From contig CALSNU010000001.1 of assembly GCA_943787795.1 (NCBI GenBank), forward strand, positions 864,001-928,000: DNA of 64,000 nt, written 5' to 3'. How positions within the stretch are numbered: position 1 is the stretch's first letter; every line of letters starts with the position of its first letter. Below are positions 1 through 64,000 of the stretch, piece after piece. Position numbers and translations under genes: made by a program. The stretch is from an uncultured bacterium. Its GTDB lineage: Bacteria > Planctomycetota > UBA1135 > GCA-002686595. The notes beneath the pieces are model-generated. The model was not told the DNA's origin and did no database searches. It was given only the letters and a program-made list of their open reading frames with translations.

Positions 1-823
1 CGAGGGTCCGGACGACGAGCCGCCCGAGGTAGGCGCCGAAGGCGATGGTCAGGAAGACCGTCATGGCGCCCGCGAGTCGGGCGGTGCCCGAGGCGAGGTT
101 CCGCGTGGCCAGCTCCACGAGCGCCACCGTCAGGGACAGGCCGGGAACGATCACGATCACGGACGCGAGCGCGACGACGCGGTCGTCCACGGCGCCCCCG
201 AGGAAGTGCGCCCCGAGCAAGCCGACGCCCGCCGCCAGGAAGGCAGCGAAGGGCTCGAACGTCCCGATGGTCCCCTCCTTGCGCGATGAGATGCGCTCCA
301 GCAACCCGATCACGAGACCAACGGCGGCGGAGAGCAGCGCGTCCGCCAGGCACCCGCCAAAGAAGATGGCGGCGGCGCCGGCGGCGAGGGCGTGCCCGAT
401 GAGGGAGGTGACGCCGCCGCCGCGGGTGGGGGCGGCGTGCAGGGCCTCCATCTGTTCGAGGGCTGCAGCGTGATCGAGTTCCCCGGCCCCGACTCCCTCG
501 AGCACCTCGTCCATGGCCACCAGCCGCCCGAGGTCGACACCGCCGGGCTGCACGCGCAGGAGGCGGACGCCGCTGCCCGTCTGCTCTCCCTCGAAGCCGA
601 GGAAGATCGAGGTGGGGGACGAGAATACCTGCACCTGTTGGCCGGCGTCTGCGGCGAGCTTCACGATCACCCGCTCGAGGCGGTGAGCGGGAGTGCCGTA
701 GGCGTGAAGGAGCTCTGCCGTCCGGAGCAGAAAGCGCGTGAGCGCTGGCTCGCCGGACGTGGGCGCCTGGGCGTCTGCAGCCGGTACGTTCGGCGCCTTG
801 GGGTCAGACGAAGGGTGGTCCAC
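1..823 (-). CDS. Threonine/serine exporter family (ThrE-like) membrane protein, 3' end outside window
   Basis: Manual minus-strand translation, open to position 1: 'AELLHAYGTPAHRLE...SPTSIF...VIVIVPGLSLTVALVELATRNLASGTARL', a ThrE N-terminal domain pattern. Absent from the ORF track because it has no stop in the window. GTG start at 823 (838 is an alternative). Confidence 0.8.
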   Translation of the reverse strand, partial: MDHPSSDPKAPNVPAADAQAPTSGEPALTRFLLRTAELLHAYGTPAHRLERVIVKLAADAGQQVQVFSSPTSIFLGFEGEQTGSGVRLLRVQPGGVDLGRLVAMDEVLEGVGAGELDHAAALEQMEALHAAPTRGGGVTSLIGHALAAGAAAIFFGGCLADALLSAAVGLVIGLLERISSRKEGTIGTFEPFAAFLAAGVGLLGAHFLGGAVDDRVVALASVIVIVPGLSLTVALVELATRNLASGTARLAGAMTVFLTIAFGAYLGRLVVRTL

Positions 824-1012
824 GCCGGGAGTGTGCACCCGTGCGTCGCCTGGGCAAGGGCGTCCGAGGGGAATCGGCGCCAGAGGGCCGGCCCAGGCTG
901 GACGCGGCCCCTCCCTTCCGCTCAGTCGACGCCTGCCGGAAAGGCGTTGGAGCAGATCAAGGCCTGGGCCCAGAGGGCGTTGGAGCGACTGCTCGTGCCC
1001 ACGGGCGACCGG

Positions 1013-3428
1013 TCACTGGAACGTGACCGCGACCGCGTCCGTGAAGTTCGAGTTCAGCGGCGGGACGTCTCGGTGCCAGAGCTGGAAGTGCCATGTCTCG
1101 CCCGCCTGGACGGTGACGGCGCCGGTGGGCTGAGGCATGGCGGAGAGGTCCACGGCCCCGATCATGGTGCCGGTCGTGCCCGCGGAGAGGACGCCGCCGC
1201 CCACGCCGCGGCCGATGCTTCCGAGCACGCAGAGGGTCCCGGCGCTCCCCGGGACGGGGGAGAGGACCCCCGAGGTCGTCGAGGCGAGGAAGTAGCCCAG
1301 GGAACCCTGGGGGAGGTCGCGCGCGCTGACCTTGAAGTCGTTCGTGGCCACGTCGACGCTGCCGAGGATGGAGACCGCGCCGGGGACGCCCGTGGAGTTC
1401 GGGACCGCAGGGGCGCAGTAGGTGCTGCCGATCGCCTCGCAGCGGTCGACGATGCCGTTGCTATCGAGGTCCACGGTGGCGCCGAAGTTGCCGGCGTCGC
1501 AGGCGTTGCCGCTCCAGAAGAGCTGCGCCAGGTCATGGGCCTCTTCACCGATCTCCTGGCCCATCTGCCGGCCGGGGAGGTCGTCCGCGGGGGGGTGGAT
1601 GCCGCCCCAGATGCGTGAGAGGGAGCACTGGTCGGAGGCGTCGTAGTAGGACGCCCACTGCAGCCGCACGTCGACGCTGGGGCCCTGTTCGAAGACGAGG
1701 AACTGGTCCTGGGGGCAGACGTACTCGCCGAGCCCGTCGGGGAAGTAAGGCGAGCCGGTGAGGCGGTCCATCATCACCGCGGCGGCGCGGCTGTAGGTGC
1801 TGTGGCCGGAGACGTAGCCGGCGAAGGGCGGCGTCACGAACGACGGTCGCTGATAGGGCCACCAGTTCTCCGCAAGGATCCAGCCGACGCCCGCCTGGTC
1901 CACGAGGGGGTCGGTGATGTACTCGGGGCCGCGCCACGCGAGCACGGCGATCTTGCCCTCCTCCCCGGCGAGGTTCTCGTGGCGTTGGCCTGTCGCCGTC
2001 GTGGCGGCGGTCACCACCTCGACGTAGCCGGGGTGCAGGTTGATCCCGTCGGGGTGGTAGCTCGGCTGCTGGGGGTCCGAGCGCTGTCCGAGGCCCGCCA
2101 GGTAGCGCAGGGCGCTGACGGGACGCGGGTAGTCGTACCAGCCCTTCACGCCCCAGGCGGAGATGGCGGCGTCTTGCATGGCCCCGCCCATGGCGAGGTA
2201 GGTCTTCACGCACCACTCGAGGTCGTTGAGCACGGGGCCGGAGCCGCCCAGCTGCTTGACGAAGGAGGGGTGATCGGAGACGTCGTTGAGGATCACGAAC
2301 CAGTGTCCCGGGGGCGTCTCGGACTCCGGGGCCGTCGGCCCAGAACTCGGCGAGCACGCGGGAGTAGTCGCCGCGGGGCACCATTTGGGGCGCGTAGGGC
2401 TGACCGGTCACGGGGTTCGATGCGTAGCCGGCGCCCCAGTCCCCGCCGTCAAAGTAGTCGTAGTACTGGTCGGCCTGGGATGCCGCCGCGAGCGGGGCGT
2501 TCCCGACCCCTGCAGGGGAGACGTCCACCATCACGCCGTCCGACGGGTCGAGGTGCGCGGACCATACGCTGACCATCTCGAAGCCGTTTCGATAGCGGTC
2601 CAGCGCGTCGTCAATGAGGGGCGGCGCGCCGGGGTCCTTGAAGACCCAGTAGTTGAAGCCGTCGCGCTGGTAGACCGTGCGGTCAGACTCAGCCAGGGAC
2701 CAGCCGGGCACGATGCCCCACTCGGGCGAGATGAAGTCGGGGTAGCCGAAGGCGATGACGTTGCCGGACTGATCGATGAAGAACTGCAGGCTCAAGGGCT
2801 GCCAGCGATTCGGATCCGTGAACGTCGGGTTCCCGGGGAGCTCGACCACGAGGGCGTCGTTCACCGGGAGGTAGAAGCGGTTGGCGAAGTCGTTCCGCTC
2901 GTTCGAGTTGTCGTTGTCGCCATAGGTGAGCACCGCGGCCGCGATCCGGTTGCCGATGGCGGAGGGGGAGTTGCCGACGGTGGAGGCGTTCGTGGGGTCA
3001 AACCCCTGGGCGATCATGACCGCGTCGTACTGCGGGAGCATGACCGGCGCGCCGGGCGAGTTGGCGAAGCGTGTCTTGAGGATGCGGTACGACGCGTAGC
3101 AGAGGGCCTCGCTGCGCAGCTGATCGACGTTGGGGGCGGTGGTCGCGTGGTCTTCCTGAAAGAGCACAGTGTTCGCCGTGGCGTCGTAGGTCGCCCAGGC
3201 GTCCCACATGGCGATGGAGACGTGGTAGAGGTTTCGGGCGTGAATGGTGGGCCGGGCCAGGTCGTTGCGGATCGACTCGAGCAGCACCTCGTTCCACTCG
3301 CGAGCAGCAGAGGGTTGGCCACCAGCCTGGGGAAGCGCCGGGGCCGGCTGCTGCAGGACGCAGAGGGCCACGGCGGAGTAGAGGGCGCCCGCCAGCATGG
3401 CGCGGAGGTCAGAGACTGCGGAGTTCAT
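1013..3428 (-). CDS. Secreted vanadium-dependent haloperoxidase/PAP2-superfamily protein with recurrent C-terminal domain (frameshift ~2328)
   Basis: ORFs 1545..3428 and 1013..2296 join as 'AEFWADGP|ESETPPGHWF' after removing one C from a C4 run. Motifs KGWYDYPRP, PFAGYVSGHS and SRIWGGIH are present, plus an N-terminal signal peptide. Confidence 0.8.
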
Positions 3429-3945
3429 GTGGGATCGGGGGTCGCGCTGATGCTCGGCGGGGCTGGCCGGGCATGCGGCGTGACGATGCGGCGGTGGGTG
3501 GACGGTCCTGGGGGGGCAGCGGGGCCGGTGAAGCCGAACCGCAGCGGCGCGGCTCCGTTAGGCAGGGGGTGTCTCATCCCTCGCCCTCCCGACTAATAGT
3601 CCGCTACCTCGCCCTATGAAGCGGGGCCATTTGCAGTTCCGCGAGGCCGCGACCCATTGTCGTGCGTCAGATCGGGAGGGGAGGCGAGGTCGGGCCAGAC
3701 ATGGATCGACTGGCGCGCCCCACGGAGCGCCCCACGGAGCGCCGGCACACGGCCCTTGAGGCCAGCTGCTTCTCCGGGCGGGGCCTTCTTTTTTGGCGGT
3801 AAGGGGTAACCCCAGGGAGGCCCCCAGCCTCCTGACCCGGTGCCCACGCCCGTGCTCCCCCTCGCGCTCTCGCGGCTCGTCGCACACGCCTTCGTCGGGT
3901 GGCCTCAGCGCCGAGCGACCCCATCTCTATCACCTCCCCCTCGCC

Positions 3946-5223
3946 GTGCCCCTGCTCTCCCCCGTCCTTCGTCTCGCCATCGCCGCCCTCTGTCTCCTCC
4001 CAGCTTCGAGCCAGCAGCTGCTGAATCGGACCATTGATGTCCAGGGGGTCGCCCGCACCTACCTGCTCTACGTCCCGGCGACGTACTCGCCGGCGGAGCC
4101 GGCGCCGCTGCTCTTCAATTTCCACGGTGGGGCCATGACCTCCCAGGAGATGCTGCAGCTCGCCGATATGCGGCCTCAGGCCGAGGCCGACTCGTTCCTG
4201 CTGGTCTACCCCCAGGGGCTCCCCGAGGCCGGCGGCGGGCCGATCTGGAACAGCGAGGGGCCCTTCTCCAACGGCGTGGACGAGATGGCCTTTGCGGTGG
4301 CCATGATCGATGAGTTGGCGCAGACGTACTCCGTGGACCAGCGCCGCGTCTACGCCTGCGGCTACTCCAACGGCGGCAACCTCGTCTGGGACCTGGCGTG
4401 CCTGCTCAGCGATCGGTTCGCCGCCGTGTCGGCGGTGGCGGGGAACATGTTCGAGTGGACCTACACATCCTGTGCACCCAACTCGCCCACGGCCGTGCTG
4501 GCGATCCACGGGACCGCAGACACGACCTACAACCTCTACAACGGCCTGCCGCCGTTCACGATCTCCCTCCCGCAGGCCAACGCATACTGGGTGGGGATCA
4601 ACGGTGCTCGACCGACCCCGGACGTCTCGCAGATCGGGGCCGCCACGGAGCGGTTCGTCTGGCCCGCGGAGAGTGGTTGCTTCACGGTCGAGCACTACAA
4701 GATCAACGGTGGGGGACATGACTGGCCGGGCGCCTTCGGCTTGGCCTCGGACTTCAGCGCCAACCAGGTCATCTGGGACTACGTCTCTCAGTTCGATCTC
4801 GACGGGCTGATCGCCTGCGGGTCCCCGTCGGCTTACTGCCCGGTGGTCCCCAATTCGTCCGGACTGGGGGCTTCCATGGGTTGGAGCGGCAGCACGAGCG
4901 TCGCCTCCAATGACCTGGTGCTCGAGGTCACGTCCGCTCCGGCGAACACCGTGGGGATCTTCTTCTACGGCCCGGATCAGGTGCAGGTCGGGCTGGGGAA
5001 CGGCATTCGCTGCGTGGGCGGTGCGGTGCGCCGGCTCCCGGTGGTGGGCGCCTCCGCCTCTGGCACCGTCAGTTTTCCCATCGATCTCATGAGCTCCACC
5101 CTTCCCACCGGTGCGATCACGGCGGGGGAGACCTGGAACTTCCAGTACTGGTTCCGTGACGTGCAGGGCTTCCCCTTCCGCTTCAACCTCTCCAACGGCC
5201 TGAGGGTTCCGTTCACTCCCTGA
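3946..5223 (+). CDS. Secreted PHB-depolymerase/LpqC-like alpha/beta hydrolase with recurrent C-terminal domain
   Basis: Motifs 'RTYLLYVP', 'NFHGG', nucleophile elbow GYSNGG, 'IHGTAD' and 'GGGHDWPG'. Signal-like N-terminus begins at the in-frame GTG 3946. Confidence 0.8.
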   Translation: MPLLSPVLRLAIAALCLLPASSQQLLNRTIDVQGVARTYLLYVPATYSPAEPAPLLFNFHGGAMTSQEMLQLADMRPQAEADSFLLVYPQGLPEAGGGPIWNSEGPFSNGVDEMAFAVAMIDELAQTYSVDQRRVYACGYSNGGNLVWDLACLLSDRFAAVSAVAGNMFEWTYTSCAPNSPTAVLAIHGTADTTYNLYNGLPPFTISLPQANAYWVGINGARPTPDVSQIGAATERFVWPAESGCFTVEHYKINGGGHDWPGAFGLASDFSANQVIWDYVSQFDLDGLIACGSPSAYCPVVPNSSGLGASMGWSGSTSVASNDLVLEVTSAPANTVGIFFYGPDQVQVGLGNGIRCVGGAVRRLPVVGASASGTVSFPIDLMSSTLPTGAITAGETWNFQYWFRDVQGFPFRFNLSNGLRVPFTP

Positions 5224-5341
5224 TCGAGGTGGGGCCGTGGGGAGGTGCGGCTGTTGAGGCACGGAAGGCAGGGAGCGCATACTCTGGTGACCCACCGTGC
5301 GCCGCTCTTCAGCGCGCTCGGACCACCTGATCGCACCTCCC

Positions 5342-6124
5342 ATGAATGCACCCAGGACCCACCTCGTGCTCAGCTCGTTCCTCGCGGCAGCCGCGGGCGC
5401 AGCTGCAGTGATCTTCCTGGCGCCCAGTCCGGAGGTGGGCGCCGCCCCGGCCCCGGTGGCACGGGCGCCCCTTGCTGGGGCTTCGGGGAGCGCCCGCTCC
5501 GATGAGCCAGACATCGAGCTGCAGATGCGGGTCGGGAAGCTGGAGGCAGAGCTGGCCGCCATGCGCGCGCAGCTTGGCCGGCTCTCCAGCGCTCGAGTCC
5601 CGATGACCGCGGACGCCGCCTCGGGGGAGGACACGGGTCAGGCGCTGCTGAGCATCGGGTCCGGCGATGAGGCTGTTCTGCTCGAGGAGGTCAGCAAGGC
5701 GATGGCCAAGATCGACGAGCAGAAGGCGGCGGCTGCTCGCGAGGTGGAGATGGAGAGGCGGAAGGGTGAGGAGACCAAGGCCTACGGGGAGTACGAAGAG
5801 GTCCAGGCCAACCTGAAGGAGCGCGTCGCGAAGCTCTCGGAGTCCATGCCCATGGGCAGCGCGGATCGGCGGGAGGTCGAGGGGCTCATGGATCTTCAGG
5901 TCGAGCGTATGCGGGACCTGACCCGCGACTGGGCGAGCGGAGACTTCACCGACGAGGAGGTCGGGGAGCGCTTCATGGCCGAGCGTCGTCAGCACAGGCA
6001 GGCGGCCGTGGCGCTCCTCGGGCAGGAGCGCATCGGGGCCTACAAGAAGTTCATCCAGGACGGCGGCCTCGGCGGCCGCTACTCTTTCTACCTCGCGCCC
6101 TGGGAGAGCTGGGCCGAGGACTAG
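5342..6124 (+). CDS. Hypothetical membrane-anchored coiled-coil protein
   Basis: ATG 5342 lies in ORF 5297..6124. N-terminal hydrophobic helix followed by charged helical segments; resembles 32656..33351. Confidence 0.65.
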   Translation: MNAPRTHLVLSSFLAAAAGAAAVIFLAPSPEVGAAPAPVARAPLAGASGSARSDEPDIELQMRVGKLEAELAAMRAQLGRLSSARVPMTADAASGEDTGQALLSIGSGDEAVLLEEVSKAMAKIDEQKAAAAREVEMERRKGEETKAYGEYEEVQANLKERVAKLSESMPMGSADRREVEGLMDLQVERMRDLTRDWASGDFTDEEVGERFMAERRQHRQAAVALLGQERIGAYKKFIQDGGLGGRYSFYLAPWESWAED

Positions 6125-6160
6125 GTCGAGAGCAAGCCCGGGGGTCATCACGACGGGGGC

Positions 6161-6673
6161 GTGTGCGCTCGTTCGTCAGGCGTAGATCCGTCACGGGACC
6201 GGGCTACGGCGACGAGCTTGATCGTCCCTCGGTGTTGGAATCCGACAAGCGACCCTCAACCCACGTCCACCGCCTCGACCCGTGAGCCATCTCTGAGCGA
6301 CCCTGACCGTGGTCGCGCACCTCGGCCTCGTGGGCGCCGTCCATCCGCCCCTGGCCGCTGGTTCGACGACGGGAGCGTCGGGGCTGCTCTGGCCCTCACA
6401 GTGATCGCCATGTGGATCCGGCTCGCGCCCTTCAAGCGGGCGGGCTCCGCGGAGGGTCGGCGAGCCTGGAGAGGGCTCTTCACTTCCATGGGCTACGCCG
6501 CGGTCCACGCGGGCCTGCTCGTCACCACGGTCAGCGTAGACCGCTTTGCCATCTTCGATGACTGGTACTTCGCCACGGTCGGTGCGTGCCTTCCGGTGTT
6601 CGCCATCCTCTTCCTCTCCGCCCGTGACCCCGGCGGAAGCCGGGCGGTCGGCCGCGTGGCGCTCCCCCTCTGA
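6161..6673 (+). CDS. Small hypothetical membrane protein (start uncertain, probably ~6290)
   Basis: About three hydrophobic segments in the C-terminal 110 aa. Confidence 0.45.
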   Translation: MCARSSGVDPSRDRATATSLIVPRCWNPTSDPQPTSTASTREPSLSDPDRGRAPRPRGRRPSAPGRWFDDGSVGAALALTVIAMWIRLAPFKRAGSAEGRRAWRGLFTSMGYAAVHAGLLVTTVSVDRFAIFDDWYFATVGACLPVFAILFLSARDPGGSRAVGRVALPL

Positions 6674-6753
6674 TACTCCATGGTCAGCCTCATCCATCTT
6701 TGGGCGGTGAACCAGGCCGCTCTCAGCGCCTGACTCTCCCTCGTCCGGGCGCT

Positions 6754-8758
6754 TCACTCCCAGGGGACCCGGGTCTCCGGGCCGGTGACCCTTCGATCCA
6801 CGAGCGGGTCTGACGAGTTGCTGATGCTGGAGGTGACGAAGATGCTCTCGATGGAGTCGTTGACAAGGAACGTGTGCCGTAGGCCCGTGTGATCGCGCGT
6901 CGCGTGGTAGGTCCGTGAGCCGGCGCGGCCCCAGACGGCCGGGGGATCGCCCAGGTAGTCCTTGCCGGTCTCTAGGACGACGGTGTGCCCGTACAGGTCG
7001 AGGTCGAGGGAGGGGCGGCCGAGGTCGACCGTTCCGCCGGCGGGGAGGAGGATGTCCCAGGACGCGGCCTCGCCCTGGCCCCAGACGCTCAGCACCACGT
7101 GGACGGAGCCCGATGCGAAGGGGCCGTGCTCGGGGCCGTTGCGGACGCTGGAGTACTCGCGGCCCTGGCGCAGGGCCTCGCCCTCGAGGCCCTGGGGGGA
7201 GACCTCGAGCATGAAGTGGTTCAGGAACCCCTCGGGGAGCGCCGTCGCGTCGAGGGTCAGCATGCCGGTGCCGGACACCACGAACTCCACGCCCTCTGTC
7301 CCGGCCGGGACGACCTTGATGGTGCCTGGCCCGCCGGAGAGGACGAAGACCTCGGAGTCCAGGGACAGCCAGAGCTCGCCGGGGGGCAAGGCGGCGCGAT
7401 GTTCGAAGGTGCCGTCCTCGGCGGAGGTGACCTTGGTGACGTAGCGCTCCCAGCCCTCGGGGTCGGTGGCATTGAACTCGACCTCGACCGTGGTGGAGAC
7501 GCCGCGGCCCGTCGAGTCCACGATGGTCCCGCTGACCACCACTGGCAGCGAGCCGAGGCGCACGTCTCCGAGGTCGACCACGGGCTTCGCCGGGTCGATG
7601 GTCACCCTCTGGTCGAACACTCGCGCGGGGTCCTCCTTCAGGCGGAGCCGCAGCTGAGCGTTGATGGGGTAGGGGGCGCTCAACCACGCGGCCACGTGAT
7701 CGAAGGTGCCGCCGGGGCCGAGCTCAAGGGTCCCCATGGGGCGGAACCTGCCGGGGGTGAGGGTGGAGCTGCGGGTGGTCTTGCCCAGCATCCCGACCTC
7801 CACGGTCCCCTCGGTAAGCCCGAGCACCCGCCCGGTGATGCGCGGCCCGCCGCCCGCGATCTCGAGGACCGCGTCGACGACCTCACCCTCCCGGGTCGGG
7901 CCGTCGAAGGCTCACCTTGCCGAGGTCGTTGCCCGTCTTCGACCTCACCTGCGCCTCGAGCTTGCGTCCGACGCCCACCGGGCCGAGGAGGAGCGTCGTC
8001 TCCGGGGCGCCCGCCTCCATGGGGGCGCTGAGGTAGGTCGCGCTCATGAGGGACCGCCAGCCCTCGGTGAGGAGCACCTCGAAGCCGCCGGGGAGGTCCC
8101 CCGTCTTGGCCCGGACCGTGACCCGCGCCATCCCCGCGGCGGGCTGCACGAGGGTGACCTCGACCGGCGGTGAGGTCGCTCCGGGCTCGACCGTGACGCC
8201 AAGGGGCTCCAGCCCGGCCTCGCGCCGGTCGGCGGGGAAGCCGAAGAGCCCCACCGGCACCAGCCGGAACGCGAACTCTCCGGTGCGCATGTTCTCGGGG
8301 GTCAGCTGCTCGGAACCCTCGGAGGGGTCCGGGAAGAAGAGCTCCCCTGCGGCGCCCGACGGCCCCGCCTCGGCGACCTTCCCGCTGACCACCGTGCCGT
8401 CCGGGTAGACGCTGTCCACGAGGAGCCGGACCGTGGCCCCTGGGATGGGCGCCCCCGCGGGGTCGAGGACGGTCACCTGCCAGCCAGCGCGCTCGTCCTC
8501 TGCGATCGCTGCTCCAGGCGCCGCCTCGGTTGCTGGAGCCTCCGCCGCCTCGTTCGCCTCCCGGGTCGCCGCGATGGTGCGGACCTCGGCGAGGTCGGCC
8601 TCGCCGCCCGAGGGGGGCGCCTCTCCCGGCTCGATGGTGCGTCCCGCAGCGGGCTCGAAGGCCTGCCAGTCGGGGGACTGCTGTACGAGGACGACGACGA
8701 CGAGGACAGCGGCCGCGAGGCTCAGGAGGCGGAGGAGTGAGCGTGAGGGGGGGCGCAT
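6754..8758 (-). CDS. Hypothetical exported protein with beta-sandwich (carboxypeptidase-regulatory-like) repeats, frameshift ~7910
   Basis: ORF 7883..8758 (N-terminal TM; 'VTVLDPAGAPIPGATVRL') joins the frame of ORF 6754..7827 ('VSGTIVDSTGRGV') as 'GKVS|FDGPTREG'. Confidence 0.6.
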
Positions 8759-8880
8759 GGTGGAGGTGGCGTGGCGGCCTCTAAGGCTTTGCCGTGTAGA
8801 GCTTCTAGCCGGGGACGTCGGTCGGGTGCAAGGGCAGAGCCGGGAACGCGAGCCCTGGACGCCCCCGGATCACCTGGGCG

Positions 8881-10849
8881 TCACCGGTTCACGACGAAGT
8901 GGACGATCCGGGCGGCGTGCCCCCGGCTGCGCTCGTTCCGGGCCTCGGCGATCCGAAGGTCGATGCGGTGTGGGCCGGGCTCGAGCTCGGCCGAGAGCAC
9001 GTGGACCCAGGGCAGGTGCAGGCCGCCGCTCCAGCGCGTGAACAGGTCCCGTTGCATCCACGGCCCACCGTCGACTCGATAGTCGAGGGTCCCCGCGTCC
9101 GGCCCGGCGGCCACCCAGACGCCGACGGCGCGTCCGTCGAAGGGGAGCGAGAGCGCGGCGCCCGGCTCGGCGCCCACGAGCATAGGGACCCCGTGAAACC
9201 CCGCGCGGACCCCGCCGCCGACCCCGTCCGCACGCGGGTCGCAGCGCTCTACCCGCTCGAAGCCGGAGAGGGCCTCGGCCTGGCCTAGCTCGATGAGCTC
9301 GCCGCCGTCGTAGCTGTTGGGTCGAGGCGCGCGGGCAGGTCGCGCGCGGGCGCGCCCTCCGCGACGGGCCCGGCCCACGCGGTCGAGAGCAGGCGCCGCA
9401 CGGACGCCGCGTAGAGCCGCTGGCCGAAGGGGGAGGGGTGCAGGTCCCTGAAGTCGTCCTTCCAGGTGAACTGCCCGGCATCGATGCGCTCGGTGACCTC
9501 GCGGGCGAGGTCCAGCGAAGGGAGCCCGTACGCCTCGGCCACCTCCTCGTGCCGCTCGATGACCACGGGCGTCCTCCCGCTCCGCAGCGTCCTCATCTTG
9601 GCCGGGTCGACGAAGTGCATGAGCACCACGTCCACGTCCGGGTTGAGGGTCCGCGCGTGTCGCACGATGCCCTCCTCACCGCGGGTCATCTCCTCGGGGC
9701 TGCGCCCGTTGGTGGAGTCGTTCACCGCGGCCTCCTGGAAGAGCAGGTCCACGGGGCCGCCGCTGAACACATCGCGCGCCAGCCGGAACGCGCCGGGGGT
9801 GCTCCCCATGGAGGGGATGCCCGCCGCGATGAACTCGAACTCGGTGCCGGGGAAGCGCGCCTCGGAGGTAGGCGCAGACCTGGTCCCGCCAGCCGGGGTT
9901 GTGGGTGATGGAGCCGCCGAGGAAGGCGACCCGGCCCCGGCCCGTCCCCTCGAAGCGGGCGCGGCTGCGGTCGAGGCCGTCCCCGGAGCGTCGAAGAGCC
10001 GCGACGGCCCGGGGCGCCGCCAGCGTGACGCTCCATGAAGTCCGCGGCGCGCAGCGGGTCGGGGTGGGTGAAGTGGTGCCCGCCTGAGGCGGCCGTGCCC
10101 TCGGGGACCTCCATCACCTCGATGGCTCCGCCGAGCTCCCGGAACCGCTCGGCCACCACGAAGGTGTTCTCCTTCGGCGGCACGATCTCGTCGTTGAGGC
10201 TGACGATGGAGAGGATCGGGATGCCGGCGGCGGCGATGGGCTCGAGGAGCTCGATCGGGTTGAGCGCGTAGGCGCGCGCCTCCTCTTCGGTGAGCTCGAG
10301 CTCCTCGAGCAGGTGCGCCCACGTCGGGGCGTGCCCGCGGCCGGCGCCCTCGCCCAGGGGCCAGCTCCGGATGTCGCAGACGGCGGTGTCCGTGTACAGG
10401 CAGGCCACGCGCTCGGGGTGCAGGGACGCCCAGTGGTAGACGAAGAGGCCGCCGCGGCTCACCCCCTCGAGGGCCGGCCGCGCCGCGAGCCCGTGGTCCG
10501 CTGCGGAGGACCTCGTAGAAGCGATCCCAGATCGCCATGGCCTTCGGCCCGCCGAGCATCCCGCCCGTGTCCACGTGGGCGATGTGGAACCCGCGCTCCA
10601 GCAGGATGCGGTCCGGTCCTGCGTGGAAGTCGGGGAAGCGTGCGCGCCACACCCACGGGCGGCCGGGGGCCGGGTTCGTCGGCACGACGAGCCGCGCCCG
10701 CTTCCCGGCCACCTCGAAGTCGAGGCGCTCGTGGCCATGCCAGCGAGGGGGGCCGCGACTCCTGCTCCTGGCCCAGGAGCAGAGCCGCGGGCACTGGCGG
10801 GGGAGGGGGCGAGTACGAGCAGGGCGGCGATCAGCAGCGGGGGCACCAT
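8881..10849 (-). CDS. Alpha/beta hydrolase + SGNH/GDSL hydrolase fusion, several frameshifts
   Basis: Segments in changing frames: 'PWVWRARF', 'LEGVSRGG', 'GHHFTHPDP', then 'VAFLGGSIT', 'GIPSMGSTPG', 'EAAVND', 'DLHPSPFG'. TATGCT lies 7 nt before ATG 10849. Confidence 0.7.
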
Positions 10850-10902
10850 GGGTCCGAGCATAGGCGCCCGGGCCCCGTGGCCCCGTGATTCCCCGCGCCG
10901 GA

Positions 10903-12345
10903 TCAGGGGGGCGTGCCGTTGATGTAGGCCGTCAGGTAGTCGTAGGCGAGGGTCCCGATCTCGCGGCCGATGGACTGGCCCGCGGGGATGGCGGGGGGGA
11001 AGTGCACGCCCGCCCAGAAGCGGCTCATGCCGCACTCCTGTTCGAACTCGGTCCAGGTGTTCCAGCCGATGGTGATGTTCTGCTGGGGGGTGTGGCCCGG
11101 CTCGATGCGTGAGCTGCCCTGGAGGACGTCGATGGACCAGCCCAGGCTGTCGGTGCCGAGGAAGAGGCGGCTCGACTGGGCGTGGGCCGCGCAGAACGCG
11201 GCGGAGGCCGAGGGGTACTCGGGGTGGTCCGCCACGGGCAGGTAGCTCTGCCACTGGTTCGCCGGCAGGTCCACCGTCCCCTGGCCCGGGCCGCCCCAGG
11301 CGGTCACCAGTTGATCCTGGTAGAGGTAGCGGATCGCGGAGAAGGGGCGCACCGCGTCGTGCCGACGCTTCTCCTTCCAGATGGCGATGCCGGTGTCGAA
11401 GGCCGCGAGGTTGGTGAGGAAGTCGTAGTGCACGAACTCCTCCAGCGACATGTTCTGCGAGACCGTGACGAACAGGGCGGAGAAGCCCAGGGACGAGATC
11501 TTGTCGTCGAACAGCTCGGCGATCATCTTCTGCCGGTCGGTCATCAGCGCGGACGCGCGGAGCACGGCGTCGGCCTGGCGGCGGTAGTTGGGGTTCGCGG
11601 GGTTGCTGGCCACCGGGGGGATGGCGTTGAACTGCGCGGGGTTCGAGTAGCTGTACGGCTCGACGAGGGCGTACTGGGGCGTGACGAACTGCTGGGCGCG
11701 GAAGATGCCGTAGCCGTTGTCGGTGATGGAGGGCTGCCACTTGCCCGGGTGAGCCAGCTCGTAGGGAGAGTTGGCCGGCTCGTACTCGGTGTAGTCGGAG
11801 TAGGGGCGACCGGTGTCGGCGCGCACCACGGTGGGGTCGGTGGGCTCATCCCCCAGCTGGTTCATGCCGTCGTGCTCGCGGGCGGCGACGACGGCGGCGC
11901 CCGTCACGTTGCCGATCCCCACGGGCGTGGAGAGGTCCGTGCTGGTGTCATCGGGGTCGAGCCCGACGCTGAGCATCATCTGCCTCCACTCCTCCGTGAA
12001 GGTGGGGTAGAGGCTGTCCAGCATCCGCAGCGAGGCGTAGAAGATGGCCGTGTTGCGGTTGGTGTCGTTCTGTTCGGCCGCCGGGCGGCGGGGGATCGTG
12101 GAGGAGATGCCCACCGCCGTGGTGTGGTACGGGGCGATGGCGTCGAACCACACGTGGTTGAGCAGCGTCGTGGTCCGCAGGATCAGGGGCGCATCGCCGG
12201 GGGAGACGACCTGGAAGATGACCGGGACGGCGGCGGGGATGACGACGTCGCGGGGCGCCTGGTCGCTGGAGAACGAGAACGAGCCCTGCGCGAGCGCCGG
12301 AGCGGCGCTGAGCAGGGTCACCATGAGGGCGGACCGGAGATGCAT
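10903..12345 (-). CDS. Secreted vanadium-haloperoxidase/PAP2-like protein
   Basis: Signal peptide ending ALA-Q; motifs KRRHDAVRP, HPEYPSAS and SRFWAGVHF. Confidence 0.75.
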   Translation of the reverse strand: MHLRSALMVTLLSAAPALAQGSFSFSSDQAPRDVVIPAAVPVIFQVVSPGDAPLILRTTTLLNHVWFDAIAPYHTTAVGISSTIPRRPAAEQNDTNRNTAIFYASLRMLDSLYPTFTEEWRQMMLSVGLDPDDTSTDLSTPVGIGNVTGAAVVAAREHDGMNQLGDEPTDPTVVRADTGRPYSDYTEYEPANSPYELAHPGKWQPSITDNGYGIFRAQQFVTPQYALVEPYSYSNPAQFNAIPPVASNPANPNYRRQADAVLRASALMTDRQKMIAELFDDKISSLGFSALFVTVSQNMSLEEFVHYDFLTNLAAFDTGIAIWKEKRRHDAVRPFSAIRYLYQDQLVTAWGGPGQGTVDLPANQWQSYLPVADHPEYPSASAAFCAAHAQSSRLFLGTDSLGWSIDVLQGSSRIEPGHTPQQNITIGWNTWTEFEQECGMSRFWAGVHFPPAIPAGQSIGREIGTLAYDYLTAYINGTPP

Positions 12346-12454
12346 GGCAGACGAGGGAAGGCGGGTACGCCTGCAGGCAGGCGTCAGCGGGAGGAAGAGA
12401 CCCCAGGCTACGCCCCGCGGCGGGTCTGCGTAAGACCCACCTGTCCGCGCCGGC

Positions 12455-14692
12455 TCACCGCGGGACCTGGAGGCCGCCCACGTCCAGCGCGAAGGCGCTG
12501 AGCCCGTGGGTCACGGCCACGAGGGTGGAGGTCTCGCCGTGGAGTCCCAGGTCGAGCACGGGGGCGGTCGGCATGCCGCGGGAGATGGACTCCCAGGTCG
12601 CGCCGTCGTCCCGGGAGACGTAGACCCCGAGGTCCGTGCCGGCGTAGATCAGCCCTTCGAGCTGTGGGTCCTCGAGGACCACGTTGACCCCGGCTGCGGG
12701 CAGGCCGTCTCCGATGGAGGTCCAGGTGCGTCCGAAGTCCAGGGAGCGGTAGACGTGGGGGCGATGCTCGCCGCCGCCCGCTCCGGAGAGGCAGACGAGG
12801 ACGCGCTCGGAGTCCCGGTGCCCGAGGGTCACGCTCTCGACGGATCGCCGGGGCAGGCCGTCGCCGGCGGGGGTCCAGGTCGCGCCGCCGTCGGCGGACA
12901 GGGACATCCGGCCTCCGTCACCGCCGGCGGCGAGGCGCTTCTCGTCCACGGGAGATTCGACCAGAACCTTGAGCGCCCCCCGGCCTCCCGTGAGGTCCGG
13001 GCTGATGACGGCCCACGTGTCGCCTCGATCCTCGGACCGGTGGACGTGCTGCGAGGCGCAGTAGAGGACGCCTTCGGCGTGGAGCGAGGGGAGCAGGGGC
13101 GTGTTCCACTCGAAGCGCAGGCGCGGCTCACCCTCGGCTGCCCGCGGCGTGATGCGGCGGCCAGAATCCCGGCCCCAGCGCAGGGGCGCGCCGGGCCGCT
13201 TGCGGCGCATGTCGCCGTTCTGGTGCTCGTAGTAGACGGTGCCGTCGCCAGACGGATCAGGGAAGGTCGCGAAGCCGTCGCCGCCGTCCCAGGGGTCGAG
13301 GTAGACGTAGCTCCAGTCATCGGAGCGAAGGTCCGCAAGGACCGCAGACGACGGGGCTGAGAGCGAGGCGTTGTCCTGGGTCCCGCCCCAGAGGCGGAAC
13401 GGCTCCGCGCCGTCCAGGTGCACCGTGTAGAACTCCGCGATGGGCAGGTTGTTCAGGTGCAGCCAGCTCTCCGCGCGGTCCATGGAGACGTAGAGGCCGC
13501 CGTCGGTCCCCAGCAGGATCCGATCCGGGTTCCCCGGGTCGATCCACAGGTCGTGCATGTCCAGGTGCATGCCCTTGCCTGGATGCTCCTGCAGGCGGAA
13601 GACCTCCTCGCCGCCTCGCTTGAAGGTGGCGCCGCCGTCGCTGGACACCATGAGTCGGAAGCCGCACACGTACACCTGATCCGCGTCGTCCGGCGAGACC
13701 ATCACGTCGCAGAAGTCCCATCCCACGTAGGTGTCCACGTAGGCCTCGGAGGTCCGAGCCCAGGTGTCGCCGCCGTCGTCCGAGCGGAAGAGGGCGCCGC
13801 CCACGTCGTAGCGGCCGTTGCCGGGGGGGGAGTGGTCCACCATCAGCGCGTACACCACGCCGCGCTCGCTGGCGGAGGCGGCCACGGCGACACGGCCCAC
13901 GTCCTTGCCCTGCAGCAGGCCACCCTCGAGGCGCGTCCAGGAGACGCCGCCGTCGGTGCTCCGGAAGACGCCGCCCTCGCCCTGGCGCCGCCGGTCCCAC
14001 CCCGCGGCCCAGAGCCGGTCCGGGTCGAACGGGTCGCGGACGAGGTCGATGATCCCCACGTGCGGGCCAGCGTGGAGCGTCCGCTCCCAGGACTCGCCGC
14101 CGTCGCGGCTCACGTGGACGCCGCGGCCCTCATGGGCGCCGCCGCGGGGGCCGATCACGGCCACGTGGATCAGGTTCGAATCGGAGGGGTGCACCAGCAC
14201 CTTGCCGATCCGCGCGCTGTCCACGAGCCCCATGTTGCGCCAGGTCTCGCCTCCATCCCCGGAGCGGAAGACGCCGGTGCCGTCGTAGGACATCCCGCCG
14301 AGGTGAGCCTCGCCGGTGCCGACCCAGACGACGTCGCCGTCGCTGGGATCCACGGTCACGTCGCCCACCGCGAAGGTGGACTCGTTGGCGAACACGTGGC
14401 GCCAGGAGAGGCCGCCGTTGACGGACTTCCAGACGCCGCCGGACCCGACGCCGGCGTAGATGACGCCGGGCTTGCCCCTCGGGGAGTCCACCGCCTCGAT
14501 GCGCCCGCCGCAGTTCTTCGGCCCGAGAGGACGCCAGCGGGCCTCCTTCATGGGGCCCTCGCCGGTACGTCTGCGGTGCTCCTCCCAGGCTGCGATCCGA
14601 GCCGAGCCCGAGGGAGGGACGGGTGAGGAGGAGAAGGGGGCGGGAAGCGGCGCGCCCTGGGCGCTGACGATGAGGAGGACGGTGGAGAGCAC
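12455..14692 (-). CDS. BNR/Asp-box (VPS10/sortilin-like) beta-propeller protein, putative glycosyl hydrolase
   Basis: Many SxDGGxxW repeats, 'WRPLGP...GGRI' and 'WGGTQDN'. Confidence 0.85.
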   Translation of the reverse strand: MLSTVLLIVSAQGAPLPAPFSSSPVPPSGSARIAAWEEHRRRTGEGPMKEARWRPLGPKNCGGRIEAVDSPRGKPGVIYAGVGSGGVWKSVNGGLSWRHVFANESTFAVGDVTVDPSDGDVVWVGTGEAHLGGMSYDGTGVFRSGDGGETWRNMGLVDSARIGKVLVHPSDSNLIHVAVIGPRGGAHEGRGVHVSRDGGESWERTLHAGPHVGIIDLVRDPFDPDRLWAAGWDRRRQGEGGVFRSTDGGVSWTRLEGGLLQGKDVGRVAVAASASERGVVYALMVDHSPPGNGRYDVGGALFRSDDGGDTWARTSEAYVDTYVGWDFCDVMVSPDDADQVYVCGFRLMVSSDGGATFKRGGEEVFRLQEHPGKGMHLDMHDLWIDPGNPDRILLGTDGGLYVSMDRAESWLHLNNLPIAEFYTVHLDGAEPFRLWGGTQDNASLSAPSSAVLADLRSDDWSYVYLDPWDGGDGFATFPDPSGDGTVYYEHQNGDMRRKRPGAPLRWGRDSGRRITPRAAEGEPRLRFEWNTPLLPSLHAEGVLYCASQHVHRSEDRGDTWAVISPDLTGGRGALKVLVESPVDEKRLAAGGDGGRMSLSADGGATWTPAGDGLPRRSVESVTLGHRDSERVLVCLSGAGGGEHRPHVYRSLDFGRTWTSIGDGLPAAGVNVVLEDPQLEGLIYAGTDLGVYVSRDDGATWESISRGMPTAPVLDLGLHGETSTLVAVTHGLSAFALDVGGLQVPR

Positions 14693-14871
14693 GTGGCCAT
14701 GGTACCGGCACCCTCTCCCGCGACGGCGATCGACCCGATCCCGCCGCTGTCGCGGTAGGCTCGTCCGTCCTCCAACGCGGAGCGACCCTCAGAGGCCGTG
14801 GCCCGAACCGCCCCGGGAGAGCCACCCTGCCCACGAGGTCGCCGCCACCTCCCCGTCACCCCGTTCCCGCC

Positions 14872-15801
14872 ATGCTCTCACCGCTCAACGCCCTGCTCAT
14901 CGCAGCCCTCCTGCCCGCCGCGCTGGACGCTGGCGTCACCGAGCCGGTGCCGTTCCGAACGCCGGAGGCCGTGGAGCTGGAGCTCTGGCCCGCCGGCGTC
15001 CCCGGCGCCCCCGAGGCGCCGCCCGACGAGGTCGTGCGGGACCGGGAGGGGGGCGGCGACCGCCACGTGTCGCGCGTTCATGTCCCGACCATCACCGCGT
15101 ACCTCCCCGCGGAGGGCGCAGAGCCCCGGCCCGCGGTCGTGATCTGCCCGGGGGGCGGCTACGGCCTGCTGGCCCTGGACAAGGAGGGCCATGACGTGGC
15201 CCGCTGGTTCGCGGAGCGCGGCGTCGTGGGCGTGGTCCTGAAGTACCGCCTGCCGCGCCCCGCCGGTCACGTCTACGGCCACGAGGCGCCGCTGGCCGAC
15301 GCGGCCCGGGCCCTCGCCCTCGTGCGCGAGCAGGCCGAGGGCTGGGGCGTCGACGTGGGGCGGGTCGGCATCATGGGGTTCTCGGCCGGCGGCCACCTGG
15401 CCGCCAGCGCGTCCGTCCAGCTCGGCGAGGCGGGGCCGGACTTCAGCGTGCTGGTCTATCCCGTCATCTCCATGGTGGCCGAGGTCACCCACGGCGGTTC
15501 GAAGAAGAACCTGCTCGGCCCGGACCCGGACGCGGAGCTGGTGGAGCGCTTCTCGAGCGAGCTGCAGGTCACCAAGGCCACCCCGCCAGCCTTCCTCGTC
15601 CACACCTCGGACGACTGGGTCAAGGTGGAGAACTCTCTGCGCTACTACTCTGCCCTGCGCGCGGCGGGCGTCTCCGCCGAGCTGCACGTGTTCGCCCGCG
15701 GCGGCCACGGCTACGGCATGCGCCGGCCGGACCTCCCGGTGGGGCGCTGGCCGGCGCTGCTCGACGCGTGGATCAAGAACGTGATCGACGCGGCGGACTG
15801 A
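14872..15801 (+). CDS. Secreted alpha/beta hydrolase (acetyl/feruloyl esterase-like)
   Basis: Motifs 'CPGGGY', GFSAGG, 'YPVIS' and 'GGHGYG'. Confidence 0.85.
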   Translation: MLSPLNALLIAALLPAALDAGVTEPVPFRTPEAVELELWPAGVPGAPEAPPDEVVRDREGGGDRHVSRVHVPTITAYLPAEGAEPRPAVVICPGGGYGLLALDKEGHDVARWFAERGVVGVVLKYRLPRPAGHVYGHEAPLADAARALALVREQAEGWGVDVGRVGIMGFSAGGHLAASASVQLGEAGPDFSVLVYPVISMVAEVTHGGSKKNLLGPDPDAELVERFSSELQVTKATPPAFLVHTSDDWVKVENSLRYYSALRAAGVSAELHVFARGGHGYGMRRPDLPVGRWPALLDAWIKNVIDAAD

Positions 15802-15819
15802 GCCGCGGGTCCACCTCGC

Positions 15820-16716
15820 TCAGGCTCGCCACCCGCGCAGGCGGAGGGGCTCGATGAGCATCATGTGCGGGACCGTCAGGGCGGCCAGGCCGATGAAGAT
15901 GATCTGGAGCGTGCGGGCGTCGAGGGTCGCGCCTTCCAGGGCGTAGAACGCCACGGGGATGGCCGCGGCGGTGGCCAGGGTGGGGAGCGCCGACGCGCGG
16001 AGCAGCTGGGCGGGTGCGAGGTCGAAGACGGCGCCGGTGCGGAGCACGTGGCGGGCCGAGTGCAGCACGCAGAAGTAGATGGCGAAGGCCGTGAGGGGCG
16101 GGGCCAGGGTCGCGAGGAGGGCCGTGGCGGCGGCCTCGATGAGCGACGCGGTGGGGACCGCATGGGGGGGCGCCGCGGTCGCGCCGCGGAGGCGTCCCAG
16201 GGCGGCGAGGGCGAGGACGCCGAGGAGGGTGCCGAGGAAGAGGGGGGCCCCGGCGGCGAGCGCGCGGGCGAGGGCCTCGGCCCCCGCGGCCGGGACCAGC
16301 ATGGCGAACAGCTCCGCCAGCTCCTCCCCGTGGAGGAGCGCGGGGAGGACGATGGGGGACGCGCCGTGGAGGCCGCGGAGGAGCGTCGGGGTGCCCGCCT
16401 CCAGGTCACCGCTGAAGTGGAACCCTGAGATGAGGAGGAAGACCGTGAGGGAGGCGGTGGGCGCCAGGATCCAGAGGCCCACAACCGCCGCGGCGATGGC
16501 CACGTAGGCGGCCGTGAACATGACCCAGGTTTCGAGGCGCCGCACCCTCAGGGTGCGCGCCGCGTGGATGACGTCCAGGGCGCCGTGGGGGACCCCGAGG
16601 AGGACCACGGCCGCCGCCACCACGAACAGCTCCAGGGACGGCCAGCCGGTGCGCAGCGCGGCGCTGGCCGCCGTGACGATGAGGGCCAAGGCGCAGAAGA
16701 CGACCGTGTGCCTCAT
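15820..16716 (-). CDS. blh: Beta-carotene 15,15'-dioxygenase (Brp/Blh)
   Basis: Motifs GVPHGALD, HFSGD, LHSARH and LTVPHM; last gene of the rhodopsin operon. Confidence 0.92.
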   Translation of the reverse strand: MRHTVVFCALALIVTAASAALRTGWPSLELFVVAAAVVLLGVPHGALDVIHAARTLRVRRLETWVMFTAAYVAIAAAVVGLWILAPTASLTVFLLISGFHFSGDLEAGTPTLLRGLHGASPIVLPALLHGEELAELFAMLVPAAGAEALARALAAGAPLFLGTLLGVLALAALGRLRGATAAPPHAVPTASLIEAAATALLATLAPPLTAFAIYFCVLHSARHVLRTGAVFDLAPAQLLRASALPTLATAAAIPVAFYALEGATLDARTLQIIFIGLAALTVPHMMLIEPLRLRGWRA

Positions 16717-17864
16717 CCGACCTCCCCCAGGGGGCGCCGCAAGAGGGCGGCCCCGGCCTCACGAAGGAAGGGTCCCGGAGGCAGGGAGCCCACGATCGCG
16801 AGGGCGTCCAGCGGCGAGCCGAGGTCGCTCAGGAACCGGATCACGCGCTCGGTGGAGGCGCGGGCGAAGAGGCCGGCCAGCAGCTCCGGACCGCGCTCGG
16901 GTTCTGCCCGAAGGACCCGCAGGAAGACGGTGTCCATGGCGCGGCGAAGGAGGGGGTCGGGTTGAACGGCGCGCGGGGTGCCGTCCCCGAGGAGGCTCGC
17001 CGCGCAGGTGTCGGCCCAGGCCTGGATACGCTGGAAGGCGTACCCCGTGCTCGGGCGCGCGCCCCCGTGGAACAGGCCGGCCTGGACCCAGGGCCTTGGG
17101 GTGAGGGGGCCGGCGAGCCCCATGGGGAGCGCGCTGTGCTCGGAGCGCCGGACCGAGACAGGGCCGCCTCCCACAAGCCGCGCGGTGGCGCGGTCGAGGT
17201 CTCCACGGAGCTCGGACGCTGCGAGGGCCTGTGGACCGAAGACCGTGGTCTCCACCAGCGCCTCGTGGGCGCTCAGCGGCAGGACGTAGCTGAACTGGAC
17301 GCCCCGGCGATTCGGGTCGTCGAAGTCCATCAGGGTGAGGACCTGGGGGTCGAAGCTGGGGGCCTCGACCGTCACGACCTGCCCCAGGAACGACTGCCAC
17401 AGGAGGCACTCCGGCAGGGGCGTCGGGGGCCGCGTGTCGATGACATGGCGCGCGCGAAAGGTCTCGTGTGCCGTGCGGACCAGCCACCCGTCGCCGTCGG
17501 GCACCGGGTCGCCCGTCACCCTCGCTCCAAGCTGGAGCGAGACGGCCCCGCAGCCCTCGATGCGCTCCTGGACGTGCTCGTAGTAGGGGAGCGCCGTGAG
17601 CATCTGATAGGGGGTCGCGCCGCAGTCGTAGGTCTCGAGGCGCCCACCGCTCCCGACGGCCATCCGGTTCCATGACGCGCTGACCAGGTCCTCGAACCTG
17701 TGGGCGCGGGTCCGCCAGAAGCTCCAGGTGCGATCGTCCTCGTAGCCCTCGCGCCCCTCGAGGACGAGGGTGCGCGGGCTGGAGGTGCCGTGATCGGTCA
17801 GGCGCAGGGCGAGCGCGAGGCCCGCGCAGCCGCCGCCGAGCACGAGCAGGTCCAGCTCACCCAC
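16713..17864 (-). CDS. crtY: Lycopene beta-cyclase
   Basis: Motifs GGGCAGLALA, DRTWSFW, LMDF, FSYVLP and RPSTGYAF; operon context. Confidence 0.9.
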   Translation of the reverse strand: MGELDLLVLGGGCAGLALALRLTDHGTSSPRTLVLEGREGYEDDRTWSFWRTRAHRFEDLVSASWNRMAVGSGGRLETYDCGATPYQMLTALPYYEHVQERIEGCGAVSLQLGARVTGDPVPDGDGWLVRTAHETFRARHVIDTRPPTPLPECLLWQSFLGQVVTVEAPSFDPQVLTLMDFDDPNRRGVQFSYVLPLSAHEALVETTVFGPQALAASELRGDLDRATARLVGGGPVSVRRSEHSALPMGLAGPLTPRPWVQAGLFHGGARPSTGYAFQRIQAWADTCAASLLGDGTPRAVQPDPLLRRAMDTVFLRVLRAEPERGPELLAGLFARASTERVIRFLSDLGSPLDALAIVGSLPPGPFLREAGAALLRRPLGEVG

Positions 17865-18795
17865 GCTGCGCCTCGGCCTGGTTGGCGCCGCCGAGCCCAG
17901 CGAGGTGGCGGTGCAGGGTGGGGGAGTGGTGGTCGGGGCGGCACCAGAATGCGGGCCGCGGCACCGAGGAGAGGAGGGCGGTGGCCGTCGTGAGCGCCTT
18001 GGCGGCGGCGGGGACGTACGCCCTCTCGCTCAGGCGGTCGCCGAGGGCCAGGGCTCGCGGGCCGATGGCTCGGTAGTTCTGCGCCGCCACGAGCATGGCC
18101 GCGCGCGCTCGCAGCGGGAGGAAGGGGAGGCCGCGGATGCCGCTTCGGTAGTAGCCCTCCGCGCGCTCGAGGAGCGCACGGCGGCCGTCGACGAGCGACC
18201 GATGTTGCGCAGGGGTCGGCGCGAGGATGGCCTCGGGCGAGAGCTCGCCCACCAGGGAGGCTGGGATGTAGCGGCGGCCGATCAGGGCGTCCTCGTGGAT
18301 GTCTCGCGCGATGTTCGTCAGCTGCATGCCGATCCCGAGGTCGATGGCGTGGGGCAGCGCGGCCGCCTCCGGGCGGTCCAGCGCGAAGCACATCATCACG
18401 CCCACGGTCCCCGCGACACGGTAGCAATAACGGATCAACGCCCGCTCGTCGGCGAGCTGCACCTCTCCGAGGTCCGAGAGGACACCGTCGATCAACGCGA
18501 GCGCCGCCTCGACCCCGGGGCCCGCGCCCCCGAGGATCCCCAGGACCGCGGCGAGCATCGGGTCCGATGAGGTGCCCCGCTCCAGGTCGGAGCGGATCGC
18601 GGCCAGGTCCTGAGCCGCCTGGACGGGATCCTCGGACTCGTCCGCGACGTCGTCGAGGTATCGGCAGAAGGCGTAGAGCCGGGTCGAGCGCTCGGCGTGG
18701 CGGCTCCCCAGGAAGCGGCGGGCCCAGGCAAAGGTCTTGCCGTTCTCCCGGAGCACGCGGTCGGCGTCCTCGAGGGTCCCCGCCTGCTGGATCAT
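17857..18795 (-). CDS. crtB: Phytoene synthase
   Basis: Motifs YAFCRYLDDVAD, YCYRVAGTVG and QLTNIARDI.ED. Confidence 0.95.
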   Translation of the reverse strand: MIQQAGTLEDADRVLRENGKTFAWARRFLGSRHAERSTRLYAFCRYLDDVADESEDPVQAAQDLAAIRSDLERGTSSDPMLAAVLGILGGAGPGVEAALALIDGVLSDLGEVQLADERALIRYCYRVAGTVGVMMCFALDRPEAAALPHAIDLGIGMQLTNIARDIHEDALIGRRYIPASLVGELSPEAILAPTPAQHRSLVDGRRALLERAEGYYRSGIRGLPFLPLRARAAMLVAAQNYRAIGPRALALGDRLSERAYVPAAAKALTTATALLSSVPRPAFWCRPDHHSPTLHRHLAGLGGANQAEAQRG

Positions 18796-20267
18796 CCGAC
18801 CGTTTCGGCCGGCACGAGCTTGTCCACCACCTTGGCGGAGCAGAGGACCCCCGGCATGCCCGCACCGGGGTGCGTCCCGGCGCCGACGAGGTAGAGGTTG
18901 CGGATGCCCTCTGCCCGGTTATGGAAGCGGAACCAGGCGGACTGACGGAACAGCGGGGCGACGGAGAACCCCGCGCCGTGGACGCTGAGGTAGTCGGTCT
19001 TGAAGTCCTCGGGCGTCATGTAGAAGTCTGCGGTGATGGTCTCCTGCAGCCCGGGGAGCATGGTCTCGTCCAGCGACTTGACGATGCGGTCACGCAGGCG
19101 CGGCCCCTCGACCGACCAGTCCACGTCGCCCTGCAGATTCGGGACGGGGCACAGCACGTAGAAGCTGTCGCAGCCCTCCGGCGCGAAGCTCGGGTCGGTG
19201 GCGGTGGGGCGGTGGACGTAGAGCGAGAAGTCCTCTGCGAGCACCTTCTTGTTGAAGATGTCGTTGAGCAGTTCCTTGTAGCGCTTGCCGAACCACACGG
19301 TGTGGTGCGCCACGTCGGGGTACTGCTTGGTGGTCCCGAAGTAGAGGACGAACAGGCCCATGGAGTAATGCGCCGAGGCGAGCTTGGCCTTCGAGGCGAG
19401 GCTACGTTCCGGGCGGGGGATCATCTCGCCGTGGAGATAGGCGGCGTCCGCGTTGGAGACCGTGACCTCTGCTCGCCGCTCCTCGCCGCCTTCAAGCACG
19501 ACACCCTTCGCGTCGCCCTTCTCGACCAGGACGCGCTCGACGGTCTGGCCCATCTCGATGCGAATGCCCTGACGCCGCATCAGGTCCTCGAGCGCCTTCA
19601 CGATGGCGCCCGTGCCTCCCATGGCGAAGTGGATGCCCCACTCCCGCTCCACGTGGTGGATGAGGCTATAGATGCTCGTGGTGTCGAACGGGTTCCCGCC
19701 GACCAGCAGCGGCTGGATCGAGAAGGCCCACTGGAGCTTGGGGTGAGAGAGGTACTTCGAGACGAACTGCCAAACGGTGAGGTGACTCCGCAGCTCCATG
19801 AGCTTTGGGATTTGCTTCACCATGGTCCCGAACCGGTGGAAGGGCTCGTCGGACAGCTCGGTGAAGCCCACGTCGAAGATGCGCTTCGAGTGCTCCAGGA
19901 GCCGCTCGTACCCCTCGACGTCCTTCGGCTCGATGCGGGCGATCTCGGCCTTGGTGTCCTCGATGGAGCCGCCGTAGTCGAAGTGGGTGCCGTCGGGGTA
20001 CTGGAAGCGGTACCAGGGGGTGAGGGGGACCAGCGTCACATGATCCGAGAAGCGCTCGCCAAACAGCTCGAAGAGCTCCTCGAAGAGGAACGGCGCCGTG
20101 ACCACTGTCGGGCCTGCGTCATGTTTGAAGCCGTCCCGCTCGAACGTTCGGGCGCGGCCACCGAGGCGCTCACCCCGCTCGAGCAGGGTGACGTCGTAGC
20201 CTTTGGCTCGGAGCCGAAGAGCGGCGGCGATGCCACCGAGGCCGCCGCCGCAGACAATGGCGCTCAT
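18792..20267 (-). CDS. crtI: Phytoene desaturase
   Basis: Motifs GGGLGG, DAGPTVVT, LLVGGNPF and VGAGTHPGAG.PGV. Confidence 0.95.
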   Translation of the reverse strand: MSAIVCGGGLGGIAAALRLRAKGYDVTLLERGERLGGRARTFERDGFKHDAGPTVVTAPFLFEELFELFGERFSDHVTLVPLTPWYRFQYPDGTHFDYGGSIEDTKAEIARIEPKDVEGYERLLEHSKRIFDVGFTELSDEPFHRFGTMVKQIPKLMELRSHLTVWQFVSKYLSHPKLQWAFSIQPLLVGGNPFDTTSIYSLIHHVEREWGIHFAMGGTGAIVKALEDLMRRQGIRIEMGQTVERVLVEKGDAKGVVLEGGEERRAEVTVSNADAAYLHGEMIPRPERSLASKAKLASAHYSMGLFVLYFGTTKQYPDVAHHTVWFGKRYKELLNDIFNKKVLAEDFSLYVHRPTATDPSFAPEGCDSFYVLCPVPNLQGDVDWSVEGPRLRDRIVKSLDETMLPGLQETITADFYMTPEDFKTDYLSVHGAGFSVAPLFRQSAWFRFHNRAEGIRNLYLVGAGTHPGAGMPGVLCSAKVVDKLVPAETVG

Positions 20268-20273
20268 CGTGGA

Positions 20274-21170
20274 TCAGATGCGCGCTGCGAAGCGGCGCGC
20301 GAGCTCTTGGAGGGGGGCGCCTGCACCGTGGGGGAGGTCCTCGGCCAGCGCGATCGATTCGTGGAGCAGCTCGAGGGCGCGCTCACGGGCGAGGGCGATG
20401 CCGCCGGTGCCAGAGCGATCGTTTGCGAGCATGACATAGTTGAGGCGCCCAGCGCCGCTCGAGGCGGCGAGGTCGCTCTCGAGGTCTTCGAGGTCGTCCG
20501 CGATCTGGTAGCCGATGGCGAGCGCGTGCGCGGCCCGTCTGGCCTGCGGCACGGCGTGCTCGCAGCCCGCATAGAGCAGCGCGAGCTCGATGGGGAGGGC
20601 GAACAGGACGCCGGACTTCTCCGCGGCGACCTGCTCGTACTCGCGGAGGGTTGTGCCCGTGTGGGCGCTGACCGCCAGGTCTGCGGTCTGCCCGTGGATC
20701 AGGAGGGAGGTGCGAAGGTGGGTGTGCGCCACCAGCGGACCGATGCGCGCTCCGTCTGAGAGAGTTGAGAGGGCGCCGTAGGCCGCGGAGAGCATGAGCG
20801 CGCCAGTGCAGAGAGCCACCTCGGCGCCGAACTTGACCCAGACGGCCGGTGTTCCTCTGCGCTCGGTGTCCTTGTCCTGGAGGTCGTCGAAAACGAGCGA
20901 CGAGTTGTGGAGAAGCTCCACGGTGGCCGCGAGGGCCAGGTTGTCTGCGTCGGGGATGCCGAGGGCGGATCCAGCTTGCAGGGCGAGCTCTGCGCGGGCG
21001 CGCTTTCCACCTGACTCCAGGTGGTAGCACGCCGCGCGCAGGGCCGCCGAACCCGCGCCGCGTCGGGCCCCGCCGGACGACTCCACGAAGGCCACCAGAG
21101 CTTGATCAGAGAGTCCGAGTCGCGTTGCCGCGTGGTCGGTCGCTTCGTCCCTTCGCTGTGTGGTGGTCAT
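20274..21170 (-). CDS. crtE: Geranylgeranyl diphosphate synthase
   Basis: Motifs GGKRAR, ELLHNSSLVFDDLQD...RRG and YQIADD. Confidence 0.9.
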   Translation of the reverse strand: MTTTQRRDEATDHAATRLGLSDQALVAFVESSGGARRGAGSAALRAACYHLESGGKRARAELALQAGSALGIPDADNLALAATVELLHNSSLVFDDLQDKDTERRGTPAVWVKFGAEVALCTGALMLSAAYGALSTLSDGARIGPLVAHTHLRTSLLIHGQTADLAVSAHTGTTLREYEQVAAEKSGVLFALPIELALLYAGCEHAVPQARRAAHALAIGYQIADDLEDLESDLAASSGAGRLNYVMLANDRSGTGGIALARERALELLHESIALAEDLPHGAGAPLQELARRFAARI

Positions 21171-21226
21171 GCCTTGAAGTCGTCGTGATGCGGTGCCTTG
21201 ACGGTCGGTACAGGTCAGTAGGGCGA

Positions 21227-21991
21227 TCAGGCGTCGTCCTTGTCGCTCTCGGCCACGGCCACCGTCCAGATGATCACACCGAAGGCGATCTTGTTCACCA
21301 CATCGGCGATGTTGTAGACGATGTTCAGCATGTCATCGGAGCTACCCGGCTCGGCGCCGGTGAGGTAGCCGAGGAAGTAGCCGACCGGGTAGATCGCCCA
21401 GCCGATGGTCACGATGTTCCGCATCAGCTTGAACGCCGCCTGCACCGAGGCGGGCGCGCTCTCGGCGCTGATCTTGCTGGCTTCGCCGGCGAAGATCTCC
21501 TTGAGGATGTAGAGCCAGCCCAGCATGCCGATGATGAAGCCCGGCCACACTGCGATCAGCCCAGCCTCGCCCAGGTAGCCGCCGAGGAGCATCACGAACG
21601 TGCCGATCATGAGGCGCCAGAAGACGCCGCCGGGCACCTTCGTGATCGCCGCAAGGATGAGATAGAACTCAACCATCAGCAGCGGCACTGTGATGAGCCA
21701 GTCGATGTACCTGAAGACGGTGGGCGCTGCCTTGTCGGCGACCCACATGTCCCGCATGTAGAAGTAGTGGACGGCCGCGACGAGCGTCACCATGCCGGAC
21801 ACGGTGAGCGAGGTCTTCCACTTGCCCTTGACCCTCTGGATCTCAAGGAAGAAGAAGGCCGTCGCTGCGATGAGAGCCATCGAAATGGCGAAGAAGGAGA
21901 TACCGACGTAGTCGGTCGGCTCCAACTTCAGAACTTCGGGCGCGAGGGCAGCTACGGGGCTGCTTAGATTTGAGAGAATGGTGACGAGCAT
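21227..21991 (-). CDS. Proteorhodopsin (DTE proton pump, green-tuned Leu105)
   Basis: RYIDWLITVPLLMVEF gives D97/T101/L105/E108; helix B His in AVHY; retinal-binding Lys in ADVVNKIAFG. Confidence 0.96.
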   Translation of the reverse strand: MLVTILSNLSSPVAALAPEVLKLEPTDYVGISFFAISMALIAATAFFFLEIQRVKGKWKTSLTVSGMVTLVAAVHYFYMRDMWVADKAAPTVFRYIDWLITVPLLMVEFYLILAAITKVPGGVFWRLMIGTFVMLLGGYLGEAGLIAVWPGFIIGMLGWLYILKEIFAGEASKISAESAPASVQAAFKLMRNIVTIGWAIYPVGYFLGYLTGAEPGSSDDMLNIVYNIADVVNKIAFGVIIWTVAVAESDKDDA

Positions 21992-22729
21992 GATGAGTTA
22001 AGCTCAGTGCGATCCGCAGGCGAGACGATGGCTCGACGGCGGGTGAATTGGTCTGTCCAACACACGAGGGCTGTGCCGACGTCAAGTCGGTGCAGCCTTC
22101 GCCTTTGCTCTCGCTTCGCGGCCGGAGAAGCGTTGGATGCCAATTTGTGTCGCAGGGGACGACGGCGAACCTCCGCGCGATTCATGACGGGCGCAGCGCC
22201 TTGCGAGTCGGGCAAGGGGGTGGCGATCTGGACGCTTGTAGCTAGGAAGTCGCGCGCTTGGACCGGAGGCCACGAATCCGGGGCGATCGCAACATGGGTG
22301 GCGCGACCGGCGCGTTCTCAAGGCGTGATGAGTACGAGTCCCCCCATACGGGTGCGCGTGGCGCCCGCTCCCAAAGTGAGGAGCGGCTGGTTGCCTCGTG
22401 CCGCCGCGCGGTCCTCGAAGGTGCCGGGCCACGGTCCTCGGCACGCACGAAGGCCTGGCTGCCGGCGGCGTCGTCGCACGTCGCAGGCTCCTGGGTCTTG
22501 CCTCTCAGCCCCTGACCGTAGCTCGCAGGGGCAGTCCGCTCGCTGGGGCACACCCTCGGGGTTCTTCCTGGCGCCCTCGGGCGGTTGCCCCATCGAAGGG
22601 CTCAGCGGGGCCGGACCACCGAGGGATTGTCCCGATGCGGAGAGGCCCCTGAGGTCATGATGTCGGCCACACTGGGGACGACGAACATCGTCTTCCTCGC
22701 TGCTTCTGGACACACAACCCCCTGCACCG

Positions 22730-23233
22730 ATGCTCTCGCGCCACGACATCCTCGACTCGCTCCTCCGTGAAATTGAGATCACCCGCCACCTGGTGGGCAA
22801 GGTCCCCGCTGGCGGGATGGACTTCCGGCCGTCGGAGGGGCAGCGGAGCACCCTCGAGCTGCTCCGTTACCAGAGCTTCTGCGGGCTCGGCGGCACCTAC
22901 GCCATGATCGACGGAGGATGGGATCGGTACCAGGCCCTCGCCGCAGCGTCGGCCGAACTGAGCGCGGAGGCGATCTTGCCGGCCCTGGATGCCCAGGCGG
23001 CGGGCTTGGAGGAGGCCTTCGGAGCCCTGACCGACGAGGCCTTCGCGAGTCAGGAGGCGACCTCACCGAGAGGTGAGACCATGACCCTGGGCAAGGCGCT
23101 GCTGGAGCACCCGGTGAAGTGGATGACGGCCTACAAGCTGCAGCTGTTCATGCACTGCAAGCTGGCCGGGAACGACCAGATCTGGACGCCGAACTGCTGG
23201 GGTGGAGTCGATATGGAGCGCCCTGTAGCATGA
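22730..23233 (+). CDS. DinB/YfiT-like protein
   Basis: 'DFRPSEGQRSTLELLRY' and 'YKLQLF' in a ~165 aa helical protein. Confidence 0.65.
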   Translation: MLSRHDILDSLLREIEITRHLVGKVPAGGMDFRPSEGQRSTLELLRYQSFCGLGGTYAMIDGGWDRYQALAAASAELSAEAILPALDAQAAGLEEAFGALTDEAFASQEATSPRGETMTLGKALLEHPVKWMTAYKLQLFMHCKLAGNDQIWTPNCWGGVDMERPVA

Positions 23234-23422
23234 GGGAGAGGCCCGCGGCCTGAGGGGGAGGCTCGACGGTGAGGCCGGTGCCAGGCGCACAAGCCCTCGG
23301 CAGATCGAGACACGTCTCGTGCCCAGCTCTCCCTGCCCGGACGCTCCGACCGGCGACCGGGGCAGAGAGCGGATAGGCTCCGAGGTCCTGTTGGCCCCAT
23401 CCCCGCGCGGCCTGTTGACCCC

Positions 23423-24619
23423 ATGCTCTCTCCGATGTCCCCACCTCGCACCTCTGAACGCGCCACCCGTCTGGCCTTGGCCTTGGCGTGGGCCGCGGCG
23501 TGGCTCTGCCTCCCGGTGTCCAGCGTCCCGGTCTCCAGCGTCCCGGTCTCCAGCGTTCCCGCGCAGCAACAGGAGCCTTCTGGCGCCGTCCAGGTCAGCC
23601 CGGGGCTCACGAAGAAGTCGATCCTGCGCGGGATCGAGGGCTCCGTCGGCCGCTTCGAGGTGCAGACCCGGATCGACATGGCGGCTGTGGGGGCCCCCGG
23701 TGTGGAGTTGACGCTCGAGGGCACCTCGGACAGCCAGCTGCTCCTGAACGGCGAGGGAATCCTCACCCTGACGGACCTGGATGGCGTGGAGATCCTCGCC
23801 TTCCTCGGCGCGCGGAACGACTCCGGCAAGCTCTTCAACCTCACGTTGGACGGTGGCCAGACGGCCATGACGTACTCGGAGGGCGACGTCACCGGCGAGG
23901 GAGCGCTCGTCCTCTCGGATCCGTACCAGACCTTCCGGTCGGCGACGATGTTCGTGGAGAAGGGGGGCACCCTGACCAAGCTGTTCATCGGGCCTGATTG
24001 GAAGGAGCTCGCGGAGACCCGCGCGGTGCGCGTGGACGGCGAGCCCCGGGATGTCCTCGCGGGGCTGCTGGACCGCGAGCTCGCACCGGACCAGCTCAAT
24101 CGGGACGACAAGAACCCCGACCCTGCCCGTAACTACGCGCCCGAACACGCAGGGCTCGCCGACCTCGTCGGTGACTTCATCGTCGAGCAGGGCGCAGGGG
24201 AGGCCGTCGCTCGGTTCTGTCGGACGCGGTTGGTCGGGAACGGCCGCTACCTCGTCTCCGTCGGCGGCGTGATCGTCGAGCCCGAGTCCGGTGCGGTCGA
24301 GCCCAACGACGGCGACGCCTCGGCGGACCGGACACCGAAGCTCGAGCGGGTGGACCAGCTCACGGTGATCGGCTTCGACAGCGTCCGGCGGGTCTACCAG
24401 ATGTTTCAGGTCTCCGGCGCGGACAGCCCTGTCCACTATTGCGAGGGGACACCACGAGAGGACGGCGAGCTGCTCCTCCGTGACCTCGTCGGCGGGCTCA
24501 AGGTCCGGTATTCGTCCGAAGAAGGCGGCGTGCAGCGCTGGGAGTGGACCGTGGGGCGGAGCGCTCCAGTCCAGGTACGGCTCCGCCCTGTCCCCACCGC
24601 CGAAGATCCGGGCAAGTAG
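23423..24619 (+). CDS. Hypothetical exported protein
   Basis: Signal-like N-terminus with a VSSVP x3 repeat; composition looks coding; no family recognised. Confidence 0.6.
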   Translation: MLSPMSPPRTSERATRLALALAWAAAWLCLPVSSVPVSSVPVSSVPAQQQEPSGAVQVSPGLTKKSILRGIEGSVGRFEVQTRIDMAAVGAPGVELTLEGTSDSQLLLNGEGILTLTDLDGVEILAFLGARNDSGKLFNLTLDGGQTAMTYSEGDVTGEGALVLSDPYQTFRSATMFVEKGGTLTKLFIGPDWKELAETRAVRVDGEPRDVLAGLLDRELAPDQLNRDDKNPDPARNYAPEHAGLADLVGDFIVEQGAGEAVARFCRTRLVGNGRYLVSVGGVIVEPESGAVEPNDGDASADRTPKLERVDQLTVIGFDSVRRVYQMFQVSGADSPVHYCEGTPREDGELLLRDLVGGLKVRYSSEEGGVQRWEWTVGRSAPVQVRLRPVPTAEDPGK

Positions 24620-24693
24620 CGCTCACGCCGCGACTCGACGCCCCCTCACGGGCGGGCCGCAACGGGCCCGGCCGCTCACCGAACCCTCCTCCG

Positions 24694-25719
24694 ATGACCA
24701 CCGAACCCAACTCCTCCGCCGCCGAACTCGGCGCCGACGACGTCGCGGCGATCGACGCGCTTCGCTCCGACTACCAGCGAGTCGTCGATGAGCTCTCGAA
24801 GGTCATCGTCGGTCAGCGCGGTGTCATCGAGCAGCTCGCCATCTGCCTCTTCGCCCAGGGGCACGCGCTGCTCATGGGCGTGCCTGGCCTGGCGAAGACC
24901 CTGCTGGTCAGCCGGCTCGCCGAGACCCTGGACCTTGGCTTCAGCCGGATCCAGTTCACGCCGGACCTGATGCCCATGGACATCACGGGCACGGACATCC
25001 TCCAGCAGGGGGAGGGGGGCCGCCGCGACTTCGAGTTCGTGAAGGGCCCGCTCTTCGCCAACATCGTGCTGGCGGACGAGATCAACCGCGCGCCGTCCAA
25101 GACCCAGGCCGCCATGCTCGAAGCCATGCAGGAGCACCGGGTGACCGTCGTGGGGCGGACCTACACCCTGGACGAGCCCTTCTTCGTGCTCGCCACCCAG
25201 AACCCCATCGAGCAGGAGGGGACGTATCCCCTGCCGGAGGCGCAGCTCGACCGCTTCATGTTCATGGTCGAGGTGGACTACCCCAGCCTGGACGAGGAGA
25301 TCGAGATCGCGCGCTCGACGACGGGTGCCGCGGCCCCCGCCCTGGGGCACGTGCTCGACGGCGCTCGGGTCCGGGCGCTCCAGGACCTGGTGCGGCGGGT
25401 GCCCGTTCCCGAGCACATCTTCGAGTTCGCCGCCAAGCTCGTGCGGCGCACCCGCCCCGGGGCTGGAGAGGCGCCCGAATGGCTGGATCGCCTGGTCTCA
25501 TGGGGCGCTGGCCCGCGGGCGGTGCAGTACCTGATCCTGGGCGCGAAGTCCCGCGCAGCGCTGCAGGGCAGCTACATGGTCCGGCTTGAAGACGTGGTCG
25601 CCGTGTCGGAGCCTGTCCTCATGCACCGGGTCATCACCTCCTTCGCCGCCGAGTCGGAGGGGACCGGGAGTCGGGAGATCGTCCGGCGCCTGGTGGCCGA
25701 GCTCGAGCAAGAGGGCTAA
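24694..25719 (+). CDS. moxR: MoxR-family AAA+ ATPase
   Basis: Motifs GVPGLAKT, RIQFTPDLMP, LADEINRA and ATQNPIEQEGTYPLPEAQLDRF. Confidence 0.93.
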   Translation: MTTEPNSSAAELGADDVAAIDALRSDYQRVVDELSKVIVGQRGVIEQLAICLFAQGHALLMGVPGLAKTLLVSRLAETLDLGFSRIQFTPDLMPMDITGTDILQQGEGGRRDFEFVKGPLFANIVLADEINRAPSKTQAAMLEAMQEHRVTVVGRTYTLDEPFFVLATQNPIEQEGTYPLPEAQLDRFMFMVEVDYPSLDEEIEIARSTTGAAAPALGHVLDGARVRALQDLVRRVPVPEHIFEFAAKLVRRTRPGAGEAPEWLDRLVSWGAGPRAVQYLILGAKSRAALQGSYMVRLEDVVAVSEPVLMHRVITSFAAESEGTGSREIVRRLVAELEQEG

Positions 25720-25743
25720 ACCCCGCCAGCGGCGCGACACGAA

Positions 25744-25778
25744 AGCGGCCCCCGGAGATGTCCTCTCCGGGGGCCGCT
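25744..25778. terminator. Perfect 15-bp hairpin between convergent genes
   Basis: AGCGGCCCCCGGAGA-tgtcc-TCTCCGGGGGCCGCT. Confidence 0.7.
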
Positions 25779-25817
25779 CTCTTCACTGGCGCCCCTCACC
25801 GGGGCTGCCGGCGTCGG

Positions 25818-27086
25818 CTACTGGAACTGGACCTCGAGGCCGTCCGTGAAGTTGGACGTCGCCGACCCGCCGACCGCGTCGCGGTGCCAGCAGGTGAAGT
25901 TCCACGTCTCTCCGGCCTGAACGGAGACCAGGCCCGTCGGCTGGGGGGTGGAGTTGAGGTCCAGGGGCAGCGAGAACTCGCCCGCGGTGCCACTGCTCAG
26001 GATCTGTCCGGCCCCGACGTAGCGGCCGATCGAGCCGCTGAGGCAGAGGTTGCCCGAGCTACCGCCGGGGTTCTGGGTGAACCCCTGCGCCTGGCTGGTC
26101 AGGAAGAAGCCGAAGGCATTCAGGGGGAGCGACGAGCTGGTGAGGATCACGTTGTTGTCGGCCACGATGTCGCTGCCGAGCGCCGAGATCGCGCCGGCGT
26201 TGCCCGTGGAGTTCACCGCCGCGGTGCAGAAGTTCGTGCCGATCGGCGTGAGGAGCGTCTCCACCACGAGGTTGTCGTAGATCGCAAAGTTGGTCGGGCC
26301 GGAGAGGGAGCTGAAGCGGTCGAAGAGCCCGAGGCTCACGAGCCCGTCAAAGGACCCGGAGAAGTCGCTCTGGTAGGTGAGCTGTCCGTCGAAGCTGTAG
26401 GTGATCACGCCGGCGAAGTTGTCGACCTCGATCTCCACGGTCGTCCAGATGTTGCCCGGCGACCCCGAGATGGTGGACGGCGGCGAGGGGAAGAGGGCCT
26501 GGTAGAAGCTCCCTGACGCGTTCGCGCCGTGCCCCATGTAGCTGTAGTGCGAGTTCGGCATGGTGGCGCACTCGGGGTCAGTGGGGAAGGCGTTGTTGCA
26601 GTCCCTGAACCAGCTGTAGTCGGTGACCGATCCGCCGTCGCCCGTGAAGGCGATGTAGGAGCCGGAGCCCGCGGAGGGCGAGAGGATGGTGTTGCTGGAG
26701 ACCCCGTCCCCCGCGACGCCGATCTGGGCGTACTCGGTCGTACCGGACGAGCCGACGAAGTTCATCCAGACGTCGACGGTGAGCTTGTAGCGCTCGGCGG
26801 AGACCGGTGTGTTGTTGTAGACGGTCCAGGCGTCCGACGAGCCAGCGGTATCGTTGACCGTGAGCTTGAGCCCACCGACGTCGCCGGCGGCTGAGCGAGG
26901 CGCGAGCGGAACTCCGGCGGCGACGTAGTCAAAGGCGAACGTCTGGGAACCGTCCGGAGTGCCGTCGTCGACCAGGGTGTAGTTGGCGGAGGAGTTGGTC
27001 TCGAAGCTGTCGCTCAGGACGACCGATTGAGCCATGGAGGGGCCGACGATGGCGGCCGCGCTGATGGTGGAGAGCAGGATTCGCAT
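25818..27086 (-). CDS. Secreted beta-rich (concanavalin-like?) protein with recurrent C-terminal domain
   Basis: ATG 27086 'MRILLSTISAAAIVGPSMAQ'; C-terminus 'FCTAAVNSTG...AGETWNFTCWHRD...SNFTDGLEVQFQ'. Confidence 0.75.
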   Translation of the reverse strand: MRILLSTISAAAIVGPSMAQSVVLSDSFETNSSANYTLVDDGTPDGSQTFAFDYVAAGVPLAPRSAAGDVGGLKLTVNDTAGSSDAWTVYNNTPVSAERYKLTVDVWMNFVGSSGTTEYAQIGVAGDGVSSNTILSPSAGSGSYIAFTGDGGSVTDYSWFRDCNNAFPTDPECATMPNSHYSYMGHGANASGSFYQALFPSPPSTISGSPGNIWTTVEIEVDNFAGVITYSFDGQLTYQSDFSGSFDGLVSLGLFDRFSSLSGPTNFAIYDNLVVETLLTPIGTNFCTAAVNSTGNAGAISALGSDIVADNNVILTSSSLPLNAFGFFLTSQAQGFTQNPGGSSGNLCLSGSIGRYVGAGQILSSGTAGEFSLPLDLNSTPQPTGLVSVQAGETWNFTCWHRDAVGGSATSNFTDGLEVQFQ

Positions 27087-27376
27087 GGGATGTGGCAAAG
27101 TAGAAGCGAGCGGCGCGGCAACGGCCGGCACCGGAGATGCGACGCACAGTACCACGGGTGCCCCTCCCGCCAAGGGGGGCGGCAAGCCCGGCGTTTCGGG
27201 CTGCAGGCCTGGGCCGCGGTCAGCACCCAAGGGCCCGCGTTGGCCAGCGAGGCGATAAGGGCCGCGGAAAAGCTCTGGGGCGACCCAGGAGGGGCCGAAG
27301 GGTGGCTCTTGCCAGGCGCCGCGGCGGCGCCTCGAGGGCCCTTGGCGGTCCAGGCCCCGCCACGTAGGGTCCTTGT

Positions 27377-28951
27377 ATGACCTTCCTCGCCCCGCTGCTG
27401 CTCGCCTCGACCCTCTCGATGCCCTGTTCCTCAGGCCCAGGCGGCCCTGTCGGTGCACCGGTTGGCTCGACCGCGCCCGAGCGGCCCAACGTCGTCATCA
27501 TCCTGGCGGATGACCTGGGGATCGGCGACGTCTCGCCGACCTCGAGCACCTGCAAGATCAAGACGCCGAACCTCGCGGCCATGGCCGCAGGTGGGATGAC
27601 GTTCACGGACGCTCACTCCACGAGCGCGGTGTGTACGCCCACTCGCTACGGGCTCTTGACCGGCCGCTACAACTGGCGGAGTCGGCTGGCCAAGGGCGTC
27701 CTCAACGGCAACAGCTCGCACCTGATCCCGGGGGACCGTGCGACCCTGGGGCACCTGATGGAGGGCGCGGGGTATGCGACCGCGGCCATCGGGAAGTGGC
27801 ACCTGGGCCTCGACTGGAGCCGGGAGGGCGGGGACCCCGGGGGGGCCATCGACTTTGAGGGGCCGGTGACCAACGGTCCGGACATCAACGGGTTCGGCCA
27901 CTACCACGTGCTCCCGGCCTCGCTGGACATGTCCCCCTATGTGTGGGTCGAGTCCGGGCGCGTCACGGGACAGCCGGACCGTTCCGAGGGCGTGACGCGC
28001 AAGGAGGACCGGTACGGCTGGTACCGGGAGGGGCCGGTGGGGGAGGACTTCTTCATTGACCAGGCCCTGCCCCATCTGGTGGCGGAGGCCTGCAGCTTCA
28101 TCGGGGAGCGCGCGCCCGCAGCCCGTGAGGGAGAGCCCTTCCTCCTCTATCTGCCGCTGCCGTCGCCGCACACGCCCATCGTCCCGGTGCCACCCTTCAA
28201 GGGGGCCAGCGAGATGAACCCCTACGCGGACTTCGTGATGCAGGTCGACCACCATGTGGGCCAGGTCATGGCCGCGCTCGAGGAAGGCGGGGTGGCCGAC
28301 AACACCCTCGTGATCTTCACGAGCGACAACGGCTGCTCCCCCGAGGCGAACTTCCCCCTGCTCGGCGAGCACGGCCACGATCCCAACGGTGGGTACCGCG
28401 GGCACAAGGCCGACATCTACGAGGGGGGGCACCGGGTGCCGCTCATCGTGCGCTGGCCGGGGAAGGTGCCCGCTGGGCAAACCTCCTCCGCGCTCGCCTG
28501 CCTGACCGACATCTACGCCACCCTCGAAGACGTGACGGGGGAGCGCGGCCGGACGGCCGGCGGCGAGGACGGCTACAGCTGGCTCCCGGTCTTTAGCGGC
28601 GCGCCGTCCAGCGGTCGCCGCGCGCTCGTCAGCCACTCGGTCTCCGGCCACTTCGCGATCCGCGAGGGGGACTGGAAGCTCTGCCTCGCCGGCGGGAGCG
28701 GCGGCTGGAGCGCCCCCCGCGAGAACGTCGCGAAGAAGGAGGGGCTCCCGCCGCTGCAGCTCTTCAACCTCGCGGCGGACCCTCGGGAGCAGAAGAACCT
28801 CGCCGACGCGGAGCCCGAGCGCGTGGCGCGGCTGCTCCGGAGCCTCGACCGGACCGTGCGCGCCGGACGGTCCACGGCCGGCCCGGCCCTCCCCAACGAC
28901 CGTGAGGTCACGTTCCTCCCCGAGGGGGTGACCCTCCCGACCGGCGACTGA
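27377..28951 (+). CDS. Arylsulfatase (Cys-type S1 sulfatase)
   Basis: Motifs PNVVIILADDLG, CTPTR, GKWHLG, FTSDNG and YEGGHRVP. Confidence 0.95.
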   Translation: MTFLAPLLLASTLSMPCSSGPGGPVGAPVGSTAPERPNVVIILADDLGIGDVSPTSSTCKIKTPNLAAMAAGGMTFTDAHSTSAVCTPTRYGLLTGRYNWRSRLAKGVLNGNSSHLIPGDRATLGHLMEGAGYATAAIGKWHLGLDWSREGGDPGGAIDFEGPVTNGPDINGFGHYHVLPASLDMSPYVWVESGRVTGQPDRSEGVTRKEDRYGWYREGPVGEDFFIDQALPHLVAEACSFIGERAPAAREGEPFLLYLPLPSPHTPIVPVPPFKGASEMNPYADFVMQVDHHVGQVMAALEEGGVADNTLVIFTSDNGCSPEANFPLLGEHGHDPNGGYRGHKADIYEGGHRVPLIVRWPGKVPAGQTSSALACLTDIYATLEDVTGERGRTAGGEDGYSWLPVFSGAPSSGRRALVSHSVSGHFAIREGDWKLCLAGGSGGWSAPRENVAKKEGLPPLQLFNLAADPREQKNLADAEPERVARLLRSLDRTVRAGRSTAGPALPNDREVTFLPEGVTLPTGD

Positions 28952-28965
28952 CGCTCTCGACCCGC

Positions 28966-29004
28966 GACCGGGGCTCCAGACCGGGGCTCCAGACCGGGGC
29001 TCCC
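28966..29004. repeat. 13-bp tandem repeat x3 (GACCGGGGCTCCA)
   Basis: Read directly; intergenic, just after the sulfatase stop. Confidence 0.85.
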
Positions 29005-29073
29005 GAACGGCGACGGTCGGCTTCCCGGCTCCCTGTCTGGTGGCGCCGCGTGCGCGCGCCTAGCCTTGGAGGC

Positions 29074-30045
29074 ATGCCCAGCGCCAAGCTCCTCCTGTTC
29101 GCCCTCGCGGCACCCGCCTCCCTTCTCGTCGGCTGCGCCAGCGCGCCCATGCAAGAGACGCCCGAACCCGCCGCGAGCGGTCCCGTCATGATCGCGACCT
29201 GGCCCTTCGGCAAGCTCGCGGTGGACGCCGCCGCGGAGAAGGTCGCGGCTGGGGGCTCGGGGCTCGACGGGATCGAGGAGGGCATCCGGCTGATCGAGTC
29301 CCTGGGCTCGGATGGCTCGGTGGGACTGGCAGGGCGCCCAAACGCCGCGGGCTATCCGCAGCTCGACGCCTGCATCGTGGAGGGCCCGACGCGGGGCGCG
29401 GGGAGCGTCGGCGGGATGGAGGGCATCGTGCACCCCATCACCGCGGCGCGGCGCGTCATGGACAGCTCCCGGCACGTGATGCTCGTGGGCGAGGGCGCCC
29501 GCTGGTTCGCGCTGGAGCAGGGCCTCGAGACCGTGGACGTCTCGGACCTCGCCGCCAAGAAGGCGGCTTGGGTGGCGCGAGACCGTGATCCCGAGGAGCC
29601 TGCAGAGAAGGGACACGACACCATCACGCTCCTGATGCTCGACGGGAACGGAGACCTCTACGGTGGCTGCTCCACCAGCGGGGCGGGGGGCAAGCTGCCC
29701 GGCCGGGTGGGGGACTCGCCGATCCTCGGGGCGGGGCTCTTCGTGGACAACGAGGTCGGCGCGGCCGGGGCGACGGGCGTCGGCGAGAACGTGATGCGCT
29801 ACAGCGCGACGACCGTCATCGTGGAGATGATGCGCCAGGGCATGCACCCCCAGGAGGCCTGCGAGGCCATGGTCCACCGGATCGCGGCGGTGGATCCCCT
29901 GGGCTACCAGCTCGACGTCTGCTTCATCGCCATCGACAAGCAGGGGCGCACGGGCGCGGCGGCCTCCAACCAGCGCTTCCCCTTCGCCGTCGGGGCTGGA
30001 GGTCGGAGCGAGGTGCGCTCGGTCGAGGCGGTCGAGCGCCCCTGA
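29074..30045 (+). CDS. N4-(beta-N-acetylglucosaminyl)-L-asparaginase (Ntn hydrolase), probable lipoprotein
   Basis: Motifs LDACI, GHDTI (autocleavage Thr), GRVGDSPI and ATGVGE; lipobox-like LVGC. Confidence 0.88.
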   Translation: MPSAKLLLFALAAPASLLVGCASAPMQETPEPAASGPVMIATWPFGKLAVDAAAEKVAAGGSGLDGIEEGIRLIESLGSDGSVGLAGRPNAAGYPQLDACIVEGPTRGAGSVGGMEGIVHPITAARRVMDSSRHVMLVGEGARWFALEQGLETVDVSDLAAKKAAWVARDRDPEEPAEKGHDTITLLMLDGNGDLYGGCSTSGAGGKLPGRVGDSPILGAGLFVDNEVGAAGATGVGENVMRYSATTVIVEMMRQGMHPQEACEAMVHRIAAVDPLGYQLDVCFIAIDKQGRTGAAASNQRFPFAVGAGGRSEVRSVEAVERP

Positions 30046-30158
30046 CGGCGGCCGGAGGCGGTCCGGGAGAGTTCTGGCTGATGGGGGGTAACCCGCCGCG
30101 GCGCCGGGTCCTCGCCCCTTGAACGGCCCGCAGCTGGGCCCGCAAGCGAGAGCCTTCG

Positions 30159-30779
30159 ATGAAGCACGACCACCCGTCCAACCAGGCCGGCTCCACCCGT
30201 CGGGGCAGCCTCGCCGCGGATCTCTCCGCCGCGGTAGAGCGGGTCATTGCCGGCGACCGCGGGGCGTACGCCGAGGTGGTGACCCGCCTCGAGCGCCCCC
30301 TCCGCGCCTGGCTCGTGGGGCGGGCCTGGCCTGGCATCGACGTGGACGACGTCGCCCAGCGCGCCTTCGTTCAGGCCTACGTGCAGCTCCATCGCTTCGA
30401 GGCGGGGACGGACTTCGCGGCCTGGCTGTTCACCCTCGCCAGCTTCGAGCTCAAGACGGAGATGAATCGGGTGAGGCGGACCGCCGACTACCACGCCCGC
30501 TTTGTTTCCGAGCTCCTGGAGCAGGACCTCGTCCGATACGAGGAACTGGGCGCCGGGCACGAGGCCCGCATCGAGCACCTGGAGCGCTGCCTCGCGCAGC
30601 TCGAGGAGCGGCAGCGGGAGCTCCTGGGGTGGAGGTACCGGGAGCAGCTCCCGCTAGCGGAGATCGGCGAGCGCCTCGGCCGATCGGTGCCGGCCATCAA
30701 GAAGGCCCTGTGGAAGCTCCGCGGGCGCCTCCGCGACTGCGTTGAGCTCGGCGTCGCAGGCCAGGGAGGGAGCGCGTGA
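30159..30779 (+). CDS. ECF RNA polymerase sigma factor
   Basis: Region 2 'VDDVAQRAF...FAAWLF' and region 4 'EIGERLGRS...LRGRLRDC'. Confidence 0.9.
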   Translation: MKHDHPSNQAGSTRRGSLAADLSAAVERVIAGDRGAYAEVVTRLERPLRAWLVGRAWPGIDVDDVAQRAFVQAYVQLHRFEAGTDFAAWLFTLASFELKTEMNRVRRTADYHARFVSELLEQDLVRYEELGAGHEARIEHLERCLAQLEERQRELLGWRYREQLPLAEIGERLGRSVPAIKKALWKLRGRLRDCVELGVAGQGGSA

Positions 30780-32495
30780 GCGATCAGGACAACAGCGGCA
30801 GGAGGCCCAGTGATCCAAGCGGCAGCGAACAGAGCGGCAGCGAACAGAGCGGCAGTGAAGAGAGCGCAGTGATCAGAGCGGCAGCAACCAGCACCCCGAT
30901 GCCCTCTGGCTTGACTACCTCGAGGGAGACCTGAGCGAGTCCGGCATGGAGGCGCTGCGTCAGTCCTTCGAGTCTGACCCGGGCGCGCGGGCGGGCCGCG
31001 TCGAGACCCTGCGCCTCCACCGCGAGCTGGGGCTGGCGCTCTCGGGGACGGCACGGGAGCGCGCGGCTTCGTGGCGGCGACCATGGACCGCTTGCCTGCG
31101 GAGGTCGGCGGTCGGCGGCCGCTGCTCGCGCGAGCCGTGGCGATCGGGGCGGCGCTGGCCGCGACGCTGCTGGGCGCCCTCCTGATCGGCGGCTCAGGGG
31201 CAGAGCCGGCGCCGGTGCTCCGGGTGCTCGAGGCCGCAGGAGCCGTGGAGTGGGTCGCTGGCGGCGGACAGGCGGAGCCCCTCCCTGCGCCAGGGTCGGC
31301 GCTCCCCGGCGGCGTCCTCGCCCTCCGCGGCCCGGATGCCTGGGCGGAGCTCGCGTTCAACGATGGGTCGACCATCACCCTGACGGGGATCGCGAGGGCC
31401 ACGATCTCCGACGAGGGGCAGAAGGTCATCGCCCTGGACGGGGGCCGCTTGCTCGCGGAGGTCGCGCCGCAGGGGCAGCAACCTATGCTGGTGTTCACGG
31501 CGGCGGCGGAGATCGCAGTCCTCGGCACCCGCTTCAGGGTCCAGGCCTCCGAGGAGCGAGCGACCCTCGACGTGACCCAGGGGCGAGTTGAGATGCGCCG
31601 AAATGTGGACGGCCAGCGGGTGGAGGTCGCCGCCGGCGAGTTCGCGGTGGCCACCCCCTTCGCTGGGGACGCCTTCCACCCGCGGGTGAGGCCGGAACCC
31701 ACGGGGAGCTGGAGCGCCAGCCTCAGGGACGACCCGACCCAGGGCCGGTTCGTGATGGACCTCGAGGCGCTGAAGGCGGAGCTCTCCAGGGCCGTGGAGC
31801 GCGGCGAGCTGACCGAGGCGGAGGCACTGGAGCGCTTCCTCGCGGCGGACGGGGGCCTCGAGGCGGTGGCGCTCAGGAAGAAGGCCGCGCATTGGAGCAA
31901 GCGGGCGTTGAAGCTCGGGGGCAAGCGGGACCTGGAGGGTTACCCAAAGGGTTCCTCGAAGGGCTCCTCAGAGAGCTCCGCAGAGGGCTCTCCTGGGGGC
32001 TCTCCTGGGGGCTCTCCTGGGGGCTCCCCGGAAGGCGCGGCCGAGAATGAGGCCAAGAAGGGCGGTGCTTGGGGGAGCCTGGTCGCCGCCGGGCCGGTCT
32101 CCGCGGGCGGGGACAGCGCGCCGGTGCTCCTGACGAACGACTCCAGGGTCCTGGTCACCGGGTGGGTCGCGCGTCCCACGAGGCTGACGATCGGGCTGAC
32201 GCTGGCCCAAGCGGACCGCAGGTACGCTGGCAAGGTGAGCTTCACCTCCGACGTCTTGCCTGGCGGCGCCTTCTTCGAGCTGGATCTGCTCGGCGCGGAC
32301 TTCGCGCCCCTCGCGCGGTCCAAGGGCGGACTCCGTGCCAGGGACAAGGGGCCATCCACCGTCGCTGGCGGCACCTTCAGGGGCCAAGCTTCAGGGAGCA
32401 TCATCGAGGACTGGTGGTGCGTCGGTCACGCCCTCGAGTCCGGCCTGAAGATCCGCCAGGTGGAGATTCAGCCCGGCGAAAGTACGACCCGGTGA
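30776..32495 (+). CDS. FecR-domain anti-sigma factor, frameshifts ~30890 and ~31060
   Basis: GTG overlaps the sigma stop (GTGA). Segments 'DYLEGDL', a TM helix, and FecR motifs 'FNDGSTITL', 'VLGTRF' and 'VTQGRV'. Confidence 0.8.
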
Positions 32496-32655
32496 AAGTG
32501 CGACCCGGTGAAGGTACAGCCCGTGCCGATCCAACCTGGCTCAGTCCAGCCCGATCCCGTCCATCCCAGCTCACCCGCCAACCGTCCGATCTCGCCACCA
32601 TCTGCTGACTTCTCCTGACCTCCTTGAGCCGACCTCTTGGCCCATCGACCACACC

Positions 32656-33351
32656 ATGAAACTCCCCATCCTCCTGTCTGCCGCCGCGCTCACCATCAGT
32701 GGGCTCGCCCTTCTCACCAACCTCAACTCCAGCCCCGAAGGGGCCCGCGTTGAGCCCACCGTCAAGAACGACACGGGGCTCAACCAGGTCAGGGATGAGA
32801 TCGCGGCGCTGCGCGGCGAGCTGAATGACCTGTCTGGACGCCTTGAGGTGCTGGCGAGTCGCCCGGTCGCGCCGTCTCGGATACCCGCAGGCGACCTCGT
32901 GGAGCAGTCGGACATCGACGCGCTCAGGGCCGAGCTCCTGGCGGAGCTCACGACGAGCGGGTCGAGCCCCGGAGGCAAGGCTGCAGCCGCCGAGGGTCTC
33001 AAGAACGACGTCGCGGCGGCCCTTGAGGAGGTCCGCGCCGCCGAGCGGGCGGCCAGGGCCGAGGCCAAGGGAGCCGCGGCCACGGCGAAGCTCGACACCC
33101 AGATGCCGGAGTACCAGCAGCAGCTCGGCCTCACGAACGCCCAGACGGATGGGCTCCGGGGCGTGATCGAGGCCCGCAACGAGCGGGTCGCGGAGATGAT
33201 GCGGCTGTGGGAGTCGGGCGACCGCGCGGCCGCGGGCGAGCTCAAGGGCAACGAGGCCGAGACGTATCAGGCCGAGCTGCAGGGCGTGCTCAACCAGCAG
33301 CAGGTCGAGCAGTTCAACGCCATGGGCGGCGGTCGCCGCGGCGGTAAGTAG
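32656..33351 (+). CDS. Hypothetical exported coiled-coil protein with LTxxQ-like helical C-terminus
   Basis: Signal/TM segment; 'LGLTNAQ' and 'LNQQQVEQF'. Confidence 0.7.
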   Translation: MKLPILLSAAALTISGLALLTNLNSSPEGARVEPTVKNDTGLNQVRDEIAALRGELNDLSGRLEVLASRPVAPSRIPAGDLVEQSDIDALRAELLAELTTSGSSPGGKAAAAEGLKNDVAAALEEVRAAERAARAEAKGAAATAKLDTQMPEYQQQLGLTNAQTDGLRGVIEARNERVAEMMRLWESGDRAAAGELKGNEAETYQAELQGVLNQQQVEQFNAMGGGRRGGK

Positions 33352-33393
33352 GGAGGCGAGGCCAAGGGAGGGGCGGTGCCCTATGGTGGGCCC

Positions 33394-34377
33394 ATGACCC
33401 CCAAGCTCGCCGCCCTGCTCCTCGCCCTCGCCGGATCGCCGCTGCTCCTCTCCCTCCACGGGCCCGCGGCCCCGGCGCCGGATCCTCAGGAGGGGCGGCA
33501 GAAGCTCCACGTCTTCCTGCTCGCGGGGCAGTCCAACATGGAGGGCCAGGCCGTGGTCGATCTCGATCACGAGGAGCACTACAACGGCGGCCGAGGCACC
33601 CTCGCCAAGCTCCTGGAGGCCCCCGAGTTCAAGGAGCGCTGGGGCTGGGTCCGAGGGGATGACGGGGCCTGGAGCGAGCGCAGTGACGTCGGGGTCTGGT
33701 ATCGCACCCCCCACGAGGAGAAGAAGGGGCCGCTGTCCATCGGCTACGCCGTCTACGGCGGGCGCCATCACTTCGGGCCGGAGCTCGCGCTCGGCAAGGT
33801 GCTGGGGGATCGGTTCGAGGGACCCGTGCTCCTGGTCAAGGCGTGCTGGGGCGGGAAGAGCCTGCACGTGGACTTCCGTCCGCCGTCCGCCGGCGGGGAG
33901 GTGGGGCCCTACTACGAGCGCATCTTCGAGGAGCTCGATGCGGCGCTCCAAGGCGTCGGCGAGGCCTTCCCCGAGTGGAAGGACCTCGAGCCCCAGCTGG
34001 AGGGGTTGTTCTGGTTCCAGGGTTGGAACGACGGGTGCGATGGCGAGGCCACGCGGGACTACGCGGGCAACCTGGAGCAGCTGGTAGGGGACGTCCGCGA
34101 GCGCCTCGGGGACCGCAAGCTGCCGGTGGTCGTGGGGGAGACCGGCAACATGAACAACCCCGCCCTGCACAAGGCTCAGGCCGCGGGGACGAGAGCCGCG
34201 CGACGGCGAGGGCCGGCGGCCTTCGTGGAGACCCGGGCGTTCCTGCGTGAGGCGAAGGACTCTCCGAACACAGGTCACGGCCATCACTGGTTTGGCAACG
34301 CGGAGAGCTACCTGCTGGTGGGCGATGCCATGGGCGCAGCCATGGTCGAGCTCCTCCCCGGGCCGAGTCGCCGTTGA
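33394..34377 (+). CDS. Sialate O-acetylesterase (SASA/DUF303) family protein
   Basis: Motifs LAGQSNMEG, FGPEL, WFQGWND and HHWFGNAESY. Confidence 0.88.
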   Translation: MTPKLAALLLALAGSPLLLSLHGPAAPAPDPQEGRQKLHVFLLAGQSNMEGQAVVDLDHEEHYNGGRGTLAKLLEAPEFKERWGWVRGDDGAWSERSDVGVWYRTPHEEKKGPLSIGYAVYGGRHHFGPELALGKVLGDRFEGPVLLVKACWGGKSLHVDFRPPSAGGEVGPYYERIFEELDAALQGVGEAFPEWKDLEPQLEGLFWFQGWNDGCDGEATRDYAGNLEQLVGDVRERLGDRKLPVVVGETGNMNNPALHKAQAAGTRAARRRGPAAFVETRAFLREAKDSPNTGHGHHWFGNAESYLLVGDAMGAAMVELLPGPSRR

Positions 34378-34418
34378 CAGGTCCGGCGCTCGGGGCCTGA
34401 TCGAGGTACCCTTCGACC

Positions 34419-34871
34419 ATGGCGGACGGTTTCGAAGGCGATGGGTGGAGCATGCTCGGCCCCGAGGGCTGGGACATGGCCTCCGAGGACGGAGCGGTCA
34501 TGTTCACCTCGGAGGGCGGGGGGTGCCTGCAGATGCAGGGCCACCGCAAGGAGGACGGGGACGTGAACGACGACGACCTTGACGAGGTCGCGAATGACCA
34601 CCTGGAGGCCGGCGCGCCCGTTCGGGACGTACGCCTCGGTGACTTCGTCGGCTTCGAGGTCGACTACGACGCCGGGGAGCTGAGCTGCAGGGAGTGGTTC
34701 CTGCGCAGCGGGCCGGTGCTGCTCTTCGGGACCTTGGTTCGCCCGGTCGAGCGGCGAGGCGCTGAGGATGAGGCCGTGGAGCTGGCCCTGGTCTCGCTGC
34801 GTGTCGACGCCGCGGACGCTGCTCGAGAGGGGGCCCCGCCGAGGCGTCATCGGGCTCGCCGCCGCCGCTGA
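34419..34871 (+). CDS. Hypothetical acidic protein
   Basis: Composition looks coding; TACCCT lies 6 nt before the ATG. Confidence 0.55.
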   Translation: MADGFEGDGWSMLGPEGWDMASEDGAVMFTSEGGGCLQMQGHRKEDGDVNDDDLDEVANDHLEAGAPVRDVRLGDFVGFEVDYDAGELSCREWFLRSGPVLLFGTLVRPVERRGAEDEAVELALVSLRVDAADAAREGAPPRRHRARRRR

Positions 34872-35006
34872 GTGGCGCTGCGTCGCAGTGCTATCCGGCT
34901 TTGTGTCAGATGGTCGCGGGAGGGTCCCGATCTGGATCATCCCCTGCGGGGAAGCCGCATGGCTCGATCCTGGGGGCGGCTGCAGAACGGGGGTACTATT
35001 TGAGGT

Positions 35007-36649
35007 ATGCGCTTCCCCATCGCCTCCATCTCGCTCGCCTTGATCGCTCCCGCTGTCGCCGCGGCGCAGTCACTACCTGCCCCGCCCTTCCCGCCAGAGA
35101 ACCCGATCACAGAGCCCAAGCGTATCCTCGGGAAGGCTCTCTTTTGGGACGAGCAGCTTTCCTCCGATAACACGATCGCCTGCGGAACGTGTCACATCCC
35201 GAGCGCGGGCGGCTCCGATCCGCGCGTGGACATGGGGAGCCGACACCCCGGACTCAACGGTGTCTACGGTGACTCTGACGACCGCTTCGCCTCGGCCGGT
35301 GTTCGGCTCGCGGACGCCAGCGGCAACCTGACGCCTGACGCCTCCTTCGGGTTCTCCCCCCAGGTGACCGGTCGGCGCTCGCCGTCGCCCATCGGCGCCG
35401 CGTTCTTCGACGAGCTCTTCTGGGACGGCCGCGCCACCTCGACGTTCATCAACCCCGAGACCGGTCAGGTCAGCATCCCGAGCGGTGGCGCGCTCGAGTC
35501 CCAGGCGGTGGGCCCGATCCTCTCCTTCGTGGAGATGGCCGATGAGGGCCGCACCTGGGCCGACGTGAGAGCCAAGCTCGAGCAGGTCCAGCCCCTGGCG
35601 CTCGCTGCCAACCTGAACCCCGACCTCGTCGCGGCGCTGGCGGTCGATCCCTCCTATCCAGAGCTGTTCGAGAGCGCCTTCGGGGACCCGGCGATCACCG
35701 CCGAGCGGATCGGCTTCGCGCTCGCCACCTACCAGCGGACGCTGCACCCCGACCAGACCCCCTGGGACCTCTACCAGAGCGGCAGTGCCCGGCTCGCTCA
35801 ACTCCACGGAGCTCCAGCGGCCTCAGCCAGTTCATGTCGGGGAGCCTGCGCTGCTCCCAGTGCCACACCCCGCCCCTCTTCTCGGACGGCACCTACCGCA
35901 ACATCGGCATCCGGGACATCGCGGAGGACAACGGGCGCCAGGGCGTCACGGGGAACTACTCGGACCGCGGCAAGTTCAAGGTGCCCACCCTTCGGAACGC
36001 CGACCTGCGCACGCGCTACTTCCACAACGGTGACCCCAACTGGGCCAACCTGTTCCTGGCGGTCTTCATCTACAACCAGGGCGCGGGCCCGTTCCTCGAC
36101 AACAAGGACCCGCTGGTCAACAACGTGTTCTTCTCGCCGGGCACCGCCTCCACCATCGAGGCGTTCATTCGCGGTGGGCTGACCGACCCCCGCGTGGCGG
36201 CGGAGCTTCCCCCCTTCGACCGCCCGCTGCTGCGGAGCGAGATGGGGCCGGCGGCCACCCTCGTGGGCTCCGGCCGGGCGGGGTCGGGCGGAAGTGAGCC
36301 CCAGATGCTCGCCTTCTCGCCCCCCAAGGTGGGCAACGGTCAGTTCCGCGTGGCGGTGACCGAGGCCCTCGGCGGGGCCCCCGCGATCCTCGCGCTCCGA
36401 GACCAAGCCCCCGGGGCTGGCGGCGGTGGCTCCCTCGGAGGCGTCATCAACCGCTCCCCGAGCCGCCTTGCTTTCCGGACCCAGCTCTCGGGCGTCGGCG
36501 TTGGCCAGGGCTTCGGCACCTGGAACACGGCCATCCCCGCGGACCCGGCCCTGGTTGGGAGTCAGTTCTGGATGCAGTGGAACGTCCGTGACGCCGCCGC
36601 GGTCGGCGGCGTGGCCCGCTCGAAGTGGGCCGAGGTCACCGTCTACTGA
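35007..36649 (+). CDS. Di-haem cytochrome c peroxidase (CCP/MauG family), frameshifts ~35785-35820
   Basis: Motifs LGKALFWD, CGTCH, LFWDGRA, CSQCH and FKVPTLRN, plus an extra C-terminal beta domain. Confidence 0.85.
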
Positions 36650-36791
36650 GCCGGGCTCCGGCGCCGCCAGGGTCGCTCTCTGAGTCGCTCTTGCGGTCGC
36701 CCCCTGGGTCGCCATGACCCGTCAACGACAGCGCCCGCGCTCCGAGTGGAGCGCGGGCGCTGTCGTTGATGGCGGGCTGGCGCGGCCGACG

Positions 36792-37502
36792 TCAGCCGGC
36801 CGGGTCGATGCCGCACTGGTTCTCGAGGGTGTTCCGCGTCGTGATCCCCAGCTGCGAGCGCGTCGCCAGCATCTTCGCCACGAGGTCCGGCGCCAGCGGC
36901 TCGAGCCCGCCCTTGGCCACGTGGGCGAGCCAGAGGATCTTGGCCGTGTGCTCGAGCATGTCGAGCTTCTTGTAGGCGTCCATCAGGTTCGTGCCCAGGG
37001 TCACCGACCCGTGGTTCTGCATCATCATCACGTCCGAGCAGCGGACGAGGTCGCGGATCGTCTCGGGGAGCTCAGGCGTCCCGGGCGTGCCAAACGGCGC
37101 GGTGGGGATGCCGCCGATGGTCACGATGATCTCGGGGATGATCGGGGTCTGCAGGTCCACGCCGGCGATGGTGAGCGCCACGGCGTGGGGGGGGTGCGCG
37201 TGGCAGATGGCCTTGCAGTCGGGCCGCTCCTGATAGCTGACCAGGTGGATGCCTACCTCGCTGGAGGGCTTGGGCCCGTCGTCGAGGGCGCGGCCGGTCA
37301 TGTCCACGTGGGCGATGTGAACGGGCTCGAGGAAGCCCTTCATGGCGCCGGTGGGCGTGATGAGGATCGTCCCGTCGCTCATCCGGGCGCTGATGTTCCC
37401 ATCGGCGCCCACGATGTAGTTGCGGTCGTAGGAGAGCTTGCCGACGCGGCAGATGCCGGTCCGAAGCCGTGACTCTTCCTCGCTCCAGGTACGGGCGCTC
37501 AT
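36792..37502 (-). CDS. Class II aldolase/adducin family (fuculose/rhamnulose-1-phosphate aldolase-like)
   Basis: Motifs DGNISAR, ITPTG, PSSE..IH, HAHP and NHG; ATG 37502 overlaps the upstream stop. Confidence 0.9.
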   Translation of the reverse strand: MSARTWSEEESRLRTGICRVGKLSYDRNYIVGADGNISARMSDGTILITPTGAMKGFLEPVHIAHVDMTGRALDDGPKPSSEVGIHLVSYQERPDCKAICHAHPPHAVALTIAGVDLQTPIIPEIIVTIGGIPTAPFGTPGTPELPETIRDLVRCSDVMMMQNHGSVTLGTNLMDAYKKLDMLEHTAKILWLAHVAKGGLEPLAPDLVAKMLATRSQLGITTRNTLENQCGIDPAG

Positions 37503-37807
37503 GCCTCGGCTCCGTGGTCGTAGACTCGCTCGCCCCCGAGCTCGACCTCGTCGACGAAGCCGACGATCAGGGTCTTCACTGGCGCGCCAGGCGCCTCGAG
37601 GATCTGTCTTCCGGCGTTGCCCTCGTCGATGACCAGGACGCGATCTCCCACGCCAGCGCCGACGGTATCGATGGCGATTCGCGGCTTCGGCCCGACGGCT
37701 GTACCGTCCGGCCGGACCGGGCGGACCACCAGGAGCTTGCGCCCGCCCAGGGCGGGGACCTGGACGGAGGGTGAGACCACGGTCCCGATGACCTCGGCGA
37801 GGATCAT
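37499..37807 (-). CDS. BMC vertex pentamer (EutN/CcmL, BMC-P)
   Basis: 'MILAEVIGTVVS...IAIDTVGAGVGDRVL...IVGFVD'. Confidence 0.92.
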   Translation of the reverse strand: MILAEVIGTVVSPSVQVPALGGRKLLVVRPVRPDGTAVGPKPRIAIDTVGAGVGDRVLVIDEGNAGRQILEAPGAPVKTLIVGFVDEVELGGERVYDHGAEA

Positions 37808-38193
37808 CGCTGGACCTCTTCTGCCTGGGGGTCGTCAGGCTCTTCCCAGACGGCAGGCTCTTCTCGGACGTCAGGCTCTTCCCGGGCGGCGGGCCGTCCC
37901 AGGGCGTCAAGGGGGAGCTCTTCGCCGTTCACGTCCGCCTGCTCGACGAAGCCCGTGATGGCCACGTCCACCGGGACGAAGGTCTCGTCCGGGAGCGCGA
38001 GGGCCGCCTCGCGCCCGTCGACGTAGTGGACGAGGTCGCCGGGGCCGACCGAGAGGGCGCAGGCCGCCACGAGCTGCTCGCCGGTGGGCCCCCCCGCCTC
38101 GTCGAGCGGCTCCAGGAGCTGGAGCTTCACGTCGTCCATCCCCTCGTAGCGGACGGTGGCGACCAGGCGACCTGTGACTCTGCCGAGGTACAT
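37804..38193 (-). CDS. BMC vertex pentamer (EutN/CcmL, BMC-P) with repetitive acidic tail
   Basis: ATG 38193 'MYLGRVTGRLVAT...GPGDLV...VPVDVAITGFVE'; tail REEPDV-REEPAV-WEEPDD. Confidence 0.88.
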   Translation of the reverse strand: MYLGRVTGRLVATVRYEGMDDVKLQLLEPLDEAGGPTGEQLVAACALSVGPGDLVHYVDGREAALALPDETFVPVDVAITGFVEQADVNGEELPLDALGRPAAREEPDVREEPAVWEEPDDPQAEEVQR

Positions 38194-38200
38194 GGCGTGC

Positions 38201-38497
38201 TCAGCTGCTCCACTTCTCGTAGACGTTCTCGCCGCCCACGTCCCAGGAGTCGACGATCGCCATGACGACAGCGTCGCAGGGCTTGTCCTTGGTGGTCGTG
38301 GTCTGTCGCGCGGAGGAGCCAGTCGCGTAGAGGACCAGGTCCCCGGTGCCGGCGCCGACCGAGTCCACGGCGACCACGTACTGGTCCTTGGGCTGATTGG
38401 AGTGGTCACGGACCTGGACCACGAGGAGCTTGAAGCTCTCGAGCTGCTCGTCCTTGCGGGACGAGACCACGCTCCCGACAACTTCTCCGATCAACAT
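38201..38497 (-). CDS. BMC vertex pentamer (EutN/CcmL, BMC-P)
   Basis: 'MLIGEVVGSVVSSRK...VAVDSVGAGTGDLVL..GSSAR..DAVVMAIVD'. Confidence 0.93.
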   Translation of the reverse strand: MLIGEVVGSVVSSRKDEQLESFKLLVVQVRDHSNQPKDQYVVAVDSVGAGTGDLVLYATGSSARQTTTTKDKPCDAVVMAIVDSWDVGGENVYEKWSS

Positions 38498-38528
38498 CTG
38501 GGTGCACCGATCAACATGGGGAATCCGC

Positions 38529-40001
38529 TCACTTGGGGTCGAGGTAGGTGATGACGGAGTCGCGCGAGAGCGACTCCTCGAGGAAGCGCCGCCGCAGCTC
38601 GCGGTGGACGTGCTGGCTCATGGTCTCCCAGGTGGGCGAGGGCAAGCGCTTGGAGAGCTGAGCCAGGACCACGCCGTTCTCCAGCCGGATCGGGCCGATG
38701 AGGGCCCCGTCGGGGCCGAGCTTGCCGCCTTGACGGTCGAGCTCGGCGAACGTGGCCTCGCGCAGGCCCTCGGGGACGCCGGGCGTTCCGCGGGTGAAGC
38801 GGCCCACGAGGCCGCCCTGCTCCCGCGTTGTGCGGTCCTCGCTGTGGATCTCGATGACCCGCGCGAAGTCCGCGGGTGCCTCGATCGCGGCGAGCATCTC
38901 GGCCATCTCGGCCTCGACCTTCGTGAAGGACGGGCGCAGCGGATCATCCTCGCGAGGGGAGGCGTTGCGGAAGCAGACGCGGACCTCGACCGACTCACCG
39001 AAGAGACCGTCAAAGTAGGCACGCTCTGCGGCGTAGACGGCCTTGAGGCTCTCGCCGTCATGGGCGCGGTCGACGGCCTCGTGGGCCAGGGCGGCGGCCC
39101 GGATCGCAGGGTCGCGCCGGACAGCCTCGATGGAGAGGCCGCGAGCGTCGAGGAGCTGCTCGTACGAGGCCCCCTTGTAGTTGGGGTCTGCCAGAGCCTC
39201 GGCGGAGCGTCGCTCGATCTCGCGGTCCAGAGCGGATTCGAGCCCCTCCGGAGTGACCTCGGGCATACGCGCGCGGACAGCGCGTTCGAGCAGGATCAGG
39301 TAGAGGGCGTTGCGCTTGTCCTTCGCATCGACCTGGTCGCGAAGGTGGGCGCCGAAGTCTTCGCGGGTGATGGTCACATCTCCTGAGACGCAGACGACCC
39401 CATCTGCCCACGGGTGCGCCTCTTCGCTGACGCCACGCTTGCGCAGCGCGGACTCAAGCCACAGCTGCTGCTGATCCGCGGTCAGGGGCGCGTCGTCGGC
39501 GAGGCCGAGGGCCTTGCGGGTGAGCGCCTCGTGGATCATGGCCAGGCGGAGGTACTCGCGGAACTCCTCCGGCGCGATGCCCCGGGCCGCGATGTCGGCG
39601 GCCAAGCCGTCCTCGGCACCGCCCTGCCGGGCCATGGCGTCGAGTTCGTCGAAGCGGGCTCGGAGTGCCTCGTCGGAGACTTCCAGCCCCTCGGCCCGCG
39701 CCATGGCGGCCAGGACCCGGAGCTCGAGGAGTTGCCCCAGGGCCTGCTTGCCGTTGGGGCTCCGTCCGTCCCGCCAGATGAGCACGTCGTCGAGCCGGGC
39801 GAAGGAGACCTCGCCGGCCGCGCCGTGGAGCGCCGCGCCTTCCTCGGCGAGGGGGCCGGCGACCCTTGCGGCGGGTTCATTGGGCCCGGCGGAGGATTCA
39901 CTGGACCCGGCGGCGGCGGGTGCGGCTCCGAGGAGCAGCGCCGCAGCGATAGGCGCCGCGAGGAACAGGACGGGCGAGAGGAGCGCTGAGAATCGGGACA
40001 T
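38529..40001 (-). CDS. Exported SurA/PpiC-type peptidyl-prolyl isomerase-like protein
   Basis: Signal peptide, SurA-like helical repeats, and a parvulin-like segment 'FARVIEIHSED...GGLVG...IGPIRLENG'. Confidence 0.65.
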   Translation of the reverse strand: MSRFSALLSPVLFLAAPIAAALLLGAAPAAAGSSESSAGPNEPAARVAGPLAEEGAALHGAAGEVSFARLDDVLIWRDGRSPNGKQALGQLLELRVLAAMARAEGLEVSDEALRARFDELDAMARQGGAEDGLAADIAARGIAPEEFREYLRLAMIHEALTRKALGLADDAPLTADQQQLWLESALRKRGVSEEAHPWADGVVCVSGDVTITREDFGAHLRDQVDAKDKRNALYLILLERAVRARMPEVTPEGLESALDREIERRSAEALADPNYKGASYEQLLDARGLSIEAVRRDPAIRAAALAHEAVDRAHDGESLKAVYAAERAYFDGLFGESVEVRVCFRNASPREDDPLRPSFTKVEAEMAEMLAAIEAPADFARVIEIHSEDRTTREQGGLVGRFTRGTPGVPEGLREATFAELDRQGGKLGPDGALIGPIRLENGVVLAQLSKRLPSPTWETMSQHVHRELRRRFLEESLSRDSVITYLDPK

Positions 40002-40056
40002 GACGCCTGAGAGCATAAGGCCCAGGCCCGTGCCTCGCCGCACCCGGTCGGCGCAC

Positions 40057-42081
40057 TCAGTCCTGGATCAGCCTCGCGCCTGCCTTCATCGTCGCCCCAG
40101 CGCTCCGAGGGCCCCGCAAGTAGGGCCCGAGGGCGCCGTCCATCGGGAGGTAGAGGACGGTCTGCTCGTCCGGGACATGGCGCCGCAGCGGCTTGAACCC
40201 GTCGCCGGAGTACCGAGCGCCCCGGGAGAGGCGGACCTCATCGATGTCACCGTTCAGGGTCGAGGTGGCCGCGCCGTCCCCGAGGACGTCGCCGCCGACG
40301 ATGAAGGGCAGCTGATTGGCCGTCCGGGAGCCCTTGGCCGGGACGCGCCCGACGAGGATGCCGTCCAGGTAGGCCCTGACCTCCTCTCCGTCGAACACCC
40401 CGGCCACGTGGTGCCACGCCTCGGGCGTCATCAGCGTCTGCTCCGGGGCCTCGGCCTTGGCGTAGGCCCCGTCGAGGTGGACCGAGAAGCTCAGGCGGCC
40501 GCCGTTGGCGAACAGGCCGTACTCCGAGCTCTCGGTGCGGCACACGAGTCCCTGTCGCGCCGCGAAGGCCCTCGCTCGAACCCAGGCCTCGACGGTGAAG
40601 GGGCCGTTGGGCAGCGGGACCGCGGCCGCGCTCACCTCGGCGTGGGCTCTCCCGCTCAGCTGCAGGAAGCTCTCCTTGGAAGGGCGGGGCACCGGAGGGA
40701 GCGACGACACGTCGAGGGGCAGGGGGTGCTCGCGGACCGGGATGGCGAATCGCGCCGTGTCGGTGAGATAATCGAGGCCGACGGCAAGGGAGGGGGCTTG
40801 GAAGGCCGCGTCGATCGCCCCAGGCGTGTGCTCCAGCCGGAACTTCACGGTCCTTGTCCCGCGGGGCGTGAGGCGCCCATGGGCGTGATCCGGAGTGAAC
40901 CGCCAGCGTGGGTCCCCCGAGGTGAGGCGCAGCTCCATCTCCACCGGTCGTGTCACCGGGTTCTGGAGGGTCACCTCGACCTCTGTGCTCACGCTCCCGT
41001 CTGGCCTGATGAAGACCGGACCGCTGACCCTCGGGACCACCCTGGTGAGGCGGGGCGCCTCGGCGCTGACCTTGCCGGTGATCTCCCGGGGGTCCATCGC
41101 GGCGCCGACCGGGAGGGTCGCCCGCTCGATGCGGCCGGGGCGTACGGTGACCAGGTCGTAGCAGTGCAGGTACCCCGCCTCGGGGACCGACCCGCCCTGA
41201 TGGCCCCCAACGGTCGCGAGGGCGAAGTACTCGATCCCGTCCCGCGGGTCGTACCGCATCTTGTGGATGTGTCCGCCGAAGACGCCCTTCACGTTGCCGG
41301 CGGCCACCAGGCGCCGGTGGACCTTGTCCCAGTCGTCGCCGTACTTGCCGCCGATCCAGCGGGGGTGGTGGCAGAAGACGAAGACGTGCTCGGCCTCGGC
41401 GGTGACCTCGAGGGTCTCGTCCAGCCAGGCGAGCTGCTCGGGGCTCATGGTCTGACATTCGGCCTTGTTGAAGTTGCGCTCCCCGGTCTCCGGGTTCGCC
41501 TCGTCCGTGTACAGGACGATGAACCAGGCGCTCTTGTGCTTGAACGCGTACCAGAGCGGTCCGAAGTGCATCTCATATCTCCCCTCGTGCTCCTCGGCCG
41601 GGCGCGCCACGCCGGCCGGCGCGCGGAAGTAGATGTCGTGGTTGCCCGCCACGGGAAACCAGGGCGCACGCAGGCCCGACATCGCGTCGCGGAACTCTCT
41701 CATCTGAGTCATCCACGGCTCGGCCGTGTTGTAGCCCTGGATCAGATCCCCGACGGTCATCACCAGGTCCGGGCCGAGCAGGTTCGTCTCGTCCACGGCC
41801 GCCCGAAGGATCTCGACGCCCTCGTCCGGGCCGCCCGTGCGATCGCCGTAGACCACGAAGAAGAACGAGTCCGTCTCCTCGGGGAGCGGGAGGTCCACGG
41901 CGCTCCGGCGTGAGGTGATGAACCGGCCGGCGTCGATCTGGCGGGGGCGCTCGTGGCTCGACGCCTGCGGGTCGTCGTGGCACGGTCCCCGGGCAGGGGC
42001 ACGAGGCGGGGAAGGTGCGGCGGGGGCGAGCGCCGGTGGGCAGAGGGTGGCGCCGAGCAGGAGGCTGAGGGAGACGTACAT
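40057..42081 (-). CDS. Secreted calcineurin-like metallophosphoesterase with C-terminal LamG domain
   Basis: Motifs GDRTG, VGDLI, GNHD, HHP and GHIH; LamG segments 'FTVEAWV', 'WHHVAGVFDG' and 'GDIDEVRL'. Confidence 0.85.
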   Translation of the reverse strand: MYVSLSLLLGATLCPPALAPAAPSPPRAPARGPCHDDPQASSHERPRQIDAGRFITSRRSAVDLPLPEETDSFFFVVYGDRTGGPDEGVEILRAAVDETNLLGPDLVMTVGDLIQGYNTAEPWMTQMREFRDAMSGLRAPWFPVAGNHDIYFRAPAGVARPAEEHEGRYEMHFGPLWYAFKHKSAWFIVLYTDEANPETGERNFNKAECQTMSPEQLAWLDETLEVTAEAEHVFVFCHHPRWIGGKYGDDWDKVHRRLVAAGNVKGVFGGHIHKMRYDPRDGIEYFALATVGGHQGGSVPEAGYLHCYDLVTVRPGRIERATLPVGAAMDPREITGKVSAEAPRLTRVVPRVSGPVFIRPDGSVSTEVEVTLQNPVTRPVEMELRLTSGDPRWRFTPDHAHGRLTPRGTRTVKFRLEHTPGAIDAAFQAPSLAVGLDYLTDTARFAIPVREHPLPLDVSSLPPVPRPSKESFLQLSGRAHAEVSAAAVPLPNGPFTVEAWVRARAFAARQGLVCRTESSEYGLFANGGRLSFSVHLDGAYAKAEAPEQTLMTPEAWHHVAGVFDGEEVRAYLDGILVGRVPAKGSRTANQLPFIVGGDVLGDGAATSTLNGDIDEVRLSRGARYSGDGFKPLRRHVPDEQTVLYLPMDGALGPYLRGPRSAGATMKAGARLIQD

Positions 42082-42364
42082 GCTCCCGATGCTACAGCGC
42101 TCGCTGCGAGTGGCTGCGAGCCCATCCGCGAACCCAGCGGGCCTCCCGCCCGCCCGAATTCCCTCCGGGACTTGGGGCGCCCGGTGCTGCGGTGAGGGGG
42201 CCGGCGCCTCGGTAAGCCCCGGATCTTCACGGCGGGAGGCCAGCGGAACGCGGAGGTCGAGAGGCCCCTGGGGGGGCCTCGGGGCCGATCGCGACGAGGC
42301 GCGGAACTTTGAGGGCTCAGCCGGCGGTTGTTGGTCTACCGTCGGCTCGACGGTCCTGATCCCA

Positions 42365-43507
42365 GTGAGCACACCCCAAGCGAGCCAGCACTCCTCCCCG
42401 AGCGGGGCACCCGTCATCGTTCTCCGCGTGGGGGGGCTGCTCGCGCTGCTCTACATCTTCCTCGTCGCCATCAAGCTGCTCGAGGGCGGGATCAAGCTCG
42501 CCGGGGCCGGGGCGGCCGACGGGCTCTTCAACGGAGTGTCGAACCCGTTCGCTGGGCTCGCGGCGGGCATCCTGGCCACGGTGCTGGTGCAGTCGTCGTC
42601 GGTCACGACCTCGACGATCGTCGCGTTGGTCGGATCGGGAACCGTCAGCCTGGAGTCGGCGGTGCCCATGATCCTGGGCGCCAACGTCGGGACGACTATT
42701 ACCAACACGCTGGTGTCGCTCGGGAGCGTCGCGCGCCGTACGGAGTTCCGCCGCGCCTTCGCTGCCGCCACCGCTCATGACTTCTTCAACCTGCTCGCGG
42801 TGGCCGTCTTCCTGCCCATCGAGATCGCGACGGGGTTTCTGGCCAAGACCGCTACGCTGATCGCCGACAAGCTCCCGGTCGGTGAGGCTGGCGGCAAGCT
42901 GGATAGCCCGATCAAGGGCGCGGTGAAGGCGGGCGCGGGGGTCGTGAAGGACGGCTTTGAGTCCCTCGGTGCTGGGGGGGGGCTGCTCACCTTTCTGCTC
43001 CTGGTCGCGGGGCTCGGTCTGATCTTGATCTCCCTGACCACGATTACCCGCGTGATGCGCAGGGTGATGGCCGGTCGAGCGGAGCAAGCGCTCAACGCTG
43101 CGGTCCGCAAGTCCGGGCTGCTGGCCGTGGCTGCGGGGGCGTTGATCACCATCTCGGTGCAGTCCTCGAGCATCACGACCTCGCTGCTGGTCCCCCTCTG
43201 CGGGAGCGGGGTGCTCTCGCTGGAGAACGCCTTCCCGCTCATGCTCGGGGCGAACATCGGGACGACGATCACGGCTTTCCTTGCCTCCCTGGCCACGGAT
43301 CTGGAGGGGCTGAAGATCGCGCTCGTGCACATGATCTTCAACACGCTCTCGGTTTCCATGGTCCTCCCGTTCGCGGCCGTGCGTCGGATCCCTATCAATA
43401 TGGCGCGCGGGCTCGCCATCGCCGCGGTCCGCAGCAAGCTCTACGTCATCGGCTACGTCGTCGTGACCTTCATCTTCATCCCGCTGGTCGGGATCCTCCT
43501 CTTCTGA
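42365..43507 (+). CDS. Na+/Pi cotransporter (PNaS/NptA family)
   Basis: Two QSSS repeats with 'GANVGTT' and 'GANIGTT'. Confidence 0.9.
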   Translation: MSTPQASQHSSPSGAPVIVLRVGGLLALLYIFLVAIKLLEGGIKLAGAGAADGLFNGVSNPFAGLAAGILATVLVQSSSVTTSTIVALVGSGTVSLESAVPMILGANVGTTITNTLVSLGSVARRTEFRRAFAAATAHDFFNLLAVAVFLPIEIATGFLAKTATLIADKLPVGEAGGKLDSPIKGAVKAGAGVVKDGFESLGAGGGLLTFLLLVAGLGLILISLTTITRVMRRVMAGRAEQALNAAVRKSGLLAVAAGALITISVQSSSITTSLLVPLCGSGVLSLENAFPLMLGANIGTTITAFLASLATDLEGLKIALVHMIFNTLSVSMVLPFAAVRRIPINMARGLAIAAVRSKLYVIGYVVVTFIFIPLVGILLF

Positions 43508-43556
43508 TCGCCGGTCGCGATCCGTCATCGAACCCGTTTCCCTCCGGAGACCCCCA

Positions 43557-44228
43557 ATGTTTCACTGGCTCACGCGAATCCAAGAGAGCACCGATAGCGC
43601 CGACGAGATCATGCGCTACTTCGGGCAAATGCTCGAGGATGGGCGGCACGTCTTCGACCTCGCCGCGGGCGCGCTCCTCGGCGGGACGGACGTGGAGTCG
43701 ATCCGCGAGGACGTCTGGGGGACCGACAAGCGGATCAACAGCAACGAGCGACGCATCCGTCGACGGATCCTGACGCACCTCACGGCTTACGGCGCGGAGG
43801 GCGTCGGCGGCCACCTCGCGATGATGAGTATCGTCCGCGACGCGGAGCGGATCGGTGACTACGCCAAGAACCTCTTCGACCTCGGCGCGCTCGGGGGCGA
43901 GGTGCCCCCGGAATTCCGCGAGGACCTGATCGACCTGCGGGACAGGGTCTCTCGGATGCTCGCAAAGGCGCGCAACATCTACGAGACAGAGGACGAGGTC
44001 TCGGCCCGGGCCTTCGGGCTGGACGCCGACGCGGTGTGCCGCCGCTGCGATGAGCAGATCGCGGCCATCATCTCAAGCGATGGCCCCGGCGGCGCCGCCG
44101 CGACAGGCGCGCTCGCTTACCGGTACCTGAAGCGGGTGACGGCTCACTCCGCCAACGTCGTCACCAGCGTCCTGGTCCCCGTGGACCAGCTCGGATACTG
44201 GGACGAGGACGAGGGCGACGAGTCCTGA
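43557..44228 (+). CDS. PhoU-domain protein
   Basis: 'DKRINSNERRIRR' and 'DAERIGDYAKN'; follows the Na/Pi transporter. Confidence 0.85.
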   Translation: MFHWLTRIQESTDSADEIMRYFGQMLEDGRHVFDLAAGALLGGTDVESIREDVWGTDKRINSNERRIRRRILTHLTAYGAEGVGGHLAMMSIVRDAERIGDYAKNLFDLGALGGEVPPEFREDLIDLRDRVSRMLAKARNIYETEDEVSARAFGLDADAVCRRCDEQIAAIISSDGPGGAAATGALAYRYLKRVTAHSANVVTSVLVPVDQLGYWDEDEGDES

Positions 44229-44239
44229 GCTCGCCCGAG

Positions 44240-44337
44240 GGTGTTGGCCCCCGTGCCGGGTGTAGGCCCAGCGCCGGGGTGTAGGCCCAGCGCCGGGAGT
44301 TAGGCCCAGCGCTCGGGTATAGACTCAGCGCCGGGGC
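44240..44337. repeat. Degenerate ~19-20-bp tandem repeat x5 (core TAGGCCCAGCGCCGGG)
   Basis: Read directly between the convergent PhoU gene and prfC. Confidence 0.75.
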
Positions 44338-44377
44338 GGCAGCTTCGAGCGTGGTCGTCTGGCGAGGGGCTGCCCGC

Positions 44378-45966
<1,589 letters not shown>

Positions 45967-46068
45967 GCTTGAGTCGGCGTCGGAGAGCCCCTGGCAGGGG
46001 GGCGCGCCCCCCGGTCCGCTCGCGAGGGGCGGTTGATCGGCTCCCTCCCGGGCGACTACCATACGAGC

Positions 46069-46359
46069 ATGCGGCCCCGCTCGTGCACCCCTCTGACCGT
46101 CCTCCTGCTGGCGATCATCGCCCTCATCGCAGGGCCGGTATCCGGGGTAGGCGGCCTGGGCTCCTTCGAGGAAGAGTCCGAGCGCGTGGAGGAGGTCTCC
46201 ACCGAGGAGCTGGCGGTCGTACGCAGCGACCTGAAGCGAGTCCGCCGGCGGGTGTGGGTGAGCGAGATCGCCCCCCACGTTGACCGCACGGTCCGACGTC
46301 GCACCTGGGTCCGAATCCCCCGGGCGCCGGGGCGATTCCTCCCTCCCCTGCAGTGTTAG
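46069..46359 (+). CDS. Small hypothetical protein with N-terminal TM helix
   Basis: ATG 46069 is preceded by TACCAT at 6 nt; hydrophobic N-terminus. Confidence 0.45.
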
Positions 46360-46585
46360 CGGTCCGCGGCCCGTGCCGCGCCCCCCGCACTCCCTAGCCC
46401 CCTCTGCCGCACATCGAGCCCCATTGCCGGGCGATATGGCGCGTCGGGTGAGAGCCGAGTCGGGCTGGAGCGGCTGCGCCCGTCTGGCCAGGGCCGCTTT
46501 GCGGCCCCGCCTTGTCCTGCAAGTCTAGCGATCCAAAGTCGGGTCGTCGTCACGCTCCGCGTCGCACCTCTCCCAGCCACCGTTC

Positions 46586-48343
46586 ATGTCCAATCAGCCT
46601 CGTTTCTTCTCCAACCTCCGCGGAGACCTCTTCGGAGGGCTCACCGCAGGTGTCGTCGCGCTCCCCCTCGCCCTGGCCTTCGGCGAGCAGAGTGGTCTGG
46701 GGGCCTCCGCCGGCCTCTATGGCGCGGCCTTCATCGGCTTCTTCGCGGCCCTGCTGGGCGGCACCGCCACCCAGATCAGCGGGCCGACCGCGCCCATGAC
46801 GGTCCTGTCGGCCGCCATTGTCACCACGATCGTGACGGCCAACGGGGGCAGCGTGGACGACGCCCTGCCCTTGATCCTGTTCGTCTTCCTCCTGGCCGGC
46901 GCTTTCCAGATCGGCCTCGGGTTGATGAAGGCCGGGAGCGTGATCCGGTTCATTCCGCGGACCGTCGTCTCCGGTTTCATGACGGGGATCGGCGTGATCA
47001 TCCTGATCACTCAGGTCCTGCCAGCCGTGGGCTACGTGGCCGCGAATGACGCGGACGCGGTCGAAGCGCAGATGATCCTTGCCGAGGAGTCGCTCCTGCA
47101 CAAGGCGCTGGAGGCCGCCAGCATGGAGGACGCCCTCGAGATCGAGGATCTCATGAGCTTCAACCTCGAGGCCCAGGGGATCGATGCCGACGACATCAGG
47201 GAAGAGGCGCAGGTGCTGGCTCGGAACGACGCCAAGGGCGTCCTCGGGACCCTGCGGAGCCTGCCCCACGCCATTGATGGGGTGAACTTCCTCGAGCTGG
47301 CCCTGGCCCTGGTGACCATCCTCATCATCTTCGGATTCAAGCGAATCACCACCGTGATCCCCTCGGCCCTCGTGGCTCTGGTGGGGGTCACCGGCGTCTC
47401 CCTCGCCATGGGGCTGGACTATCGGCCCATCACGAAGATCGAGAGCGGGCTCCCCTCCCCGCAGTTTGGCCTCTTCGGCTCCATCGGAGACGTGGCGCCG
47501 TACATCTTCACGGCCTTCCTGCTCAGCTTGCTGGGCGGGATCGACTCCCTGTTGACCTCGGTCGTCGCGGACAACCTGACCAAGACCAAGCACCAGCCCA
47601 ACAAGGAGCTGATTGGCCAGGGCATCGGTAACGGGATCGCGGCGCTCTTTGGAGGCTTGCCGGGAGCGGGCGCGACGATCCGGACCGTGGTCAACATCCA
47701 GGCAGGGGGCCGCACTCGGCTCTCGGGCATGATTGCCGGCGCGCTCCTGTTCCTGACCCTGCTGGCCCTCGGCCCCATCGCGTCCAAGATCCCCACAGCG
47801 GTGCTGAGCGGGATCCTGATCACGGTCGGGATCGGAGTCATGGACTACCGCGGGCTCCGCGAGCTGAAGGTCATGCCGTGGCCCGACCGCATCGTGCTGC
47901 TCACCGTGCTCCTGCTCACCGTCTTCTGGCAACTGGTCTACGCGGTCGCCGTGGGACTGGTCCTCGCTGCGCTGCTCTTCATGCGCTCGATGTCCCGCTG
48001 GTCTGCAGGTGGATTCGAGGTGGTCAAGGCCGAGAATGAAGGCGACGGCATGGAGGGGGACCGCTACGTCAAGCACGTCCGTGGTCCGCTCTTCTTCGGG
48101 AACGTCGCCGAGTTCGGAGACCTGCGGGCCTCCATTCCAGCGGACGCTCGGAAGGTCGAGATCGACCTGACCGAGGTGCCCTTCTTCGACCAATCAGGGG
48201 TGTACGCCCTCGAAGAGGCGGTGCTGGACCTCTCCATCGACGGACGCGAGGTCAGCATTCTCGGCCTCGACGGCAGGCAGCGTTCGCAGCTGGAGGCGGT
48301 CCGCTTCATCCCCAACGTGGTCCCCGCAGAGCGGGTCAGCTGA
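46586..48343 (+). CDS. SulP/SLC26 anion transporter (BicA-like) with STAS domain
   Basis: Motifs GDLFGGLTAGVVALPLALAF, SGPTAPM, NKELIGQG and GATIRT; STAS segments 'GPLFFG' and 'DQSG'. Confidence 0.92.
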   Translation: MSNQPRFFSNLRGDLFGGLTAGVVALPLALAFGEQSGLGASAGLYGAAFIGFFAALLGGTATQISGPTAPMTVLSAAIVTTIVTANGGSVDDALPLILFVFLLAGAFQIGLGLMKAGSVIRFIPRTVVSGFMTGIGVIILITQVLPAVGYVAANDADAVEAQMILAEESLLHKALEAASMEDALEIEDLMSFNLEAQGIDADDIREEAQVLARNDAKGVLGTLRSLPHAIDGVNFLELALALVTILIIFGFKRITTVIPSALVALVGVTGVSLAMGLDYRPITKIESGLPSPQFGLFGSIGDVAPYIFTAFLLSLLGGIDSLLTSVVADNLTKTKHQPNKELIGQGIGNGIAALFGGLPGAGATIRTVVNIQAGGRTRLSGMIAGALLFLTLLALGPIASKIPTAVLSGILITVGIGVMDYRGLRELKVMPWPDRIVLLTVLLLTVFWQLVYAVAVGLVLAALLFMRSMSRWSAGGFEVVKAENEGDGMEGDRYVKHVRGPLFFGNVAEFGDLRASIPADARKVEIDLTEVPFFDQSGVYALEEAVLDLSIDGREVSILGLDGRQRSQLEAVRFIPNVVPAERVS

Positions 48344-48354
48344 CCGCTGCCCCG

Positions 48355-48390
48355 GGAGGGGGGGGCGCCGGTGGCGGCGCCCCCCCCTCC
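48355..48390. terminator. Perfect 15-bp GC hairpin between convergent genes
   Basis: GGA(G8)CGCC-ggtggc-GGCG(C8)TCC; no U-tract. Confidence 0.6.
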
Positions 48391-48544
48391 GGTCCGGGCG
48401 CGCTCGGGGAAGGCATCGACCGCACGGGGCCGTCCCGGTGCAGCTCCTCCGCCGCCCCTCCCGAGTCATGGCCCCTCCGTCGCTGACCAGCTGTCGCTGG
48501 CACCTCGCCAACGCTCAGGGACCTGACCTCTCAGCCGAGGCCGT

Positions 48545-49144
48545 TCAGCGGGCGGGGGTGAGCTGGACTCCAGAGAAGAACCTCTCGGCAGCCGCGCCGC
48601 CGCCCACGGGCTCTGAAGAGGGGCGTCGGGTGGAGTAGAGCAGCACCACGGACTGACCGAGGTCCTCCGGGTGGAGGAGCCAGCAGCCGCGGTTCTCCAC
48701 CCGTAGCGTCCGCCCTTTCGCGGCCGGGAAGCCTCGGTCCAGGAAGGTCTCAATGTACTCGACGCAGTAGTCCCCGTGGCGTCGCGTGAGGCGCGCGCTG
48801 CAGGTGACGTCCTCGGCGCGTTCCGGGTCTCTGCCCTTGGAGAGAACGCGCTCGACGTGGCGCAGGAAGCCCGTCGGGGAGCCGAAGGTGGACCCCGACG
48901 ATCCGCTCGAGGCCGAGGCGATGGTCGAGACTGCCTCGTCGGAAAAGCGCCGCGCGAAGACGGCGCCCTGGGAGTCCTCGGCGACCACGTACCAGTTCGT
49001 GCCCTGGGGGGGGAGGACCGTGAGCCCCTCCAGCGCCAGCGGGGAGGTCGGGTCGGTGACCGGCTGGGACCAGCGCGAGGCGCTGCACGAGCACAGGGTC
49101 AGGAGCGTGGCGCCGGCGAGCAGCGCGAGGGAGCGGAGCTTCAT
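48545..49144 (-). CDS. Hypothetical lipoprotein
   Basis: 'MKLRSLALLAGATLLTLCSC'; TAGGGT lies 7 nt before ATG 49144. Confidence 0.65.
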   Translation of the reverse strand: MKLRSLALLAGATLLTLCSCSASRWSQPVTDPTSPLALEGLTVLPPQGTNWYVVAEDSQGAVFARRFSDEAVSTIASASSGSSGSTFGSPTGFLRHVERVLSKGRDPERAEDVTCSARLTRRHGDYCVEYIETFLDRGFPAAKGRTLRVENRGCWLLHPEDLGQSVVLLYSTRRPSSEPVGGGAAAERFFSGVQLTPAR

Positions 49145-49163
49145 GGCCGACACCCTAGCACGG

Positions 49164-49272
49164 CGAGGTGCGCGGACGAGGTGCGCGGACGAGGTACGCG
49201 GACGAGGTACGCGGACGAGGTACGCGGACGAGGTACGCGGACGAGGTACGCGGACGAGGTACGCGGACGAGG
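49164..49272. repeat. 13-bp tandem repeat, 8 full copies + partial (CGAGGT[A/G]CGCGGA)
   Basis: Two G-variant copies followed by six A-variant copies, with no spacers. Confidence 0.95.
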
Positions 49273-49301
49273 CGCCGTCGCCGCCAGCGCGCAGCTCTCG
49301 C

Positions 49302-50618
49302 TCAGGCGGCGTCGAAGCGGAGCTCGCCGCCGCGGGCCCGAACGACGACGCCCTTGTCGCGATCGTGGCCGGAGAGGAGCACGTCGGAGAGGCGCGGCTC
49401 GATCTCTCTCTGGATGACGCGTCGCAGCTCGCGGGCGCCGCACTCCGGGCGGAAGCCGCGGCCAGCCACCCAGCGGGCGACGGCCGGGGTGAAGCGGACG
49501 TGCATGCCTCGCTCGGCTCCGCGGCCGGCCAGCTCGGTCAGCTTCTTCTGCGCCACGCGCTCGACGGTTTGACGAGAGAGCTCATCGAACACGACGATAT
49601 CGCCGATCCTCCCGAGGAACTCGGGGGAGAAGGTGCGGGCGAGGGCGTCCTCGGTGATGACCTCGAGGGCGGCGCGTCCGATGGTCGGAGCGCCACCGAA
49701 GCCGACCGCTCGCGTCGCGGAGGTGACCTCCTCCGCGCCGCAGTTGGAGGTCATGACCACGATGGTCCGCTCGAAGGAGACCCGGCGCCCCTTGCTGTCG
49801 GTCAGCGCGCCCTCCTCCATGATCTGGAGCATCAGGTTGTGCAGCTTGGGGTGGGCCTTCTCAACCTCGTCGAAGAGGACGACGCACTCGGGCTCTGCCG
49901 CGACCGCGTCGGTCAGCTGGCCTCCATCGTCGTGGCCCACGTAGCCGGGAGGCGAGCCGATGAGCTTCGAGTACTCGTGGGCGAGAGCGAACTCGGAGCA
50001 GTCAATGCGGACGAGGCCCTTGCTCTCTCCCCTGGCGAAGAGGTGATGCGCCATGCGGCGGGCCAGCTCGGTCTTGCCCGTGCCGGTCCTCCCCGGGAAC
50101 AGGAAGGAGGCGAGGGGGCGACCGGCTTCCCCGAGCCCGGCGGCGCAGGCCCGGACGGCGCGGGCCACGCTCTCGATGGCGCGATCCTGGCCCAGGACGT
50201 CCTTCTTGAGGTCTCTGGCGAGCGTCCCGGCGGCCCCGCGGAGGTGGCTGAGCAGGGCCTCCCGCTCGGCCTGGCCCTCATCCGCGCTGGCGGTCTGGGG
50301 CTTGGCTGTGGAGCTTGCGTCCACGGTCAGGCGCACCTCGTGGATGTCCATCCCCGGGTTGACCTCCACACACAGCTGGTAGAGCAGGTCCTCGACCATC
50401 AGGGGGTCGTCGGGGAAGAGGCGTTCGAGGCGGCCCTCGAGGTCCCCCCGGAACTCTGGCATGCACGCCTCGATGACCATCTTCCGGTACCCCGCGCGCC
50501 CCAGCCCGGGCCGGTCACGCAGGGTCAGGGCTCCCTCTTCCAGCGCCAGGATCTGCACGAAGCAGTCGGCGAGGTCGAAGTAGCGATAGAAGCTACGTTC
50601 GGGAGCGGTGCTGGACAC
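49302..50618 (-). CDS. Clp/Hsp100 AAA+ ATPase containing only the D2 module, with unrecognised N-terminal domain
   Basis: Walker A GRTGTGKTE, pore loop LIGSPPGYVG, Walker B LFDEVEKAHP, sensor 1 MTSN, VGF loop, SPEFLGRI and GARELRR. Start uncertain (50618 or 50666). Confidence 0.85.
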   Translation of the reverse strand: MSSTAPERSFYRYFDLADCFVQILALEEGALTLRDRPGLGRAGYRKMVIEACMPEFRGDLEGRLERLFPDDPLMVEDLLYQLCVEVNPGMDIHEVRLTVDASSTAKPQTASADEGQAEREALLSHLRGAAGTLARDLKKDVLGQDRAIESVARAVRACAAGLGEAGRPLASFLFPGRTGTGKTELARRMAHHLFARGESKGLVRIDCSEFALAHEYSKLIGSPPGYVGHDDGGQLTDAVAAEPECVVLFDEVEKAHPKLHNLMLQIMEEGALTDSKGRRVSFERTIVVMTSNCGAEEVTSATRAVGFGGAPTIGRAALEVITEDALARTFSPEFLGRIGDIVVFDELSRQTVERVAQKKLTELAGRGAERGMHVRFTPAVARWVAGRGFRPECGARELRRVIQREIEPRLSDVLLSGHDRDKGVVVRARGGELRFDAA

Positions 50619-50808
50619 GATCAGGAGGCTTGGCAGGGGAGGCAGGTGGCGCGGCAAGCCGCGCACCCACTAGTTCGTCGATCGGCGGCGTCGATCTTGA
50701 CGCAACACGCTCCCAAGCCCGATCTGGCGCACCACTTTGGCCTGTTCTCGTCCGGAAGCGGGACGCGCAGCGTGTCCGCGCGCCGAGCGGGGCCTAGAAT
50801 CGCCACAG

Positions 50809-51888
50809 ATGTCCTCCGATGACGACTTCAAGTTCCTGGTCAAGCTCGTTCACCACGGCCACCTCGAACGCGAGCAGGCTGAGCCGCTCCTGGGGCGCCT
50901 GAAGCAGGGTGAAGCCCTCCCAGGCCTCCTCCTATCTCTGACCGGATGGGACGAGGAACGAGTGGATCGCATGATCCGTACCGACGCGGGGGAGCGCCCC
51001 GAGGTCACCGGGCACGAGGTGCTTGGGTCCCTGGGCGTCGGGGGCACGGCGCGGGTCTTCCGGGCACGGGAAAAAAAGACCGGTCGGCAGGTGGCCCTGA
51101 AGATCCTCGAGTCCAGCTACGCCTCAAATCCCGTGGAGGTCAAGGCGTTCGTGGACGAGGCGCGGCTGCTGCAGCGCCTCGAGCACCCCGGCCTCGTGAA
51201 GGGCTACGGGCCGGCCAAGTCACAGGACCAGCTCCTCTCGCGGATGGAGATCGTTGAGGGGCGGACGCTGCTGGAGTACCTGGATGAGGGGCACCTCTTC
51301 CAGGAGGACTCGGCCTTCAAGATCGTGCTCGAGGTCGCCGAGGTGCTCTCCTACATGGCGACGGAGGGGCTCGTCCACCGGGACGTCAAGCCGGGCAACA
51401 TCATGCTCACCGACTCCGGGCGGGTGAAGCTGATCGATCTTGGTTTCTGCACCGCTCAGGACGCCAAGGACGGCGAGGGGACCGCGCGCGGGACCGCTCA
51501 GTATCTCTCGCCTGAGCAGGCTGAGGGCGGTGCGAGCGCCGATCTACGGAGCGATATCTACTCCCTCGGCGTCACCCTCTACCAGCTCACCATCGGCAAG
51601 CTCCCCTTCGACGGAGACGAGAGCGAGGACGTGCTGCGTCAGCACGTGATGGAGAAGCTCTCATCCCCCGAACTCAAGGGGCGCGGGCACTCTCCGTACC
51701 TGCAGTACTTCATCGAGAAGATGATGTCGAAGGAGGCGGACCTCCGCTATCAGGACTGGCCCGAGCTGGTCACGGACATCCAGGAGCAGGTCCGGGGCGC
51801 CGAGAGCCTCGACTACAAGGCCTCGGCGGGCGACGGGCGCGGTCGCCGCCGGGTGAAGTCGACCGGACGCTCCAAGAGAAGGAGCTGA
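50809..51888 (+). CDS. Hanks-type Ser/Thr protein kinase (cytoplasmic)
   Basis: Motifs LGVGGTARV, VALK, HRDVKPGN, DLG, GTAQYLSPE and SDIYSLG. Confidence 0.93.
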   Translation: MSSDDDFKFLVKLVHHGHLEREQAEPLLGRLKQGEALPGLLLSLTGWDEERVDRMIRTDAGERPEVTGHEVLGSLGVGGTARVFRAREKKTGRQVALKILESSYASNPVEVKAFVDEARLLQRLEHPGLVKGYGPAKSQDQLLSRMEIVEGRTLLEYLDEGHLFQEDSAFKIVLEVAEVLSYMATEGLVHRDVKPGNIMLTDSGRVKLIDLGFCTAQDAKDGEGTARGTAQYLSPEQAEGGASADLRSDIYSLGVTLYQLTIGKLPFDGDESEDVLRQHVMEKLSSPELKGRGHSPYLQYFIEKMMSKEADLRYQDWPELVTDIQEQVRGAESLDYKASAGDGRGRRRVKSTGRSKRRS

Positions 51889-51892
51889 GGCG

Positions 51893-52849
51893 TTGACCGA
51901 TCCCGCAGAGGAGCAGGCGCCACCGCAGTTGATCCCGCAGCAGGAAGCCGGGCAGCAGGAGGCTCAGCGCGGGGCGCCCGGAGAAGACCCTGGGCTCGGG
52001 GGCGTTGTGCCTTTCCAGTTCTCATGCCACCGGTGCGGGAACTGTTGCACGGGGGGGGAGGGCTACGTCTGGCTCGAGGACGGCGAGCCTGAGGCCATGG
52101 CCGCCAAGCTCGGGATGACGCCGGACGCGTTCCGCCAGCGCCACGTCCGCACGGTCCCCGACCCGCGCGAGCCCGGGGTCGTGCGAGAGACCCTGCGCGA
52201 GCGGAGCGAGGGGGACGGCGGACGCTGCACGCTCCTCGAGGGGAACAACCACTGCTCCGTCTACACCGCGAGGCCCCAGCACTGCCGCGCCTTCCCGTAC
52301 TGGCCGTCGGTCATGGAGACCGAGGACGGCTTCGAGCGCGCGCGGGCGACCTGCCCGGGGATCCGGGTGGAGCCCACGGAGGAGCAGCGCCGCGAGGGAG
52401 CGCGGCAGCTCGCGGAGATCTACGCGGAGCTGGACGAGCTCCTGAACGCGGTCCGGCCGGTGTGCCTCGCCCGCGGGATCTGCTGCCGCTTCGAGGAGGC
52501 GGATCATGTCCTCTACGCCACCGGGCTCGAGGCGGATCACGCCGCCGCCACGCTCCCCGAGGCCCCCGCGCCCGAGGCGGAGGGGCGCTGCCCGTACCAC
52601 GTCGCGGGCAAGTGCACCGCGCGGGAGGCCCGGCCCCTGGGCTGCCGGACGTACTACTGCGACCCCTCCATGCAGGACGCGCTGGAGGCCACCCACGAGC
52701 GCTTCCTCGCGCGCATCCGGGAGGTCGAGCGCTCCCTTGGCTACCCAGCGGTCTACGCCCCGTTCCCCGCGCTCCTGGCGGACCGCGGCGTGGGACAACC
52801 GGGGAAGGACTCGACGCCGGGGTCGTCTTCACCGACATGCACCCCGTGA
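51893..52849 (+). CDS. YkgJ-family cysteine-cluster protein, two tandem domains
   Basis: First module CHRCGNCC...CSVYTARPQHCRAFP; second CLARGICC...CTAREARPLGCRTYYC. Confidence 0.85.
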   Translation: MTDPAEEQAPPQLIPQQEAGQQEAQRGAPGEDPGLGGVVPFQFSCHRCGNCCTGGEGYVWLEDGEPEAMAAKLGMTPDAFRQRHVRTVPDPREPGVVRETLRERSEGDGGRCTLLEGNNHCSVYTARPQHCRAFPYWPSVMETEDGFERARATCPGIRVEPTEEQRREGARQLAEIYAELDELLNAVRPVCLARGICCRFEEADHVLYATGLEADHAAATLPEAPAPEAEGRCPYHVAGKCTAREARPLGCRTYYCDPSMQDALEATHERFLARIREVERSLGYPAVYAPFPALLADRGVGQPGKDSTPGSSSPTCTP

Positions 52850-54108
52850 AGAAGGAGCACCCGGCGGCTCGCCCGTCGCGGAAGGGGCGCGGCGCCTTGA
52901 TGATGCTGGTGTTGCTCGTCGTGGCCCTGCTCGGGGCCGCGGGGTTCAAGGCGCTGTCGCTTCTCCCCGGAGACTGGACGGATGGGTCGCCAGAGGCGCC
53001 GGCCCGGCCGGAGCTCGTGGCGCGGGCCCCGGCCCCAGCGCCCGAGGTCGCGGCGGCAGGTCCCGATCCGGTGAGCGAGCCCGAGGCCTTCGATGAGCGG
53101 CCCTATGACCTGAACGATCAGGCCATCGCGGCGCTCGAGGAGGGCCGCTTCGACCAGGCGATCGAGTGGCTAGAGGAGGCGGCGGCGGCGCGCCCGGACG
53201 TGCCCACCTTCGGGGCCAACCTCGGTGAGGCCTACCTCCGCCGGGCCCGCGCCGCGGACAGTGGGGCCTCCGACAGTGGGGCCGACACGGCGATCGACGA
53301 CTTCGAGTCGGCCCTCGAGTGGATCGACGACCCCGAGCGGCGCGCGCAGGTCGAGACCCTGCTCGAGCGATCCCGGCGGGTACGCGATGAGGAGCGCGAC
53401 TTCGTGGTCGAGCCGACCCTCCACTTCACCTTCCGCTACGACGGATCCCGTGAGGGGCTCGCTGGCGGGGTCGACCGTCTCAAGGTGCTTCTGGAGGAGA
53501 CCTATCAGGAGTTCGGCGAGCAGTTCGGTCGCCGCCCGGTGGAGGCGGGGGAGGGGCGGATCGAGGTGGTCCTCTACGACGCGCAGGGCTTCGACAATGT
53601 GACGGGCCTCGGCGACTGGGCGGGCGGCGTCTTCGACGGGAAGATCCGCGTGCCGGTGGAGGATCTCCGGACGGAGCAGCGCTTTGCCCGGGTGAAGAGT
53701 GTGCTGCGCCACGAGACGGCCCACGCGTTCACCCGATCCATCGGGGGCGCGGCGGTGCCGTCATGGCTGAACGAGGGGGTCGCCCAGTGGCTCGAGGAGC
53801 CGGCGCGACGTGCGAGTGGCGTGAAGATCGCCCGCGCGAGGCTCGCCTCGGCGCCCCTGTTCCCACTGGCTCGCCTGAACGGGAACCTCGTGGGCTGGGA
53901 GGACCGCGCCGAGGTCGCGCGAGCCTATGACCAGGCCCTCGCCTTCGTGGATTATCTCGTGGCGCAGTTCGGGCAGGAGCTCGTCTTCACCATGGTGGCC
54001 GCCTGCCGAGACCGGGGGGTGGAAGGGGCCTCGGTCCACTTCCAGGAGCGAACCCTCGTGCCCCTTGACGCGGTGCTCGGCGACCTCGCGGCCTCCCTCG
54101 GGCGCTGA
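52837..54108 (+). CDS. Membrane-anchored TPR + gluzincin (peptidase MA-like) protein
   Basis: TM helix, TPR-like segment, and HETAH followed by WLNEGVAQW. Confidence 0.8.
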   Translation: MHPVKKEHPAARPSRKGRGALMMLVLLVVALLGAAGFKALSLLPGDWTDGSPEAPARPELVARAPAPAPEVAAAGPDPVSEPEAFDERPYDLNDQAIAALEEGRFDQAIEWLEEAAAARPDVPTFGANLGEAYLRRARAADSGASDSGADTAIDDFESALEWIDDPERRAQVETLLERSRRVRDEERDFVVEPTLHFTFRYDGSREGLAGGVDRLKVLLEETYQEFGEQFGRRPVEAGEGRIEVVLYDAQGFDNVTGLGDWAGGVFDGKIRVPVEDLRTEQRFARVKSVLRHETAHAFTRSIGGAAVPSWLNEGVAQWLEEPARRASGVKIARARLASAPLFPLARLNGNLVGWEDRAEVARAYDQALAFVDYLVAQFGQELVFTMVAACRDRGVEGASVHFQERTLVPLDAVLGDLAASLGR

Positions 54109-54328
54109 GCGGGCCGTGGACCCCGAAGGCGAGCGTCGCTTCGACAGGGCGTGACCATCCGGCGGCTGGATCGGTCACTGGGGGGTGATGATCTCCGTCC
54201 AGCCACGCTCCGGGCCCACGCCGGGTTCCCTTCGGCCCGGCGGCCCGCTGGCGGCCGATCTCGACGAGGAGGGGGACCTCCTCGTCAGCAGGCTCGGCCT
54301 CCTGGGTTGCAGGGTGCGTCTGTCCCTT

Positions 54329-54418
54329 GGGCAGGCATCCCCAGGGCAGGCATCCCCAGGGCAGGCATACCCAGGGCAGGGTTCATCGAGGCAGGGTTTA
54401 TCAAGGCAGGGGTCATCG
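54329..54418. repeat. 15-bp tandem repeat x6 with gradual drift
   Basis: GGGCAGGCATCCCCA x2, GGGCAGGCATACCCA, GGGCAGGGTTCATCG, AGGCAGGGTTTATCA, AGGCAGGGGTCATCG. Confidence 0.8.
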
Positions 54419-54780
54419 GGGGGCGCGCCTCTGCGGCGCGGGTCCTTCGCGACAGGCGCCCGGAGGGGGGCGGCCCGCCCGTGGCTTGCCGGGGTGTCGG
54501 GGCTCAATGAGGGAGCAGGCAAGGGCCCTGGGGAGGGGCGGGCGTTGAGGAAGAGTGGAGGAGCGGTCTCGGGAGGAGGGTCGGCTGCGCCAGCAGCCGG
54601 CGCGACTGCGGTCGCTGACGCCAAAGCGCACGCTGACGCGGTCGCGGGAGTCGCGCATGGGGCGGAGTCAGGGACGACCACCGCCCCCGGGGTCCGGAGC
54701 CGGGAGCGTCGGGCCCGAGCTGGACCTCGGCCCGCCGCGGGCTGGTGGAGTGCAGCGGCGCCTCCGGTGAGGACGCAGCA

Positions 54781-55473
54781 ATGAACGGGGGTATGGGTTG
54801 GGATCCGGGAGCGGGCCTCGGCCTGGATCCGGCGAGCTCGAGGTGGGCTCCGCTGCTCACGGGCGCTCTCGGGGGACGAGTCTCCGATCGCCGCTTGCGG
54901 GCTCTGGCCCGCGCGGTCTCCCACCTGGGCCTGGCCCGGATCTCACGCCTGGGTCCGGGAGTCCTCGCCGTGGAATGCGGGTTGACCCGATCCCAGGCCC
55001 AGCGGCTCGCTGCGATGTTCGAACTTGGTAGGGATGTGGAGCGAGCCGGCGCGGCCCGGGGCGCCCAGGCCCGGACGCCGGCGGAGGCGTTTCGGCTCCT
55101 CGCGCCCGAGTTGCGAGGCCTCGAGGTGGAGTCCTTCCGGGTGCTCGTCCTCGACGTCCGAAAGCGGGTCATCAGCCACGAAGAGGTGAGCCGGGGGACC
55201 CTCGATGCGGCGTTGGTCCACCCGCGGGAGGTCTTCCGGCCGGCGCTCCGACTGGGTGGGGCCGCCCTCCTGCTGGCCCACAATCACCCTTCCGGGAATC
55301 CAGAGCCGAGCGCGCAGGATTGGCGGGTGACGCGCCGACTCCTCCGGGCCGGTCGGCTGCTCGGTATCCCCGTGACGGATCACCTCATCGTCGGAGGGTG
55401 CCAGTACATCTCCATGAGGTGCCTGAGTCAGTGGCCGGAGGTCGCGGCGGCGGGACGGGGCGAGCTTGCGTGA
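54781..55473 (+). CDS. radC: RadC (JAB/MPN) family protein
   Basis: Motifs GTLD..LVHPREVF, AHNHPSG and DHLIVG. Confidence 0.88.
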   Translation: MNGGMGWDPGAGLGLDPASSRWAPLLTGALGGRVSDRRLRALARAVSHLGLARISRLGPGVLAVECGLTRSQAQRLAAMFELGRDVERAGAARGAQARTPAEAFRLLAPELRGLEVESFRVLVLDVRKRVISHEEVSRGTLDAALVHPREVFRPALRLGGAALLLAHNHPSGNPEPSAQDWRVTRRLLRAGRLLGIPVTDHLIVGGCQYISMRCLSQWPEVAAAGRGELA

Positions 55474-55626
55474 TGGCCCGATTTCACACGGGGAACCACA
55501 GATCCAGAGCCAAGGAGATCGTGAGGCTGCGGGGGCTGGCGGGTAACCTGTAGGGCCCCGAGAGGTAAGGCCGTGCCAGGACTTCCTCTCTGCCCCGCCC
55601 CGCTCTCCTGAGCCCAGAACCCCCAA

Positions 55627-57896
55627 ATGGACTATCAGTACGCCCTGCGCTTCGAAACCGGTGAGCGCCGCGGCGAGGTCGTCCCGATCCTCGTTGATGC
55701 CGCCGCGGGCGGCGTGTTCACCGTCGGACGCCGGCCAGGGAACTCCCTGCAGGTGACAGATGTGTCGGTCTCTGGCCAGCACGCGGAGGTCGCCGTCAGC
55801 GCGGGCGGAGTGGCTCTGCGTGACCTCGGAAGCACGAACGGCACCCAGGTGGGTGGTCGCAAGGTCTCCGAGATCGAGCTCCAGCACCTCGATCAGTTCG
55901 CCCTTGGGGCGGTGGAGTTCACGCTACTTGATCGGCGTCAGGACGCCCCGGCCCCCGGTGGCTTCGGCGGAGAGGAGCTGATGCTGGAGGAGCCCGACGA
56001 GCTGGTCCTCGAGGAGCCCGCCGCGGCCCCGATGCCCACGCGACGGCCGGCCCAGGCCCAGGCCCAGGCCCAGGCTCCGGATCCGGCCCAGGCCCAGGCA
56101 CCGGGCATGTCGCAGGCCCCGACCTCAGCTCCGGCCCCTTCCTCGGCGCCAGCCCCGGCGCCGATGGACTTCGAGCTCGGTGACGAAGAAGAAGACTCAC
56201 TCGTGATCACCGCCGACGACCTCGCACGGTCCCGGAAGAGCTCCAAGCTCGGGCCCGTGCTCGTGGTCGTTCTCGCCGCAGCCGGCGCGGGGGCCTGGTG
56301 GTGGACGGGACAGAAGTCCGACGAGGGGGCGGGACGCGCGGACGCGTCGCTCGCCGTGGCCGCCGTCCCCGGCAACCTGATCCCCACGGGATACTCCTTC
56401 GAGAAGACAGAGGGTTGGGCCGTGGACGAGAGCCACGCGGCCTTCTGGGACCCCTCGCGCTCGGCGCGACGCAGCGGTCGGAACGGGATCCGCGCCGAGC
56501 TCTTTGGCGGAGACCTCGCGGTCATCGCCTCGGATCCGGTCCGGCTCCCCAGCACCTCACGGAGCGTGCGGGCCGTGGCGCAGGTCCGCGGCGAGGCGGA
56601 CACCGCGGCCCGACTCGGGTTGCGCTTCACAGGCGCGGGTGACGAGAGCCCCTCGGTCACGGTCTGGTCCGAGCCCCTCACGGGGAGCGAGGACTGGACG
56701 GAGTTGGCGCTGGAGGGCGCGGCGCCGCGTGGCATGGATCGCGTGAGCGTCGTCCTGCGCGGCGAGGGGCGCGCGGCACCGGTCTCTGGAGACCGTCGAT
56801 CGGACGGCAGCGACTCCGGCGTGGAGCCCGCGTCCCTCGACGTGGACGATGTCGCGCTCGTGCCCTCCGATGCCGCGGGGCTTCGGCTCCGCGAGCACGA
56901 CGCATGGTCCATGGCGGTCGTGGGGATGAATGCGGAAGGCGAGGGCCCTCGCGGTCGCGCTCTCCGTGCTGGACCAGCCGAAGGTCTCCTCGCTTCGAGT
57001 TCACCGTGCCGGGACCTCGCATGATGGCGTCGCCCTCGCCCTCGCGGGAGAAGACGGCGCCTGGGAGCTGACCCCTGCGGAGGCCGGGGAGCTGGTCCTC
57101 CGCGCGGAGGGAGAGCTCGTCTCCGAGGGCCTCGCGACGCTCGGCGCGTCAGGCTACGTGGCCCATGGCATGTCGTTCGAGCTCTCCAAGGCGCGCGACC
57201 TGCTCCTCGGAGCCGACGCCGGGCTGGTCCGGATCTCCAGCAGCGAGCCGCTGCAGTTCTCCTCGAAGCCCTCGGGGGGGACGATGCGGTGCTGCGCGCG
57301 AGCCTGCCCGCCGGGGTGACTCTCCGGGTGCAGGTGGAGTTTCTCCGACGAGCGCATTCAGGCCGAGCGGTTAGCCCTGCAGGCCATGGAGCTGCGCAAG
57401 CGCCGGCAGCCGCGGCGCCGCGCTGGCGACGTGGCAGACCCTGCTCAGCACCGTGCCCTTCGACGCCGGGCTGGTGGATCGTGCCGTCGTCGCGCAATCT
57501 GAGCTGGGTGCCGAGGCGAGGGCCTCACTGAGGGAGCTTGGAGCCGAGCTGGAGCGCGCGCGTTACTTCGGGCTCTCCGGCCTCTTTGAAGAGAAGCTCG
57601 GCCACGCGCTCGCGCTGGCCAAGGAGTACGAGGGCTCCGGCAAGGTGGAGGAGCAGTTCCTTCAGCTGGCGGGTGAGATCAAGGCCGAGCTCGCTGGACT
57701 GCTCGGAGAGAACGATCGCTATGAGCGCCTTCGACTGGAGGGGATCTCGAAGGTCCTCCAGGCCGATGGCGCGCTCAACCTGGTCAAGCGTGTGGACGAC
57801 TACGCCTCGGACCTTGGGTCCACAGGAGCCGGGGAATCCGGAAGTGCCGGGGATGCCGGCGGATCCGGTGCCGCCGGGAAAGAGGAGGAGCGCTGA
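55627..57896 (+). CDS. FHA-domain membrane protein with large extracytoplasmic part, frameshifts ~56950-57430
   Basis: FHA 'VGRR...VSGQHA...DLGSTNGT', Pro/Ala linker, TM helix and a CBM-like segment 'GNLIPTGYSFE'. Continues through ORFs 56930, 57289 and 57453. Confidence 0.7.
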
Positions 57897-59536
57897 TGGC
57901 GAAGACATGTACAGGAGCGGACGTCGGGGCACGGTCCGCCGTGGCAATCCGTGGCGCCTGGAAGGGGGGGACGTTCCACGTCTCCAACTTCGCGGTGGGA
58001 GAGAATGACCTGGGCACCGTGGACTCGGGCTGGGCGTCTCTGCAAGCGGACTTCAAGCTCGGGGCGACGCGAATCGCGGCCTCCGGCCGTGAGGTCAACG
58101 TGCGCTACACGCGGGTCCCGGGCGTCCCGGACTGGCAGCTGCGGAACCTGATGCGGTTCGAGGTTCAGGAGGTCGGGGATCAGTCCGGCGCCGAGGTCGC
58201 CTCGGACTTCAACCTGCTCCCGCGGCCCCCGGAGATCGAGGGTGAGGACGTGGTGCTCCTGGCCATGGCGCGCGAGGCCCTCCTCGAGGAGCACTCCGAC
58301 GGGGTCGAGGTCGCTGGCGGAAGCGTCGACGCGTTCTCCCCGGCATCCATCGGGCTCTACAACGCCTTCACGCGCTACGGGGTGGTGGAGGACGACACGG
58401 TGCTCCTCGCGAACATCGGACACGAGACGACCGACGTCGTGCTCGTGCGGGGAGCGGACCTGGTCTTCGCCAGGAACCTGACCGGCGGCTCGGGCCTCTT
58501 CGACGAGGCCCTCGTCCAGCGGCTGCAGCTCTCGTCAGCGCGGGCAGAGGCCACCAAGATCGATCACGTGGACCTCACGCCCGGTGCACGCCACTCGACG
58601 CCGGAGGGGGAGAAGGCCACCCGCGCGGTGATGGCCGCGGCAGGCCAGCTGACCTCGCTGCTGCAGAGCGCCGTGATGTTCTGCAAGACGCAGGTGAAGC
58701 TCAGTGGCCTGAAGGTCGACAGGGTGCTGCTCTGCGGCGGCGGTGCCGGGCTGCGGGGGCTCCCCCGCTACCTGTCCGCGGGCATGGGCGTCCCGGTGGA
58801 GCTGTTCGATCCGTTCCGGGTCGTCGACACCTCCGCCCTCGACCCGGACGCCGCAGACCGGCTCGCGGGTCATCAGCTCGAGTCGGTGGTCGCGCTGGGG
58901 ATGGCCACGATGGCCTCGGACCCGGAGGCTTACTCCCTGGAGATCGTCCCGGAGGCCCTGGCGAAGAAGCGGGCCTTCCTGGGTGGGACCGTCTGGCTCA
59001 TCGCCGCGGCGGTGCTGGCGGTGGCCTTCCTCGGGTACAGGGTGACCTACCTCAATGAGAAGCTGGATCGGCTGACGGGGGAGAACCGGGGGCTCTCCTC
59101 GGTACTCTCGCGTGCGCGCAACATTCACGCGGACACTGAAGCGCTGGTCGGAGAGAACACTCGCCTGATCGCCGAGACGGTCGAGCTCCAGGGCATCGCG
59201 GGCTCAGGCGAGCAGCTGGCTCGGGCGGTCGCGTTCCTCGATGACAGCCTGCCCAGTGACTTCTGGATCACGCGGGTCGAGAGCGCCTTCGGAACCGACA
59301 GCGAGCTGCGCCTCGAGCGAGGGAATGAACGCCCGATCCTCTCTATCGAGGGGCAGGCCAGGGACGGCGTGCAGTCGCCCACCGCTCAGTTTCAGCAGAT
59401 GCTGGCCGAGCTCGAGGAGGCCATGCCCTACGCCGCCCTGAAGCCGTCCATTGACCGCAACAAGTTCAAGATCGACATGACGTCCTTCGCGGGCGCGCCG
59501 GAAGAGACCGAGGAGGAAGACGATGGATCTCAATGA
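57896..59536 (+). CDS. pilM: PilM-like actin-fold protein fused to TM + PilN-like domain
   Basis: Motifs 'NIGHETT', 'FARNL..G', 'VLLCGGGA.LRGL..YL' and 'VELFDPF', then TM, coiled coil and 'LPSDFWITRV'. Confidence 0.8.
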   Translation: MAKTCTGADVGARSAVAIRGAWKGGTFHVSNFAVGENDLGTVDSGWASLQADFKLGATRIAASGREVNVRYTRVPGVPDWQLRNLMRFEVQEVGDQSGAEVASDFNLLPRPPEIEGEDVVLLAMAREALLEEHSDGVEVAGGSVDAFSPASIGLYNAFTRYGVVEDDTVLLANIGHETTDVVLVRGADLVFARNLTGGSGLFDEALVQRLQLSSARAEATKIDHVDLTPGARHSTPEGEKATRAVMAAAGQLTSLLQSAVMFCKTQVKLSGLKVDRVLLCGGGAGLRGLPRYLSAGMGVPVELFDPFRVVDTSALDPDAADRLAGHQLESVVALGMATMASDPEAYSLEIVPEALAKKRAFLGGTVWLIAAAVLAVAFLGYRVTYLNEKLDRLTGENRGLSSVLSRARNIHADTEALVGENTRLIAETVELQGIAGSGEQLARAVAFLDDSLPSDFWITRVESAFGTDSELRLERGNERPILSIEGQARDGVQSPTAQFQQMLAELEEAMPYAALKPSIDRNKFKIDMTSFAGAPEETEEEDDGSQ

Positions 59537-60329
59537 TATCTGGCAGGAGAACAAGCGATTCATCACGACCGTGGGGTCGGGGCTCCTGGTCTTTCTGATC
59601 GGCCTCTTCGTGGTGAACGGGATGTACGCGGGCGACATCCAGACCGTCGAGGGGCAGATGATGAGCGCCCGGAGGAAGCTGAAGTCGGAGATGTTCACCG
59701 CCGACGACCGAGACAACGCCAGGGACGAGAACGAGGCGCTGCTCGCGAGCTTTGACCTGCTGTCTGGGGCCGTGGCCTTCCTGCCGCGCACCGAGTTCGA
59801 CCTCGAGGGGCGCACCGACTCTGCTCGCAACGTCTACATGTCTTCGGTGGATCGGGTCCGCAATCGAGTGGAGGACCTCGCCAGCCGGCGCCGTGCACGC
59901 CTGCCGGAGGGCCTCGATCTGGAGCGCCTCGAGACCAACAACGTCGACGCGATCGAGCGGAACCTGCACGCCGTTGACCTCCTGGAGCGGGTGCTCGTGC
60001 TGGCCGTCGAGTCCGGGGTCAAGCAGGTGCGCCGCGCGGACATCAAGCTCGATCCGGCCTTCATCGCGCGCCGCGGGTTGGGATCCATCGAGAAGACCAA
60101 GGTCTCCGTCGACATCGTCGCGAGCCCGGAAGCGGTGGCGCGCTGGCTCCTGGCCTGCGAGACACCGGTGACCGGCGAAGACGAGCGCTCCGTGCGCCAC
60201 CAGGCGCTCCCAATCGACTCGATTGACGCGCGACGCGCCACGTCCAAGTCGGACGAGGTTCAGGCCAAGGTCACCTTCATCGTCGTTCGCGTGAACGAGA
60301 TCGAGGTCTCCGAGGACGAGGACGCCTGA
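59523..60329 (+). CDS. PilO/GspM-like single-TM protein
   Basis: N-terminal TM helix and coiled coil, positioned after the PilMN-like gene; assignment rests mainly on context. Confidence 0.55.
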   Translation: MDLNDIWQENKRFITTVGSGLLVFLIGLFVVNGMYAGDIQTVEGQMMSARRKLKSEMFTADDRDNARDENEALLASFDLLSGAVAFLPRTEFDLEGRTDSARNVYMSSVDRVRNRVEDLASRRRARLPEGLDLERLETNNVDAIERNLHAVDLLERVLVLAVESGVKQVRRADIKLDPAFIARRGLGSIEKTKVSVDIVASPEAVARWLLACETPVTGEDERSVRHQALPIDSIDARRATSKSDEVQAKVTFIVVRVNEIEVSEDEDA

Positions 60330-60374
60330 GCGCGTCATCCTTCGATCATTCACTGTCCCCAACCGTCGAGCTAG

Positions 60375-63089
60375 ATGCGCAAAGAGCCGGTCGTCTTCCT
60401 GATCTTCGCAGCCTTCGTTGGCTGGAAGTTCAATGTCATGCTCATGGACTCGGACTCCGGGAGGCGTTCTGCCAGGGTCCAGCCCAAGGACTACGTGAGC
60501 CTCCAGGTGCCTGATGTCGATCTGGCGCTGGCGGACCGCGGGCGTACTTTGGCCATGGATCGGGACCTGTTCTCGCCGCCTTCGCCCACGTCGTCGCTCC
60601 CGCCGCTCGGGGTGTTGCTCCCGCCGCTGGAGCCCATGACGGCCCTGGCCCCACCCACGGGATGGGGGCCCGATCCCGCGCTCTACGGCGAGTTTCTCCG
60701 TCGCCCGGAGCGTCGTGCGGACACCACCGTGCTGCCAGGGCTCTTCGATTCGGTGGAGGCCGCCGGCGCAGGGGACAACGTGGAGGACGCCTCCTCAGGC
60801 GAATTGGCCATGGGGCTCTCCGATGACCCCGAGGCTCGCGCGGCTCAGATCGCCGGGCTCAAGAGGGAGTTCGACTGGATCTACACGAACAAGTTCGAGT
60901 TCGGCCGCCTCCTGAACGAGAACCGCTACGAGCTCCCGGACCTCGAGGACCCCGAGCTGATCTTCCTCCCGGTCAATCCCGCGACCGGGGCGCCGATCTA
61001 CCGGACGCCGATCACTTACGTCCCGGGCCGGGTCGACGAGTTCGGGCTCGTGGACAACGCCCTCACCGAGGTCGAGGTCGGGCTCGTGCAGTTCAGCGAC
61101 CCGCTCCAACCCGGTGAATTTGAGGCCGCCCTTCAGTTCGCGGACGGCTGCCTCCTGAAGCGTAACGAGACCCCGCGCGCCCTCGAGGTGGCGGAGACGC
61201 TCTACCAACGGGCCCAGGCGATCAACCTGCAGGACGACGCGCGGCCGCGTCTCGGACTCGCCACTTGCTTCCAGCTGGGGTTCCGCTTCGAGGACGCGTA
61301 CGAGACGTACAAGTCTCTCCTGGAGAGCGGTCACGACACGAACGCGTCGATCCACGCTCGCCTTGGTGTCTTGCTGGCCCAGCTCCGCATGAAGGACGAC
61401 GCGGAGGCCAGCTTCCGCGAGGGCCTGCGCGTCGAGCGGACCAACTGGGAGGCGCGTTACTGGTACGGTCGCTTCCTGGTCCGTGAAGGCCGCACGACGG
61501 AGGCGCTCGAGCACCTCCAGGAGGCTGTCCGCCGGGAACCCAAAGGGTCCGAGGAGCGGGGAATGCGCGTCCGGATCCGACTCGCTCACGCAGGGGCGCT
61601 GCTCGGTGCAGGCAAGATGGACGAGTCCGTCACGGCCTTCGGCACCGCGCTCAGCGCGGATGTTGCCGACGAGGTCGGACTGCAGGCCGTCGCCGCCGCC
61701 GGCTCGCTGTCGGCGATGCGCTTCGCGGGCGACGCCTCCTCGCTCGCGGGGGCTGGCTTCGGCGGCGATGACGCGGCGCCCGTGGAGGGCGGCTTCGATG
61801 TCCTCCTGGCGGCGGGGCTCTTTGCCATGGACGCGGGTGAGTTCGAGGTGGCGGCCCAGACGCTGGGCCTGGCCCTCGACGCCGATCCATTCCGTCGGTT
61901 CGAGGCGCTGCGCGCCATGAGTCGTCTGGCGGAGATCACCGGGAATCGCGAGGAAGCCGTGACCTTCGCGGACGAGGCGCTGCGCGCCGCGCCCGGAGAT
62001 CCGTGGACGCTCTTTCAGCGCGGACGCCTGTACGAGCAGGACGGCGACGACTTCGAGGCCCGCGCCGCCTATCGCGCGGCGCTCGACGTGGAGCTGGATC
62101 TCGTCCCGGCCCTCGAGCGCATGGCGGCCCTGCTTCAGGCGTCCGGCGATCACGCCGGCGCAGAGCGGTACTTCGAGCGAGCTCTGACCGTGGAGACGGG
62201 AAGCGCTGTCCTCTGGTCACGGCGCGGCTGGAATGCGCTCCAGGCCGGCGACCTCAGCCGCGCGGAGATCTGCTTCGGCGAAGCACGCCGCCTGTCTCCG
62301 GCCCTGGCCTCGGCCCGCGCCGGTGTGGCCTGGTCCAACTACGTCGCCGGGGACTCGGCGGAGGCGATCACACTCTTCAGCGAGATTGTCGACGACCGGC
62401 GGGCCTCCGGAGAAGAAGACGCGATATCGGTCTACGCCAACGCCCAGGGGACGCGCATCGTGGACCACGAGTCCAAGGAGGTCTGGCTCGACCGCTTCGA
62501 CCGCGCCCCGGGCCGGGTCGGTAACGGCTGGGTCCTCGACCAGGGGTTCGGTCCCCTGGTGGATATCCGTGAAGAGGGCATCGCCATCGAGGGGCAGAAT
62601 GACCGGGGCGGGCGTACGCGAGCCTTCCGATCACTGCCGCCCGATCGCTTCCTCGCCTTCTCCTGCGTGCTGACCGTGGGGGAGAAGGCCAAGGGCACCC
62701 GGTCGGGGGTCTTCATCTCGAGCGAACGTACGCGGCCTGGTGGAGATTCACAGGTGACGGCTGAGGTGGTCATCTGCCGCAATCGGGACGGACTCCTGGA
62801 GGCCCGGGTTCAGAAGTCGCCGACCGATGAGGAGGCGAGCTTCAAGCAGGTCGTCGGGCCCGCCTGGCCCATTGGCCAGCCGATCAGGGTGGAGATCGAG
62901 AGGGTCGGGGACGACCTCGACGCCACCTTCAACATTTACATCGACGGCGAGCCCGTGGCCACCAACGTGGAATGCGACCGCCTGACGTCCTCGCGGCAGC
63001 CCATCAACTTCGGCGCCTTCGTGGGCGGCGAGGCGGGACGCCGGGCCGACCTGTTCATGGACGACGTTCGGGTCGTCCGGAGGCGCTGA
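60375..63089 (+). CDS. Large TPR-repeat protein with C-terminal beta-sandwich domain
   Basis: Multiple TPR-like helical pairs, N-terminal TM and a beta-rich C-terminus. Confidence 0.8.
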   Translation: MRKEPVVFLIFAAFVGWKFNVMLMDSDSGRRSARVQPKDYVSLQVPDVDLALADRGRTLAMDRDLFSPPSPTSSLPPLGVLLPPLEPMTALAPPTGWGPDPALYGEFLRRPERRADTTVLPGLFDSVEAAGAGDNVEDASSGELAMGLSDDPEARAAQIAGLKREFDWIYTNKFEFGRLLNENRYELPDLEDPELIFLPVNPATGAPIYRTPITYVPGRVDEFGLVDNALTEVEVGLVQFSDPLQPGEFEAALQFADGCLLKRNETPRALEVAETLYQRAQAINLQDDARPRLGLATCFQLGFRFEDAYETYKSLLESGHDTNASIHARLGVLLAQLRMKDDAEASFREGLRVERTNWEARYWYGRFLVREGRTTEALEHLQEAVRREPKGSEERGMRVRIRLAHAGALLGAGKMDESVTAFGTALSADVADEVGLQAVAAAGSLSAMRFAGDASSLAGAGFGGDDAAPVEGGFDVLLAAGLFAMDAGEFEVAAQTLGLALDADPFRRFEALRAMSRLAEITGNREEAVTFADEALRAAPGDPWTLFQRGRLYEQDGDDFEARAAYRAALDVELDLVPALERMAALLQASGDHAGAERYFERALTVETGSAVLWSRRGWNALQAGDLSRAEICFGEARRLSPALASARAGVAWSNYVAGDSAEAITLFSEIVDDRRASGEEDAISVYANAQGTRIVDHESKEVWLDRFDRAPGRVGNGWVLDQGFGPLVDIREEGIAIEGQNDRGGRTRAFRSLPPDRFLAFSCVLTVGEKAKGTRSGVFISSERTRPGGDSQVTAEVVICRNRDGLLEARVQKSPTDEEASFKQVVGPAWPIGQPIRVEIERVGDDLDATFNIYIDGEPVATNVECDRLTSSRQPINFGAFVGGEAGRRADLFMDDVRVVRRR

Positions 63090-63092
63090 TCC

Positions 63093-63752
63093 ATGCTGAC
63101 CCCTCGAATGACCCGGCGGCGGGACCCCGCGCCGGCATCCCGCGCGGGCTTCTCCCTCGTGGAGCTGCTGGCGGTGATCATCATCATCTCCCTGCTCGTC
63201 GCCTTCTTGATCCCGAACCTCCTCTCGTCTCAGGAGGCGGTGAACTCCAAGATGACGCAGACCTGGCTGGATCAGGTGTCGGCCGAGATCTCGGCCTACG
63301 AGCGAGAGAAGGGGGACTTCCCTCCCTCGACCTTCCCGCGCAAGCTCGACCCCAAGCCGAGCAAGACGAACATGGGCGTCGAATCGCTCCTGATCGCGCT
63401 CATGCCGGCGGACGGGTCGTACCTCGCCAGCGGGGACTACGGCGATCGCCTCGGGAACACCGACGGAGACGACAGCAAGAAGCCCCACTCCCGGTTCAAG
63501 AGCTCCGATGTGTTCGAGCTCTGCGATCACTGGGACAACCCGATCGCGTACCTGCATCGACGGGACTACGAGAAGGGAGGGACCTACCTGACCTATAGCG
63601 ATGAGGCCTCCGACTGGATCGAAGAGAAGGTCGTAGGTGCGGTCAACCCGACCACGGGCTCGCCGTACCGCATGGACTCGTTCCAGCTCATCTCCGCCGG
63701 CCCCGACGGGCAGTTCGGAACGCTCGACGACATCGGGAACTTCAAGCGCTGA
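63093..63752 (+). CDS. Type IV pilin/pseudopilin (GspG-like)
   Basis: Prepilin motif GFSLVELLAVIIII, 'DHWDNP' and the GspG-type end 'SAGPDGQFGTLDDIGN'. Confidence 0.9.
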   Translation: MLTPRMTRRRDPAPASRAGFSLVELLAVIIIISLLVAFLIPNLLSSQEAVNSKMTQTWLDQVSAEISAYEREKGDFPPSTFPRKLDPKPSKTNMGVESLLIALMPADGSYLASGDYGDRLGNTDGDDSKKPHSRFKSSDVFELCDHWDNPIAYLHRRDYEKGGTYLTYSDEASDWIEEKVVGAVNPTTGSPYRMDSFQLISAGPDGQFGTLDDIGNFKR

Positions 63753-63774
63753 GCCGCCGCTGACCTCGAGCCTG

Positions 63775-64000
63775 ATGCGCAATGACCTCTCCTCGCACGC
63801 GCCGGACGCGGACCTCTCCGGGCGCAATCATGTGCTCCGTGAGTTCCGTGAACTCCGGGGGGGCCGCGGAGCTGCGGGCTTCAGTCTCCTGGAGCTGCTC
63901 CTGGTCATGGCGCTCCTTGGCATCGTCATGGGGGTCGGCCTCGGCAGCTTCGCGTCCTTCGACCCGGGCCGTGGCGCGGCCCGCGGCCTCGTGGCGAATG
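63775..64000 (+). CDS. Prepilin-type protein, truncated by window end
   Basis: Manual translation gives '...AGFSLLELLLVMALLGIVMGVGLG'. Confidence 0.85.
   Translation, partial: MRNDLSSHAPDADLSGRNHVLREFRELRGGRGAAGFSLLELLLVMALLGIVMGVGLGSFASFDPGRGAARGLVAN

Follow-up and report, generated by a model that had tools for sequence, protein, structure and literature searches.

The genome of an uncultured 'Saltatorellus'-clade planctomycete marks about 3% of its genes (101 of 3,495 called) with a domain of 130-140 residues, which belongs to a very large family (18,725 representatives at 50% identity) that is missing from Pfam and NCBIfam. We tentatively read this domain as a folded address tag for crossing the outer membrane, probably by way of a type II-like secretion machine. 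Since these genes are thereby marked as one class, the domain predicts which proteins are secreted by a lineage that is widespread, unusual in its cell biology and so far barely cultured.

A terminal domain on unrelated proteins

The window, that is, the whole stretch of 64,000 nucleotides analysed here, contains the genes and domain copies listed in Table 1. As an earlier note on this DNA had claimed, the same domain ends three unrelated proteins. An HMM built from these three copies recovers them at E 4e-57 to 6e-41 (envelopes 1016-1432 on the minus, 4822-5217 on the plus and 25821-26243 on the minus strand), whereas 61,688 reversed ORFs, searched with the same HMMs as a chance control, gave a best E of 0.1-0.26. 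The copies, which are 33-51% identical in pairs and end 0-1 residue short of the stop codon, are joined to unrelated cargo parts. In the present assembly a frameshift splits the haloperoxidase gene and another splits the peroxidase gene; the former is continuous in two relatives (827 and 867 aa) and the latter in three (548-593 aa). The esterase, whose start was picked by a codon model, reaches 149.8 bits against its NCBIfam family, for which the cut-off is 150.

Table 1. Genes and domain copies in the window
Feature	Position	Strand	Evidence
Vanadium haloperoxidase-like gene, signal-peptide-like start	1013..3428	-	Pfam DUF6851 + VCPO_2nd; frameshift near 2300
Haloperoxidase-like tail, type A (two Cys), with stop codon	1013..1432	-	HMM E 8.7e-49; 0 residues to stop
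Secreted alpha/beta-hydrolase gene (PHB depolymerase-like esterase)	3946..5223	+	Pfam PF10503; NCBIfam NF050058
Esterase tail, type A	4822..5223	+	HMM E 6e-41
Gene of 422-aa beta-rich protein, signal-peptide-like start	25818..27086	-	Without Pfam/NCBIfam match
Tail of beta-rich protein, type A; the copy folded, all-beta, pLDDT 97.8	25818..26243	-	HMM E 3.5e-57
MauG-type di-haem peroxidase gene, signal-peptide-like start	35007..36649	+	Pfam CCP_MauG on both pieces; frameshift near 35800
Peroxidase tail, type B (no Cys)	36254..36649	+	Type B HMM E 1.9e-37; model pLDDT 88.9

The consensus proposed earlier, with its two conserved Cys residues, is borne out by 100 aligned copies of this form, here called type A: 11 columns are more than 90% conserved, the two Cys are present in 94% and 97%, and the motif G-x-T-W-x-F-Q-x-W-x-R-D ends in an R and a D conserved at 99% and 98%. 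The lack of a transmembrane segment and basic tail is likewise upheld, with no hydrophobic 19-mer above KD 1.65 in any tail and no hydropathy segment above 1.9 past residue 45 in the 101 tagged proteins.

In this genome, which is 85% complete, the HMM matches 104 ORFs once each, and 102 of the matches end within two residues of the stop codon, in keeping with the many, nearly all C-terminal copies anticipated. Of the 150 highest-ranking library representatives, 149 also carry it C-terminally, as do 91 of 94 stop-bounded matches from 80 GTDB loci. The claim that it is strictly so needs amending, as five copies stand at the N-terminus directly after the signal peptide (G000 C6:243720 in the present genome, P0128, and three in L131, L136 and L138), the first of them ahead of a CxxCH cytochrome-like part. 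A free C-terminus is thus not needed in every case, and a tail that must be cleaved off becomes less likely. Neither the 104 matches nor the 150 representatives include tandem copies.

The carriers have the signal-peptide-like starts foreseen in the earlier note, 83 of 101 against 916 of 2,324 other genes by a crude heuristic. Their 92 cargo parts fall into 46 BLAST clusters. Of the 104 tagged ORFs, 60 were scanned and 36 of these gave Pfam matches, among them 10 FG-GAP, 7 GBD_T9SS_assoc, GH16, lectins and peptidases (M12, M14, M43, S8 and trypsin). The tagged proteins stand out as a distinct class by their low Lys+Arg content, which stays below 6% in 76 of 90 cargo parts but in 32 of 564 among the other soluble proteins with a signal-peptide-like start. 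Some of the cargo, such as haem-c peroxidases and an Amidase_3 protein, could be periplasmic.

Two forms, one predicted fold and a restricted distribution

The tail of the window's peroxidase does not match the type A HMM (E 1.3) and lacks both Cys. Its description as a divergent version of the same domain is nevertheless sustained by HHalign, which aligned 63 type A with 43 type B sequences over 125 columns at 96% probability (E 4e-9), and the type B HMM weakly matches 12 type A ORFs of the same genome. Judged by these comparisons, type B is a real yet distant sister form of type A. Little can be drawn from a search for further homologues by the type B profile, which yielded just 10 proteins.

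Both forms are predicted to be Ig-like sandwiches, the models being all-beta (pLDDT as in Table 1). Structural matches were generic, with Ig, Fn3 and MG folds tied at Z 7-9 and none prominent, while Foldseek gave no match at E 0.001 and ester-bond repeats at a TM of about 0.35. None of the 63 type A and 43 type B members matched any Pfam or NCBIfam family at E 0.1, including PF18962, TIGR04183 and TIGR04131; PF00404 was not matched by tails of either type, nor were PDB sequences. TIGR04183 gave one weak match in each of 4 of 31 genomes, that in the present genome lying on an untagged protein, and the ESM Atlas returned only unnamed Planctomycetota clusters. The absence of a match to a characterised family, which the earlier note had made a test of its proposal, holds for the sequence comparisons with these resources. 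No description of the domain was found in the literature covered, which included keyword-matched passages of three clade papers (10.1101/817700, PMC11032199 and 10.64898/2026.10.26.761892), with most subscription papers and bioRxiv supplements outside the search.

The expected taxonomic restriction was also found. At least 40 type A copies occur in 28 of the 33 genomes of the organism's own family, and the remaining five have 0-3 type A copies and 20-106 type B matches, so that all 33 retain either type A or type B in tens of copies. Genomes mostly use either A or B, and we infer that the two are interchangeable versions of one tag with a shared function. Type B follows an all-or-none pattern in the wider phylum, where 17 of 81 genomes have it. 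One cultured strain, Saltatorellus ferox Poly30, has the domain.

In one alternative, no machine would read the domain. A CBM-like substrate-binding or stabilising module, or a periplasmic retention module, could have been spread by shuffling, which does occur, given that tails on unrelated cargo are up to 72% identical; the beta-sandwich is generic, and the tied structural matches include CBM56 and cellulosomal enzymes (Z 7.0). We regard this explanation as improbable, however, as the proteases, peroxidases and phosphatase-like, lectin-like and adhesin-like proteins that carry the domain lack a common substrate, all 33 family genomes keep their tens of copies, and the terminal position is nearly fixed.

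A sorting role is supported by homologues of the window's esterase, on which the domain changes places with T9SS CTDs. Among the best 120 of 411 homologues, 79, a number counted by eye, end in a PF18962 tail (T9SS CTD), 10 in type A, 11 in type B and two in a dockerin-like tail, one of which matches PF00404. The tails sort by clade in a quick tree of 46 homologues; tailless homologues exist as well, several of them possibly cut at contig ends.

Export, anchoring and candidate machinery

In the mechanism that we propose, the signal peptide recognised by sequence heuristics would direct the protein into Sec export, and the protein would then fold in the periplasm, where type A would form a disulfide between its conserved Cys pair. 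The N-terminal copies and the single-copy use suggest that a conserved face of the folded domain, not a free C-terminal peptide, would be recognised. The protein might then pass through a secretin, and the tag could be read by PDZ proteins of the GspC-like kind. An export role falls somewhat short of an even chance in our estimation, and a T2SS-like machine with a GspC-like PDZ reader is doubtful. It is likewise rather unlikely, though conceivable, that the 'Saltatorellus' clade, together with deep planctomycete lineages close to it, has a general export pathway of its own, analogous to the T9SS, in which A and B tags on 10 to more than 100 proteins per genome are recognised by a secretin machine dedicated to them, comprising a PDZ GspC-like receptor and large Ig lipoproteins.

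The components of such a machine are encoded in the genome (G000): matches to GspD, E, F, G and H form one cluster (C3:436-444 kb), and two genes combining a transmembrane segment with a PDZ domain (C4:23780-25821) are labelled GspC-like from their architecture only. A GspD homologue is present in all 17 tag-bearing genomes but also in 45 of 64 tag-negative ones (62 of 81 in total), and it was rejected as a tag-specific machine. The GspC-like family occurs in 12 of 17 tag-positive and 7 of 64 negative genomes (19 of 81), and in all 33 family genomes irrespective of tag type; it was set aside as a tag-specific reader. A pairing of two GspC paralogues with the two tag types fails as an explanation, since a second paralogue occurs in just 3 of the 33 other genomes of the family, all in the same genus. 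A twin secretin-ExbBD-TPR cluster (C5:96-110 kb) is unspecific (72 of 81 genomes: all 17 that bear the tag and 55 of the 64 without it), and a literature search for a link between twin secretins and Akkermansia found nothing relevant. In five secretin regions that were inspected, no tag gene adjoins the secretion genes. None of the candidate machines follows the tag specifically, and because tag-bearing genomes mostly belong to one clade, co-occurrence with machinery is confounded by descent.

The earlier proposal was of a lineage-specific export or surface tag. Its lineage restriction stands and the exchange with T9SS CTDs supports sorting, but an anchor role fits the sequences almost as well as export does. 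The domain might be a non-covalent surface anchor of the dockerin or SLH kind, retained after cargo has left by a general route and docking on a glycan, a lipid or a scaffold protein of the outer membrane; the clade's large Big_5 lipoproteins are a candidate scaffold. Copies directly behind the signal peptide, the dockerin-like tails in the same slot of two esterase homologues and a conservation higher than that of T9SS CTDs agree with such an anchor. So does the Big_5 lipoprotein profile, which matches 11 of the 17 genomes with the tag and 1 of the 64 without it (12 of 81, against 5 and 6 of 81 for two single queries). However, these lipoproteins also occur in tag-negative genomes (G113 and G136, the latter with a GspC-like gene beside the same large lipoproteins) and were set aside as specific machinery. 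Anchor modules often repeat, but the domain has no tandem copies, and cohesin (PF00963) was absent from five genomes searched with a working positive control. In locus L147, a tagged protein beside a peroxidase with a dockerin-like tail was considered as cohesin-like and found no Pfam support. We hold the anchor to be possible, if on the doubtful side.

A T9SS-like system, either independent or diverged beyond recognition, would use a dedicated beta-barrel translocon followed by sortase-like cleavage and surface attachment. It would account for the shared cargo families and slot and for the Ig-like fold, and 55 of 90 cargo parts, against 100 of 564 controls, have a Gln behind an A-x-A motif, a feature that recalls secreted proteins of Bacteroidota. 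The type B model aligns with PorU residues 1054-1156 (Z 7.2, rmsd 3.5, 96 aligned), but no better than with unrelated Ig folds; other T9SS CTD structures are absent among the matches listed, which excludes nothing. PorV was found in none of five genomes with a working control, and SprA (0 of 5) and PorU (0 of 1) were unmatched with silent controls and a genome 85% complete; together these searches point to an absence of T9SS genes. Nor did a crude barrel scan of the same 85%-complete genome reveal an obvious very large novel beta-barrel, and N-terminal copies are incompatible with cleaved-off tails. This explanation is accordingly quite unlikely.

Should the domain prove to be an export tag, the long-open question of how type II-like systems choose their substrates could be tested on it directly; and should the secretin-machine reading be true, no earlier example is known to us of a folded signal for such a system that is transferable and used genome-wide. 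If it is an anchor, it represents a new means by which a diderm displays enzymes on its surface.

Comparison with known systems

Many-to-one C-terminal tags on low-complexity exported proteins are also seen in the PEP-CTERM/exosortase and GlyGly-CTERM/rhombosortase systems. Unlike those tags, however, the domain has no short motif with a transmembrane helix and basic tail; exosortase was not found in the present genome, and three of four relatives have one or two copies. Dockerins (PF00404), which pair with cohesins, are likewise terminal modules on unrelated secreted enzymes. They are small calcium-binding helical domains, whereas the tag is all-beta.

The type A CTD of the T9SS in Bacteroidota (Por_Secre_tail, PF18962/TIGR04183) is likewise a single Ig-like sandwich that ends many unrelated Sec-exported proteins. 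It is shorter, at 70-100 residues, and according to PMC11285876 such domains share very little sequence identity and lack obvious motifs. The tag differs in its strong motifs, the two conserved Cys of type A, its occasional N-terminal use and the lack of a sequence match.

For the preferred reading, as a tag for a type II-like machine, VesB of Vibrio cholerae is a precedent by analogy. In PMC12369372, the Ig-like domain behind the VesB catalytic domain is described as a graftable T2SS signal that depends on the EpsC PDZ domain and carries a foreign protein through the T2SS; the PDZ domain was required by only one substrate, and the Fn3 domain of PelI with the OutC PDZ is a companion case. The present genome similarly encodes T2SS genes and GspC-like PDZ proteins. 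The VesB signal, however, belongs to one substrate, whereas the tag is one family carried by about 100 proteins.

A terminal domain family in two exchangeable types

The domain constitutes a large uncatalogued superfamily with two exchangeable types. The three window copies, on the haloperoxidase, the esterase and a beta-rich protein, were confirmed by an HMM at the positions assigned to them in the earlier note. Built from these two-cysteine copies (type A) and iterated at E 1e-5 on the 61,688 stop-to-stop ORFs of G000, the planctomycete genome containing the window (4.7 Mb, 85% complete), the HMM converged on 104 matches, a single one per ORF, of which 102 end no more than two residues from the stop and a few are pieces of frameshifted genes. 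Reversed ORFs, used as a control, gave best E values of 0.1-0.26 with the domain HMMs. When all gene tails were compared with one another without bias, the type A family emerged as the largest cluster, with 96 members. Within the window, frameshifts split two genes, those for the haloperoxidase and the peroxidase; as both are continuous in relatives, these breaks are probably assembly errors.

The peroxidase tail was not matched by this first HMM. From it a second group was built, type B, which lacks the two Cys and has about seven members in G000. Represented by 43 sequences from about 30 genomes, type B aligned with type A in HHalign at 96% (E 4e-9); the score was 21% when the type B alignment comprised six sequences. 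The predicted models are confident and all-beta (pLDDT 97.8 for type A and 88.9 for type B). Their structural matches, Ig, Fn3 and macroglobulin domains at Z 7-9, are shared by the two types, and none stands out. Given this kinship and the matching folds, the peroxidase tail had rightly been called a 'divergent version' of the shared domain.

Pfam and NCBIfam gave no meaningful match for any domain member, PDB sequences gave no match to the domain, and a literature search found no description of it. The Atlas returned unnamed clusters only, most commonly from Planctomycetota. At E 0.001, 18,725 representatives were matched by the type A profile.

Tagged proteins and their distribution

The domain occurs singly and almost always terminally in one planctomycete clade, where the proteins bearing it are exported and form a class of their own. 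In G000, a crude signal-peptide test was passed by 83 of 101 tagged genes versus 916 of 2,324 others, and many of the tagged genes that failed appear by eye to have wrong starts or to be fragments. No later transmembrane segment or Tat motif was found in the tagged proteins, and three matched the lipobox pattern. Low Lys+Arg composition is a mark of extracellular proteins; its median is 3.7% in the cargo, the part preceding the tag, versus 10.1% in other signal-peptide-like soluble proteins. The cargo parts form 46 clusters, and tail identity is nearly equal on unrelated and related cargo (medians of 40% and 44%). Genome-wide, Gln directly follows the predicted signal cleavage site in 55 of 90 tagged proteins versus 100 of 564 others, and D-x-N-x-N-G repeats stand just ahead of the domain in several.

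Named records with close copies belong to Planctomycetota, including Saltatorellus ferox Poly30 (60-66% identity), and all distribution counts refer to this phylum. Type A was present in 18 of 18 near relatives (71 to at least 132 matches each), and 3 of 12 genomes from other families had one weak match. When the sample was widened to 33 genomes of the family, 28 had at least 40 matches, counted up to a ceiling of 67; the remaining five had 0-3, together with 20-106 type B matches. Outside the family, 3 of 27 genomes had one type A match. Type B was found in 17 of 81 phylum genomes (6 to at least 52 matches each) and not in the other 64. In a quick tree of one secretin, covering 30 of the 81, 16 of the 17 positives and four negatives form one well-supported group. 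Type A copies with 59-67% identity also appear under the record titles Paracoccaceae bacterium and Klebsiella sp. (L083, L087, L103, L120), where mislabelling or mixing of bins is the more likely explanation.

Possible export or anchoring, and candidate machinery

A search with the catalytic part of the esterase alone gave 411 matches, and among the best 120 the tail was a T9SS CTD in 79, type A in 10, type B in 11 and dockerin-like in two. Because tail kinds sort by clade in a quick tree of 46 esterase rows, the same esterase ends in the terminal module that its host lineage employs. This swap is the strongest sequence argument for a role in localisation, and very probably the domain is a shared envelope address, be it for export through a type II-like machine, for surface anchoring or for a T9SS-like system with cleavage.

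Dockerins are anchors, so the swap cannot separate export from anchoring. A surface anchor is a possible, somewhat less likely alternative. One locus, L147, pairs dockerin- and cohesin-looking parts, and Pfam supports neither label.

Of 60 tagged ORFs compared with Pfam, 36 have matches of kinds found on T9SS cargo, in agreement with the cleaved, T9SS-like version. No PorV was detected in five genomes, where the control worked; searches for SprA and PorU gave no match, but their controls were equally silent. Moreover, five proteins (L148 in G000, P0128, L131, L136 and L138) carry the domain directly behind the signal peptide, which argues that neither a free C-terminus nor removal by cleavage can be obligatory. 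We regard this version as unlikely. By eye, the part behind these N-terminal copies is CxxCH cytochrome-like, formylglycine-enzyme-like or of unknown kind.

No exosortase or cohesin was found in G000. The genome has six secretins. Four are single, in a T2SS cluster, a type IV pilus-like locus, a Tad-like locus (by eye) and alone; the other two form the L146 pair, with homologues in 72 of 81 genomes. At the pilus-like locus the GspC-like gene comes before the lipoprotein pair, an order shared by five distant tag-positive genomes and by tag-negative G136; this Big_5 lipoprotein family is almost without annotation. Across the 81 genomes, none of four machine candidates (twin secretins, GspD, Big_5 lipoproteins, GspC-like PDZ proteins) tracks the tag exactly.

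Loci of interest in G000 and the window
Feature	Position	Strand	Content
Twin secretins (L146)	G000:C5:96451-109817		Two ~880-aa TPR-bearing secretins flanking ExbB, two ExbD and two TPR-like genes
Type IV pilus/T2SS-like locus (L233, L247, L151; L301-L306 in other genomes)	G000:C4:4739-38900		Two GspC-like TM-plus-PDZ genes, two ~1,100-aa Big_5 lipoproteins
N-terminal copy (L148)	G000 C6:243720		Domain behind signal peptide
L147	G000:C1:1244607-1246939		DHOR peroxidase with dockerin-looking tail, directly ahead of tagged protein with cohesin-like N-terminal part (by eye)
L235	G000:C2:379231-380343		Amidase_3 protein; tail matched by both profiles (intermediate form)
Gene pair	G000:C4:661665-663524 and C4:709578-711443		Identical type B-like tails, differing N-termini
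Rhodopsin-like gene	window 15820-21991	-	With carotenoid and retinal synthesis genes (by eye)
Aldolase-like gene	window 36792-38497	-	Then three short microcompartment vertex-like genes (by eye)
Further pilus-like cluster	window 57941-63752 and beyond	+	PilM-like gene, 904-aa TPR protein, prepilin-motif genes; 1,744-aa protein just outside window

GspD is present in 17 of 17 positives, and a type II route is therefore available wherever it would be needed. Most likely, though tentatively, the domain is an export tag. As judged from sequence it is not a T9SS CTD. One published case shows an Ig-fold acting as a graftable T2SS signal read by the PDZ domain of a GspC (PMC12369372).
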